Virus record (IMG/VR): IMGVR_UViG_3300044898_000091
Span: 1 to 40,682 of that record
Length of the DNA stretch: 40,682 nucleotides
Strand: one strand, 5' to 3'
From: a virus
Taxonomy: Duplodnaviria > Caudoviricetes
Part shown: piece by piece, positions 1 through 40,682 of the stretch
Layout: the number at the start of each line of letters is the position of its first letter
Position numbering within the stretch: the stretch's first letter is position 1
Program-made: the position numbers and the translations under genes
The notes under the pieces: generated by a model
Database searches by the model: none
What the model was told of the DNA's origin: nothing
The model's input: only the letters and a program-made list of their open reading frames with translations

Positions 1-309
1 TCACTCGTCCCGCTTCAGCTTTCGTTTTCCCCACGGCCGGTCGCGCTTGCGCTCCGGGTCGAACTCGGGCGGGGGATCTTGCACGCCCTTGCGGAGCCCA
101 AACGCCACGGCGCGTTCTGCGAAGAACCTGCAGCCACCCCGTTCGCCTACAATTCCCAGGATCGTTACAGCCGGGCGCCAATACTCTGCGCCGCGTTCTT
201 CGAGTGGCAGGCTGGTCATGTACTCGACCGCATCGCGCAATGTCACCAGCTGCTTGCGCTTACCCGGTACGGGCAGCGGCGTGAAAAACTCTAAATCCCA
301 AGACAACAA
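1..309 (-). CDS. Hypothetical protein of a family I recognise from Bradyrhizobiaceae mobile elements
   Basis: W..F..P.P.P.KRKQLVTLRDA.EY and C-terminal WGKRKLKRD pattern; TTG start (309 or 306) after GGAG preferred over the ORF-track start at 399. Confidence 0.7.
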   Translation of the reverse strand: MLSWDLEFFTPLPVPGKRKQLVTLRDAVEYMTSLPLEERGAEYWRPAVTILGIVGERGGCRFFAERAVAFGLRKGVQDPPPEFDPERKRDRPWGKRKLKRDE

Positions 310-586
310 CGCAACTCCGCAACACAACTCTATTCCCAGGTATATCTGGGGCGCGGCGCGAGCTGATGCAACGTCGCGGGCGGAACAGTCCCGCCGCAAA
401 GAGGGTCGAGGAAGGCCCGTTCTTGTGCCGCCGCTGACCCCGCTGCCCTGTGTGGGCTGGGGGAATTGTGGAGGGAAAAGTGAGGCGGATAAGGCTGTGA
501 AGAGCGGTAGAACAAATAAAGAACGAGACCGGTTAGGATGGAGGGCGTAAGATACGAGTAGGGACCGATTCTTTAAGGAGTGCGAA

Positions 587-1603
587 ATGAGTGGCAGTGC
601 GATGCCAAAAATGGCGGTACCGATGGCGTCAGAGGAGCCGGAGTATGACGTCGCGATTTCGTTTCTTGTGTCTGATGAGAAAACCGCGTCAGCAATAAAG
701 TCCGGTCTGGCGGGCCTTAAGGTGTTCTTCTATCCCCATAATCAAGAAGACCTAGTGGGGACGAATGGCATCGAATCTATGCGCGAGCCGTTCATCGCGT
801 CGCGCGTTAACGTCATTTTGTTTCGAGAGCGATACGGCAAAACGCCGTGGACAGGGGTGGAGTTAAGCGCGATCCAAGATAGTTGTTTGAAAACGCGCTA
901 TCAGTCTCTCGTTTTTGCGCAATTGGACAAAGAAGATCAGAAACCAGCGTGGTTACCAGATACGCACATCCGCTGCGTTCTCGGTGATTTCACGGTGGAC
1001 CAACTTGTGGGAGCTATCAAGTTGCGCGTTCAGGAACGCGGCGGACTTGTAATAAAGCCCTCGGCGTTAGAGTCGGCAAAGCGGCTGCGGGCAGATGAGC
1101 TTCTTAGGCAAGATGAGAAGAAGTTTTTTCGGGACCATCCTTTCATCCAGGAGACGGGACGGAAGGTGGTCGAAGACTTGATGAAGGAGCTGACAGGACA
1201 AGCGGAGCGGATATCCGAGGAAGCGGGCCTGAAATGCGCATATGGGTACGAGCCGTATCACTCGGGGTTTCGCGCAGTGCTGAGATATGGATGGGTAACG
1301 CTCGAAGTATGGTGGAAGCAGGCTTATTCCAATGTGATGGAGGACGTTGCTTTAGAATGTGTTGAGTACAATGGGCTGGTTTGGTTGGAACGTGAAAGGA
1401 TGTTCCATCGTGTCGAGCCAAAGAAGCTTGAACAGAAAAACTATTTTGCGGCTCTTGATGCTAGTCGTGAATTGCGATGGCTGGACAAAACCAAGCCGGA
1501 GCAACTCTTGTCAAACGGTGAGATGGTCGAAAAGCTCATTGAGCAATTTCTGTCGTTAGTGGATAGGGCCAATAGCGGCAAGATCCCTGCGAGTGGTCGC
1601 TAG
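587..1603 (+). CDS. TIR-domain protein (TIR_2-like N-terminus, unknown C-terminal domain)
   Basis: YDVAISF...LKVFFY...YGKTPWTGVEL TIR motifs with the conserved Glu; AAGGAG SD before 587. Confidence 0.8.
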   Translation: MSGSAMPKMAVPMASEEPEYDVAISFLVSDEKTASAIKSGLAGLKVFFYPHNQEDLVGTNGIESMREPFIASRVNVILFRERYGKTPWTGVELSAIQDSCLKTRYQSLVFAQLDKEDQKPAWLPDTHIRCVLGDFTVDQLVGAIKLRVQERGGLVIKPSALESAKRLRADELLRQDEKKFFRDHPFIQETGRKVVEDLMKELTGQAERISEEAGLKCAYGYEPYHSGFRAVLRYGWVTLEVWWKQAYSNVMEDVALECVEYNGLVWLERERMFHRVEPKKLEQKNYFAALDASRELRWLDKTKPEQLLSNGEMVEKLIEQFLSLVDRANSGKIPASGR

Positions 1604-1840
1604 TCGAGCGTTCGGCGGAGGGTCCGGCCGCTCGATGGCGTACATTTCAAACGCCTTCGAGCCAGGGTACTTCTTTTTGCCGATGCTGAAGATGTTTACG
1701 CCTGCTTGTCTGATCTCGGTGATGCGACCGCTCGGACACGTTATGCCAGTGTCGCGCTGGATGTCTTTTGTAGTGCAGCCGCGATGGTTGAAGATGTAGT
1801 TGGCGACTTTGCGCTGTTGGTTGGTGAGGTCGTAGTTCAT
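1556..1840 (-). CDS. Small winged-helix DNA-binding protein
   Basis: LTNQQRKVANYI..H.GCTTKDI....GITCPSGRITEIRQAG HTH-like pattern; ATGA coupling to upstream gene. Confidence 0.6.
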   Translation of the reverse strand: MNYDLTNQQRKVANYIFNHRGCTTKDIQRDTGITCPSGRITEIRQAGVNIFSIGKKKYPGSKAFEMYAIERPDPPPNARLATTRRDLAAIGPIH

Positions 1841-2178
1841 AGCGCGGCAAAGAAACTCTCGGCGTCTTTTCCTTGGGCGAGATGGTCAATGAAGCGGAAC
1901 CAGTTTAATTCACATTCGGAATCGGCCATGAGCCACGCTCCATTGATTATAAATGGTTCTTTGTCCCACCCCCTCGCCCGGCCCAATGCTTGCCAGAAGA
2001 GAGGGTCGAGGAGGATTTCGTATTTACTTATCAATTCAACGCGCCCTCGGTGTTCATTGACAAATATATAGAGGCCATCTTTCTGTAGACCACGATACTC
2101 CCAAAAATGCCTTTCGCCTCGCGGTTGCCAACGGCTCTTCTCTACCGCCTCTCTGATACATGTTTCTAGTGAGGTCAT
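1837..2178 (-). CDS. Phage hypothetical protein
   Basis: ATGA-coupled on both sides within the early operon; LLDPLFWQALG motif. Confidence 0.75.
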   Translation of the reverse strand: MTSLETCIREAVEKSRWQPRGERHFWEYRGLQKDGLYIFVNEHRGRVELISKYEILLDPLFWQALGRARGWDKEPFIINGAWLMADSECELNWFRFIDHLAQGKDAESFFAAL

Positions 2179-2324
2179 ACATCCTTTATTTCATGCCGAT
2201 AAATGTCAATCGTCTCGCCTACCTTGACCGTTCCTCCTACGCAGTCATTTCCGATGCAGTAGATGTAGGTGACGATCTGTTGGTCGGCTGAGATTATTTT
2301 GATGGTGATGGTTGGTTCGTCCAT
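2175..2324 (-). CDS. Small hypothetical protein, 49 aa (MDEPTITIKIISADQQ...), below ORF-track cutoff
   Basis: Read by hand; fills the operon gap, T-ATG start, stop overlaps next ATG (ATGA). Confidence 0.6.
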   Translation of the reverse strand: MDEPTITIKIISADQQIVTYIYCIGNDCVGGTVKVGETIDIYRHEIKDV

Positions 2325-2332
2325 AGGTGCGG

Positions 2333-2683
2333 TTAGGCGGCCGCGTCCTCTTTAGTTTTTAATGGTGCTGAATCCCAATAGCCGATTTCGTGACTTGGAA
2401 TAGGAAGGCCAGGAAGATTAAAGTGGTCGGCGAAGAATCTGTTTAGATGTTCGGCGATGTCGTCAATTTCCCCGGTCTTGTTCAGTTCGGTCGTGCTGAT
2501 TTTCTTGAAAAGAGCTTTTTGTACCGTGCGCCAGATTTCCTTCATTAGCTCGGGGGTCATTTCCAGCTCTATTGTTTTCTCGAACGCCATGCGGGGCGAG
2601 ACGCCAGCATCGCGGCATTGTTGCGCCTTTTGAGTGAGCCAGAGGTGAAGGGCGCGATTTTGCTGCTCGGTGCGTTGGGCCAT
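2333..2683 (-). CDS. NinB/Orf-like recombination accessory protein
   Basis: N-terminal RTEQQNRALHLWL motif and later STTELN; located beside SSB-like and ERF genes. Confidence 0.5.
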   Translation of the reverse strand: MAQRTEQQNRALHLWLTQKAQQCRDAGVSPRMAFEKTIELEMTPELMKEIWRTVQKALFKKISTTELNKTGEIDDIAEHLNRFFADHFNLPGLPIPSHEIGYWDSAPLKTKEDAAA

Positions 2684-2686
2684 AGG

Positions 2687-2983
2687 CTAGAAAGGGACAT
2701 CGTCCGGGTTCGGCTCATCTATCGGGTTCGGCGCTTCGTCACGATGTGAGCGGTGCTGGTAATCGTCGGCAGGGCGGCTGTACTGGTTCAGTTCGCAGTA
2801 CAGCTTGCCTCCCTTGCTTTCCTTCAAATCCAAATTGACCCATCCATCGGGCTTCGTGTGGTCTATGAGGAATTTGGTAAACTCTTCCGTCTTGATGGAG
2901 AGCGAGCCTTTTACGAAGTCAGGCGCATTCTCTCGGGGTGCTTTGTAGATCAGGCCTTGGGCGAATATTTTATCGTCGGACAT
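2687..2983 (-). CDS. Putative phage single-stranded DNA-binding protein
   Basis: Small beta-rich protein with acidic tail ending DDVPF; near ERF. Confidence 0.55.
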   Translation of the reverse strand: MSDDKIFAQGLIYKAPRENAPDFVKGSLSIKTEEFTKFLIDHTKPDGWVNLDLKESKGGKLYCELNQYSRPADDYQHRSHRDEAPNPIDEPNPDDVPF

Positions 2984-2986
2984 AAT

Positions 2987-3325
2987 TTATTTGCTGGTGA
3001 GTAATTCTGGGTTCTCGAACACGTTGCCGATGATCTGGAAGTAATTTTTATCTGAGATGAAGTCGTATCCCCCCTCGGAATGTCTCGCTACGAAACAGCC
3101 GCTTTCGAATTCAACCTCATCAATTCTCCCGCCTTCTCGTTGCAATATATCCCCCTCATAAATCTCCTTCCCGTTCTTGTCGTGCAGGCCGGTGAATTGC
3201 ATGACATCGACTGCATGTGCGAGAAGGTTTTGAACAGACCTACTTCCGCCCGGGTCATTGCGAATGAACAACCAGTTGTCGAGCATCCGTTCTCCATCCC
3301 AAGCTCTGAATTTTATTTCACGCAT
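2987..3325 (-). CDS. YopX-family protein
   Basis: MREIKFRAWD...MQFTGLHDKNGKEIYEGDI...IIGNVFENPELL signature. Confidence 0.92.
   Translation of the reverse strand: MREIKFRAWDGERMLDNWLFIRNDPGGSRSVQNLLAHAVDVMQFTGLHDKNGKEIYEGDILQREGGRIDEVEFESGCFVARHSEGGYDFISDKNYFQIIGNVFENPELLTSK
3147..3184 (+). repeat. 38-bp exact direct repeat, copy 1 (copy 2 at 7712-7749)
   Basis: ATATCCCCCTCATAAATCTCCTTCCCGTTCTTGTCGTG present in both YopX genes. Confidence 0.9.
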
Positions 3326-3328
3326 ACG

Positions 3329-3976
3329 CTATTGGTCGGCTACCGCTTCTAATTGCTCCACCTTGGCCGAGAGGATTTCGGCGATTGCTTCGAGGTTGGT
3401 GTCTGTGAGTTCGGCATTTGCGTGCTTGAAGACAGCGTCCGCGACCTCTGCACGCTTCTCTGCGACGGTCTTGCCTATAGGCTTGAAGCCAAGCTGCTTC
3501 AGAAGGGACACAACGCGGTCTTTCTGGGCGAGAAGCTCGACGGCCGGGTCTTTCCTCGTCTCGGTCGGTTTCGTGCGCTGTGGGGCAGCCTGGCGCAGCT
3601 GGGAGGGTGTCTCGTCGTGGTCTGCGTCCTTCGTGTCGTCTATGAGGAAGAGGCCATTGAGGGCGTACTTGCGGGCGTAGGAGGAAGCAGCGCCTGTTAT
3701 CTGGCTAGCGTCAGAGCCTTTTTTGTCGAACGGTTCGCGCGCGTATCCGTGAGTGCTGTAAACAGTGTTTCCGTCTGCGAAAGTCGCGGTGGCTTTGATG
3801 TAGTGCCAGTCGCCGACGATTACTGGCTCGTCCGTAAGAATGAGGACGCACGCGCCAAGAAGCGGCTTGACGGCTTCTAGGATATCCTCGGCGTTGCGGT
3901 AGTCATAGTTGGCAAATGAATTGCGGTGAGACTTGGGTACTTTCAATTTCTGTTGGATGGCGTTTAATTTGTCCAT
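3329..3976 (-). CDS. erf: ERF-family ssDNA-annealing recombinase
   Basis: YDYRNAEDILEAVKPLL and SQITGAASSYARKYALNGLFLIDD motifs. Confidence 0.92.
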   Translation of the reverse strand: MDKLNAIQQKLKVPKSHRNSFANYDYRNAEDILEAVKPLLGACVLILTDEPVIVGDWHYIKATATFADGNTVYSTHGYAREPFDKKGSDASQITGAASSYARKYALNGLFLIDDTKDADHDETPSQLRQAAPQRTKPTETRKDPAVELLAQKDRVVSLLKQLGFKPIGKTVAEKRAEVADAVFKHANAELTDTNLEAIAEILSAKVEQLEAVADQ

Positions 3977-3986
3977 ACATGTGTGA

Positions 3987-4172
3987 TTAATTTTCTAATC
4001 TCTCGTCGGGGTGTGAGCCGCCAAACGAGGGTTCGTATTTTTCATCGAAGTCCTCTACAGAACCTCCGATGAGCCGGATGAGGCCGCTCAAGTTTCGCTT
4101 CTTCGTGTAATCGCGCACGATTTGATTGAAGCGCTGGTTGCGGCCTTCCTCGGTGCCTGTGTCGAAGCTCAT
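3987..4172 (-). CDS. Small hypothetical protein
   Basis: ATGA-coupled within the early operon. Confidence 0.6.
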   Translation of the reverse strand: MSFDTGTEEGRNQRFNQIVRDYTKKRNLSGLIRLIGGSVEDFDEKYEPSFGGSHPDERLEN

Positions 4173-4366
4173 ACTTTTTTGGTGAATGTGCTTTTAAGCG
4201 AACCGTCTGCGTTGTGCCGCCAGCACAAGCCGAAGATGATGATGTTGTTCCAGTGCTCGGGGCAAACATCGGTGATGAGCGGCTTGGAAGTGTTTTGGTG
4301 CAGCTCTTTCATGGCGGGGCGCATCAGGGTTTCGAGATGTGCCATTTGCTTCTCGAAGTGGCTCAT
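4169..4366 (-). CDS. Small hypothetical protein
   Basis: ATGA-coupled on both sides. Confidence 0.6.
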   Translation of the reverse strand: MSHFEKQMAHLETLMRPAMKELHQNTSKPLITDVCPEHWNNIIIFGLCWRHNADGSLKSTFTKKV

Positions 4367-4530
4367 ACGAATGTTGCGCTACTGAGTGCTAACCCCACCG
4401 TGAGCATGATGCTGATGGGAACGCTCGTTCTGTTGCGCCTGTCGCGGCGCATTTCGTTCTTCACAGCGCGGCCTCTGTCAGAATATGCGCTGTATCGGAT
4501 TTTGTCTCTAACGATATCTGGTTTTTTCAT
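4363..4530 (-). CDS. Small protein, 55 aa (MKKPDIVRDK...), basic N-terminus and hydrophobic C-terminus
   Basis: Read by hand; T-ATG start, stop overlaps the ATG of 4169..4366. Confidence 0.55.
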   Translation of the reverse strand: MKKPDIVRDKIRYSAYSDRGRAVKNEMRRDRRNRTSVPISIMLTVGLALSSATFV

Positions 4531-4956
4531 AGTGGTGATTATTTCCCTCTACCCTCACGGCATCGAGTGTCGTGAGGATGGAAGGCTCGATGCTTGATAA
4601 TTTATTCGGCTGTCTCGTGTTCATTGCCGCAGCCGGGGGCAGATGCAGTCGGTCATGTGATTTTGTTAGCTGATAATGCGATGGATGAGCTGGGAATGGG
4701 AGAGCTGTGTGCGCAAGTTCCTTACCACAGTGCCTTGCGTGCCTTTCGAGCCGTTTCTCCCCCTCCAAACCCACCATCGTTGTCGTGTCGGGTATGTGTT
4801 GCGAGCTGGGAGGAACAGGCGCGGTTTATTGTTTCATGCGCCTTCGACTGTGGAGGGATATAACCCGTCGGCCAGTGTTCGCCTCTAGTCAGTCTTGCTC
4901 CTCCAAACTCACAACTGATGTCAACGAGCTTCCTACTGCCATTGTCTCATGCCGCA

Positions 4957-4978
4957 GAAAACTCGCAAGCGAGTTTTC
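4957..4978. promoter_or_regulatory. Perfect palindrome GAAAACTCGC-AA-GCGAGTTTTC; candidate operator over a minus-strand promoter
   Basis: 10-bp arms; overlaps TTGCGA, 16 bp upstream of GACAAT (TGAGACAAT at 4941-4949). Confidence 0.6.
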
Positions 4979-4983
4979 AACAG

Positions 4984-5166
4984 TTAGGACGTTGCGCGTT
5001 GATTTCGTGTCTTTGTCAACTTTCGCTTACGCGGCTTCTTGTCTTTGCTTCCTTTCGGACGGCCGCCGAGGTTCGCCCATTTTCGTAGTTGCGCGGTCGG
5101 ATATTTTTCTCGGAGTGCGCGATTTCCTTTTTGTGCGACTTCAACAATCGTCATTAGTGTTGCCAT
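4984..5166 (-). CDS. Small basic putative DNA-binding/regulatory protein, 60 aa
   Basis: GGRPKGSKDKKPRKRK motif; ATG 6 nt after TGTTACAAT (leaderless geometry). Confidence 0.6.
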   Translation of the reverse strand: MATLMTIVEVAQKGNRALREKYPTAQLRKWANLGGRPKGSKDKKPRKRKLTKTRNQRATS

Positions 5167-5188
5167 GAGGCGATTGTAACATGGCAAA

Positions 5189-5206
5189 TAACTTGCAAGC
5201 GAGTTA
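5189..5206. promoter_or_regulatory. Second copy of the operator-like palindrome (TAACTTGC-AA-GCGAGTTA)
   Basis: Shares AACTyGCAAGCGAGTT with 4957-4978; just upstream of the extended -10 at 5173-5181. Confidence 0.6.
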
Positions 5207-5269
5207 CCCACAACCGTTCCGCTTACCGTTCCCCCTGCCTCCGATTGCACGCGGGCGATGTGGACAAAC

Positions 5270-6025
5270 CTAGCCGGGCGGCATGGGCATGAGATTGCGG
5301 AGCCACTGTAAGTCGATGAGATGAAAGAGTGCGGCGAAGGCGATGAGAGCGAGCACCAGCGGTAAGATGCCGTCTACAAGATAGTCGCGGATAAAGTAGA
5401 GGGAGCGAACTGCGTAGAGGGAGAATTTCAGATGGCGGTAGTGTCTCGCTCGGCGCTTGAGGTAAGTTTTGCCGGCCTTATCGATGTGTGTGTCGATGAG
5501 GGTGAAAATGGCTGGGTCGGTTTCTCGCGTTAACACTTTAGGCGCGTTGTGGGGGTTTCCACGGTAGACGATGAAGTTGCGAGGAATCGGCGGATGCGAA
5601 ATTACCCCAGGAGGTACGTTCTCCAGTTGTTGAAAGTAGCTCGCTATGGTGCTCCATTCGTTGGTATTAATTGTTACTTGTTCAGGGAGACTGGCTTGGA
5701 TTTTGCGAAGTGTTAGATTGCCGTGGTTCGACCAAAAGCTGTTGCGTGCTGAATCATAGTTTTTTTGTTTCGCTACCTGATGGGGGGTCTGCTCAAGGTT
5801 GCGGATGTCGATGAAGTAGTAGAGCGCGAATGTGGTCGTCATGTAGAGCAGGGTTGCGATAAGGAGAAATGCGAACACCCGATTGTCGAATGAGATTGAT
5901 AGGCCAGCGACAGGGATTTTATCGATTGAAACGTCGAATGCCCGGTAGATAATAGCGAGCATCGACGCAACGAGAAGGTTTCGTTTTGTCGCTCGGGTCG
6001 CGGGTGAGAGCGGGTCTACTGCCAT
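5270..6025 (-). CDS. Membrane protein of unknown function (accessory gene)
   Basis: 251-aa ORF with two N-terminal and one C-terminal hydrophobic helices. Confidence 0.75.
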   Translation of the reverse strand: MAVDPLSPATRATKRNLLVASMLAIIYRAFDVSIDKIPVAGLSISFDNRVFAFLLIATLLYMTTTFALYYFIDIRNLEQTPHQVAKQKNYDSARNSFWSNHGNLTLRKIQASLPEQVTINTNEWSTIASYFQQLENVPPGVISHPPIPRNFIVYRGNPHNAPKVLTRETDPAIFTLIDTHIDKAGKTYLKRRARHYRHLKFSLYAVRSLYFIRDYLVDGILPLVLALIAFAALFHLIDLQWLRNLMPMPPG

Positions 6026-6161
6026 TGCAGAGAGATAGCACGATTCTTACAATTCCCCTGCCCCTTCGATGATAAAATAAGCGCAGGCGCTCTTTGTTTA
6101 AGGCCGGTGGGAGCAGCCTGTGTCACGATGCGCAGCTCTACTTCTTTCCGGCCAATATTCC

Positions 6162-6941
6162 ATGAATGCACTTGTTGTCGGAGCAAATAAGGCTCCCATC
6201 CTTGAATTTATACGGCCAGGGCGTGAACCTTTACTTTTAATTGACGACGGGCCGCTGATTGACGAGCTGGTGATTCCGCCACAGCAAAGGCCAGTGCGTT
6301 TCGATGTCAAAAAGCACCACCTGAATCCATTGCATGAAATGGATTACAGGCGGGCGCGGGAGTTCATTTCAATCATCGACGCGATTTTCCCCGAAGGTGA
6401 CAGCACGCTCACGAAGAAGAACGCCAATTTCGTTTTACTCAATGCCCTGCTTGAAGAACCAACCCGCCTCGACAAGCTGCTGCGGGGCGACAAGCGCGAC
6501 CCTGCCAAACAGGACGCCTACCAGAAGATAGAGACCATCCTGCTCTCGCCTGTCCTGCGCTCGGTGCTGTGCGAGCCGACGAATTTTTCAATGAAAGGAA
6601 TTGTCCTGGCGCGGCTCGACCGTGCCGTACTCGGCGATTTTGATTCTTTTGTTCTCGCCAACCTCCTCATCTCGCAATTCGAGGGCCAGGTGATATTGCC
6701 CGATGCAGGCTTCTATCTGCGTGAACACCACATATCGCTTATCAGACAGGACAGGCTCGTTGCCGGCGTCAATACGCTCTCTGAACTGCCGCTGGGCCTT
6801 CGGCAGGCTCTCTTGACCGTGCCTGAGAAGATTGCATCACGGACAACGTCTGAAGACGCGGAGATCTTGGCGAAGTACCGTGGCTTTGTCCCACACACGA
6901 TTGAACATTCCGATTTTATTCAGGAAGCCATGCGCGGATAG
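6162..6941 (+). CDS. Degenerate TraD/VirD4-like fold protein lacking Walker motifs
   Basis: ALVVG, LLLIDDG, HLNPL, GVNTLSELP...RQALL, TSEDAEILA are collinear with coupling-ATPase motifs; TGATAAAAT promoter at 6070-6078. Confidence 0.55.
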   Translation: MNALVVGANKAPILEFIRPGREPLLLIDDGPLIDELVIPPQQRPVRFDVKKHHLNPLHEMDYRRAREFISIIDAIFPEGDSTLTKKNANFVLLNALLEEPTRLDKLLRGDKRDPAKQDAYQKIETILLSPVLRSVLCEPTNFSMKGIVLARLDRAVLGDFDSFVLANLLISQFEGQVILPDAGFYLREHHISLIRQDRLVAGVNTLSELPLGLRQALLTVPEKIASRTTSEDAEILAKYRGFVPHTIEHSDFIQEAMRG

Positions 6942-6951
6942 GCCGCGTCCT

Positions 6952-7119
6952 TTACCGTCTCTTATACAGTCCGCGTCCGATAATGGCGTTCACAGGCTTC
7001 GGGAGCATCGTGTCGGGCACGTACTTGGTCTCCCGATTCGGGCACTGTCCGCGCAGTCGCTGCACTTTCCATTGATGGTCTGGGCCTGGGCGACGGCAGT
7101 TCTTGCAGGCGGGCATCAT
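6952..7119 (-). CDS. Small Cys/His protein, 55 aa (MMPACKNCRRPGPDH...C)
   Basis: Read by hand; ATGA overlap with upstream gene; CxxC..H..C. Confidence 0.5.
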   Translation of the reverse strand: MMPACKNCRRPGPDHQWKVQRLRGQCPNRETKYVPDTMLPKPVNAIIGRGLYKRR

Positions 7120-7514
7120 GCCGCGAGCAATTTATTCTCTATGAGGTAGATGAGCATTTTGGCGCGGGCGTCGGCTTCGGTGTCGGCGGTCTGCAAACCT
7201 TTGTAGCCACCAAGCGTATCTACAGTGGCTTCGTCATAACAGACCTCCCACCACACGCCTCGCGTGATGGTCAGATTGCTTTGATGCAGCCGCTTCGGCA
7301 ACATCTCCCCAAGCTCTGCGACGGTGAAGGCGGAGACGCCGGGTTCGCAAAACTCTACTTGGTTGTATGAGGAGATTTCTTTTTTTGTCATGGGCTGTGG
7401 CAGAAAATCCAATGATACATCGCCACACCACCAGAATATGCTCTCCTGCTCGACTCCCAATTCCTTGAGCCGCTTGGCGAGGTCAAGACTACAGACTTGT
7501 TGTTGTAGCTCCAT
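7116..7514 (-). CDS. Conserved phage hypothetical protein
   Basis: QVCSLDLAKRLKELGV...SAFTVAELGEMLP...TEADARAKMLIYL pattern recurrent in phage early regions. Confidence 0.8.
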   Translation of the reverse strand: MELQQQVCSLDLAKRLKELGVEQESIFWWCGDVSLDFLPQPMTKKEISSYNQVEFCEPGVSAFTVAELGEMLPKRLHQSNLTITRGVWWEVCYDEATVDTLGGYKGLQTADTEADARAKMLIYLIENKLLAA

Positions 7515-7515
7515 A

Positions 7516-7923
7516 TCATTTCAGCAGCTCTGGGTTCTCGTAGATGTTGCCGATGACTTCCCCATCGATGTTAGTGTTGATGAGAATAGGTTCGGAGTCG
7601 CACCCGCGCAGAGATTTAATGCGCTGGGAGCGCCACGCGATGGCGAACTGAGCAAGCTCGTTCCACCATCGCACTTCGACAATCGCTTCGTCATCGTGGA
7701 AATATCTCACAATATCCCCCTCATAAATCTCCTTCCCGTTCTTGTCGTGTAGTCCCGTGAACTGCATGAGTTGGGAGAGCTGGAACTCTGCAATTTGCGT
7801 GCCTGTTTCGTCGAAGGCCGTTGCGTCGTGTTGACGATAACCCGCCGCAAAGTCGATGCGGGTCAATTCGTTTTCCATCCGGCTATGCGCTGCGTCCCAG
7901 ACGCGAAATTTTATGTCTCTCAT
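7516..7923 (-). CDS. YopX-family protein (second copy)
   Basis: MRDIKFRVWD...MQFTGLHDKNGKEIYEGDIV...EVIGNIYENPELL. Confidence 0.92.
   Translation of the reverse strand: MRDIKFRVWDAAHSRMENELTRIDFAAGYRQHDATAFDETGTQIAEFQLSQLMQFTGLHDKNGKEIYEGDIVRYFHDDEAIVEVRWWNELAQFAIAWRSQRIKSLRGCDSEPILINTNIDGEVIGNIYENPELLK
7712..7749 (+). repeat. 38-bp exact direct repeat, copy 2
   Basis: Identical to 3147-3184. Confidence 0.9.
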
Positions 7924-8183
7924 ACGATGAGGTCAATTAAGGATGGTGTCTCCCGGATGTTGCCGACGACTTCCCCATAGATGACCCCAAGCTCGTCGCT
8001 TGAAATGCGGTTCAAGAAAAGTCCGTTGTATACATCAAAGCGTGAGGATGATTTCCCGCTGCCGTTGGCTTGTATGCTAACGCCGTTCGTCGATTGGATG
8101 TGCCCCTCGCCCAGCACCTTGAGGACGATTGCCCCCTGGCCGTCGCGTGACTTGAGCACGTCTCCCTTCCTAATTTCATTCAT
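7920..8183 (-). CDS. YopX C-terminal-like protein
   Basis: EIRKGDVL...EVVGNIRETPSL matches the second half of YopX. Confidence 0.6.
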   Translation of the reverse strand: MNEIRKGDVLKSRDGQGAIVLKVLGEGHIQSTNGVSIQANGSGKSSSRFDVYNGLFLNRISSDELGVIYGEVVGNIRETPSLIDLIV

Positions 8184-8189
8184 AAATCT

Positions 8190-8890
8190 TCGCTCGAACG
8201 TGCGCCCGCTAGTAACAGGCGCACACTCGAACGTACTAGCTTATATGCCGTCCATTCTCTCATGCCCCGCTCCGCTGTCCAGTTCCGCACTGGTCAGAAC
8301 TGTGGTCGGCTAAAAGGACACGGCTCAGGGACACGCCTCACGTGACGGCGGCGGACTATCGTGACGGCCCGCAGGGCTGTTCGATAGCCCGTAACGACGT
8401 TCGTGAGGCGTGAGCTTCAGGCACCAAGGTCGTCCAGGCGCCCACTGTGACATTCGTGCATCGGTAGGTTTCAGTGAAACAGTGCAGCCTCGGGCGCAAG
8501 GTGACGGTGGATCGTCCGCCACCGTTCGTCGCAAGTGCCGTTAGGCCGCGACCTAAACATATCCGTGCCCTCGCCCCCGAGCTTTAGCGAAGAGGGGCGA
8601 ATGGGCTGTGGGAGCCGTCCGCGGCTTAGCGGTCCCGCTGGCGGGAAGAAGAATTACCCACAATGGATATGTTTAGGTCGCGGCCGAATAGGCGCGCGAA
8701 CGGTGGCGGAAATGTAGGAATTGCAGGCATTGTCAGCGTAGACACAGTTGTAGGTACAGTGAGTAGGACTGTGGAAGGGGGTGTAGGTAGGCACTGTGAA
8801 GGGTGAATGTAGCGCGAGCGATCGAAGCCGAAGGCCAAGACCGGAGGGCTTGGTGCGAAGCACGAGAGCGCGGTCCCTAAAGGACGCGCC
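8190..8890. other. Highly structured non-coding locus (ssDNA origin/promoter or ncRNA candidate)
   Basis: Perfect inverted repeats 8544-8564/8665-8685 (21 bp), 8515-8528/8697-8710 (14 bp), 8332-8342/8402-8412 (11 bp), many nested hairpins, no credible ORF. Confidence 0.75.
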
Positions 8891-9150
8891 TAGAAGGTCC
8901 GACGCTCGTGCTGATTGGCAAGGAGTTGTCGGGCACGGTCGTTAGGGTTCCAAACCTTGAATTCCTCGCGCATGAAGATCGTGGTGGGACACAGAGGGTC
9001 CAGGCACCGGAACCAGCGGGAATAGTAAAAGGGCTGCTTGAGCACCTTGGAATTGATGTCCTTATGTTCCCTGACCTCGGAAGGTCCGTTGCCGCAGCGG
9101 GGACATTCGGGGCCGTTTGTTCCCATGACGATGCAGCGGTTCTTGCTCAT
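8890..9150 (-). CDS. Small Zn-ribbon-like protein
   Basis: CPRC...WFRCLDPLC; ATGA-coupled to the replication gene. Confidence 0.7.
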   Translation of the reverse strand: MSKNRCIVMGTNGPECPRCGNGPSEVREHKDINSKVLKQPFYYSRWFRCLDPLCPTTIFMREEFKVWNPNDRARQLLANQHERRTF

Positions 9151-9650
9151 GGAAGGGTAGACTTCGGGGGAAGGATGCCCCTCGAACGTAGCGTATCGCC
9201 GATGGTACGGAGATGTGTCGCATTTCGTATTTCCTCTTTAGAGGATGCTTTCTTACTTATCTTATCTTCCTTACTTCCTTTAAGGCGAGTGGTCGTCGAG
9301 GGCTCGTCGAGGATGACCCGAGGAGATGAATATTTCGGGTATTTCGGCTTCGAGGGGCGGTCGATCCGCTGGTGTTTGAAGAAGTTCTTTATGTACCAAT
9401 ACTGCTTGCCGTCATACTCGAATTTGACGATTTTGCCGATCTTCTCAAGCTCGTCGAGTAGTTCGCGAGTGTTCACCGAGTCGTATGGGAATACCTGAAT
9501 TTTTATCCAGTCTGGCCGGTCTGGCAGGGTTGCGTAATTGTCGTCGCAGATGCCCCACAGCCCCATGTAGAGCAGTCGGGCGTGGGGCGAGACTGCGCTT
9601 ACCTCTTCGTCAAGCCAGAAGTCTGGATTGAGCATTCGGTTACGCGCCAT
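9147..9650 (-). CDS. Phage replication initiator / replisome organiser (N-terminal wHTH type, short C-terminus)
   Basis: MARNRMLNPDFW.DE...ARLLYMGLW..CDD...IK.QVFPYD...NF.KHQRIDRPS family motifs. Confidence 0.8.
   Translation of the reverse strand: MARNRMLNPDFWLDEEVSAVSPHARLLYMGLWGICDDNYATLPDRPDWIKIQVFPYDSVNTRELLDELEKIGKIVKFEYDGKQYWYIKNFFKHQRIDRPSKPKYPKYSSPRVILDEPSTTTRLKGSKEDKISKKASSKEEIRNATHLRTIGDTLRSRGILPPKSTLP
9230..9325. other. Candidate replication origin inside the initiator gene
   Basis: TCGTCGAGG repeats (9293, 9304) beside a strand-asymmetric AT-rich CTTAC/CTTAT/CTTCC tract, as in lambdoid origins. Confidence 0.45.
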
Positions 9651-9652
9651 AC

Positions 9653-9725
9653 CTCACAATCATAAAAGGCAACACGCCGCCGCGAGGAAGCATGTCGCCT
9701 TTAATAAGTATGAGATTCTCGCGGC
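9653..9725 (-). promoter_or_regulatory. Structured 5' leader (pseudoknot-capable) of the replication gene
   Basis: 13-bp stem AAAGGCGACAUGC/GCGUGUUGCCUUU with G-U pairs; its loop CUCGCGGC is complementary to upstream GCCGCGAG. Confidence 0.55.
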
Positions 9726-9772
9726 TCACCACTGCATGATATCACGATGAAGAGAGGGGTCGGGACCGGTTG

Positions 9773-9781
9773 TGTGGATAA
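9773..9781. promoter_or_regulatory. Consensus DnaA box (TGTGGATAA)
   Basis: Exact reverse complement of TTATCCACA, between divergent promoters upstream of the replication gene. Confidence 0.5.
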
Positions 9782-9799
9782 GTTGCGTATACTGAATAG

Positions 9800-9901
9800 A
9801 TGGATTTCAATACCGAACGTGAACGCCAGAACATCGCCTGTTTCGTTCTAGGACTGATCAGTGGTCTTTTTATCTGGGCGCTGCACTCGCTTTTGATTTA
9901 G
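9800..9901 (+). CDS. 33-aa single-TM peptide (MDFNTERERQNIACFVLGLISGLFIWALHSLLI)
   Basis: Read by hand; ATG 6 nt after TATACT (9788-9793); 20-residue hydrophobic stretch. Confidence 0.5.
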   Translation: MDFNTERERQNIACFVLGLISGLFIWALHSLLI

Positions 9902-9976
9902 ATGTTTCATTGGCACACCCACTGTCTCGTCCACTGGTCGAAAGTAAAAAATTGGCAGCGGACGAGGCGCTAGGTA

Positions 9977-10168
9977 CTACGTGCGTGTGCCGGCGACAGT
10001 GATCCCGCCAGCTTGGTAGCGGCGAATGAGCGCCCAGAGAGCGCCACCGATGATAACGAGTGTCTGGATGGTGGTGCCGAGCGCGCCGCTGTCAACGTCG
10101 ATGCCGAGTTTCGGGAGGACGTAGACGCCTATGAGTGACGTGATGATGCCGAGGTACGTTTGTGACAT
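9977..10168 (-). CDS. Putative holin (two TM helices)
   Basis: 63 aa, two hydrophobic segments, basic C-terminus, directly after the endolysin. Confidence 0.65.
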   Translation of the reverse strand: MSQTYLGIITSLIGVYVLPKLGIDVDSGALGTTIQTLVIIGGALWALIRRYQAGGITVAGTRT

Positions 10169-10175
10169 GAATGAA

Positions 10176-11396
10176 TTAGGCCAAGAGATTCTTCATTGGC
10201 GCTTCGACCGACACGCCTATCTGCTTGGCGACATGGAGAGCGTACAAGCGCGGATTGTTACCGTCGCTTGAAGGGGCGTAGTCTTCAAAGAATTCTGTGA
10301 TGGTGCGGTCGGGATGAGCGGCGATTTTTGAGCGTACGAGATTTGTGAGATAGCGTAATCCGGTCGCGTAGTCTTTGAAGATGGCAAAGTTCTGCGGATC
10401 GCGGCCGACAACACCGTATGACGGGTCGTAGCCGACGGATGAGTATCGGCAGTTGCCGGGGTTGTTGTTGCGATAATTGCGGTCGCCCGGGCCGCCTTCG
10501 AAGTCTCGGATTGCGGTGCAGAATGCTTCGAGGAGGTCCGGTTTGGGCGCAGGAAGTACAGGAGCGGGTTGAGGAGCTGGCGGGGCTACAGGAGGCGTAT
10601 AGGCGGGTTTCTGAGGCTTCAGGAGGGCGAGCCACGCCTGTAGGACGGTTACGAGCCGTTGGAGGAATGAGACCTGCGTTTGATAGGTGGATGTCCTCAG
10701 TGCGTAGCGCTTGATGAGGTCGGGCTTGTGATCCCAGATGACCTTCTTGTGCGTGGCGTCGTAGCTGTCGAAGACTTTCCAGAATTTCCCTTCCTCATAT
10801 CCGTAGCAGCAGACCCAATGATGGTCGCCGTCGCTCGGTCCCCGGTGTATCCAAATGCCGTTTTCGTCGATGCCGTTGTAATCGACTGTCATGCCGATGG
10901 GCGAGTAGCGCAGTGCGTCCATCATGCTCGTGGAGTCGTTAGGCACCCAGTCATGCAGGAAGTCATATGTTTCGATGAACGTGTGCGCCGTGTCTGAGAC
11001 TGGCTGCGGGATCGGCGCGTAGTATTTCTCGTACGTGTCGATGTCGTCGCTAAATGGCCAGGCTTCTTCGGGCGGGCTGCCTACTTTGCGTAAGTATTCG
11101 GCCACGGTGTGCGGCGAGTTGCCGTGCAGCGTTTCGGTACCGCTGACGTTGGCAAGGAAGCGGTCTGAGTAGTTGTCGGTTCGGTTGTTGAGTTTGCGGT
11201 TGAGGATTTCGAGGCAATTCAAGGTGCCGAACGTGCAGCAGGCGAACGTCTCGATGCCCCGGATGTTTTGCAGTTCATCGTATGGAAGGTAGGCGTTCCA
11301 TTGGCCGTCCGGTTGTACCGGAGGAGCGACGATCTGCAAGTCGCCGAAGATGTAATGCTCAGGAAGGATTTTATCTTTTATGAGGCCGTAGTTCAT
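10176..11396 (-). CDS. Putative endolysin: papain-like cysteine peptidase + Pro linker + lysozyme-like domain
   Basis: Q...ACCTF, HHWVCCYGY, WKVFDSY peptidase motifs; FEGG...RNNNPGN...FAIF...YAP..DGNNP..Y C-terminal domain; flanked by small TM genes. Confidence 0.7.
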   Translation of the reverse strand: MNYGLIKDKILPEHYIFGDLQIVAPPVQPDGQWNAYLPYDELQNIRGIETFACCTFGTLNCLEILNRKLNNRTDNYSDRFLANVSGTETLHGNSPHTVAEYLRKVGSPPEEAWPFSDDIDTYEKYYAPIPQPVSDTAHTFIETYDFLHDWVPNDSTSMMDALRYSPIGMTVDYNGIDENGIWIHRGPSDGDHHWVCCYGYEEGKFWKVFDSYDATHKKVIWDHKPDLIKRYALRTSTYQTQVSFLQRLVTVLQAWLALLKPQKPAYTPPVAPPAPQPAPVLPAPKPDLLEAFCTAIRDFEGGPGDRNYRNNNPGNCRYSSVGYDPSYGVVGRDPQNFAIFKDYATGLRYLTNLVRSKIAAHPDRTITEFFEDYAPSSDGNNPRLYALHVAKQIGVSVEAPMKNLLA

Positions 11397-11605
11397 ACCA
11401 ATTTTTGGATAAGGATAAATAGAAGCGGCAGTAGGAGGACTGTAATGAGTGTGAGACCGCCCGTGATAAACCAGCGCCAGTTTTCAAGTTTGTTGACGCG
11501 GCCGTTCGTCATTTTGGCCTGCAATTTTGTCTCTTTGCCGTCGTCCCTGATTTCCTCAAGGAGCTTTTGCATTCCATCGCGGTATGTCTGTTCTTCGTTG
11601 CGCAT
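11393..11605 (-). CDS. Small membrane protein, holin/antiholin-like
   Basis: Coiled coil, TNGRVNKLENWR, single C-terminal TM; ATGA-coupled to the endolysin. Confidence 0.6.
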   Translation of the reverse strand: MRNEEQTYRDGMQKLLEEIRDDGKETKLQAKMTNGRVNKLENWRWFITGGLTLITVLLLPLLFILIQKLV

Positions 11606-11608
11606 AGT

Positions 11609-13366
11609 TCACTTTTTTTCGAGCGCGTCGATGCGTTTTGTAAGGTCGTCGATCGTGTGCTGTTGGTCTTGGACTGTCTTGACCAAGAGGGACGTGACGC
11701 CGTTGTAATCCACGCCGTTGAGGGTGCCGTGGTAATAAGAGGAAAGCACGGGATCCACCGTGTTCACGTCCTCGGCGATGAAGCCGTAACGGTTCTCGTT
11801 GCTCGCCCTGTCCGTAAAGGACACGGGATTGAGGTGCATGAGCAGATCGGAGGGGAGCGCGAGCGGCTTTATATTCTTCTTCAAGGCGCGCAACGAAGAG
11901 CAGGTTGATATGGTGTCGTAGCCCGTATTGGAGGTCGTATTATAGCAGAGCGTGTTGCCCGTAGCCGCCGCCAAGGTGAATATGCCGAATTGTCCGCTGG
12001 TATCAAAAACAGCGTAGTTGTTGCCATTAACCTGTATATTGAATTTTTGGTTCGTCCTCGTGCCAAAGAAGGCTTGGCCTGAGCTATCGGTGCCGCCGCC
12101 GAACTCAATATCATTCGTCGAGTCCCGCATCGCGAAGCGGGCATTCCCCGCGATGTTGAGATACAGCTGTGCACCGACCGTGTTGGCATCGGTGCCCGCG
12201 CCCACTTGGAGAAGGGCGCTGTTAGCGTTGGTGCAGCTGATGCAGACCGGCCCATTAGTGAAGTAGGCGGAATTGCTTACGGTCTGGGCCGTCGAGGAAG
12301 CAAACGGGGTTGTGACCGCTTGGGTCGCGCCGGCCGTCGCAAACGCCGATCCGGTGTAGTAGACGGCGTTGTTCGTCGTCGTAAATGACGTGGCGTTCGT
12401 GCCACCATTAGCAATTGGAAGAGCGGTGCCACTATAGGTCATGGCGAGAGTGCCGCTTGTCGTTATCGGGGAGCCGGATATTGAGAAGATGGAAGGGACT
12501 GATGCGGCTACGGATGAGACGGTGGCGTTAGAGGTATTGCAGGTGGAGCATCCAAACGAACCGGTCGCACCGCCGACTTGGGCGCCGATCGTGCCGGAGA
12601 ATGTGATAGGACCACTGACGCCGAGCGAAGAGGTTGCGACTCCGTATACCCCCGATGTGCCGTTAGAAACGAGGAGGTTGCTGGAAAACGGCTGCGATGT
12701 TGTTGCGAGGCCAAGCCACGATATCGCACCTCCTCCTGTAAGGACGGTATGGGCGGCACATAAGAGAGGTGCGCTGCAAGTTTCCGATGATGTGGCAATG
12801 TCTGCGAACGTATTCACGCCCGTCGAGTAATGGACACGTCCGGCGGCTAGCCCTGAGGAGGTCGCGAGACCCGCCCAGGAAATGATGGGTGCTGTACTGC
12901 CCGATGAGAGGATGGGCCATGCTCCGGTAACCGCGGTGAGGGTGCCCGTGCTTGCCGTGGTGCATGACTCTGCGTTACCGCCTGCATCGACACCCAGCGG
13001 ATAGTTCCCGGCCGAGCAATTCGTTCCGTTCGCCGCAAGTGCTGTGGCTGTTCCTGCATTACCGCTCCACGCGCCAGCAGTCGAAAGCGAGACTGCTCCG
13101 TTACTCCACGAGAGCGGTGAGCTGTAGGTGGTTGTGGCTACCCATGTCGGTGCGGCGTTTAAATAGACGAGCTGGTAACCTTGCGTGGCGGCCGTTGTGG
13201 TGCCAATTCGCGTCGTCCCGTTTCCGATCAGAAGTGTGCCTGCCTTCAGTGCTCCCCATCCCGTACCGCCCTGTGGGACTGTCGAAACGGCGAGCGCGGA
13301 GGCGAATTGGATAATACTGAATATCGTTATGAACAGAGCGACGACGAGAAGTGCAAATTTACGCAT
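11609..13366 (-). CDS. Fibre/spike-like protein with C-terminal S74 intramolecular chaperone and N-terminal signal-peptide-like sequence
   Basis: CSSLRALKKNI...LNPVSF...YGFIAEDV...VDY....LLVKTVQDQQ..I..L S74 motif; start MRKFALLVVALF... at 13366 overlaps the upstream stop by 8 nt. Confidence 0.8.
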   Translation of the reverse strand: MRKFALLVVALFITIFSIIQFASALAVSTVPQGGTGWGALKAGTLLIGNGTTRIGTTTAATQGYQLVYLNAAPTWVATTTYSSPLSWSNGAVSLSTAGAWSGNAGTATALAANGTNCSAGNYPLGVDAGGNAESCTTASTGTLTAVTGAWPILSSGSTAPIISWAGLATSSGLAAGRVHYSTGVNTFADIATSSETCSAPLLCAAHTVLTGGGAISWLGLATTSQPFSSNLLVSNGTSGVYGVATSSLGVSGPITFSGTIGAQVGGATGSFGCSTCNTSNATVSSVAASVPSIFSISGSPITTSGTLAMTYSGTALPIANGGTNATSFTTTNNAVYYTGSAFATAGATQAVTTPFASSTAQTVSNSAYFTNGPVCISCTNANSALLQVGAGTDANTVGAQLYLNIAGNARFAMRDSTNDIEFGGGTDSSGQAFFGTRTNQKFNIQVNGNNYAVFDTSGQFGIFTLAAATGNTLCYNTTSNTGYDTISTCSSLRALKKNIKPLALPSDLLMHLNPVSFTDRASNENRYGFIAEDVNTVDPVLSSYYHGTLNGVDYNGVTSLLVKTVQDQQHTIDDLTKRIDALEKK

Positions 13367-14231
13367 ATATGATCGTGAAGGGTAAAGCTGATAATTCGAC
13401 TGGCAGTGCTGTTCCAAATGTAATTGTACTACCCGCAATCGAGTAATCGGATGGATGAATGAATTGACCGTTGATAGCGAAGCTGAGGATGGTCGTAATG
13501 GTGTGCGCTGTCGTGTAAGTGGTGTTCACGCCGTCAACGGTGCCTGTCGGTGTCTCGGTGTAGATGGTTCCTAAGCTGGCGCCAGGGATGGTGACGGCAA
13601 TAACGCCGCCTCCTAAATCAGCGACGGATACGCCGGCACCGATGAAATCGAGAACCTTCACGTCAGAGGCAAGCAGGACATTCGAGCGTTGAATTGCGAG
13701 CTGCTGCGCGCCGCCCCATTTACGAAAGGCCTCGATGTTAGGACGGTCGCTGAGTTCGTCGTAAGAAATCCTGCCTCTCACTTTCGCGATGATCTGCTCC
13801 GGCGTATCGGGTGAGCCGTCTTTTCCCGGGTCGCCCTTATCGCCTTTGTCTCCCTTCGGACCGGGAATGCCTGGCTCTCCTTGTGGTCCGACAATTCCTT
13901 CTGCTTGCGGGCCTATCGGACCAACGTCACCCGTGTCGCCCTTTTCCCCTGGGTCACCCTTCTCGCCTTTTAGTCCTTTGACCGTGACGGTGTCTGCGAC
14001 GGTCTGCATGCGCTCGTCCTTCGCGGCGCTCCCTGATTTGATTGCGTCTACAATTTCTCTCTGGCCGAGGGCTATTGCTTCAAGGATTGGCTCGGGGTTG
14101 TTCTTCTCGTTCTGCTGGATGAGTGTCTCGATGCCCTTTTCGAGGTTCACGTTGTGCTGTCCGTTCTGCACGAGCAACGCTTCAAGCTCGGGCTGTGGTT
14201 GCGGGGCTTGTGGCGTGTTTTCGGGTGGCAT
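13359..14231 (-). CDS. Collagen-like repeat virion protein
   Basis: Gly-X-Y tract (GEKGDPGEKGDTG...GPKGDKGDKGDPG); C-terminal ETPTGTVDGVNTTYT beta domain. Confidence 0.8.
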   Translation of the reverse strand: MPPENTPQAPQPQPELEALLVQNGQHNVNLEKGIETLIQQNEKNNPEPILEAIALGQREIVDAIKSGSAAKDERMQTVADTVTVKGLKGEKGDPGEKGDTGDVGPIGPQAEGIVGPQGEPGIPGPKGDKGDKGDPGKDGSPDTPEQIIAKVRGRISYDELSDRPNIEAFRKWGGAQQLAIQRSNVLLASDVKVLDFIGAGVSVADLGGGVIAVTIPGASLGTIYTETPTGTVDGVNTTYTTAHTITTILSFAINGQFIHPSDYSIAGSTITFGTALPVELSALPFTIIYA

Positions 14232-14276
14232 GGTAGGGTTGTGTTGATGACATTTTTCCTTATCTGCTGTGCGGCG

Positions 14277-15551
14277 CTATTGCTGGCTTGGAAATAGCTT
14301 GTCGTAGCCCTTCTTAATCAAGCCTGCCGCCCCCACTCCTAATGGGAGTAACGCTTTTTGCGCGGCGGGTGCAGCCTTGCTGGCAACATTAGCCAAAGCT
14401 GCTGCGGCAGACCGCGCCCGCGTTCCGGCTACGAGCGGAGCTATTTGATTTCCGGTAAGGACACCTACGCCGGCACCCACGGGTCCGCCAAGTACGTTGC
14501 CTACGCCGCCGCCGACGATCGTTGAAATGATCTTGCCCAGCATTCCTACTTCGTCACGGCTTTCGGCGGCTTTGAGAAGACTGCGCGCATTGATGACTGT
14601 GCCGTACTCCTTATTGAAGTCGGCTGTGGATTTCCCCTCGATGCTTAGGCCGTCGGTTGCTGTCTCAACGTGATTTTTAAATACATTACCGATGGCGTGC
14701 TCGACATCGTCAAGAACCTTCGCACCTGCTTTGTTATACGCGCCGTCGAAAGTGCTTCGCTTCAGCTCGTTCAATCGCAAAATCGGAATCTTCTCACGTA
14801 CGAATGTTCCGGCCTTCGTGAACAGTTGCTTTGCATCGTCAACCTGTTTGACGACTGCTTGGTAGTCGCGGGAGTTCTTGAAGGTCGTTTTCAGCCCTTC
14901 GAGGTCATCGACGATAGCGCTGCGTGATGCCGAGATACCTGTGGCGGTATTGTTGGTCTTGAGGAAGTTGTGCAGCTTGTCTTCCATCGAGTTGTAGATA
15001 TCAGTAACTTGGTCGAGGCGCTGGGATGGATTTCCGATAACCTTGTTATTTAGAAGCCATTGAGTGACGCCGTTGAGCTTCTCGCCAAGGTCGCGTTTGA
15101 CGGCAGGCGTGAGCCGCAAGCTAGCTCGTTCTAGTGCGTTGGCAATTTCAGGTGCCTTCGTGATTGTTTTCGCGCCTGCGCCCAGGAACGGAATTAGGAG
15201 TTCACCGATCTGCTCTGTGTTGTAGCCCGTCTGTTGCGCGCCAGATGGCATCATAGCTGTGTTCGCCTTATCGACCACGCCTGTTAATTTGCTCTGACCC
15301 GGAAGCTGCAATCCAGCGGCAGGTAGGCCTATCGCGCTCGCGGCCATGCCGGGACCTTGTTCAACCGCCAGTTTTGCGAGGCCGGTTACATCGGAGCCGA
15401 CGCCCTTCAAGGCGCCGACCGCAAAGTTTTTTACGTTATCGAGTGCTGATGTCTGAGGTGTGGCTGTGGGTGGAACGTACGGCGTGAAGCTGGGTGTCGC
15501 TCCCGTTGCATTTTGCGGAGCTGCGGGAGGAGCGTACGGGGTGAAGGCCAT
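14277..15551 (-). CDS. Putative internal virion / DNA ejection protein
   Basis: Ala/Gly-rich helical protein with repeated N-terminal FTPY.PP and a GxxxG-rich segment; position after tail genes. Confidence 0.6.
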   Translation of the reverse strand: MAFTPYAPPAAPQNATGATPSFTPYVPPTATPQTSALDNVKNFAVGALKGVGSDVTGLAKLAVEQGPGMAASAIGLPAAGLQLPGQSKLTGVVDKANTAMMPSGAQQTGYNTEQIGELLIPFLGAGAKTITKAPEIANALERASLRLTPAVKRDLGEKLNGVTQWLLNNKVIGNPSQRLDQVTDIYNSMEDKLHNFLKTNNTATGISASRSAIVDDLEGLKTTFKNSRDYQAVVKQVDDAKQLFTKAGTFVREKIPILRLNELKRSTFDGAYNKAGAKVLDDVEHAIGNVFKNHVETATDGLSIEGKSTADFNKEYGTVINARSLLKAAESRDEVGMLGKIISTIVGGGVGNVLGGPVGAGVGVLTGNQIAPLVAGTRARSAAAALANVASKAAPAAQKALLPLGVGAAGLIKKGYDKLFPSQQ

Positions 15552-15552
15552 A

Positions 15553-17475
15553 TTAGAGTTTGGTGTACGTCAGGGCGTTGAATTCGCTTGGGGCGACGTA
15601 GCCGATTTGGCCTGTTGAATTGAGCAAGACGGGGATCTGACCGGCCGGAGTGCCTGAAATCACGTGGTTGTAATCTGCCCCTTGCGCGGTAAGCGAGCTT
15701 TCCACGAAATCGGAATCGCTTAAGTTGCCCTTCGGTGTGCCGGTGCCCATGCTTGATGCGCCGTTGGGGTCGGTCTGTCCGCCTTGCGTGTAGTATTCGG
15801 AGACCTTGTTGCGTACACGGCCGCCGAGCTGGTCGATGGTCGCGTTGAATGTGGTGTTGCCGTATTTCAGATTGACGAGGCTGATGCCGAGTTGCGTCGT
15901 GAAGTCCGAACCGGCTGAACCGCCGAGAAGTTTACCTGCCTCATCGCCGGCAATGGTCGCAAGCTGTACGAGCTTCGCGGCGTTCGGGTCACTGGTGCCT
16001 GCGGCAAGTCCGATCTGGCCTCCATTGAGGATGGTGATGCTACCGCGAGGTACTTTATCCGAGAGGGCTTTAATCTGGTCGAGCGTATTTAAGACAGTAT
16101 TGGAGTTGGCGATAAACGTCTGTGTGGCAGGACTCTTGAAGAACGCATACTGAGCGGCGGCGTTCGCCGGGGTCCATCCCGGGATGAGCGCCCTGATACG
16201 TGCGCCCGCCTGGTCGAGCTGTCCGGGATATTTGAATTTAGATAGAGAAGGTTGCCCCGTCTGCGCGTAGGCAAGGTCTGACGTGGTCAGCTTGTCGTAG
16301 GGATTAGATATCGTTCCAGTCGGCGGGATAGCAGGTGTAATCGTTTTTGTAGGTGCTGCTGTGCTCGCATCTGAAGGAAGTCCTGTACTTGCAGGCGTGG
16401 GAGTTTTCGGTTGTGAGCCTGTGCCCGCGACTTGCGGGCCGGCGCGTTGAACCACCTGTAAGGCTCCTGTGAGTGGGTCATGCGTAACTGAATCAGATAC
16501 TTTCTGGTTCGCCTTCTGCGAATTCCAATCAGCAAGCGAGCCCGTGTAGCCGTCGTTCTGGACAGCGTATTGGTATTCTTTGAGCGCTGAGTCGGGTGTC
16601 GCTGTTCCTTGCTGTACCTGCGTGAGCGTGCCGTCTGCGCCGACGCGGTAGCTGTTATCGGTGAGCGGAATGCTTGTGAGGTTCGCCTTCTGGGCTGCGG
16701 CTGCGCTGTTCTTCGCGCTCACATATGAAGACACAAGGGCGTCAGGCGCAATTTGGTAGCTGCTGGCGATCGCCTTGATGTCGTCCGGCGACGCGGTTGT
16801 GAGGTCTATACCTGCTGCCAGCGCGCGCTGCGCCGCGTCGGTGGTGCGTGACGTTCGGCGTTGGTCCTGTGTTGAAAGGAAGCTGATGTAGTCGCTTGCG
16901 CTCTGCTGCTTGACCGCGTTCTTTGCGGCGATCTCTTGCTGCGCGAGAGCGTTCCCTTTGTCTGTTATGCTCGCAATTGCTGCTGCTTGCTCATCGCCTA
17001 TGCCTGAATAGACGGCTTTGTTATCGTCCTCGACCTTTGTATTTGCTGCTGCTCCGAAGTCCGAACCAAGAAGGCCGCGGCGCGCTGATATCGCGGCATT
17101 GGAGCCGAGGTTATTATTTCCTACGATCTGGGCTTGTCGGAGCTTTTCCGCATACACGGAGTTCGTTGCGTCTATTTCCGCTTGCAATTGCTTGGTGACG
17201 TTATCGCGGATGGCCTGTTCATCGACCGGAGCCTGTGAAGCATCACGATAGACGCCGACTGCGGTGTTGATGGCTTGGTCGTCGGGCGTGAGGCTGCCGT
17301 ACAGGTCTTTAATGGTGAGGGGTGACGGCGTGCCGGGCTGTGTTGTAGGAGTTGGTGTTGAGCCAGGTGTCGCAGTTGGGGTAGCGGGCGCATACGGTTG
17401 ACCCGTCTTTGCATTAATGGTCGTGCCATTGTTGTCGTAGACCTGATCTGCCCCGATGTTGTAGATGCCAGCCAT
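15553..17475 (-). CDS. Putative internal virion / DNA ejection protein
   Basis: Coiled-coil A/Q-rich, ARRGLLGSDFG and KEYQYAV..GY.GS motifs seen in podovirus ejection proteins. Confidence 0.65.
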   Translation of the reverse strand: MAGIYNIGADQVYDNNGTTINAKTGQPYAPATPTATPGSTPTPTTQPGTPSPLTIKDLYGSLTPDDQAINTAVGVYRDASQAPVDEQAIRDNVTKQLQAEIDATNSVYAEKLRQAQIVGNNNLGSNAAISARRGLLGSDFGAAANTKVEDDNKAVYSGIGDEQAAAIASITDKGNALAQQEIAAKNAVKQQSASDYISFLSTQDQRRTSRTTDAAQRALAAGIDLTTASPDDIKAIASSYQIAPDALVSSYVSAKNSAAAAQKANLTSIPLTDNSYRVGADGTLTQVQQGTATPDSALKEYQYAVQNDGYTGSLADWNSQKANQKVSDSVTHDPLTGALQVVQRAGPQVAGTGSQPKTPTPASTGLPSDASTAAPTKTITPAIPPTGTISNPYDKLTTSDLAYAQTGQPSLSKFKYPGQLDQAGARIRALIPGWTPANAAAQYAFFKSPATQTFIANSNTVLNTLDQIKALSDKVPRGSITILNGGQIGLAAGTSDPNAAKLVQLATIAGDEAGKLLGGSAGSDFTTQLGISLVNLKYGNTTFNATIDQLGGRVRNKVSEYYTQGGQTDPNGASSMGTGTPKGNLSDSDFVESSLTAQGADYNHVISGTPAGQIPVLLNSTGQIGYVAPSEFNALTYTKL

Positions 17476-17476
17476 A

Positions 17477-19039
17477 TCAAGCGAAGAGGGTGTTGGCTGC
17501 TATGAGAGATTCGCCGGTTGCTCCTACGGGCGATGTGCCAGGGCCGACAATTCCGATTAACCCGACTGTGTAGGGGGTTGCGCCTGAGCTTCCCGAGGAA
17601 GCGCCTACGTTGGTTCCGTTAGCAGCACCTGCGCCTCCTGTGACTGTGATGGTCCCGCTTGCGGCGGTGAGCGTGTTGTAGAGCACTAGGCACATACCGG
17701 CAGCGCCTCCTGCTCCCGCTCCACCGAAGGTCGTGTTGGTCGGTGCGGTTGCTGCGCCTCCCGCGACCGAAATACCGCTCGCGGTGGTGAAGTTGAGCGC
17801 GCCTGCGCATTCAATCACGAGGCAACCGCCGCCTCGGCCGCCTGTGCCCTGTGTAGAATTATTCGAGGCGTTCTGTGCACCACCGCCGCCGCCGCCACCT
17901 CCGACCCAGAGCTGTAAGCCGTACTTGATGAGTTCTTTAAACGTGGCAGTGATAAATGAGACAGGAGCAATAGCCGTAGGTTTTGCGGGGGCAGCGGCAG
18001 CCACGCCTGAAGTTGTGCCGCCGAGACCGCCTTTTGAAACGAATAGTGTGAAGGCGTTCGTATCGGCGGCTGTAGCCCCGGCTGAGGCTCCCGTCGCTCC
18101 CGCAACGCCTCCTGCGCCGCCCATGGCGGAGCAGTCGATCATGGGGGTTTGCGAAGAGGTGAGAGTGACTGCGCCCTGTGATTTGAGAATAACAACGGTG
18201 CCGTTCGCATTCGCATTGCTGAATGCGAGTTTCGCTGTGCCAGTTATTGAAACTGAGCTGTAGTTCTTGACGAGGACTGCCGCGCCTGCGCAGTCAACGG
18301 TCGTAGTGCCTGAGCTAATCGCAAGCGCGCCGTCAGATCCTGTACCGCCAAAGCGGACCAGTCCTGTGGTAACGCTGGCTCGGACGATGCTGCCGGTGCC
18401 GGTCGTATCTGCGTTATCGACTAGTTTATTCGAGCTGCTGACTGGCGTGCCAGATGTGCCCACGAGGGCATCGTTCTCATTCTGTGTTGGCACTCGTCCG
18501 TCGTTATCCCCCACAGCAATGGGAGATGTCGGACTTACAGGTGCGACGGACATCTTGCTAATGCCCTTGGTCGTGGTGGTCGCGTCCGGCGACCCTGCGA
18601 TAGCGATGCCTTTGACGTACGCAACGGTCGCGAGCTTGTTGTCGTTGCCGGTCATGTCCGCAGTGCCGTCATAGGCAAGCGGTACCGCACTATTGAGCTG
18701 AGTTGTTCCTGCGATCAGGTCATTGATGTACTTGATGTGCGCGAAGTCCGTGAGTGTGACGGAAGAGCCAACGCGGTGCGTGCGTACACAGCCGGATGTC
18801 TCAACGCCTTGGCGGGAGAGCGATTTTATGTTGGTGAGCGACGTGCCCGAGAGGTCGCACGAAATATGCTCTTTCTGAGCGTTGTCTCCGTCGATAGCGA
18901 AAAAGTAATGCCCGGCAGGAAGTGCAATGTTGTCGTCGTCCGTTGCGCTTTGAAGCGTAACCGAGGTCGCGCCGACTGCCATGCCGGTAGCGAGGGATGT
19001 TGTAAAATCGGCAACGATCTTTCCGAGTAGAGTAGTCAC
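17477..19039 (-). CDS. Gly-rich tail fibre/appendage protein
   Basis: PDATTTTKGISK repeat motif, GGGGGGG...GGRGGG C-terminus; GTG start behind TGCTATAAT. Confidence 0.65.
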   Translation of the reverse strand: MTTLLGKIVADFTTSLATGMAVGATSVTLQSATDDDNIALPAGHYFFAIDGDNAQKEHISCDLSGTSLTNIKSLSRQGVETSGCVRTHRVGSSVTLTDFAHIKYINDLIAGTTQLNSAVPLAYDGTADMTGNDNKLATVAYVKGIAIAGSPDATTTTKGISKMSVAPVSPTSPIAVGDNDGRVPTQNENDALVGTSGTPVSSSNKLVDNADTTGTGSIVRASVTTGLVRFGGTGSDGALAISSGTTTVDCAGAAVLVKNYSSVSITGTAKLAFSNANANGTVVILKSQGAVTLTSSQTPMIDCSAMGGAGGVAGATGASAGATAADTNAFTLFVSKGGLGGTTSGVAAAAPAKPTAIAPVSFITATFKELIKYGLQLWVGGGGGGGGAQNASNNSTQGTGGRGGGCLVIECAGALNFTTASGISVAGGAATAPTNTTFGGAGAGGAAGMCLVLYNTLTAASGTITVTGGAGAANGTNVGASSGSSGATPYTVGLIGIVGPGTSPVGATGESLIAANTLFA

Positions 19040-19062
19040 AAAGGGTTCTGCCCCGTACGGGG

Positions 19063-19071
19063 ATTATAGCA
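19063..19071 (-). promoter_or_regulatory. Extended -10 promoter TGCTATAAT
   Basis: Perfect consensus in the intergenic gap, followed by a CCCCGTACGGGG palindrome. Confidence 0.65.
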
Positions 19072-19078
19072 TATGTAA

Positions 19079-21016
19079 TTAATATGAAGGGCTAGGCTGG
19101 TCTGTGGATTGTCCGTCAAGGCTGACGTTTTGTTTCAAGCGGAAGCGCTTCGGCAGCTTGGTCTCGAAGGCCGTGATATTTTCGTCCGCCATCTGTTCGA
19201 TGTCGATGTAGCCGATGCCCTTGGCGATGAACTTGATCTTGCGCTTGCGGAACTTCGGTGCCTTCAATTTCAATTCTAGAAAATACGGGAAGACGGTACT
19301 CGTTACGTCGCCGCCGACTTGCGGGCCTCCGATGATACTGACGCCGATCTCTTCCGGTTGCGTGTTGTCAACGTAGGAGCCGGTGCCTCGCACGGTCCCG
19401 ACAAGCTGGAAACCTGCATCGTCATATGACACGTACACTTCGTAATATTGTGCGGGTTGGATGCGGCCTTTGAGACGAAGCTTACGAACCTTTTTGAGTC
19501 CGCGTGAAAGCGAGAGGATTTTTAGATTCCGCGTTTTCGGAATGAGTAGCTCTGCTTTGGATGCCCAGAAGTTACTAATGGCGAGTCCGTCATCATCGAA
19601 ACCGCTGAAGAGCTGATAAACCGTCTGCGTGATTGACGAGCCGATGTAGAGGAGCCCTGCGTCGTTGGCGAACGTGCGGGCGTTGTAGGAGGTGATATCG
19701 ACCGTGCCGTCTGTAAGGTCGCACAGGAGAATGGTGTCGTTGTTGGTCGCGTTGGCAGTTTTGCAGGCAATGACGATGTAGCGCTCGTAGGGGTCAATCG
19801 TGCAGTCGTCATACAGGTAATTGACGAATTTGAATTGCGGAAAAAGAATGAGAGGCTCGACATCCCCGCCGATAGGATTGCGCTGAAGGATGGTCAACTC
19901 GGGCTTCGCCGGGTTGGCAGTGTTCATAAAAACGATGCCTTTCGACATCGAGGTCGCGGCCATATGTGACGGGACGCCCATTGATCTGCGGTAGACGATG
20001 TTGTCGGCCGCTAAGTCAGTCGTATCGAGCGCGAGCTGGTAGCAGGATTGTGACTTGAGCGAATAGTAATTGCCGTCTTGGCCGATGACGACACGCTGAA
20101 TAGCGTCGCCGCCTTCGTCCTGGGGAAACACGAAGCCCTCTCCTGCCAAGCGGGTGGCGGATTTGGTGAAATCCGTGATGCCCAGCGCATTTGAGTTCTC
20201 CCATTGGTAGGATGCTTTGATGTTGTTCGCGGAGTTTGCCGGGGCGACGGTGAAGGTGAGCGTCCATGCACCCGTCATGTAATTGATGGTGCCCGTGCCG
20301 CCTGCGGAGCCGGTGAGGACGCCCAGATAGTTATCGGTGAATGTCTCGCCGCCCGTGACCGCGATCGAGACACCGAAGCAATTGCGGTTGGTCGCGCCTT
20401 TGAAAGCGAGCGTGCCGCTGAACGCAAGCGTTGCGCCGTTACCTGTGCCAATTACTTCGTTAGCGACGGCGGTGTAGATCGTCGCGTCCTGGCGGTCGAT
20501 GCGCGAGCCGTACAAGCCGGTTTTGTCTTCGTTACGATTCCAAAGGATCGTGCGTCCTCGGTCGATGAATGCGTAGCCCTTGAAGTTCTTGGTGCTGTCA
20601 TACATCGCCATATAAGAAATCGGAAAGGCGTTGTGCATCTTGAAGATGCCATCTACTCCAAAAGCGAACGTGAACGTGCCGGCTAAGGAGGAGTAATTCG
20701 CAAAGGTGTAATCGGCTGTTGCGGTGAGGCCGGTTACAACGTCCGTCCATACGCTCGAACCATTAAGGTACTGGATCTTCGTGCCGATCTTGCGCCAGTG
20801 GACCTTCGTACCATCGACCTTGTAGCCGAAGGCCTCTCCTTGGACGGAACCGACCGTTCCTTCTGCACCGATACGCAAGCGGCCGGGGATGAGCTTGATA
20901 CGGCCGTCCTGCGTGTACCAATTGTTCTCGTCTGATGCCGCGTCGTTCGGAATTAGCTCGTCATTGAGGAGATTGTGCACGCCCTTTGTGAACGCATCTA
21001 TCTCATGGTCTGGCAT
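19079..21016 (-). CDS. Putative tail nozzle/stabilisation protein (P22 gp10 / T7 gp12 position)
   Basis: 645 aa beta-rich; F.KG......ELIP.DA..D..NW N-terminus typical of nozzles; follows adaptor. Confidence 0.65.
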   Translation of the reverse strand: MPDHEIDAFTKGVHNLLNDELIPNDAASDENNWYTQDGRIKLIPGRLRIGAEGTVGSVQGEAFGYKVDGTKVHWRKIGTKIQYLNGSSVWTDVVTGLTATADYTFANYSSLAGTFTFAFGVDGIFKMHNAFPISYMAMYDSTKNFKGYAFIDRGRTILWNRNEDKTGLYGSRIDRQDATIYTAVANEVIGTGNGATLAFSGTLAFKGATNRNCFGVSIAVTGGETFTDNYLGVLTGSAGGTGTINYMTGAWTLTFTVAPANSANNIKASYQWENSNALGITDFTKSATRLAGEGFVFPQDEGGDAIQRVVIGQDGNYYSLKSQSCYQLALDTTDLAADNIVYRRSMGVPSHMAATSMSKGIVFMNTANPAKPELTILQRNPIGGDVEPLILFPQFKFVNYLYDDCTIDPYERYIVIACKTANATNNDTILLCDLTDGTVDITSYNARTFANDAGLLYIGSSITQTVYQLFSGFDDDGLAISNFWASKAELLIPKTRNLKILSLSRGLKKVRKLRLKGRIQPAQYYEVYVSYDDAGFQLVGTVRGTGSYVDNTQPEEIGVSIIGGPQVGGDVTSTVFPYFLELKLKAPKFRKRKIKFIAKGIGYIDIEQMADENITAFETKLPKRFRLKQNVSLDGQSTDQPSPSY

Positions 21017-21017
21017 A

Positions 21018-21653
21018 TCAATTTGCGTTTAAATTGGCGTTCCACAGCCGCATGTCTGCGAGATATGAAGTGAACTTGGCGTTGTTCTCATCGGCGTATG
21101 ACTGTGCTTTGGGGAAGCGAAGGATAATGTCGTCGTCAACCGCCATGCCGTGGTAGAGCATGTCGTGGAAGCGCGCGGGAAAACCGGGCGTACTGCTGGT
21201 CGTGAGCGTGTCGGCGTTGGCGAGGTAATCAAATTCGTAGGTGTCGGCCGTGGTCGGCTGGGCGGTGAAATAGAGGCGTCCATTCACGATATCGATGTAG
21301 GCGTATCCGCGTTGGTTGAGATATTGCCGTCTGTCGCTCCAATTGACGACTTGATACGGCGTATAGGAAGAGCCGATGAAGACGACTTTCTGAACAGCGT
21401 TGTTGTCGCCCGATACCGTGTTGTCGGTCGTCTGGTTATTTTCGATGAGTGAGGCGAAGGTGGCCGGAAGCGTCACATACGGTATAGATGTCGAAAGCGT
21501 TCCGCTGGCCTGCGCTTTGGCGAACTCCCACGGGCGATCCATCCATATCTTGTTGTAGATTTTCTGTAGAAGAGCCAACTCCTGTGCCGAGGACAGCTCC
21601 GTAGCGTCGTCAACGTAGGTCTCGAACGATGTGATGATAGCGGATGCGAGCAT
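21018..21653 (-). CDS. Putative head-tail adaptor
   Basis: RPWEF...YVTLP..F...P.FPARFHDML motifs; position after capsid genes. Confidence 0.7.
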   Translation of the reverse strand: MLASAIITSFETYVDDATELSSAQELALLQKIYNKIWMDRPWEFAKAQASGTLSTSIPYVTLPATFASLIENNQTTDNTVSGDNNAVQKVVFIGSSYTPYQVVNWSDRRQYLNQRGYAYIDIVNGRLYFTAQPTTADTYEFDYLANADTLTTSSTPGFPARFHDMLYHGMAVDDDIILRFPKAQSYADENNAKFTSYLADMRLWNANLNAN

Positions 21654-21708
21654 ATGGCGGGGCTAATTTCCCCATCCCTGCCCCCGTTGAAGGGGCAAAG
21701 GGAGGAAG

Positions 21709-22338
21709 CTAGACGATGGCGACCTGTTTGTACCAGACGACTATCTTTGCCGTGCCCGCTGCCGTCCCCGGATTGGTGATTGCAGAAGCCGTGACAAGGT
21801 TTATCGAGGTTTCCTTCGTGATCGGCACCGCGACCGTGGAGAGCGGAACGAACATCTGAATGATGCTCGACGCGTTCTGCCACAGGGTCGTGGTAGCGAT
21901 GAGGCCTGTGAGCGCCGCACCGCCGCCGCCGATGTTGAAGGTGGTGTTGCCGCCGCCCGTGTACGCCGCGACACTGAATGTGTACGAGACGATAGCGCGC
22001 TCGAATACGTTGACGTACCCGGTCGGAGCAGCCGGGACCACAATGAGACCCTGTGCATGGCTCAACGAGCCTGCAGTAGTCGCAATGATCTGCGCCGGGG
22101 TCAAAGACATCGTGAGGACTTCGGCAGCAGCGCCGGAACGCGACCAAACAGGAACCGCAACGGTACCTGTGTTCGTGTATTTGACGCCTGTCGAAAGGTC
22201 CGTGATGACTGCGCCAATCGCGAACGTGCTCGCAGTCGTAGGCAAGCCGGCCCCGATGGCACTGACAGAGCCTTCAACGAGATAGCCCAGGTCATTGTCG
22301 ATGAAGCTGACGATGGTTGTTGCTGCAATTGAACGCAT
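21709..22338 (-). CDS. Putative capsid decoration/cement protein
   Basis: T/A/G-rich beta protein immediately downstream of the major capsid gene. Confidence 0.5.
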   Translation of the reverse strand: MRSIAATTIVSFIDNDLGYLVEGSVSAIGAGLPTTASTFAIGAVITDLSTGVKYTNTGTVAVPVWSRSGAAAEVLTMSLTPAQIIATTAGSLSHAQGLIVVPAAPTGYVNVFERAIVSYTFSVAAYTGGGNTTFNIGGGGAALTGLIATTTLWQNASSIIQMFVPLSTVAVPITKETSINLVTASAITNPGTAAGTAKIVVWYKQVAIV

Positions 22339-22357
22339 AATGTTTTAATTTATGCGA

Positions 22358-23557
22358 TTAAGCAGCGATCCAGACATCGAGGAATTTCTTGGCGCCATCC
22401 GCGAAGGTTCTGAGACCTGCGAGGTAGGAACTAAAGACGTTCGTACCGCGACGGTCCGGTGTGACGCGCATGTCAACCGGCGAGAGATCTTGCACGACGA
22501 GGTCGATCGCACCCTTCTTACCGAAGTAAGCGTGGATGTAGTTGACCGACCACGAAGCGTTCGTTGCGGTTTCCGAGAGGACGAGACGGCCCGACCCGAC
22601 ACCCGTGAAGGTGACTGTGTGGGATGCGTCGGTCGCTGCCGTAAGGCCAGCGTCATCGGTGATCTTGGCTTGGTCGGCTGCCGAGAGGGCAACGCCGGTC
22701 GCTGTGGTCGTTCCCGGAGCGTTGATGAGCGTGACGATGTTCGCCATTGTGGCAGCTTCGGAGACGCCGCGCGTGATAGCGCCCGGTGTCGTACCGATTG
22801 TGGTCTTAAGCGTGAAGACGACACCGTTAATGGTGAAGGTCTCTCCATCGCCGTAGTCCGCTGTCGAGAGGAGCTTCGCCGTGCTCTTGAGCTTCTCTGA
22901 CACGTACACCTGAGCGTTGCTGATGTCTCCCGTGTAGCCGTTCTGGAACACCGCTTTCACGATGTCGAACTGCTTGCCCAAGAGGTACTGCGCCACGTCG
23001 GATGCGGCGTAAGAGTCCACGACGAATACCAAATTCGTCTGTATCTGCTGGTTGGCTCCGCGACGGAGCTTGGCCGGCATGCGCGTCACCATCTGCGGCA
23101 CCGTAGTGCTAGAGAGGGTGATGGGCGTCGTGTCTGATGCGAGTGTTGCGAGGTCGCCGTTGTTGAAGGTCTGGAAGGCGTTGGTGACTTCAGAGAAGAC
23201 ACGGCCGTCGAGGTCGAGGGCCACCTTAATGGCAACTTGTCCACCGATGACTTCGCCCGGGTTAAGCGGCCCGGTCTGTGTGACTTCGCCGTCAGAGATG
23301 TGGAAGACTGCTTCCTTTTCGAGGTTGACCGTCAACGTTTCGTTGCTGTCGGTGACCGTGTCGATGGTGGAAGCCGCGCCACGGGTGACCGTACGCACAC
23401 GGACACCGGAGATGTCATATGCGAAGCGGGTGACCGTGCCGCCGAAGCGGAGGTCGGACTGGAAACGGGTGTTGGCGATCTTCTTCGCCACGAGGACTTT
23501 CTGGAAGACTTCCTCGTACGCGTTATCGAACGCGGTTTTGTAATTTGTGAGGCTCAT
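22358..23557 (-). CDS. Major capsid protein (HK97 fold, P22-coat-like) with insertion domain
   Basis: ANT.FQSDLRFGGTV...ETLTVN.EK...F.I.D.E..Q pattern; follows scaffold. Confidence 0.8.
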   Translation of the reverse strand: MSLTNYKTAFDNAYEEVFQKVLVAKKIANTRFQSDLRFGGTVTRFAYDISGVRVRTVTRGAASTIDTVTDSNETLTVNLEKEAVFHISDGEVTQTGPLNPGEVIGGQVAIKVALDLDGRVFSEVTNAFQTFNNGDLATLASDTTPITLSSTTVPQMVTRMPAKLRRGANQQIQTNLVFVVDSYAASDVAQYLLGKQFDIVKAVFQNGYTGDISNAQVYVSEKLKSTAKLLSTADYGDGETFTINGVVFTLKTTIGTTPGAITRGVSEAATMANIVTLINAPGTTTATGVALSAADQAKITDDAGLTAATDASHTVTFTGVGSGRLVLSETATNASWSVNYIHAYFGKKGAIDLVVQDLSPVDMRVTPDRRGTNVFSSYLAGLRTFADGAKKFLDVWIAA

Positions 23558-23588
23558 ATGGGGTCGTTAAATGTAACCCCCGTTCTTG

Positions 23589-24329
23589 CTAGAGATGTGC
23601 GGAGAGGCGATCAGTGAGGCCTTCGTTGTATTCCTTCTTCAGCTCGGGGTCGGCCATGATCTCTTTGAGATAGGCGGTGTCCTGGGCTGCTTTGGCAACG
23701 TCAACCTTGTCGGTCGTCTTACCGCCGCGTGGCGTCGTTGTCTCAAGAGTGCGCTTGCCACGGATGGCGCTCCCGTACGTTTCTTCGATGAGTTGTGCGA
23801 AGGTCTTGTTCTGGTTCGCAGCGTCGAGCGAGAGGGTCTTGATGACGTCCCGGTTCACTACCTCGGCGAACTCCGGCATTTCTGCCATTGCCTTGTCGAA
23901 ATGTGAGCCGAAGACCTTTTCAATACGTTCTGCTCGTTCGCGAGCCTCTATCGGTTTCATCTTGGCAACGAGCTTCTCTTCCGCTTTGCGCTCGGCAGTC
24001 TTTTCGATTGCCGCCGCGAGCTTGTTGAGAAACTTCTTGTCGATGTTGTGCTCGTCCGCGATGGCGTCGATGTCTTCCGACACTTCGCCCGGCGTGGCAC
24101 CATCCTCGATGGACTTCTGAAGAGCCTTCAAGTCCCTCTCAGCCTGTTTCCGTGCGGTTTTCTCTTTAAGAAATGCCGCTTCGGGTACGAGCTTCGGGTC
24201 GGGCTTCTCATCGGTCTCAAGAACTTTGCCGATAGTTTCCTTCTCCTCTTTCACTTCCTTGACCGGCTCGGGTTGGGTCTCGATGACCTTCTCCGGCTCT
24301 GCCTCGGGAGCCTCTATGGGTTTATCCAT
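23589..24329 (-). CDS. Putative scaffolding protein
   Basis: Acidic N-terminus, VPEAAFLKEK.ARK, coiled coil; directly before capsid; T-ATG start at 24329. Confidence 0.7.
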   Translation of the reverse strand: MDKPIEAPEAEPEKVIETQPEPVKEVKEEKETIGKVLETDEKPDPKLVPEAAFLKEKTARKQAERDLKALQKSIEDGATPGEVSEDIDAIADEHNIDKKFLNKLAAAIEKTAERKAEEKLVAKMKPIEARERAERIEKVFGSHFDKAMAEMPEFAEVVNRDVIKTLSLDAANQNKTFAQLIEETYGSAIRGKRTLETTTPRGGKTTDKVDVAKAAQDTAYLKEIMADPELKKEYNEGLTDRLSAHL

Positions 24330-24489
24330 ATGATTCACGTTGGTGTCGGTGTCGCACACCGCGTCCATTATTTCCCTTTCGGGCCAGCTAACGAGGCTGG
24401 AAAAAGTTTAGTAGGTCCTCCGACCTTTCCCGTTTGGGATAATCATACCATGATGCCGCAATGAAGCTTTCGCTCCGGCTGTGGATTAC

Positions 24490-24546
24490 CAAGGTATCTC
24501 CCCCGCACCAGCGAACGGGGGGTGCTGGCGGGGGGAAGATACCTTG
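24490..24546. other. Strong GC-rich hairpin (terminator/processing signal candidate)
   Basis: CAAGGTATCT-CCCCCGC ... GCGGGGG-GAAGATACCTTG inverted repeat after the portal operon. Confidence 0.5.
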
Positions 24547-24549
24547 AAA

Positions 24550-24696
24550 TCATTTTCGGATATTCAGAACATGTCGGGTGAACCGTACGGGCCACGACGA
24601 AGCCCAGAGCCGCCAATTGATAAGCAGGTTGCGAGTTAGGCTGTGTGTGATCCAATACTCGCGTTCAACGGCTCTGCGTTCAGCTTCGGTAATCAT
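24550..24696 (-). CDS. Small hypothetical protein, 48 aa (MITEAERRAVEREYW...)
   Basis: Read by hand; ATGA overlap with upstream gene. Confidence 0.45.
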   Translation of the reverse strand: MITEAERRAVEREYWITHSLTRNLLINWRLWASSWPVRFTRHVLNIRK

Positions 24697-25022
24697 GATG
24701 TCAATTCGTTCAGGTACGCTTCGGCCAGGTCAAGGTTGGTCCCAGCGCGATTGAGCGAGCGGAGAAATTCAAGGCGCGCATCAATCCGCGCACCGAGCGA
24801 ACGTAATTCAATCTCGGGAAGCGTTCTGTAGCCAGAAGCGAAGTCGTTGACCGCGGCTGCTATCTCCTTGGTGACGGCATCTATCAGGATTGCCCCAGCT
24901 TCCGATGAAGCGAAGCCTTTGAGAGCGGCGTAGATGTCGATGTCTTGGGCTACACCCTTCACGTCCTCGCGTGCTGCGAGGTCGGGGCTATCCTTGCTGA
25001 TCCTGTTGAGGCGTTTGCTCAT
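24693..25022 (-). CDS. Hypothetical protein in head module
   Basis: Helical 109-aa ORF between portal and scaffold. Confidence 0.7.
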   Translation of the reverse strand: MSKRLNRISKDSPDLAAREDVKGVAQDIDIYAALKGFASSEAGAILIDAVTKEIAAAVNDFASGYRTLPEIELRSLGARIDARLEFLRSLNRAGTNLDLAEAYLNELTS

Positions 25023-25419
25023 TTGAGTCTGGTGAGCTGATAATCGGGTCTACTGCTTTCTCAAATCCGAGCGTCTGCATGACGGTTGCTATCATGGCGT
25101 CGTTCTCTTCGATTGCCGCTTGAAGAGACGCGATCGCGGGCACTGCTTTCACCTCGAAGTCCTTGGCCTCCTTGTAAAGGTAGGCGGCTGCGAGCGTTTC
25201 GTTGCTCATGTCCTTCACTTCTGGATGGAAGTGTTCGATGTTGACCATCTCAGCACGGCGGATCTCCAAATTGCCTTCGGTCTCGCGCAAGGCTTTGCGG
25301 TTCCGCTCCTGCATCGCTTCGACTTCGGCGATGGTGAAGGTGGCGGTAATGCCAGCTTTCTCAATGACCGCCTGCTTGTAATCGTCGTTAGGCTCCAAGA
25401 GCCGGTACTGGTACTCCAT
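24988..25419 (-). CDS. Hypothetical protein in head module
   Basis: 143-aa coiled-coil ORF overlapping the portal end. Confidence 0.7.
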   Translation of the reverse strand: MEYQYRLLEPNDDYKQAVIEKAGITATFTIAEVEAMQERNRKALRETEGNLEIRRAEMVNIEHFHPEVKDMSNETLAAAYLYKEAKDFEVKAVPAIASLQAAIEENDAMIATVMQTLGFEKAVDPIISSPDSNEQTPQQDQQG

Positions 25420-27385
25420 TATCTATCGGTGCGGGTTGAGCTGATAAGCCAGCAACCGGCGCCCCGCCGCCCGGTTGTGGTTGAGGTGAAGGTGCCCCTG
25501 CTTGGGGCGGCATACTGGCCTGTTGCGCCGCTATCTTTTGCTGCATCTCGCGTACGGTGTTGGTCATGATAATAGGTTCAAGCGATTGAATGTAGGTGGC
25601 GATGCGCATGAACTGGTCGTGGTCCATGTCGTCTTCGTGGTCGATAAGGTAGTCCACAAACCGCTGCTTGTAGGCGAGGTTGGCGGCCTTGTTCGCCTTG
25701 GTCGGCTTGCCTTCTAACAAGCTCTCGATGTCCAACTCAGCCTCGCTGATTATTTCCGCATTGCCGTATTCGGACGTGTCGAGGAGTTGCTTGATGTCAT
25801 CTTCCGTGAAGCCTGCGATCTTAGCTCCGGATTCGTATGCCTTTTTCGGGTTCTGTATCGCTGCGAACACTGGATTGGCTGCCGCACGGTCCAAGAAACC
25901 AAGTTTGTTTTGCACGTCGATACGTGACGCCTGCTCCTCGGCATCTGATGCTTCGACGTTGACGCCGAACTGGTCGTTCTTGTGGAAGATGTCGCGCCGG
26001 GTCACCTCCTCGGTCTCGATACCATCGGGACCGATCATGTCGATGGCAACCTTCTTGGTGAGGTTGTCGCGCACGCCGATCTCGTAGAGCTTGGCGAAGC
26101 GCTTATAGCCGAACGAGTAGGATTTGTTGAGAAGGCCGAAGCGGTCGGCGGCATTCGCCTGATTACCTTCATAAATGCCAACCTTCGCATCTGTCTTGGC
26201 TGCGCCCTCGGTGCCGGCGTTAACGCCCGTGGTCTTCTCCTGAATGCCCTCCAACAGCTCAAAAACGTCGATAGGCGTCTTTATCGACGGTGGGGTGAGC
26301 ACCTGTACGGCCTTGTTTACGTCGATGTCGCCCTTGACCTTTATATAGCCATCTCGGCGATATTTTAGCTCGGCAAGGTTCTCCACCGCGTTTACGTTCA
26401 CGACCTTCTGCGGTTTGTTGATCTGCTCGGCGTTGTCGAGCATCTGGTTGACCGATACGGCCTGTGCCATGAAAATCTCGCGGACGTAATCGCAATACGA
26501 TGGTGTCCAAAATTCGGTGAGGTCAACGAATGCCGCCCAAGTCCAGAACGGCCATGCGCCGAGCGGGAAATCCTTTGTCGGGGTGAAGATGTCTTGCAAG
26601 CGCTCAACACGGATCGCGGTTCCGGCTCTTTCAGTAAGCAAAAGGTAGTAGCGCTCGCCTTCGTAGGTCGTGTACCACTCCCAAAATTTGTACTTGTCCG
26701 TGGTGATGCCGCTCTCTTTTTCCGTGCGCGTGATGTTGGTGTCGAGGGCGCGGTTGCGCTTGTTGGTCTCCTCTTGATTTAGCTCAATGGCGTTGCCGTC
26801 ACCGTCGAGGAGGTTTGACACCTCGCTGCGGATGTAGAGGCCTTCCTTAAATCCGTCCTTGAGCTGCTTCTTGTCTTTGACGACACCGTAGCGCCCCATG
26901 AAGCGGGCACGCTCAAGGTCGAGACCACCGCCTGCCGGGTCAACGAGGAAGTCGTACACATCGACGTTGTCGAGGTGCGAGCAGTAGCCGTTATAGCTGT
27001 CGGCGTAGTAGGCGTAGATGGCGCGACCGTAAATGACAGCTTGTTTCTTTCCTGCGATGTCCTTGATGTCCCAATCACCGGACTGCTGGTCCACTTGGCG
27101 CAGCGCATTGAGGCGCTTCACGCGCTTCAATTGGCTCTCTTTGCGCTTTACGAATTTAAATACGAGCGGGTTGTCTATTTTGGAGAGAAGGGAGTGAACG
27201 AACTCCTGCATGCGTCCGAGGTCTACGTTAGCGCGGCTCTCAAGAGGAGCGTCTTTCTTGCCGTAGTAGAGGTCTTCGTTCTTCTGCCAGTTCTTGACCT
27301 TGCCCTGCTTGTAGCGGCGCGCGAAAATCAGCTCCTCAAGTGCTTGAGAGACTATCTTGTCTCGCTTGTCTTTTGAGATCGCCAT
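25388..27385 (-). CDS. Portal protein (podovirus type)
   Basis: 665 aa after terminase; W...EDLYYG, DF.VDP, NQMLDN, IQEKTTGV motifs; Q/P-rich tail. Confidence 0.85.
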   Translation of the reverse strand: MAISKDKRDKIVSQALEELIFARRYKQGKVKNWQKNEDLYYGKKDAPLESRANVDLGRMQEFVHSLLSKIDNPLVFKFVKRKESQLKRVKRLNALRQVDQQSGDWDIKDIAGKKQAVIYGRAIYAYYADSYNGYCSHLDNVDVYDFLVDPAGGGLDLERARFMGRYGVVKDKKQLKDGFKEGLYIRSEVSNLLDGDGNAIELNQEETNKRNRALDTNITRTEKESGITTDKYKFWEWYTTYEGERYYLLLTERAGTAIRVERLQDIFTPTKDFPLGAWPFWTWAAFVDLTEFWTPSYCDYVREIFMAQAVSVNQMLDNAEQINKPQKVVNVNAVENLAELKYRRDGYIKVKGDIDVNKAVQVLTPPSIKTPIDVFELLEGIQEKTTGVNAGTEGAAKTDAKVGIYEGNQANAADRFGLLNKSYSFGYKRFAKLYEIGVRDNLTKKVAIDMIGPDGIETEEVTRRDIFHKNDQFGVNVEASDAEEQASRIDVQNKLGFLDRAAANPVFAAIQNPKKAYESGAKIAGFTEDDIKQLLDTSEYGNAEIISEAELDIESLLEGKPTKANKAANLAYKQRFVDYLIDHEDDMDHDQFMRIATYIQSLEPIIMTNTVREMQQKIAAQQASMPPQAGAPSPQPQPGGGAPVAGLSAQPAPIDNGVPVPALGA

Positions 27386-27399
27386 TGAGAGCCCCCGCT

Positions 27400-27594
27400 C
27401 TACACTCGCACGTCTATCGTTCCTCCGTCGTCTGTGACCACGCGCTTGTAGCGCAGGCCGTTCTGTAGATATTCTTTGATGATGGTGCCTGGAGCCGCAT
27501 CGGTCTTTTGGGACTGCGGCTTTGGAGTAGGTAAGCCGTCTTTGGGCTGTGTTCCCTCAATGACTTCCTCAACCGCCTGTTTTTTTACTGCCAT
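27400..27594 (-). CDS. Small hypothetical protein
   Basis: In operon between terminase and portal. Confidence 0.65.
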   Translation of the reverse strand: MAVKKQAVEEVIEGTQPKDGLPTPKPQSQKTDAAPGTIIKEYLQNGLRYKRVVTDDGGTIDVRV

Positions 27595-27596
27595 AA

Positions 27597-27779
27597 TTAT
27601 GCGGCGGGGACGAATTTCTTCGTCGAGCCATCCGAGAGGAGGATGTCCACTTCGGTGTCTTCCGGCGCGACTACAGGCGCGGGAACAGCGGCAACTGCGG
27701 CTGTTACTGCTGCGTCTGTGTAGGATTGCGGGAAGAAGTCCTGTGTCGAGCCATCTTCCTGCGTGATTGTGATCTTCAT
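27597..27779 (-). CDS. Small hypothetical protein with internal duplication (DGSTQDFFP / DGSTKKFVP)
   Basis: Behind TGATACAAT promoter at 27808-27816. Confidence 0.65.
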   Translation of the reverse strand: MKITITQEDGSTQDFFPQSYTDAAVTAAVAAVPAPVVAPEDTEVDILLSDGSTKKFVPAA

Positions 27780-27829
27780 ATGTAAATTGCTAACGAGTAA
27801 TGCGTGAATTGTATCACGCGAAGCGCAAG

Positions 27830-29125
27830 TCAGATGCCGATGTCTGGGTATAACGGTTCAGACTCCTCTGTCTCGTCCTCTTTCTCATCACTTATCCCTG
27901 CATTGTGCAGGTCGGCGATCGGGTAACTGACGGCATCCATTGCATGCGACCACGTATGAGCAGGCTCGCCTTTCGGATTACCGTCCTTATCCTCCGCCCA
28001 CGCATAGTTCTCGTACGACTCCCACACGTTCTTGCTGCGTGACGTGACGAAGATCTTCTTGGTCGAAGTGACCTTAATTCTGAAATTAACACTGTCCCGA
28101 CCCTTCGCAGCGCCGGTGACGTTGATGTTGTAACCGTTCTGTTCCGAAATGCTCTTCGGCTCGGCACTGTCTGCGACAGTTATGGCGTCCCCTGCCTTCT
28201 TTATTTCTCCCGCTAGATATTCGTTCGTCAGCTCTGTGCCATAAGCAATCTCGTCGATGACATATGCACCGTTCCAGTAGTAGACCGCTACGATACATGC
28301 AGGGTCAGGATACCAGCCGAAGTCTTCACCGAAACGCACAAGGCGCGCGCCTTCGGGAACGGAATCAATCTGCTGCCAGCCGGTGAATATCTTGCCGCGC
28401 TTCTGTTCGGGCGACAGTCCCTCGATGACTTGCCAGTAGTACGCCGGCTTGGTGACCTTGTAGTTTTGATATCGCTGTACCGTAGCGGGGTCGATATTGG
28501 GTTCGTTCTCCCGCCACGTACCGGAGATGTGGATTGCGTCCGTGATCTCTGGCTTCAACGAGGGGATGTAAAACCCTCGTGCTTCTGGATGTGGAGTGAG
28601 GTTAAAAAACTTCTTGATTATCCAATGATTCTTCGGCGGGGTGTTGAGCGAGAGAATGATGCGGATGCGCCCTTTGACGGTGCGGAGCGTGTCATCGAGT
28701 GTTCTAAATTCATCCTCTCCAATCTCTTCTGCTTCTTCGCCCCATACGAAGTTGTAGCCGGCAAGCGATTTGAGGCGTGCAGTCAATGAGCCGCTTGACG
28801 CGCGAAAACCATGAGCGCGAAGGCTATTGCGGCCGTACTCGATGAACATATCGTTGTCGACGATGTGGAATTGCTCTTGGGCCTCCTGCTCTCGAATACG
28901 GTCGATGATCTCGCTCCAGCATGAAGCACGGATATCTTCACGAACGGCGCGCATCAGAGCGCCGCGAGTATATTCCTTGCTTACGAGTTGGGAAACCGAA
29001 TATCGGGAGGCTGTACCTGAGCGGCCATTACCGCGTCCTCCCATTACGAGGGCATAGCGCCAATCGTTTCGTTCCCACAGTGGCGTATGGCTGTCGTGGA
29101 CCTCGAATGAAAGCGTCTCGTTCAT
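27830..29125 (-). CDS. terL: Terminase large subunit (PBSX/Terminase_3-like)
   Basis: GGRGNGRS Walker A variant, WGEEAEE Walker B, LNTP, GEDFGWYPDP, ADSAEPKSI, HAMDA nuclease motifs. Confidence 0.93.
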   Translation of the reverse strand: MNETLSFEVHDSHTPLWERNDWRYALVMGGRGNGRSGTASRYSVSQLVSKEYTRGALMRAVREDIRASCWSEIIDRIREQEAQEQFHIVDNDMFIEYGRNSLRAHGFRASSGSLTARLKSLAGYNFVWGEEAEEIGEDEFRTLDDTLRTVKGRIRIILSLNTPPKNHWIIKKFFNLTPHPEARGFYIPSLKPEITDAIHISGTWRENEPNIDPATVQRYQNYKVTKPAYYWQVIEGLSPEQKRGKIFTGWQQIDSVPEGARLVRFGEDFGWYPDPACIVAVYYWNGAYVIDEIAYGTELTNEYLAGEIKKAGDAITVADSAEPKSISEQNGYNINVTGAAKGRDSVNFRIKVTSTKKIFVTSRSKNVWESYENYAWAEDKDGNPKGEPAHTWSHAMDAVSYPIADLHNAGISDEKEDETEESEPLYPDIGI

Positions 29126-29373
29126 CGACGCACTTTAATTTCAACACCCTTGATGTAGATGGGATTATCTTTGTCACCTGTGAGAGGCTGCGGCGCTTTC
29201 CCAAACAACTGGTCACCAAGCCACACGGCAAGGCGCATATCGCCCATGTAGGAATCAAGAATGAACTCGACGAACTTCTTGCGCTCTACATCGCTTACAT
29301 AGTTGCGGAATTGAGGGACGGTGGTGCTGCCCTTCTTGCGTCCTGAACCCGGTCGTGCGCCGCCTTTAGCCAT
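29122..29373 (-). CDS. Terminase small subunit candidate
   Basis: GGARPGSGRKKG N-terminus, FGKAPQPLTGDKDNPI C-terminus; ATGA-coupled to terL. Confidence 0.75.
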   Translation of the reverse strand: MAKGGARPGSGRKKGSTTVPQFRNYVSDVERKKFVEFILDSYMGDMRLAVWLGDQLFGKAPQPLTGDKDNPIYIKGVEIKVRR

Positions 29374-29451
29374 AGAAAATATAGAAAAATAATCAACTCA
29401 CTTGTAGATTGTACCACATAGTGAAAGGGTGGACCCTGGGAGGCAGATGCT

Positions 29452-29964
29452 ATGAACCATATTCCTCAAGCAAAGACGTGGTCCGGTAGGGTAGTGGCTG
29501 CTGTAGGCGCCGCGGTCCTAGTGACGGGTGGACTCGTGACAATTCGCGAGCACTTAGTCAGCTTATTCAAACCTGCTGTCGTGCAAGAGTCTCCTGTCGC
29601 GGAGAAACTTGTAGCGCCACTGACGTTTTCGATCAGGGATGCAAGGACATTTGGTCCCAACCGTATTACCCGGGAGCAGTTCACGCTCATTGTCGAGTTC
29701 GTAGTTGATAAAGACGGCGATGCATCAAGTCTGTGTACTGGACAGCTATCGATCGCCGACAGCGACTTCAAGCCGGGAAGAACGGTCGGCGATGGGAACC
29801 AAAACGTAGTTCAGTTAAAGCAAGGTCATGTTTCGAAGACGGCAACGCTAACCTTCTATGTGGATACTGTTCAGTATGCCGATGCCGCGCAGTTCAGGCT
29901 GTACTGCGGTGAGATGTCTTCAGCATGGGTTGATCTGAGCGTCCGTCCTCTGCCGCGTCTATAA
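29452..29964 (+). CDS. Accessory membrane-anchored protein with beta-sandwich-like domain
   Basis: GGAGG SD, N-terminal TM helix, two Cys; opposite strand to phage genes. Confidence 0.7.
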   Translation: MNHIPQAKTWSGRVVAAVGAAVLVTGGLVTIREHLVSLFKPAVVQESPVAEKLVAPLTFSIRDARTFGPNRITREQFTLIVEFVVDKDGDASSLCTGQLSIADSDFKPGRTVGDGNQNVVQLKQGHVSKTATLTFYVDTVQYADAAQFRLYCGEMSSAWVDLSVRPLPRL

Positions 29965-30151
29965 GGAATGGCGCGGTCATAAAGTTTAGACTTAATCTAC
30001 CACCAGATTATACCACGCAAAAAGCCAAGCGACGCGGAAGGGGCGACGACCGCGCACGCTTGGCCCTTGGAGGTCCCAATGAGGGGACGTGAAAGGAACG
30101 TTTTTCGGCCGATCGCGTTCCTGATTTCGGATTAAAAAATGTGGTGCGTCG

Positions 30152-30397
30152 ATGTATCCGTGGCCGGTCGATGATGTGATGAACGAAGCGCTTGAGATCG
30201 CCATGAACTATCTGTCGCGCACGGGCAAAGCGGTTAAATTCATGGCCGTCCAGAACCTAGCTGTCGAGGCGATCATTGCCGCGTGGCAAGGCGGCGTGAG
30301 GCATAAGATAAGGCTGGCGAACTGCGCCATACGAGCGGTTGAGAGGAGCGCCGCGGAACCTGCACAAGTTCCCTCCGTTTATCCGCGGGTCATGTAA
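30152..30397 (+). CDS. Small hypothetical protein of a type common in Bradyrhizobiaceae
   Basis: ALEIAMNYL..TG...I.AAWQGGVRHKIRLAN.AI pattern; start uncertain. Confidence 0.6.
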   Translation: MYPWPVDDVMNEALEIAMNYLSRTGKAVKFMAVQNLAVEAIIAAWQGGVRHKIRLANCAIRAVERSAAEPAQVPSVYPRVM

Positions 30398-30407
30398 CAG
30401 GAACGAA

Positions 30408-30719
30408 TCATAACCCAGCGGTTTGAACGTCGTCGATTGAACGAGCAACAACGTACATCCCGCCGTTCAGGATGATGTCGCGGCCAAGCTCTTCCTGCTC
30501 CGGTGACAACCGCCCTACCTCACTCTTCACCTCGATGCCGTAGAATTTGCCGCTCTTGATGAGGCATATATCCGGCCAGCCCTTGCGCGTGTACTTGGGA
30601 AGCGCGCGGAATGCGCCTCGCGTCTTGTCGTAGATCGGGGCGTTATTGGTGCGGGAGAAGAGATAACCCTTGAGGACAAGGTAGTCGCAGATCGCGGCTT
30701 GAACATCGGTCTCCTTCAT
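30408..30719 (-). CDS. VRR-NUC domain nuclease (Holliday junction resolvase-like)
   Basis: E.DVQ.AI.DYL...GWPDI......FYGIEVK...GRLSPEQ; T-ATG start at 30719. Confidence 0.9.
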   Translation of the reverse strand: MKETDVQAAICDYLVLKGYLFSRTNNAPIYDKTRGAFRALPKYTRKGWPDICLIKSGKFYGIEVKSEVGRLSPEQEELGRDIILNGGMYVVARSIDDVQTAGL

Positions 30720-30800
30720 ATCTTCTCTTGAAGAAGAGATTGTATCACACAACCAAGCTGCTATCGTCGGTTGTGGGGAGATAACAGTTGGGGGGAATTA

Positions 30801-31259
30801 ATGTTGTTTTATCGCATTGTCATGCTGTGTCTCGCACCATGTGTCGCTTATGATTGGTTCACATCATTTTTGGGTGCGGCCGCCATCTTCAACATCAGCG
30901 AAAAATCGCCAGGTTATTTTTGGGGCATTCCAATCGCATTATCGTTCGGTGCCGTCGGAATGAATTTTGTCACTACGGACGTAATGGCCAAAGATGGCGG
31001 CGCGCCCGGCTTTATGAGAATATTTTGGTTTATCTGCCTGATATACGATGCGTTTACGACCTTTATAGGATTGACCCAAGTAAAAGTTGGCGAGGGGTTG
31101 TTTGCGATCAGAACAATTGATCCGTTGGTGATTATGAAGCAGCTAACGCCTATGGAGGCGGTCGCGTTTATTGTGGGAACGATGGTTTTTGTTGTCAGTC
31201 CAATGGCGTCCTGGTGGCTTTGGAAACAGCCTCACCCGGTTAATCCCATACCAAAGTAA
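30801..31259 (+). CDS. Accessory multi-pass membrane protein
   Basis: About four hydrophobic helices; GGGGGA SD before ATG 30801. Confidence 0.75.
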   Translation: MLFYRIVMLCLAPCVAYDWFTSFLGAAAIFNISEKSPGYFWGIPIALSFGAVGMNFVTTDVMAKDGGAPGFMRIFWFICLIYDAFTTFIGLTQVKVGEGLFAIRTIDPLVIMKQLTPMEAVAFIVGTMVFVVSPMASWWLWKQPHPVNPIPK

Positions 31260-31274
31260 GAGCGCTCCCACCTA

Positions 31275-31634
31275 TCAACGCTGCGAGAGGTTCACCACAA
31301 GCGCCACAAGCGACTGGCGAAGGCGCTGGTTGCTGATCTTATTGAACGCTTCCGCAAGCTTGAACGCATCGGGGCGACGGAGCAGCTGTAGCGGCGGATG
31401 AGTTTGCCCGGGCATTTTCGCCCCGTCGTAGAAAGCCGCGATGGGTGCTTTGAGGAGGTTGGCGATGATGAGCAGCCGGCCGGCTCCTATGCGGTTCGTC
31501 CCCTTCTCGTACTTCTGAACCTGCTGGAAGGTCACGCCGAGATGCTTGCCCATGTTGATCTGTGACATGTGAGCCGCCTGCCTGAGGAGCCGCATATTGG
31601 CTCCAACAAGCACGTCATTCGGGTGGGGAGCCAT
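31275..31634 (-). CDS. XRE-family HTH regulator (alphaproteobacterial type)
   Basis: HPND..VG...LGVTFQQVQKYEKGTNRIGAGRL; GGAGG SD before ATG 31634. Confidence 0.92.
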   Translation of the reverse strand: MAPHPNDVLVGANMRLLRQAAHMSQINMGKHLGVTFQQVQKYEKGTNRIGAGRLLIIANLLKAPIAAFYDGAKMPGQTHPPLQLLRRPDAFKLAEAFNKISNQRLRQSLVALVVNLSQR

Positions 31635-31847
31635 TGTCTGCAACCTCCGTGGAGTCTGCATTAAAAGCATAAATCTTGATTTGTGACGGGTCTGTAAAGG
31701 CTTGAAATCGCTTGGTATTTGATAAACTACCTGTGTGAGTTCCACAGTTGAAACACAACCCCTTTTGCGGCCTAAAAGCTCGCCATTTCGTATTTTCCTA
31801 CTATCGCCGCAACCGGCACTTGCAGAAATCAAGATATTTGCCGGGCT

Positions 31848-32399
31848 ATGAACCTCTACGGCTACGCTCGGGTCAGTACCAATGGACAGGCGCTCGACGC
31901 TCAAGTGACGCAGCTTGAAGCGGCCGGGTGCGCCCGCATCTTTCGTGAAAAGGTCAGCGGCGCAAAGACAGACCGGGCAGAGCTAAAGAAGCTGCTGCGG
32001 ACGCTGCGGGTCGGGGATCTGGTGCTGGTGACGCGTCTAGACCGCCTCGCCCGCTCCACGCGTGACCTTCTCAACATCCTCGCTCTGGTAAGCGACAAGA
32101 GCGCAGGCTTCCGCTCCCTAAGCGATGTGTGGGCAGACACGACGACGGCGCACGGCAGGCTGATGCTGACGATATTAGGCGGGCTAGCTGAGTTCGAGCG
32201 CGAGCTGATTAAGTCCAGGACGGCAGAAGGACGCGCGCGGGCTGTCGCTATGGGTGTCCGTCTCGGTCGGCGCCCTAAGCTAGATGAGGAGCAACGCAAG
32301 GCTGCTTGTGGGCGCAAGCAGGCGGGTGAGGACGTGGCGTCGATCGCGCGGGACTACAAGGTGTCGGATTCTACGATATCGAGGATTATCTGTGAGTAA
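31848..32399 (+). CDS. Serine recombinase (resolvase/invertase)
   Basis: YGYARVST..Q, VTRLDRLARS, AEFERELI, C-terminal HTH. Confidence 0.95.
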   Translation: MNLYGYARVSTNGQALDAQVTQLEAAGCARIFREKVSGAKTDRAELKKLLRTLRVGDLVLVTRLDRLARSTRDLLNILALVSDKSAGFRSLSDVWADTTTAHGRLMLTILGGLAEFERELIKSRTAEGRARAVAMGVRLGRRPKLDEEQRKAACGRKQAGEDVASIARDYKVSDSTISRIICE

Positions 32400-32461
32400 T
32401 TGGTTGTACATTCCTCTTAATGCGCGCTAAGGTCGCTTCCATTAATTTGGAGGGTTTTATT

Positions 32462-32728
32462 ATGAAAGCAGCTCTTGTGGCGGTTGCATTTTTGTCTGTT
32501 ATGAGTACGGCAGCACAGGCAGTTAGCATGTTTTCTTGTTTCCCGATTGGTCCAGTTGTTTGCCAATGGTCCGACTTTGTTACCAACAAAAGTGGTATAT
32601 GCAGTCCGCACTACGGCCACCCGGGCGAGTTTTGCTCTTGCCCCGCGGTGGTGGGCAGCGAAATTAAAGACGGAAAAAGCCGCCTCGTATTTGGAAATAA
32701 ATTTGGGTTCACTGTTTGTCGTCCGTGA
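32462..32728 (+). CDS. Small secreted Cys-rich protein
   Basis: GGAGGG SD, signal peptide MKAALVAVAFLSVMSTAAQA, six Cys in the mature part. Confidence 0.7.
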   Translation: MKAALVAVAFLSVMSTAAQAVSMFSCFPIGPVVCQWSDFVTNKSGICSPHYGHPGEFCSCPAVVGSEIKDGKSRLVFGNKFGFTVCRP

Positions 32729-32739
32729 CGCTGGCTGAT

Positions 32740-32768
32740 AAAAAAAAGCCCCGCGCATTTGGCGGGGC
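32740..32768 (-). terminator. Intrinsic terminator
   Basis: GCCCCGC/GCGGGGC stem followed by a T8 run on the minus strand. Confidence 0.7.
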
Positions 32769-32932
32769 ATCGCACTGGTGGGAGCGCAGCATCCCATTGA
32801 AGCAAGCAACGCTGCGGCAAGGCTCCAGACGTAGCCCGTAAACGGCGCTTGTATTGCTCAAGCGGTCATCCGTTAGCGTCATGATGGCTGGCGATAGGTG
32901 CGGTTAACCTATGTTAACCGATAACCGTGGCT

Positions 32933-33133
32933 CTACGACTGCTTCTTTCGGCGTGGGACTGTCACTTCTTGCACTAGCTCACGCGCAATCATCATGCACA
33001 CGCTCATGGCTGAGCCGTATGGTCCCTTCGGACTCTCACGGCTAAAGAACGGTGCACGCCAGTAGTACCAGTAGCTTCCTCGCTTCTCGACGTTGTAGGC
33101 GGGAAGAGAGATGACGTTTGAGGCTTTGTCCAT
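32933..33133 (-). CDS. Small hypothetical protein
   Basis: GGAGG SD before ATG 33133; WYYW...KGPYGS...MIAREL. Confidence 0.6.
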   Translation of the reverse strand: MDKASNVISLPAYNVEKRGSYWYYWRAPFFSRESPKGPYGSAMSVCMMIARELVQEVTVPRRKKQS

Positions 33134-33326
33134 GCGTGCCTCCGTTGTGCAAGCGGCCTCGGACATTTCCGGAGTCGCACAGCAGAACGGAGGGGGCTGA
33201 GCTGATTATAGCGCGGATGCGGCGGGAGTAGGGGCGCAGCTAACGACCAAAAGTCGCAAGCGAATAAACAACAACTTTAGGTACAAAGCTGTTAAGGTGT
33301 CACTTTAGGCTCCTTGGAGATGAAAA

Positions 33327-33785
33327 ATGTTGTATCCTTTATCGCCTACACGGCTCTGCGCCAGCCTCGTCATTTTGTTTCTGATGAGCAATGCGGCGGA
33401 AGCGCAAATTACCTCTCCGTGCGCGAGACATACAGTTACGACCTATCCCTTATCATCCGAACTGAACCATGTATCTCACTGCGTCGCGGCACTGGCATGC
33501 CCTGGGCAACTCGTCGAGGTCGAAATCAAACGGATCGAGCGGGACGGCGGGGAGATAAACCAATGGCTGGTGAGTAGTTATAACGTCAGCGCCACGTACA
33601 CGCCGGGGCAACAGGATATGATCATTCAAAGCGCCAAAGGCCTTGCCGCCCTTCACAAACCGGCGTCAAAATACATTGTTAATATAGTTTTTTATTGGAC
33701 AACAATACCTGATTTGGGACCTCCAAATTATTTCGTCGGCGCAAATATCACTTACGGCAAATGTCGGGCGCAGCGACCAGGGTGA
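33327..33785 (+). CDS. Accessory secreted protein
   Basis: GGAG SD, signal peptide ending AEA-Q, paired Cys, lower GC. Confidence 0.65.
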   Translation: MLYPLSPTRLCASLVILFLMSNAAEAQITSPCARHTVTTYPLSSELNHVSHCVAALACPGQLVEVEIKRIERDGGEINQWLVSSYNVSATYTPGQQDMIIQSAKGLAALHKPASKYIVNIVFYWTTIPDLGPPNYFVGANITYGKCRAQRPG

Positions 33786-34047
33786 TGTACTCGTCTCCGA
33801 GCATCAATGTGATCGACCGCTGCCCGGCAAACATTCCGATGCGCCAGTAGAAAAGGCAATCGGCGTACTCGAACACTCCCTCGCTGTGGTCATCCATCGT
33901 GAAGTGCGCCGCCTGGCTCATGCGGTAGAGCGCCCGGCCGCGCATTTGAGGCGGGAGCGCGTAGACCGACGGCGACATGAGAACGATGCCGCCGATAAAT
34001 TCCGAACGGAGCAGGTCGTTGACGCGGATGGCTGTCGCTTGGTCCAT
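33748..34047 (-). CDS. DUF3768-like protein
   Basis: NDLLR..FIGG.VLMSPSV.AL...DHSEG.F......YWRI......ITLML.DEY. Confidence 0.65.
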   Translation of the reverse strand: MDQATAIRVNDLLRSEFIGGIVLMSPSVYALPPQMRGRALYRMSQAAHFTMDDHSEGVFEYADCLFYWRIGMFAGQRSITLMLGDEYITLVAAPDICRK

Positions 34048-34138
34048 CCCGATTCTGTAGCGAGAGGATGTGAGGCTGTAACCGTTGGCTATGGCTTCCG
34101 ATGAAGCGGTCTGGTGCAGTATGTGCCGCTATGCGGGA

Positions 34139-34267
34139 TTAAATATTTTTGTACGGTTCATGCGCTTTGCCGAAACCTCCTTTCGGATAGTTCGGTTGTT
34201 TGCGCCGTACGTTGTACGCCTTCCTTTTATCGGAATGGCTTTTGTTGGCGTGTTGACCTCGTCCCAT
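34139..34267 (-). CDS. Possible 42-aa basic peptide (MGRGQHANKSHSDKRK...)
   Basis: Read by hand; T-ATG 8 nt after TGGTAGAAT. Confidence 0.35.
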   Translation of the reverse strand: MGRGQHANKSHSDKRKAYNVRRKQPNYPKGGFGKAHEPYKNI

Positions 34268-34285
34268 ATGGGCATATTCTACCAT

Positions 34286-34311
34286 AAAAAAGCCGCCCTT
34301 TTCAGAGCGGC
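34286..34311 (-). terminator. Intrinsic terminator
   Basis: GCCGCTCT/AGGGCGGC stem then T6, after the Zn-finger gene. Confidence 0.7.
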
Positions 34312-34323
34312 AGTTGGGGAGAA

Positions 34324-34914
34324 CTACGCTGTTCGCTTCGGTATGGCGACCACGTTAGAGACTGGCAGTTGCCATTTGGACGGGAGCTTTTCGATTTCCG
34401 TCAGGCCGATGTAGCCGACCAATGTTCCATCTTCGAGACGAATAGGAACGGCGATGGTGCCGCGCATCAGTCCTTTGCCCGCGTAGCCGATTCCGAGAGC
34501 TTGTGCGGTTTCGGCGTCGAACCCGAGCACCTGCACCGCGTCGTGGGAATGCTCCAAGTAGTCTAGCGGCTTCATGCCGCCTGCTGTCGCCGCCTGCGGT
34601 TTCGGCGCTTCTTCCTGCTTCGGCGTTGCGATGCGGAAATGTTCTGCGAGTTCTTGCGCCGCCTCTCGTTGGCTTACTCCTCGGATGTGAGCAACGAGCG
34701 AAATTTGGTCACCGCCCTTGCCTTCCGAAAAGCAATAATAGGAGGACTTCGATACGTTCACAGCCAGTGCCCGTTCTCCACCGTTGCGGCAAGAGGGACA
34801 TGCCGAGCGGAGTTGGTCGTTGCCCTTCATTCGAAGGTCGAGCATTTGGACGCACAGAGCGATACTCACCTTTTCCTTAAGCTGGGCGAAGTCGATGAAA
34901 TCTTTGCCGGCCAT
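34324..34914 (-). CDS. CHC2-type primase zinc-finger protein without TOPRIM domain
   Basis: IDFAQLKEKVSI...CPSC...YYCFS...GGDQISLVAH; AAGGAG SD. Confidence 0.8.
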   Translation of the reverse strand: MAGKDFIDFAQLKEKVSIALCVQMLDLRMKGNDQLRSACPSCRNGGERALAVNVSKSSYYCFSEGKGGDQISLVAHIRGVSQREAAQELAEHFRIATPKQEEAPKPQAATAGGMKPLDYLEHSHDAVQVLGFDAETAQALGIGYAGKGLMRGTIAVPIRLEDGTLVGYIGLTEIEKLPSKWQLPVSNVVAIPKRTA

Positions 34915-35098
34915 GGCGTTCTCCTTTCATGTTTGTGAGAGCTGGCCGTTGTTCATTGTACCGCATGGTAAGATGAAGCCAGGACTTCGAACGTGGAGCG
35001 CGCTCTGGTGGGGTGGTTGGACTCATCTCCTGCCTATACCGCCAAGTGCGCCCCGCGTTCGATTCAAATGTACATTCGCGGGAGAAAGCGAGCATGCA

Positions 35099-35353
35099 AT
35101 GAGTACGGATACGGACACGCGCCCTGTGCGGCGTGGTCAACAGCAGAACGAGCCACGGCCCATCGCATTTTATGTGCGAGCCAAAACGGGTCCCGGCCCG
35201 CGTGACTGGTCGCCAGTCGGCGTTTGTTTTGCCCGGAAGAACAATGCTCCGGGTTTTACAATCAAGCTCAACACGCTTCCGATCACCGGCTGGAACGGAG
35301 CGATGGTTCTCGTTCCCCCGTTCGCGGACGACGACGAACCTATCGACGAATAG
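35099..35353 (+). CDS. Small acidic-tailed protein (DUF736-like, possible ssDNA-binding)
   Basis: W..VG..F......GFTIKLN.LP...W.G..VL.PP + DDDEPIDE tail. Confidence 0.6.
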   Translation: MSTDTDTRPVRRGQQQNEPRPIAFYVRAKTGPGPRDWSPVGVCFARKNNAPGFTIKLNTLPITGWNGAMVLVPPFADDDEPIDE

Positions 35354-35366
35354 AACTTCGTCACCT

Positions 35367-35395
35367 GGGCGGCCTCGCGGTCGCCCTCATTTTTT
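35367..35395 (+). terminator. Intrinsic terminator
   Basis: GGGCGGCC/GGTCGCCC stem followed by a T-rich tract. Confidence 0.6.
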
Positions 35396-35421
35396 ATGGT
35401 AGAATGAGTGGAATTGGTCTT

Positions 35422-35763
35422 TGAAAATTGGGCGGCAAACTAAAAACAAAAGAAGCACATATGCAAATCAACATTAGGTTGCCGAGGCCTGTAGATATAG
35501 AAAATGACAGCTACGAAGGAGTTAAGAGCTTCCTTAAGCAGCTCGAACTCGCCGTGCACCATGCACAAAAATCTCTTCAAGAGATGGCAAACATGGAGAA
35601 GGAGCGCGGAAATAGTGAACCAACATTCGGTGTCTTATACCGTCCTCTAAATGTAGAAGACTCTTCGACTGGAGTACGAGCTGACCTAGGGGAACATCCA
35701 TCATCAGATGATGTCGAAATTGAAGTCTACACGATGTAATTAAAAACCGCCGCCCAATTTTCA
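35422..35763. repeat. 15-bp perfect inverted repeats (TGAAAATTGGGCGGC) bracketing one gene
   Basis: 35422-35436 and 35749-35763 are exact reverse complements. Confidence 0.85.
35461..35739 (+). CDS. Small acidic hypothetical protein, 92 aa
   Basis: T-ATG start after an A-rich leader, TGGTAGAAT promoter at 35397-35405, low GC. Confidence 0.65.
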   Translation: MQINIRLPRPVDIENDSYEGVKSFLKQLELAVHHAQKSLQEMANMEKERGNSEPTFGVLYRPLNVEDSSTGVRADLGEHPSSDDVEIEVYTM

Positions 35764-35772
35764 GAGAGGCAA

Positions 35773-36798
35773 TTACTTTGCTCCCAACTCCGCAAGAATA
35801 TCAAGCGGCGGATGCCCTACCCGTTGCCACGGCTCTGTCAGCATGAAGCCCGTAGGCTTCGGGAAATGGTCGATGGATGCGAACTCGCGGACAAATTTGA
35901 ATGCGATGTGCTTCGAGCCTTCGCCGGCCGTGCGGTCTTCTAAAAGAAGCATCATTTGTTTCATGACGTACTCGCTTGTTGTGACAAACAGAGTGACGGG
36001 GGTGGGAATGCCGAGTAGCCGCTGGTAAGTGCGGTGCTTGTGCAGTTCAAGCGCGGCAATAATTTTTTCATTGTGAGTCTGCCGACCAGCTACTTTTCCA
36101 GGATTGTTGTCTTCTGTATTGCGATCGACCTCGATGCCGGCGATGAACAGGCGGGCTGTCTTGCCACCTTCGGGCGTGTACGCGATTGCGAACGGCTTGG
36201 TGTCGTGGACGATGTTTCGGTCAACCTCGACTAGCCTGTTATAGGGGTGCGGGGTTCGGTAATTGAATTGCGCGGGAAAATGAAAGGGTGTCGGCGAGCG
36301 TTTCGTCTCAAGCGGGCAGGACGGATGCGCGAGGATATCGCGGTAGGCAACCAGCGAGAGGCCAGGTGTATCCTTCACGCCGATAGCGAACGAGGCTTCC
36401 GTGATGCAGCGCGCGGACTTGTGCTTGATATGGTCATTACCGCGTGCAATGGGCCAGTACAGTCCCGCTTCAGCGAGCATCTGTTCGCCGCGCTCCGTGA
36501 GTGAGTAAATTGCCGCACGTGAGCGTGCGCGGTCGGATTGCCATGAACTAGGCGGACATTCGATAACGCCGGCCTCATGTCTGAGGTCGGTGAGTCGGCG
36601 GAAAAAGTGGCCGCGCGGCGTTCCTTTCGGCGTGTAGGTAATGCGTGCGCCGAGCATGATGGCCATGTACACGCTCGGCAGGCACTCATAGGTCTGCAAC
36701 AGGTCAAGAATGCGAAGGGTAAGCGGCGTTTTATAAATGATCCCCCCACGCGGGGTGTTGTCGGTGCGTGAATATCCCTTTGGTGTTTTCTTCAACAT
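35773..36798 (-). CDS. Replication-relaxation (Replic_Relax-like) protein
   Basis: N-terminal wHTH (RRLTDLRH...IYSLTERGEQML), HIKH, and IEVDRNTE motif; next to coupling ATPase. Confidence 0.75.
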   Translation of the reverse strand: MLKKTPKGYSRTDNTPRGGIIYKTPLTLRILDLLQTYECLPSVYMAIMLGARITYTPKGTPRGHFFRRLTDLRHEAGVIECPPSSWQSDRARSRAAIYSLTERGEQMLAEAGLYWPIARGNDHIKHKSARCITEASFAIGVKDTPGLSLVAYRDILAHPSCPLETKRSPTPFHFPAQFNYRTPHPYNRLVEVDRNIVHDTKPFAIAYTPEGGKTARLFIAGIEVDRNTEDNNPGKVAGRQTHNEKIIAALELHKHRTYQRLLGIPTPVTLFVTTSEYVMKQMMLLLEDRTAGEGSKHIAFKFVREFASIDHFPKPTGFMLTEPWQRVGHPPLDILAELGAK

Positions 36799-36804
36799 AT
36801 AGCT

Positions 36805-36841
36805 GAATGCGGCCGCGTTCGCCTTCTGTCAACGTTGACAG
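36805..36841. promoter_or_regulatory. Two tandem palindromes upstream of the relaxase-like gene (operator or oriT candidate)
   Basis: GAATGCGGCCGCGTTC (36805-36820) and perfect CTGTCAACGTTGACAG (36826-36841). Confidence 0.5.
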
Positions 36842-36907
36842 TGAGGAGCTGCGGGTAATGGCGATGAAGTATGAAGCGCGATGAGGCGCGCAATAATTAT
36901 ACCATCG

Positions 36908-38806
36908 CTACCACTTGGTTGAGACGATAGAACCATCATCCTCGGGAGGTTTTGGCGAGCGTGCGGGCTTTGATGTTTTGGGCTGGGACGGAACGGTCGC
37001 AGGCGGCGACTGGAAGGTCGGCGGCAACGGCTTTGAGGGCAACTCTTGGAGCGATAGCCGCTCGGCGTTGGCGCGCAACATCCTTCCGAGCGCTTCCCTG
37101 CTCATCTGCGGCTGCCGATCAATCTCGCCGAACGGCGCGGAATGGACGAAGGGATGCTGTGTGAAGCCTCGGACAAAGCAGGCAAAGCGGGCTTCTGTCG
37201 ATGTCTTACTCTGCGCGGTGAGGAATGACGGTTCGCAACGGAGATCCCGCGCGACATAGGAGAGGTCTACCCCCTCGGGGCTTGAGGCGTATTTGATGGT
37301 GGTGTTGGTCGAGACGGCCGAGCGTATTTTTTCCGTCATCCCCGACCCGTGCATCTCCTGATGGGCCATTGTGACAGCAAGATTGTACTCTCGGGCGAGC
37401 CGCAACAGCTCTGGCGTCTTTTCCTCGTCGGCGAACTCCTGAAATTCGTCAATGATGAGATGAGCCTGATGCCATTCGTTTCGGGGAAGCGTGAAGCGGG
37501 CATAGGCGGCATTGAGCGTAAGGGAGATCATGTAACGCCCGAGGAGCTGCGAGGCGTCTGAACCCAGTGTGTTCATGCCGGTGTTGACCAGCACGATTGA
37601 TTTGTTCTGCAAGCAGTCGAGCATATCAAGCTTGCGTTCCCTCGCCTCGAACATGCGGACAAATTCCGGGTGTTGCAACACGCCGTAGATGCGGGCTTTT
37701 ATTTGCTGGCGCGTCTCCTTGTAGTTGGAGCTGAAGAACTCGTTGCGGAAGAAACGCTCCGAAGTTACGTCCAGGCGACCGATGAACGGGGCAAAACGGC
37801 ACTGGGAATACGGCTGACCCTTGGGGTCATCCGTGCGCGTCGGGTCGTCCATCAAGTCTATGAGCGTGTGGATGTTCGATTCCATCCCGAACATGAGCCG
37901 GACTGCAAAGCCGAACGGTGTGGTCTGCTTGTCGGTGAGTTTGGAGCCGGTGCTTGAGAAAATGAAAGCGAACGTGCTTATCGCTTGGTTCTCGACGCGC
38001 CGCCGCTGCTCGACCGACCATATTTGATTCCAGCGCGATGCGGCGTGGAACATATTGAGCGCAGGCGGCGGGTCATAGGTGGGGTCTATGACAACAAGGC
38101 GGTCTTTGAGACGGCCGGTATCAGGATTGAAAACGTCGAGCGATTGCAGCCGCTCGACCATCAAGCCCTTCGGGTCGATGATGACCATGCCGGGCGGGTC
38201 GTCCTTCGCCAAGTCTGCGAGGATCAATTGCTGGAGTAGCGTCGTTTTTCCTGAGCCGCTTGGGCCAAGAATGTGCGTGTGCTCTTGGCGGAAATGGTCG
38301 GGAATGGGACGCGCTGTGATGAGTTCAAGCTGCGCAACGCGCTCCTGTTCAAGTATTGCCTCCTCCTCCTTCCGTGCTCGATGTTCCTGCTGGTGATGAG
38401 CATAGCAGATATCACTCATTTCTCGGACAGCATGAGTGATAGCCGCAGACCTTCGGCGCGCCCAATCATCTTCGAAGTGCGTAACAATGCGTTGCTGCGT
38501 TTCGTCCCACTCCTTCAACTCTGCGAGTTCTTCATTCGAGTAGAGGCGACCGTCGGGGAAAAAGCGGCGGCGGGCGGCGCGATAATCATCAATCAATGAC
38601 TTGTATGACCGGTCATCCCCTATCGTCTTTCCCAGCGCCAGCTCCGCGGGCATGTGACGGTTCAACTCGCTTTCCATGCAAGTGTCGGAGCAGAAAAAGA
38701 ACAGCTCCCACGATGCCATCTTGCCTTCGAGCGTGAGGCCGTACTGCGACTCAAATATGCGAGGTGGGCCGCCGCAATGAGCACATCTGTCGGGCTTGAA
38801 GCGCAT
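36908..38806 (-). CDS. VirD4/TraD-like (FtsK-HerA superfamily) coupling ATPase
   Basis: HTHILGPSGSGKTT Walker A, IIDPKG, LIIDEFQEF Walker B, AREYNLAVTMAHQ; N-terminal Cys cluster, no TM helix. Confidence 0.88.
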   Translation of the reverse strand: MRFKPDRCAHCGGPPRIFESQYGLTLEGKMASWELFFFCSDTCMESELNRHMPAELALGKTIGDDRSYKSLIDDYRAARRRFFPDGRLYSNEELAELKEWDETQQRIVTHFEDDWARRRSAAITHAVREMSDICYAHHQQEHRARKEEEAILEQERVAQLELITARPIPDHFRQEHTHILGPSGSGKTTLLQQLILADLAKDDPPGMVIIDPKGLMVERLQSLDVFNPDTGRLKDRLVVIDPTYDPPPALNMFHAASRWNQIWSVEQRRRVENQAISTFAFIFSSTGSKLTDKQTTPFGFAVRLMFGMESNIHTLIDLMDDPTRTDDPKGQPYSQCRFAPFIGRLDVTSERFFRNEFFSSNYKETRQQIKARIYGVLQHPEFVRMFEARERKLDMLDCLQNKSIVLVNTGMNTLGSDASQLLGRYMISLTLNAAYARFTLPRNEWHQAHLIIDEFQEFADEEKTPELLRLAREYNLAVTMAHQEMHGSGMTEKIRSAVSTNTTIKYASSPEGVDLSYVARDLRCEPSFLTAQSKTSTEARFACFVRGFTQHPFVHSAPFGEIDRQPQMSREALGRMLRANAERLSLQELPSKPLPPTFQSPPATVPSQPKTSKPARSPKPPEDDGSIVSTKW

Positions 38807-39177
38807 TAGAGGTCAAACGACTCTTTGTTTCCGGTCGTTTTATTGCCGTCTATAAAATCTTTCAGAGCTTTTATGTGCTCGCGTGCTTCCGTGGCAAAAT
38901 TCTTTGCTCCGAGAGGGGTTGGGAAGGGCGGTTCGATACCTTTACACAACCTGCGCACATCATATTTGTGCGTCTCGCTCATTATTTCTCGATCCCGTTC
39001 GGTAGCTGACTTCCAGTAGGGATTTGGGTGATTTATAACTACGTACTTCCATAAATCCCGCTGTTGCACGATTTCATTTTCTTCGGGAGAAAGGGTTACG
39101 CGTAACTTGACCACAAATCGTCGAACCCCACTAAATAACCCGCCGCCTGCTGTCGTATGCTCGATCTCGACGTGCAT
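38806..39177 (-). CDS. Hypothetical protein coupled to the ATPase gene
   Basis: TAATG overlap with ATPase start; GAGGGG SD. Confidence 0.75.
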   Translation of the reverse strand: MHVEIEHTTAGGGLFSGVRRFVVKLRVTLSPEENEIVQQRDLWKYVVINHPNPYWKSATERDREIMSETHKYDVRRLCKGIEPPFPTPLGAKNFATEAREHIKALKDFIDGNKTTGNKESFDL

Positions 39178-39194
39178 GGAGAATCCCCTCTATG

Positions 39195-39226
39195 AAAAAG
39201 GGGCGCGGCTTGGACCCCGCGCCCCT
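39195..39226 (-). terminator. Intrinsic terminator after excisionase
   Basis: GGGGCGCGG/CCGCGCCCC stem followed by T5. Confidence 0.65.
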
Positions 39227-39230
39227 GCTC

Positions 39231-39452
39231 CTATTGAGCATTCCAGTCTTCAGTCACGTTCAGGCCGTGTTTTTCGAAGTAGGCCAGCACATCTGCCACC
39301 CGCCAGACACGGCGAGAGTTATGGTGGCCCCCGAGCTTGAAGCTCTTAGGATACCTGCCATCGTGCTCTCCTCGATCTGTTTCGGCTCTGCAAAACGGCC
39401 AGCCCATCAATCGCAGTTTTTTCCAGTCCACTACTAGAGGCTTGATTGACAT
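39231..39452 (-). CDS. AlpA-like excisionase
   Basis: R.E.DGRYPKSFKLG.....RVWRVADVLAY; adjacent to integrase; GGAG SD before ATG 39452. Confidence 0.75.
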   Translation of the reverse strand: MSIKPLVVDWKKLRLMGWPFCRAETDRGEHDGRYPKSFKLGGHHNSRRVWRVADVLAYFEKHGLNVTEDWNAQ

Positions 39453-39539
39453 TACAATGCTCCGTCGTCGGAGCGTTGCAACGCCACCAGTTTCCACTAG
39501 CGAGCGGCCGATGGCCGCAGTGAGAGACTATGAGGAGTC

Positions 39540-40682
39540 TTACTCTGCCGCAAGCTGCACATAGCTCTCCATAGCGCCTACAGAGGCCAAAATAACCCCT
39601 AGGCGCTGCTCCCACTTGGCAAGGGCTTCCCGCTTTTCCGGCAGGTAGTCATAGCGGTCATAGATTTCATCAAGTTCGGTCTTACCGCCGCCCGTCACGT
39701 GATTGAGCAGGATTTCGCAAACCTCTCTTGATACGCGAAGCTTCGCCATATTCGACCGGAACGTGCGCCGCAAGTCTCGCACCTGCCAGTCTGAAACACC
39801 CGAAGCCTTGTCGAGTTCTTTCTTAAGCTTGCCCCACGAGCCGTCATTGAAGTGGCTGTACGGCCCGACGTTGCCCGGAAAGTAGTAGTCCCCTTCTTCG
39901 GGCTGCTCGTCGAGGATTGCCCGCGCCATCGGCAGCAGCGGGATTGAGTGCGAGCGGCCGTTCTTGGTGAACTTACCGGGGATGGTCAGTAAGTCCTCAT
40001 CAACCCATGTGCGCCTAATGCGGGCGGTCTCGCCGTTGCGGGTGCCCCACAGGATGAGCAGTCGTATCATCGCGCCGAACTGGCCCTCGCAGGCGCGCCA
40101 GATTTTCGCGAGTTCCTTATCGGTCATAACGCGGTCGCCCTTCCTGTCCTCTCCTGGGGGCGCGTAGCCCTCAAGCGGGCTGTGCTTGATGTACCGATGC
40201 GGCGGTCGGGTACACCATCGGAAGAATGTTCGGTGAGCGCGGAAGGCGTGAAGCTGCTCGCTCGGGACGCGGGCGAGCGTGTCGAACTGGCGTTTGAGGT
40301 CGTCGTCGGTGATATCCGGGAGCGGTCTCTTTTGCAGCTCTGGAAACTTGCCCAAGAGCCGTTCAGCCTCGGACTTGCTGCGCGGTTTCTTGCCCTTGTA
40401 GTTCTCCTCCAAAAAGAGAGGGACAGCAGTCTCGAAGGTGAGGCTCGTGGCCTTCGGAGCGTAGGGGCTTCCCAAAGCGATGAGAGCCTGCTTGCGGGCA
40501 TCCGCGAGCGGGAGGTCGGGGTAATGCCCCAGCTTCAATTTGGTGCTGTGTATGCCCTTGAGAACGATCCACGTGCGGCGATGGGTGCCGACGCGCAGGC
40601 CGAATGCCGGCGTCTTGGTATCAAAGTACGTGCCCGGTTTGAGGCTGCGGACTGACAGATCGGTGAAGGCTACCTTCGGCAT
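39540..40682 (-). CDS. int: Tyrosine integrase with N-terminal arm-binding domain
   Basis: WGTRNGE, TKNG, RDLRRT, ILLNH, YDRY catalytic motifs; FGLRVG arm domain. Confidence 0.95.
   Translation of the reverse strand: MPKVAFTDLSVRSLKPGTYFDTKTPAFGLRVGTHRRTWIVLKGIHSTKLKLGHYPDLPLADARKQALIALGSPYAPKATSLTFETAVPLFLEENYKGKKPRSKSEAERLLGKFPELQKRPLPDITDDDLKRQFDTLARVPSEQLHAFRAHRTFFRWCTRPPHRYIKHSPLEGYAPPGEDRKGDRVMTDKELAKIWRACEGQFGAMIRLLILWGTRNGETARIRRTWVDEDLLTIPGKFTKNGRSHSIPLLPMARAILDEQPEEGDYYFPGNVGPYSHFNDGSWGKLKKELDKASGVSDWQVRDLRRTFRSNMAKLRVSREVCEILLNHVTGGGKTELDEIYDRYDYLPEKREALAKWEQRLGVILASVGAMESYVQLAAE

Follow-up and report, generated by a model that had tools for sequence, protein, structure and literature searches.

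A temperate phage joining a virion module of Patescibacteria-like character to an integration arm found in alphaproteobacterial chromosomes

Introduction

For most environmental Patescibacteria (CPR), to our knowledge, neither the hosts nor the phages are known. According to the accessible part of one report, Xhp1, a prophage of Schaalia odontolytica XH001, binds and weakly infects the epibiont TM7x (PMC13578794). Phages co-targeted by CRISPR spacers of CPR and non-CPR bacteria were described in the available part of Liu et al. 2023 (PMC10746230). Available excerpts on IME_Class_8 describe integrative mobilisable elements carrying a MOBC (PF13814) relaxase together with their own VirD4 (PMC5357655, PMC5704250). 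Here we analysed a stretch of viral DNA of 40,682 nucleotides (IMG/VR record IMGVR_UViG_3300044898_000091), referred to as the window. It is a provirus in which a podovirus-like head, a fibre and a lysis module are joined to an integrase/relaxase arm. With HK97-fold capsid, portal, large terminase and integrase all present, it is a temperate tailed phage.

Results

Organization of the provirus

The arm consists of an integrase, an excisionase, a coupling-like ATPase, a MOBC-like relaxase and a CHC2 protein, all on the minus strand. The tyrosine integrase has an Arm-DNA-binding domain (39540..40682; Pfam), and the window stops at its ATG. The small SD-led protein beside it (39231..39452) was Pfam-negative and is called excisionase-like from its position. 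They are followed by a coupling-protein-like (TrwB/VirD4-like) ATPase with a Cys-rich N-terminus (36908..38806; PF10412), a Replic_Relax (MOBC-like) relaxase that starts at T-ATG without an SD (35773..36798; weak Pfam match, E 0.005), an SD-led CHC2 zinc-finger protein (34324..34914; PF01807) and a DUF3768-like protein (33748..34047, minus). The latter had no direct Pfam match and was assigned through G002 homologues of 30–36% identity that carry PF12599. An XRE regulator with a strong SD (31275–31634, minus) is divergent from a serine resolvase (31848–32399, plus), both assigned by Pfam, and XRE matches with a named host were mostly alphaproteobacterial phages.

The remaining phage genes also lie on the minus strand. 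A VRR-NUC nuclease with a T-ATG start (30408..30719; domain and profile matches) is followed by a small terminase candidate (29122–29373), the large terminase gene terL (27830–29125; Terminase_3), an SU10-like portal (25388..27385; PF23899, phrog_1216), the HK97-fold major capsid protein (22358..23557; AlphaFold and Foldseek) and a block of head-completion, likely tail/ejection and collagen-repeat genes (13359..22338; profile matches and synteny). The S74-chaperone fibre protein has a signal-peptide-like N-terminus (11609..13366; PF13884, PHROG tail-fibre). In the likely lysis cassette (9977..11605), a 406-aa candidate endolysin, whose C-terminus matches the phrog_873 endolysin, stands between two small membrane proteins with a putative holin role. 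A lipobox scan for spanins yielded no credible window gene, and the same scan gave mostly noise in control phages. The early and recombination genes, mostly T-ATG (1556..9650), encode a replication-initiator-like protein, two YopX proteins, ERF and a winged HTH protein. They surround a conserved non-coding region (8180..8890) with a covarying 24-bp stem (8541–8564/8665–8688) and no Rfam match; no tRNA, Rfam match or terminal repeat was found window-wide.

A 259-aa protein of no assigned family (6162..6941, plus) is 42–86% identical to its homologues; all six found among the fetched loci lie inside arm-bearing elements. Pfam, NCBIfam and PADLOC searches with it were negative, and kinship with the coupling-like ATPases was rejected after a comparison gave no match. 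The SD-led TIR-domain cargo gene (587..1603, plus; weak TIR_2 match, E 0.0015) and the other cargo genes were PADLOC-negative.

Start-site signals

The original prediction held that most core genes start at T-ATG without an SD and that accessory genes are SD-led. Each of the 23 core starts in its list is a minus-strand T-ATG, and GGAG/GAGG is present at every one of the seven listed accessory starts; the two dialects are real. The list was selective, however: among 37 curated core starts (minus strand, ATG, spanning 1556–29373), T was found at −1 in 27 and an SD motif in one, and the ten non-T starts left out include the portal (27385) and terL (29125). An automatic gene caller gave T-ATG for 21/31 and SD for 1/32 core starts. 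T precedes 68/331 ATGs of any kind on the minus strand (p ~2e-8 for the core excess). For the accessory genes the claim was right in part, as 9 of the 19 non-core starts checked have an SD motif, which the ATPase (38806), relaxase (36798), resolvase (31848) and DUF3768-like gene (34047) lack. The window reaches only as far as the integrase ATG, so no start signal can be read for that gene.

The same division was seen in related elements, with T-ATG in 92/123 and SD in 10/128 core starts of five other elements, and 11/52 and 27/62, respectively, in the arms of six. Alphaproteobacterial host DNA does not share the T-ATG bias, as had been predicted (T-ATG 9/130, SD 67/161). SD motifs precede 24/42 starts in the alphaproteobacterial phage PBC5 and 32/52 in Atu_ph08, against the 1/32 automatic calls in the window core. 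SD-less starts had been called typical of Patescibacteria; this is true of two chromosomes (T-ATG 88/157, SD 5/169), but the bias is absent from two high-GC CPR genomes (T-ATG 5/42 and 3/20) and present in Bacteroides phage BS-TP2 (T-ATG 28/42, SD 4/43). The dialect is thus CPR-like and not CPR-specific, and the Bacteroides control rules out that it proves CPR origin. The −1 T is conserved in 20/24 orthologue pairs (pairs non-independent) compared with 14–15/24 at adjacent positions. The core of G996 has a GC3 of 83%, yet SD motifs in 0/30 starts. Spacing between many core genes is tight. In C. crescentus, 75% of genes start without an SD at equal efficiency, according to the accessible part of the report (PMC4117421); an alphaproteobacterial host could therefore translate the core.

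Relatives and exchange of the virion module

The capsid AlphaFold model (pLDDT 80) matched best to the capsids of cyanophage A4, CUS-3, P-SCSP1u, T7 and P22 in Foldseek. Since no tape measure or sheath match was obtained, the particle is likely podovirus-like. The closest catalogued terL belongs to an uncultured spring phage (48%), and a metagenome terL scan (4 of 64 parts) gave mostly distant matches. Relatives of the head module (45–65%) occur in arm-less phages of 34–51% GC, and the genes at 13359..22338 have syntenic homologues of about 29–63% in arm-less low-GC phages. The window's terL falls within a clade that is largely made up of low-GC phage terminases; terL and capsid both nest among low-GC, SD-less phages without an arm, some of them binned with Patescibacteria. 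As expected in the original prediction, the core thus does not branch with ordinary alphaproteobacterial phages, and the portal had no match among 50,697 phage records.

Head genes of the window and G1000 are 90–98% identical and their terL only 29%; the terL of the window is apparently the product of a swap. In trees from quick searches, a single clade was rejected both for arm-bearing terL (8 rows, p-AU 1e-8) and for arm-bearing capsids (7 rows, p-AU 1e-46), so the modules were exchanged repeatedly. The head genes are under purifying selection (dN/dS 0.03–0.11; portal 0.028 versus G1000).

Integration arm and mobilisation genes

The window integrase is 55–60% identical to integrases in G002, G460, G442, G452, G536 and G571, which belong to the same family as Bradyrhizobium genome G003. 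The excisionase-like protein adjoins the integrase in related elements too (39–100% identity). The arm plus terL/head layout was found within high-GC chromosomal contigs (G001:C7, G001:C5, G002:C56, G003:C333 and G460:C287), and a remnant in G004:C5; ribosomal proteins of G001 have a median identity of 78% to those of G003. Related elements are inserted at tRNA-Gly, tRNA-Leu, tRNA-Phe or radC with host genes on their flanks, and alphaproteobacterial chromosomes account for all verified integrations of the arm-bearing type. The window ends lack flanks and a search for its att duplication found none; from its integrated relatives we infer that it integrates in such a chromosome as well. Upstream of another integrase in the G002 tandem, a 26-nt stretch of the G002 tRNA-Gly region is found again; one ATPase of this tandem carries an internal stop. 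The arm-bearing relative G995 is a complete circular genome. Several insertion sites, patchy presence and the integrase rule out a gene transfer agent. All arm-bearing elements have 54–62% GC compared with a median of 38% in the related phage pool, as would follow from being lodged in a high-GC host.

The relaxase is linked to PF13814 by an Atlas feature and a structure match (TM 0.77/0.82), and D199, E223 and D225 are invariant across 7 homologues. Its profile gave one weak match in 251 Patescibacteria genomes. Homologues of the coupling-like ATPase occur in 22/301 genomes of the G003 family, and those on plasmids are distant (35% at best; the best plasmid lists no phage genes). VirD4 coupling proteins typically have a membrane anchor. 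The window ATPase, whose homology to coupling proteins is weak, has a maximum 19-residue hydropathy of 0.94, and no hydrophobic membrane segment was found in it or in 4/5 other large homologues checked. Pfam detected no mating-pore families (VirB4 etc.) among 58 window proteins, and a Walker-A scan of called genes in six related records detected no extra large VirB4-like ATPase. With no mating-pore genes seen in these proteins and records, the window does not fit a self-transmissible ICE. No oriT was identified, and relaxase-mediated transfer is putative and in our estimate doubtful. In four elements a second small ATPase shares 33–50% identity with ATPases on the chromosomes of G005 and G139.

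Links to Patescibacteria

Nine terL matches of at least 52% were obtained from 185,579 genomes: three Patescibacteria-type bins, one Clostridiales bin and five loci in four alphaproteobacterial genomes, and none in Bacteroidota. Matches in CPR bins numbered 3/401 for terL, including the query's own bin, and 4/241 for the capsid, all weak. Most of them sit on contigs that are short or about the size of a phage genome and are possibly mis-binned; the close terL relatives are on free or short contigs, and G005:C20 is a free circle with a 55-nt end repeat. In the CPR chromosomes, no close relative was found; the sole junction is in G139:C40, where an integrase and a terL distant from the window adjoin single-copy rpsP. 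Provirus G1003 (39% GC), an arm-less relative of the window's head module, has an integrase that matches the G139 integrase along its whole length at 35% identity (E 5e-62). Among 75 tree sequences, the G139 terL comes closest to the terL of arm-bearing G706 (50%); unassigned metagenome loci match the G706 terL at 55–60%, above G139.

The fibre protein has matches in 5/301 Patescibacteria-phylum genomes (24–41%). Described in the original prediction as an ATTS/ASST-rich S74 protein, it does match S74 in Pfam and has an A/S/T/G content of 49%, but each of ATTS and ASST is present just once, and six-frame counts failed to separate CPR from controls by this proposed mark.

Leucine codons CTC:CTG number 22:0 in the window capsid and 119:26 in eight capsid genes. 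These ratios resemble the ribosomal operons of two Patescibacteria (40:0 and 46:5), unlike those of hosts (76:118 and 50:104). However, CTC/(CTC+CTG) reaches at least 0.7 in just 2/17 CPR stretches, and part of the CTC excess is visible in another reading frame too. The fraction is 0.88 in the G996 core against 0.42 in its host, and 0.29 and 0.43 in Bacteroidota samples, which prefer CTG. The overall codon distance of the core is 0.08–0.10 to alphaproteobacterial phages and 0.13–0.29 to 8 CPR samples. The case for a CPR host, about an even one, draws on the binning, a single distant junction in a chromosome and codon use. The predicted virus of a CPR lineage that also integrates in an alphaproteobacterium is partly supported.

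Discussion

We give about an even chance to a phage for which Alphaproteobacteria serve as the store and CPR cells as the likely place of assembly. Its virion module was likely recruited from Patescibacteria phages, and its arm is of the kind that inserts relatives into alphaproteobacterial chromosomes; the combination suggests that the virus likely alternates between a symbiont and a larger bacterium. The alphaproteobacterium would be the storage host, with particles likely assembled in a CPR cell on or beside it. The integrase and the SD-led excisionase would insert and excise the element at the tRNA or radC sites, giving an excised circle such as that of G995. The CPR cell might be reached as a virion, or via the MOBC-like relaxase and the ATPase through a borrowed channel. 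In that cell the late genes, SD-less, CTC-rich and starting at T-ATG, would be translated and particles formed, and co-infection with arm-less CPR phages could produce the swaps of terminases and head modules seen among relatives. Progeny would then re-enter alphaproteobacteria and integrate. More tentatively, and at somewhat less than an even chance, these elements form a two-host family of lytic phages of CPR epibionts that are parked as prophages in epibiont-bearing Xanthobacteraceae-type bacteria by means of a distinct alphaproteobacterial integration/relaxase arm.

It is possible, though rather unlikely, that an alphaproteobacterial element captured CPR-type head modules several times and that the whole cycle is now alphaproteobacterial. 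Translation would then proceed by SD-independent initiation and translational coupling, for which the tight core spacing and the efficient non-SD translation in the accessible Caulobacter report (PMC4117421) speak, and the dialect would be a retained relic. The exclusively alphaproteobacterial integrations, the raised GC of every arm-bearing element and the smallest codon distance also fit such a host switch. Repeated capture, however, still requires a cell where both partners meet, and both the retention of the −1 T and the G996 core, SD-less and CTC-rich at high GC3, argue against a relic. An SD-less phage pool of another group such as Bacteroidota, with the CPR bins mis-binned and the mosaic cross-phylum without CPR, is improbable. 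BS-TP2 has the same dialect, G005:C20 is a free circle and one Clostridiales bin holds a 52% terL, but the close terL matches include no Bacteroidota genome, Bacteroidota samples prefer CTG, a related integrase and terL adjoin the rpsP of G139, and the small ATPases are akin to CPR chromosomal ones.

Still less probable are hybrids that form and are selected in CPR, occasionally enter alphaproteobacteria, integrate and decay there with no return. The G004:C5 remnant, the interrupted G002 ATPase and the presence of the window terL in just 1/299 unselected genomes of the G003 family agree with such a sink; the host-type SD use of the arm, the integrase-excisionase pair conserved across divergent elements and the complete genome of G995 do not. 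That a CPR phage and an alphaproteobacterial island were merged by chimeric assembly is scarcely credible. The window has no flanks and the sole sequencing run found may be its own source, but Logan contigs cover 60/60 window bins at a depth of about 6–11.5 with no step at the core/arm boundary. A strong argument against a chimera is the recurrence of the layout in independent assemblies (at least five chromosomal loci and six viral records), which upholds the original prediction of a non-chimeric contig.

If the elements cycle between CPR and alphaproteobacteria, prophages of cultivable Bradyrhizobium-family strains would offer a handle to name CPR hosts, a source from which to isolate CPR phages and a means of bringing DNA into CPR cells. 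A single virus genome would then be adapted to the translation systems of two different phyla. Were the two-host reading true, the host would bear a weapon that can be induced against its parasite, and every prophage would point to one pair of CPR and host. Even in the case of a host switch, the data show that an integrative element, present in about 7% of the genomes of one family, repeatedly captured whole virion modules from beyond a phylum boundary. The newness lies in the composite element and would be smaller in that case, which would leave a variety of temperate phage.

Like Xhp1, which is kept in the chromosome of a free-living bacterium and interacts with a CPR cell, the window would be a chromosomally stored phage that has dealings with such a cell. 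Xhp1 productively infects its actinobacterial host, as far as the accessible part of the report describes (PMC13578794), whereas the host of the window is alphaproteobacterial; in addition, the window virion module groups with SD-less likely CPR phages and carries a relaxase/ATPase arm. Liu et al. likewise proposed phages that span CPR and non-CPR bacteria despite translation differences, on spacer evidence and for Saccharibacteria, Gracilibacteria and Absconditabacteria; in the available part of that text (PMC10746230), "Alphaproteobacteria" occurs 0 times and an integrated two-dialect genome is not described. With IME_Class_8, in the excerpts available, the window shares the PF13814 relaxase and a compact integrase/relaxase/coupling-protein module without a mating pore. 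Its integrase is tyrosine rather than serine, its ATPase lacks a membrane anchor, and its arm is alphaproteobacterial, not streptococcal, and fused to a full virion module. Ordinary alphaproteobacterial phages differ in that their genes are SD-led, whereas the window core is SD-less and its portal matched none of the 50,697 phage records. HK97-fold podoviruses (P22/CUS-3, T7) resemble it in capsid fold, SU10-like portal and terminase, and an SU10-like adaptor is seen in its relatives; the window is set apart from them by its unmatched portal and by a capsid sequence with at most 13% identity to solved capsids.

Organization of the window

The edges of the 40,682-nt record lie at gene ends, its first codon being a stop and its last the integrase ATG. 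The terL protein has an entry derived from a contig of 56,274 nt, so about 15 kb more DNA lies beyond the window. We picked 58 ORFs by hand and scanned them against Pfam and PHROG. Read from the right end, the genes encode a tyrosine integrase, a small protein resembling an excisionase, an ATPase similar to TrwB/VirD4, a protein of the Replic_Relax family, and CHC2, termed here with their neighbors the arm. Leftward follow a resolvase, XRE, VRR-NUC, the terminase, and an SU10-like portal, and then the genes for head and fiber, a probable lysis cassette, and the early genes (ERF/YopX); 1556–29373 is termed the core. A 399-aa gene product is predicted to adopt an HK97 capsid fold, with podovirus capsids as top matches.

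The region 8180–8890 contains no genes and is conserved in the virus records G707 and G1000 and partly in G001:C7 (contig 7 of genome G001). The arms of its long stem (8541–8564/8665–8688) vary in concert, with double changes at 17 of 59 predicted pairs among three sequences, two of them near-identical. Rfam gave no match for the region, a candidate structured RNA, origin, or oriT. Among the loci examined, the protein of unknown function encoded at 6162–6941 (+) occurs in arm-bearing elements only, where its gene lies either in the core or flanked by excisionase and ATPase. A 19-nt inverted repeat (35418–35767) brackets a small AT-rich gene (35461–35739); this segment is absent from the G706 and G707 alignments and resembles an inserted cassette. 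YopX paralogues at 2987–3325 and 7516–7923 have 58-nt and 28-nt direct repeats in common. The TIR-domain cargo gene at 587–1603, led by a Shine-Dalgarno (SD) motif, is possibly anti-phage; PADLOC gave no match for it.

Recurrence in alphaproteobacterial genomes

Scanning 185,579 genomes for terL gave 72 loci, nine of them at ≥52% identity. Five of the nine lie in four alphaproteobacterial genomes, three in bins of Patescibacteria (CPR) type (69–76%; one bin, G406, shares the phylum of G005's class), and one on a 4.9-kb contig of a Clostridiales bin. The arm stands ahead of terL, in the gene order of the window, at two loci of G001 and in G002 and G003. The flanks of elements of this type have ∼62–68% GC and carry TRAP transporters, SfsA, molybdoenzymes, or dcd, and related elements are inserted at radC, tRNA-Leu, tRNA-Gly, or tRNA-Phe. 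One G001 contig measures 2.13 Mb, and the ribosomal proteins of this genome share 78% identity with their counterparts in Bradyrhizobium G003. Within the family of G003, which we take to be Xanthobacteraceae (GTDB), terL of the window type was found in 3 of 301 genomes, of which only G460, with the layout of the window, had not been pre-selected. The arm ATPase was found in 22 of the 301. Its neighborhoods in 10 of these 22 gave no match to the window terL, portal, or capsid (some stretches stop early), so the arm travels without the phage module of the window as well.

The whole or partial layout recurs in six IMG/VR records (G706, G707, G995, G996, G1000, and G1001). G995 is a complete circle; G1000 stops shortly past CHC2, has no ATPase match, and was scored as arm-bearing via its XRE, resolvase, DUF3768-like, and CHC2 genes. 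Logan contigs of the single run found cover the window at even depth; the run is a possible source of the record and not independent. The window is almost certainly a genuine element of two parts, whose relatives are integrated in alphaproteobacterial genomes. No description of it was found in the literature searched, which contained few subscription journals. In G002:C56 (6299–96244), three related elements in tandem end at tRNA-Gly(CCC); phage genes were found in one and none in two.

Start sites and codon use

The original prediction listed core starts with T at −1 of the ATG (T-ATG) and no SD, and accessory starts led by SD; all were borne out on checking. Among curated core ATG starts taken without selection, T stood at −1 in 27 of 37 and an SD motif preceded 1 of 37. 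A home-made gene caller, applied identically to all sets and misplacing some starts, gave T-ATG 21/31 and SD 1/32 for the window core, with a strand background of 68/331 for T before ATG. Five other cores of related elements gave 92/123 and 10/128, and six arms 11/52 and 27/62. Values for the controls were 9/130 and 67/161 (alphaproteobacterial host stretches), 2/36 and 24/42 (Sinorhizobium phage PBC5), and 3/42 and 32/52 (Agrobacterium phage Atu_ph08). Two Patescibacteria chromosomes gave 88/157 and 5/169, and 14 further stretches of the phylum 89/178 and 45/201; the T-ATG bias was missing in two high-GC CPR genomes. A Muribaculaceae chromosome gave 8/26 and 2/29. Bacteroides phage BS-TP2 (28/42 and 4/43) was indistinguishable from the window core, which counts against the original prediction: the SD-less T-ATG dialect is not specific to CPR. 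The arm overall is mixed: of 19 starts outside the core, 9 are led by SD.

Across eight capsid genes the CTC:CTG count is 119:26 (22:0 in the window capsid); host ribosomal operons gave 76:118 and 50:104, and two CPR operons 40:0 and 46:5. In nine cores CTC/(CTC+CTG) was 0.66–0.88, also at a GC3 of 83%, compared with 0.42 in the host, 0.51–0.52 in alphaproteobacterial phages, and 0.29–0.43 in Bacteroidota. Evidence against CPR tuning is that the ratio reached ≥0.7 in only 2 of 17 CPR stretches, that the arms are CTC-rich too (0.55–0.82), that the excess is partly present in another reading frame, and that in total codon distance the core is nearest to alphaproteobacterial phages. Five head genes compared between window and G1000 gave dN/dS of 0.03–0.11 at pS 0.41–0.53.

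Ancestry of the core

The 109 IMG/VR terL loci, in which several contigs are counted twice, had a median GC of 38%, T-ATG at 647/1147, and SD at 134/1188. Arm genes were found at 3 of the 109, only 26 of which include ≥6 kb upstream. The window portal and capsid have 45–65% identical relatives in phages of 34–51% GC, among them G1002, a complete circle that lacks the ATPase. Quick maximum-likelihood trees rejected a single clade of arm-bearing sequences, both for terL (8 of 64 rows, p-AU 1e-8) and for the capsid (7 of 23 rows, p-AU 1e-46), and grouped the window terL with three CPR-bin sequences with strong clade support. The head genes of G1000 are 90–98% identical to those of the window and its terL just 29%, which points to swapped terminases. 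The terL gene (27830–29125) has been swapped separately from its neighbors terS and portal: terS genes that are 69–87% identical are followed by three or more types of terL.

G1003, a 39%-GC provirus in the capsid clade of the window, has a window-type head module, an integrase that starts at T-ATG, and, at locus L409:13134–16272, a reverse transcriptase accompanied by Lcl_C genes. The latter set is likely a diversity-generating retroelement, of a sort common in CPR. The G1003 integrase matches end-to-end (35%, E 5e-62) one on Patescibacteria contig G139:C40 that is placed between single-copy rpsP and a terL; its best matches were weaker in 151 other genomes of the phylum (27–29%) and in catalogued phages (≤∼25%). 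This junction, a distant one, is the sole CPR chromosome junction found, the remaining CPR-bin matches being free or phage-sized contigs. G001:C5, G002, G442, and G1001 also encode another, small ATPase, which shares 33–50% identity with ATPases from the chromosomes of G005 and G139, in a comparison with Patescibacteria only. In G442, a single 8.0-Mb contig, this ATPase (L193:17472–18653) is 47–50% identical to Patescibacteria chromosomal ATPases, and no phage genes were detected in the element.

The core was probably drawn from CPR phages, and in this respect the predicted CPR-like core is likely correct. For the proposed cross-phylum cycle, with storage in alphaproteobacteria, the chance that particles are still built in CPR cells is about even. 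The main rival holds that after repeated capture of the core the full cycle takes place in alphaproteobacteria. It is favored by the raised GC of arm-bearing elements and by the 75.4% of Caulobacter genes translated SD-independently (PMC4117421), but it must account for repeated access to a low-GC pool and for a core that has gained neither SD sites nor CTG codons.

Relaxase and ATPase of the arm

By features and predicted structure the window Replic_Relax protein fits PF13814, a family commonest in Pseudomonadota and nearly missing from 251 Patescibacteria genomes. A membrane anchor was looked for in the partner ATPase and none was found, nor were mating-pore genes among the 58 window ORFs or in the related records scanned. 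With such an ATPase and no pore genes, mobilization is plausible but speculative; we give a putative relaxase-mediated transfer a fairly low probability, and a role in replication of the circle the same one. On the gammaproteobacterial Methylomagnum plasmid NZ_AP019788.1 (L257), the ATPase, Replic_Relax, CHC2, resolvase, and TIR set is as in the arm, with no phage genes listed.

Relaxases of the Replic_Relax family (PF13814) belong to the MOBC class; the few IMEs and mobilizable plasmids with MOBC have their own VirD4 and borrow the pore (PMC5357655, PMC5704250).

Follow-up and report, generated by a model that had tools for sequence, protein, structure and literature searches.

The window, meaning the whole 40,682-nucleotide stretch of DNA analyzed here, is best explained as a fusion between an IME and a phage, and the family to which it belongs would spread both as virions and by a predicted, helper-dependent form of conjugation; we place the probability of this reading at roughly one half. 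Proviruses of this kind, integrated at tRNA genes, recur as a family that encodes its own relaxase-like protein and coupling-type ATPase. The window carries an integrase, a relaxase-like gene and an ATPase of coupling type and, in agreement with the absence of VirB-type genes reported in a sequence-only reading of this DNA, a Pfam scan of its 56 ORFs found no VirB mating-pore family, a combination that falls within the published definition of an IME (integrase and relaxase, optional coupling protein, no T4SS; PMC5357655). Its terminase, portal and major capsid genes, the last identified via a relative in G550, are those of a temperate tailed phage. The features by which phage-plasmids are recognized (a partition system, a plasmid replicase and extrachromosomal lysogeny) were not found: the record is of the provirus class, the relatives are chromosomal, and none of the 56 ORFs matched a Par or Rep family in Pfam.

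The record has been trimmed to gene ends, and a search of the window for att sites gave no tRNA and no terminal repeat, so that the description of the genome as complete, made in the sequence-only reading, is unsupported. That reading started at position 9147, and the element extends further to the left. This is a soil prophage, and its host is likely a Bradyrhizobium-type bacterium. Within the window, a backbone consisting of the integrase, the ATPase, the Replic_Relax protein and the CHC2 zinc finger, in that order, lies upstream of the terminase, portal, capsid, tail and lysis genes, and all four backbone genes sit where they had previously been placed. The backbone and its accompanying small genes are as follows.

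39540..40682, minus strand: tyrosine integrase with an arm-binding domain (PF13356, PF00589, phrog_1); the record ends at its start codon
39231..39497, minus strand: small AlpA/excisionase-like ORF, labeled by position and by its resemblance to AlpA
38806..39177, minus strand: 123-aa ORF upstream of the ATPase, 36% in G011, no TM segment
36908..38806, minus strand: VirD4/TrwB-like ATPase A (PF10412, 35.4 bits, cut-off 20.5)
36799..36907, minus strand: conserved sequence between genes, containing TGGTATAAT and also two short inverted repeats, a candidate promoter/operator or oriT
35773..36798, minus strand: Replic_Relax (PF13814, MOBC-type) protein with a winged HTH and an acidic nuclease motif
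35099..35353, plus strand: 84-aa ORF between the relaxase and zinc-finger genes, kept in the window, G011, G012 and G021
34324..34914, minus strand: CHC2 zinc-finger protein of the DnaG N-terminal type, lacking the catalytic domain
33748..34047, minus strand: DUF3768-like small ORF, 25-48% to its positional counterparts in other loci
31848..32399, plus strand: small serine resolvase (PF00239, 143 bits)
31275..31634, minus strand: XRE-family regulator (PF01381)

The earlier claim that all genes share one strand does not hold strictly, since 29.4-35.8 kb contains six plus-strand ORFs, among them the serine resolvase. The designation int/xis is borne out for the integrase by both Pfam and PHROG, whereas the ORF at 39231..39497, which we take to be AlpA/xis-like, has no Pfam match; it is found at 98% in G011, and its homologues adjoin the integrase in many loci. 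The window integrase is 61% and 55% identical to those of the Bradyrhizobium-genus islands G082 and G609, respectively, and the resolvase is found at 84-98% in G001, G002, G011, G012, G021, G024 and G668. The primase-type zinc finger previously noted is supported by a PF01807 match of 41.6 bits. Among the smaller genes, the 84-aa ORF has no Pfam match, and PF12599 is matched by the ORFs that occupy the position of the DUF3768-like gene in G012, G561 and G319, but not by the window's own.

The remainder of the window is composed of phage genes.

30408..30719, minus strand: VRR-NUC nuclease (PF08774, phrog_93), the first phage-type gene past the backbone
27830..29373, minus strand: small and large terminase (PF04466, 73.6 bits; TIGR01547 below its cut-off), the small subunit labeled by position
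25388..27385, minus strand: portal, SU10-type (PF23899, 55.4 bits)
21709..24368, minus strand: scaffold-like, major capsid (22358-23557) and decoration-like genes, scaffold and decoration labeled by position
11609..21653, minus strand: adaptor-, nozzle- and ejection-like and tail-fibre genes (PF13884, PF01391, tail-fibre PHROGs), the other labels given by order and size
9977..11605, minus strand: lysis cassette, two small membrane proteins flanking a peptidase-plus-lysozyme-like protein (phrog_873, Atlas)
9147..9650, minus strand: replication-initiator N-terminal domain, 167 aa (phrog_1408, positions 1-140 of 302)
6162..6941, plus strand: a second VirD4-like ATPase gene (paralogue B), degenerate and located among the phage early genes
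1556..9150, minus strand: phage early genes of the same element (two YopX, Erf, SSB-like, HTH; Pfam and PHROG matches)

Of the intact virion, lysis and replication set described in the sequence-only reading, TerL, the portal and the tail fibres are present, whereas the replication set is thin, comprising the 167-aa initiator domain, Erf and an SSB-like ORF with no helicase or primase catalytic domain among them. The tail may be short and of podovirus type, the portal being SU10-type and the window's tail genes including no siphovirus-type tape measure, while the nozzle and ejection labels rest on order and size; one 645-aa protein of this region has 1547 database relatives. Neither a spanin pair nor a lipobox was seen in the lysis cassette. 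Neither Pfam nor PHROG gave a direct match to the capsid, which was named via a 27% relative (G550) that matches phrog_267; its identity is 95% to G001, 76% to G002 and 54-67% to five GTDB contigs, three of them titled Patescibacteria, and no capsid or portal match was found among 50,697 GenBank phages. Purifying selection acts on the ATPase and on the head-tail genes. Six head-tail genes give dN/dS values of 0.03-0.15 at dS 0.2-1.1 against G001, which shares backbone genes, with the portal at 0.028 against G001 and the capsid at 0.042, while ATPase A gives 0.077 against G011.

ATPase A retains its Walker A (GPSGSGKT) and Walker B (LIIDEFQ) motifs. A structure search had been proposed for this protein, and with its model (pLDDT 86.5) the best fold in Foldseek was TrwB (E 9e-12, TM 0.61 by target), followed by HerA at 1e-8; a PDB sequence search with the ATPase profile gave 0 matches, and its match to VirB4 was weak and far below the cut-off. 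The N-terminus is Cys-rich and forms a long helix where the membrane anchor would sit, and the highest hydropathy over 19 residues is 0.94; the protein is therefore without an anchor, as had been proposed. Anchors are present on the ATPases of the phage-fused G002 and of L130, L140 and L145. By its modeled fold, ATPase A appears to be coupling-type, yet a non-canonical member of the VirD4/TrwB group for want of the anchor. A second VirD4-like gene lies within the phage early region of the window, G001, G012, G024, G025, G550, G609 and G668. In the window this paralogue B was recognized by profile comparison (hhalign probability 98.7%, E 2.6e-16), whereas the 6162-6941 protein gave no significant alignment to ATPase B in pairwise BLAST. 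It has lost the Walker lysine and the acidic pair, with dN/dS of 0.114 against G012.

The window's Replic_Relax protein scores 17.5 bits against PF13814, below the cut-off of 25.3, but the family assignment, which had been put forward for checking by HMM, is upheld by 24 of the 30 aligned homologues (E<=0.01) and by orthologues in G550, G561, L144 and L129 that pass the cut-off. Atlas likewise points to a Replic_Relax-like protein, at 0.96 on features and with a structural TM of 0.77. Residues 20-113 align to a MarR-type wHTH (Z 8.4, rmsd 2.2, 78 aligned), whereas Foldseek of the model returned nothing at E<=0.001 and a wide structure search covered the HTH part only, leaving the nuclease fold unconfirmed against solved structures. 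An acidic centre is conserved among 25 relatives (D199 and E223 in 25, D225 in 24, E229 in 20), H126 is kept along with D199, E223 and D225 in 24-25 of them, and these acidic residues may correspond to the DEE-type metal-binding centre of TraX. TraX, according to the published account, requires a tyrosine (Y181) for transfer (PMC6736028). A candidate equivalent is the tyrosine of column 249, four residues past a conserved lysine, which is present in 21 of the 25 relatives and replaced by alanine in the window; it is absent from the window, G011, G012 and G296, all phage-fused, and kept in 8/12 phage-fused copies. Y258 is present in 16/25 relatives. PF13814 is described as the MobC relaxase class, pairing with VirD4 in streptococcal IMEs (PMC5357655), and has also been tied to plasmid replication (PMC3424549; PMC9703825). 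Given the TrwB-like fold of the ATPase and the MobC class of PF13814, a dual route is a reasonable prediction.

Upstream of the relaxase gene, the stretch at 36799..36907 is near-identical in the window, G011 and G012, and not found in G021; as a candidate oriT hairpin it folds no better than shuffled sequences (z -1.6). The promoter-type motif TGGTATAAT recurs exactly at 36896-36904 and 30007-30015, as had been reported, and the window holds 9 matches at <=1 mismatch against 3.4 expected, a count reached by 2/100 shuffles.

That both halves form a single element is best seen in relatives. In the Bradyrhizobium-genus chromosomes G550, G296:C5, G609 and G668, a single tRNA att pair encloses backbone and phage genes over 40-47 kb, with one integrase each and no third, internal att copy, as the single-element claim had it. 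Apart from the window, 13 records have the backbone ahead of packaging or late genes, so that the synteny proposed for comparison extends to 14 records in all, with several head types and with capsids ranging from 95% identical to unrelated; G668 was picked up by the capsid profile alone and then found to carry the backbone. Homologous phages lacking the module had been named as a finding that would speak against the fusion: the low-GC phages of the capsid family do lack the backbone, whereas the clade holding the window carries it. Layout in G025, where a sequence resembling the 3' half of a tRNA lies between the phage early genes and the integrase, is that of an excised circle, although Rfam made no call for the fragment. 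A first metagenome scan with a single ATPase found nothing; the profile scan covered a sample of 21/64 parts, and 19 metagenome loci were seen without extended flanks. The backbone also occurs in phage-free, tRNA-integrated islands and stands without phage genes in 14/17 fetched Bradyrhizobium-genus stretches, and flanking direct repeats also occur in the phage-free G561, G319 and G632. VirB4-family genes were found in 3/5 host genomes tested, including G550 and G609, and not in G296 or G668, genomes that may be incomplete. Neither these islands nor the Patescibacteria affinity of the virion genes had been noticed in the sequence-only reading.

Because phage genes and the relaxase-ATPase pair form one integrated unit, spread by virions and by a borrowed mating channel is likely. 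Integration at the 3' end of a tRNA gene as a single 40-47 kb unit is shown in four relatives; the backbone integrase would then excise a circle bearing both halves, which, judging from purifying selection, could be packaged into virions. By homology, the MOBC-type protein is predicted to nick an origin and the ATPase to connect it with a type IV channel that a helper would provide in trans. Historically, a resident island backbone of Bradyrhizobium-type hosts may have repeatedly gained late-gene blocks, that of the window's lineage coming from a phage family otherwise found in Patescibacteria, and would have given the acquired genes integration and maintenance in a new host.

It is possible, though on balance unlikely, that the fused element spreads by virions only and that the roles of the Replic_Relax protein, the soluble ATPase and the zinc finger lie in replication or maintenance of the circle, nick-initiated replication, DNA pumping and primase recruitment replacing phage replication genes ill-suited to the new host. 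Since neither a helicase nor a primase is encoded by the element itself, the backbone may instead serve replication, and the anchorless ATPase, HerA as second-best fold, the plasmid-replication link of PF13814 and the tyrosine lost from four phage-fused copies all fit; against this stand the three orders of E-value separating TrwB from HerA, the anchors persisting in several orthologues, the phage-fused copies that retain the tyrosine, and an ArdC anti-restriction gene in G002. There is a slight chance that the pair is a remnant from the ancestral island, carried with the integrase and used for neither transfer nor replication. Loss of anchor and candidate tyrosine, the degenerate second ATPase and a relaxase dN/dS of 0.18, the highest among the genes measured, point this way, but all frames are open, Walker motifs and acidic residues are kept, and dN/dS is 0.08, 0.18 and 0.11 for ATPase, relaxase and degenerate copy (dS 0.7-1.2). 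That island and prophage are two separate elements, side by side or joined in assembly, is hardly credible and largely refuted in relatives: while the phage-free islands, the backbone-less members of the capsid family, the resolvase near the junction and the lack of visible att sites in the window would suit it, the single att pair and integrase of four chromosomes, the interleaved second ATPase, the order shared by 14 records and an even contig depth of 8-10.5 across the two halves in run X1, possibly the source run, would not.

The affinity of the virion genes raises a further alternative, which we consider improbable: a provirus resting in Bradyrhizobium tRNA genes whose relaxase-ATPase pair moves the phage genome by cell contact to or from attached, ultrasmall Patescibacteria epibionts, virions being produced inside the epibiont or directed at it. 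Elsewhere, the window's capsid family occurs mostly in Patescibacteria records and in low-GC phages without the backbone, and in a quick tree search with long branches the capsid clade is nested among Patescibacteria-resident and low-GC phages; in a search of the same kind and with the same caveat, paralogue B and Patescibacteria ATPases come out as sister groups (support 96). The Patescibacteria-resident prophage of G017 and the low-GC phages G003, G004, G008, G009 and G010 resemble the window in head-tail order, with capsids 54-67% identical, and differ from it in lacking the backbone and in a GC3 of 14-38%. Capsid GC3 is 59-77% in backbone-bearing phages but 14-38% in the remaining ones, with L002, a 4-kb fragment inside the clade, at 76%; the difference is consistent with a long stay in a high-GC host and so counts against the epibiont. 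M23 peptidase lysins in two of seven listed lysis cassettes, and no spanin pair in any, would suit a cell without an outer membrane, but the control region of the spanin scan held no lysis cassette. Shine-Dalgarno motifs precede 4/70 head-tail genes against 53/166 host ORFs, but such motifs are absent from many alphaproteobacterial genes. The promoter-like motif is enriched in four proviruses (30 observed, 10.9 expected) and not in host flanks (1 against 4.9). As a Patescibacteria signature it was rejected, the Patescibacteria flanks tested holding 12 against 22.9 expected. T4SSs are reported to occur in Patescibacteria (PMC12857230), but no Patescibacteria genome with backbone and phage was found, the relaxase profile giving 1 weak match in 301, a second portal type was seen in 0/301 in a scan run without a positive control, and the prophage of G017 has a different integrase and no backbone nearby.

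The family connects a large group of uncultured phages with a genus that can be cultured, and it suggests that genes have flowed from phages of Patescibacteria to Alphaproteobacteria; were the cross-phylum transfer true, Bradyrhizobium would be marked as a Patescibacteria host and a DNA substrate provided for the Patescibacteria type IV system. As complete copies reside in large Bradyrhizobium-genus chromosomes, two with VirB4 genes, the dual-route question is directly testable.

Several known systems share parts of this arrangement. Streptococcal IMEs of class 8 are described with a coupling protein, relaxase and integrase, no T4SS and site-specific integration, a serine integrase and no virion genes (PMC5357655), whereas in the window the integrase is a tyrosine enzyme of the kind acting at tRNA ends, the ATPase has no anchor, and a CHC2 zinc finger is present together with a full set of late genes. 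The MOBC relaxases TraX of pAD1 and MobC of CloDF13, as reported, share with the window protein an N-terminal winged HTH and a restriction-enzyme-like acidic centre (PMC12857230; PMC6736028); the sequences are very distant, the window's subgroup lacks the candidate essential tyrosine, and the oriT is only a candidate. Hodor conjugative megaplasmids share the idea of conjugation carrying prophage genomes across lineages, but are described as exceeding 300 kb, encoding a T4SS themselves and bearing the prophage as a separable passenger (bioRxiv 10.64898/2026.02.21.707213), whereas the present family is a 40-47 kb unit without a pore. The claim that tailed phages do not normally carry this pair is qualified by the Bacillus Tyroviruses (PMC9703825). 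These and phage Izhevsk (PMC7685451) are also temperate tailed phages with a replication-relaxation gene; in Tyroviruses it adjoins a type IV secretion system protein, as in the window's pair, beside ParM/ParG-like genes in a region its authors call plasmid-like (PMC9703825). This precedent, along with the missing ATPase anchor and conserved tyrosine in the window's lineage, weakens the dual-route idea. Unlike the Tyroviruses, the present family has no partition genes, is chromosomal, and has a backbone found both alongside several head types and in islands without phage genes.

The phage half of the window and its backbone (integrase, VirD4/TrwB-like ATPase, Replic_Relax-like relaxase, CHC2 zinc finger) very probably constitute a single element (probability about 0.95), as the sequence-only reading had supposed, and this claim is borne out from relatives. 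In four chromosomal proviruses (G550, G296:C5, G609 and G668), a repeat of 39-48 bases, matching the end of a tRNA-Arg or tRNA-Gly, flanks both halves, giving att-to-att spans of 44,499, 40,328, 47,324 and 40,701 bases, respectively; each element possesses a single integrase, and the att core was not found a third time within any of the four. More broadly, and apart from the window, 13 records have backbone genes ahead of packaging or late genes of a phage (G001, G002, G011, G012, G021, G023, G024, G025, L144, G550, G296:C5, G609 and G668), a count that takes in chromosomes and one metagenome locus as well as virus records, and leaves out both G026 and L119, copies of G025, and G022, which has only remnants. 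The fusion of phage late genes to an IME-type backbone is real and recurs. In the virus record G025, phage early genes are followed by a 46-base stretch and then the integrase, apparently the layout of an excised circle; the stretch gives an ungapped alignment with the 3' half of a tRNA-Lys, Rfam makes no tRNA call on it, and the record ends do not overlap. In G022 (G022:C1 4431-16086; L103, L110), what comes after the backbone is limited to tail-fibre-like and lysis-like genes, and the zinc-finger gene is cut, suggesting a capture that was partial or has decayed.

The window is an entire virus record of class provirus, and since its left edge is a stop codon and its right edge the integrase start codon, it has been trimmed to genes. 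A contig of 56,274 bases is also recorded as carrying the window's relaxase-like protein. Gene order is as follows:

Right end leftward, minus strand: integrase, then small AlpA-like ORF, 123-aa ORF, ATPase, Replic_Relax-like gene
Left of the Replic_Relax-like gene: CHC2 zinc finger, DUF3768-like ORF, resolvase (plus strand), XRE regulator
Continuing leftward, minus strand: VRR-NUC, terminases, portal, capsid, tail, lysis, short initiator, early genes

Near the left end, 587-1603 (+) encodes a TIR-domain-like protein (PF13676 under cut-off; strong Shine-Dalgarno motif), likely defence cargo. A gap amid the early genes holds a 24-base, 96% complementary inverted repeat (arms 8541-8564 and 8665-8688, 100 bases between), a possible origin or operator. 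Two further inverted-repeat pairs (34276-34291/35390-35405 and 35418-35436/35749-35767), each including or adjoining a promoter-like motif, enclose the small ORFs on the plus strand that lie between the relaxase and zinc-finger genes; the cassette inside them varies among relatives and resembles a cargo slot.

Searching with the window capsid returned 60 viral loci. An ATPase search of 15 virus records matched three, two of which had been fetched via the ATPase, such that one of 13 capsid-selected records matches; a second, G001, which ends just beyond its zinc-finger gene, shares resolvase, XRE regulator and zinc finger with the window. A profile scan yielded nine viral loci. As matches in virus collections are biased to phage cargo, chromosomes were examined. 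The relaxase profile matched 4 of 251 genomes sampled from Methylobacter's phylum and, in a single genus, 25 of 401 genomes. That genus is taken to be Bradyrhizobium, since a protein recorded under this name is identical to the ATPase of G082, the centre genome. Seventeen stretches from 16 of these 25 genomes contained head-tail genes in three cases and lacked them in 14, four of the latter being short or cut. The capsid profile matched five of the 401, at full length in G550, whose capsid is part of the profile itself, and in G668, which also carries the backbone; the other three matches were short and inside other proteins. Phage-free islands with the same backbone also occur, the first three of those below flanked by att pairs:

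G561:C2 131375-174201: phage-free island, 42,826 bases between att sites
G319:C3 6831715-6869188: phage-free island, 37,473 bases
G632:C3 19843/23621-58269: phage-free island, 34,648 or 38,426 bases
G547:C35 about 39150-77010: phage-free island

Their cargo comprises restriction, methylase and NTPase genes. Also observed were a tryptophan-dioxygenase-like/B3-4 protein beside a class I (W/Y) tRNA-synthetase-like gene (G561, L216:8575-11518), a large RHS-repeat protein with an SpvB-type N-terminal domain (G319, L218:15627-20000) and, at the far end of the G550 provirus (L224:7943-9394), a BglII-type endonuclease with an MT-A70 methylase. The islands measure about 35-43 kb, near the proviruses' 40-47 kb, and in these four cases island size possibly reflects a packaging-size constraint and satellite-like use of related capsids. 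In a quick ATPase tree phage-linked copies are scattered among island copies, and fusion or loss has therefore occurred several times.

Comparisons among relatives point to exchange of modules. G012 resembles the window in lysin (89%), resolvase (96%), VRR-NUC (93%) and ATPase core (87%) but only distantly in capsid (30%) and integrase (39%), a pattern that suggests module exchange inside one pool. The window's portal is 97% identical to that of G001 and 75% to that of G002 (small terminase, 80% and 69%), and its large terminase (27830-29125) just 29-30% identical to theirs; the terminase appears to have been swapped inside a conserved head module. In G011 (C1 18094-19900), the AlpA-like gene matches that of the window at 98% identity but is followed by a different integrase, in opposite orientation and beside a tRNA-Phe; the integrase was seemingly replaced. 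Run X1, possibly the window's source and hence not independent, shows even contig depth across both halves; a second soil study contains pieces of each half at roughly 90% identity, with no one contig bridging them.

The window ATPase exceeds the PF10412 cut-off with intact Walker motifs, its predicted model best matches the fold of TrwB (E 9e-12), then HerA (1e-8) and VirB4 (8e-8), and no membrane segment was found in it, in agreement with the missing N-terminal anchor noted earlier. The 341-aa relaxase-like protein falls by itself below the PF13814 cut-off, and the proposed family is supported by matches in 24 of 30 homologues, by Atlas assignment from features and structure, and by an N-terminal winged HTH. 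Passages in the literature list PF13814 as MobC, partnered by VirD4 in streptococcal IMEs (PMC5357655), describe MOBC enzymes as a winged HTH plus a restriction-enzyme-like acidic centre (PMC12857230, PMC6736028), and place Replic_Relax in the PD-(D/E)XK superfamily (PMC3424549). In a set of 25 orthologues taken from islands and whole elements, D199 and E223 never vary; 21 of them share a tyrosine at a position where the window, G011 and G012 have alanine and G296 isoleucine. Side observations are a degenerate second VirD4-like ATPase among the early genes (6162-6941, +), two tandem ATPases in G002, one with a membrane anchor, and an ArdC anti-restriction gene between its backbone and terminase (G002:C1 13759-14616; L074).

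Integration as one unit is seen in relatives; excision as a single circle, then packaging, would follow, and helper-dependent conjugal transfer is predicted. The absence of VirB-type genes first reported holds across the 56 window ORFs scanned for mating-pore families; VirB4-family genes are present in G550, G609 and G561, and none were found in G296 and G668. The odds of a working second, helper-dependent conjugal route are about even. That the pair serves replication is rather unlikely. That it is a relic is highly improbable: against G011, dN/dS is 0.08 for the ATPase and 0.18 for the relaxase. Between window and G001, six head-tail genes give 0.03-0.15 (dS 0.2-1.1), and because G001 also has backbone genes this selection most likely acted after fusion.

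Shuttling of the element with Patescibacteria is improbable; a Patescibacteria origin of virion genes is supported for the window's lineage. Its capsid matched five GTDB contigs; the titles of three name Patescibacteria, and the other two are short, low in GC and belong to other bins. The capsid clade that unites the window, G001, G002 and L002, a 4-kb fragment, has support of 99 and is nested within low-GC members, with GC3 of 59-76% vs 14-38%. In the 0.7-Mb Patescibacteria genome G017, the capsid lies in a 42-kb prophage amid housekeeping genes that has a small integrase but lacks the backbone, and VirD4-like genes are >200 kb away; this prophage (C1 about 267600-309000) also contains two tRNA genes and a block of genes resembling glycosyltransferases. 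Among 301 Patescibacteria genomes, the capsid profile matched three (one by construction), the backbone's relaxase subfamily one, weakly, through a protein that truly belongs to PF13814 but to a different subfamily, and a second portal type none. A third head type has 31% relatives in cultured phages of many hosts; given this and the portal result, support for a Patescibacteria origin extends to the window's lineage only. The host is inferred to be Bradyrhizobium-like from a relaxase relative so named (75%) and integrase identity of 55-61% to islands in that genus. TGnTAnAAT-type motifs number 10 in the window vs 3.4 expected (9 outside long ORFs) and 30 vs 10.9 in four proviruses, with one in 232 kb of host flank and no enrichment in the Patescibacteria flanks tested. 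Shine-Dalgarno motifs precede 4 of 70 head-tail genes vs 53 of 166 host genes (crude ORF starts), and a scan run with no positive control saw no spanin pair in seven lysis cassettes.

The view that tailed phages do not normally carry such a pair is weakened by precedent, since published passages place a type IV secretion protein beside a replication-relaxation gene in a plasmid-like region of Tyroviruses (PMC9703825) and Replic_Relax beside ParM in phage Izhevsk (PMC7685451). Capsid, portal and relaxase of the window have no match among 50,697 GenBank phages, and the ATPase has one, at 22%. No title or abstract describing the backbone-phage family was found in full-text literature drawn mainly from outside subscription journals. 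A 35-kb Methylomagnum plasmid (L101, NZ_AP019788.1) is typed non-mobilizable despite carrying a CHC2 finger, a replication-relaxation gene and a relative of the ATPase at 35%, and typing tools may miss this relaxase subfamily. Hodor megaplasmids differ in carrying prophages as passengers (bioRxiv 10.64898/2026.02.21.707213). As far as searches reach, the fusion is new in its present form, its parts being already known.
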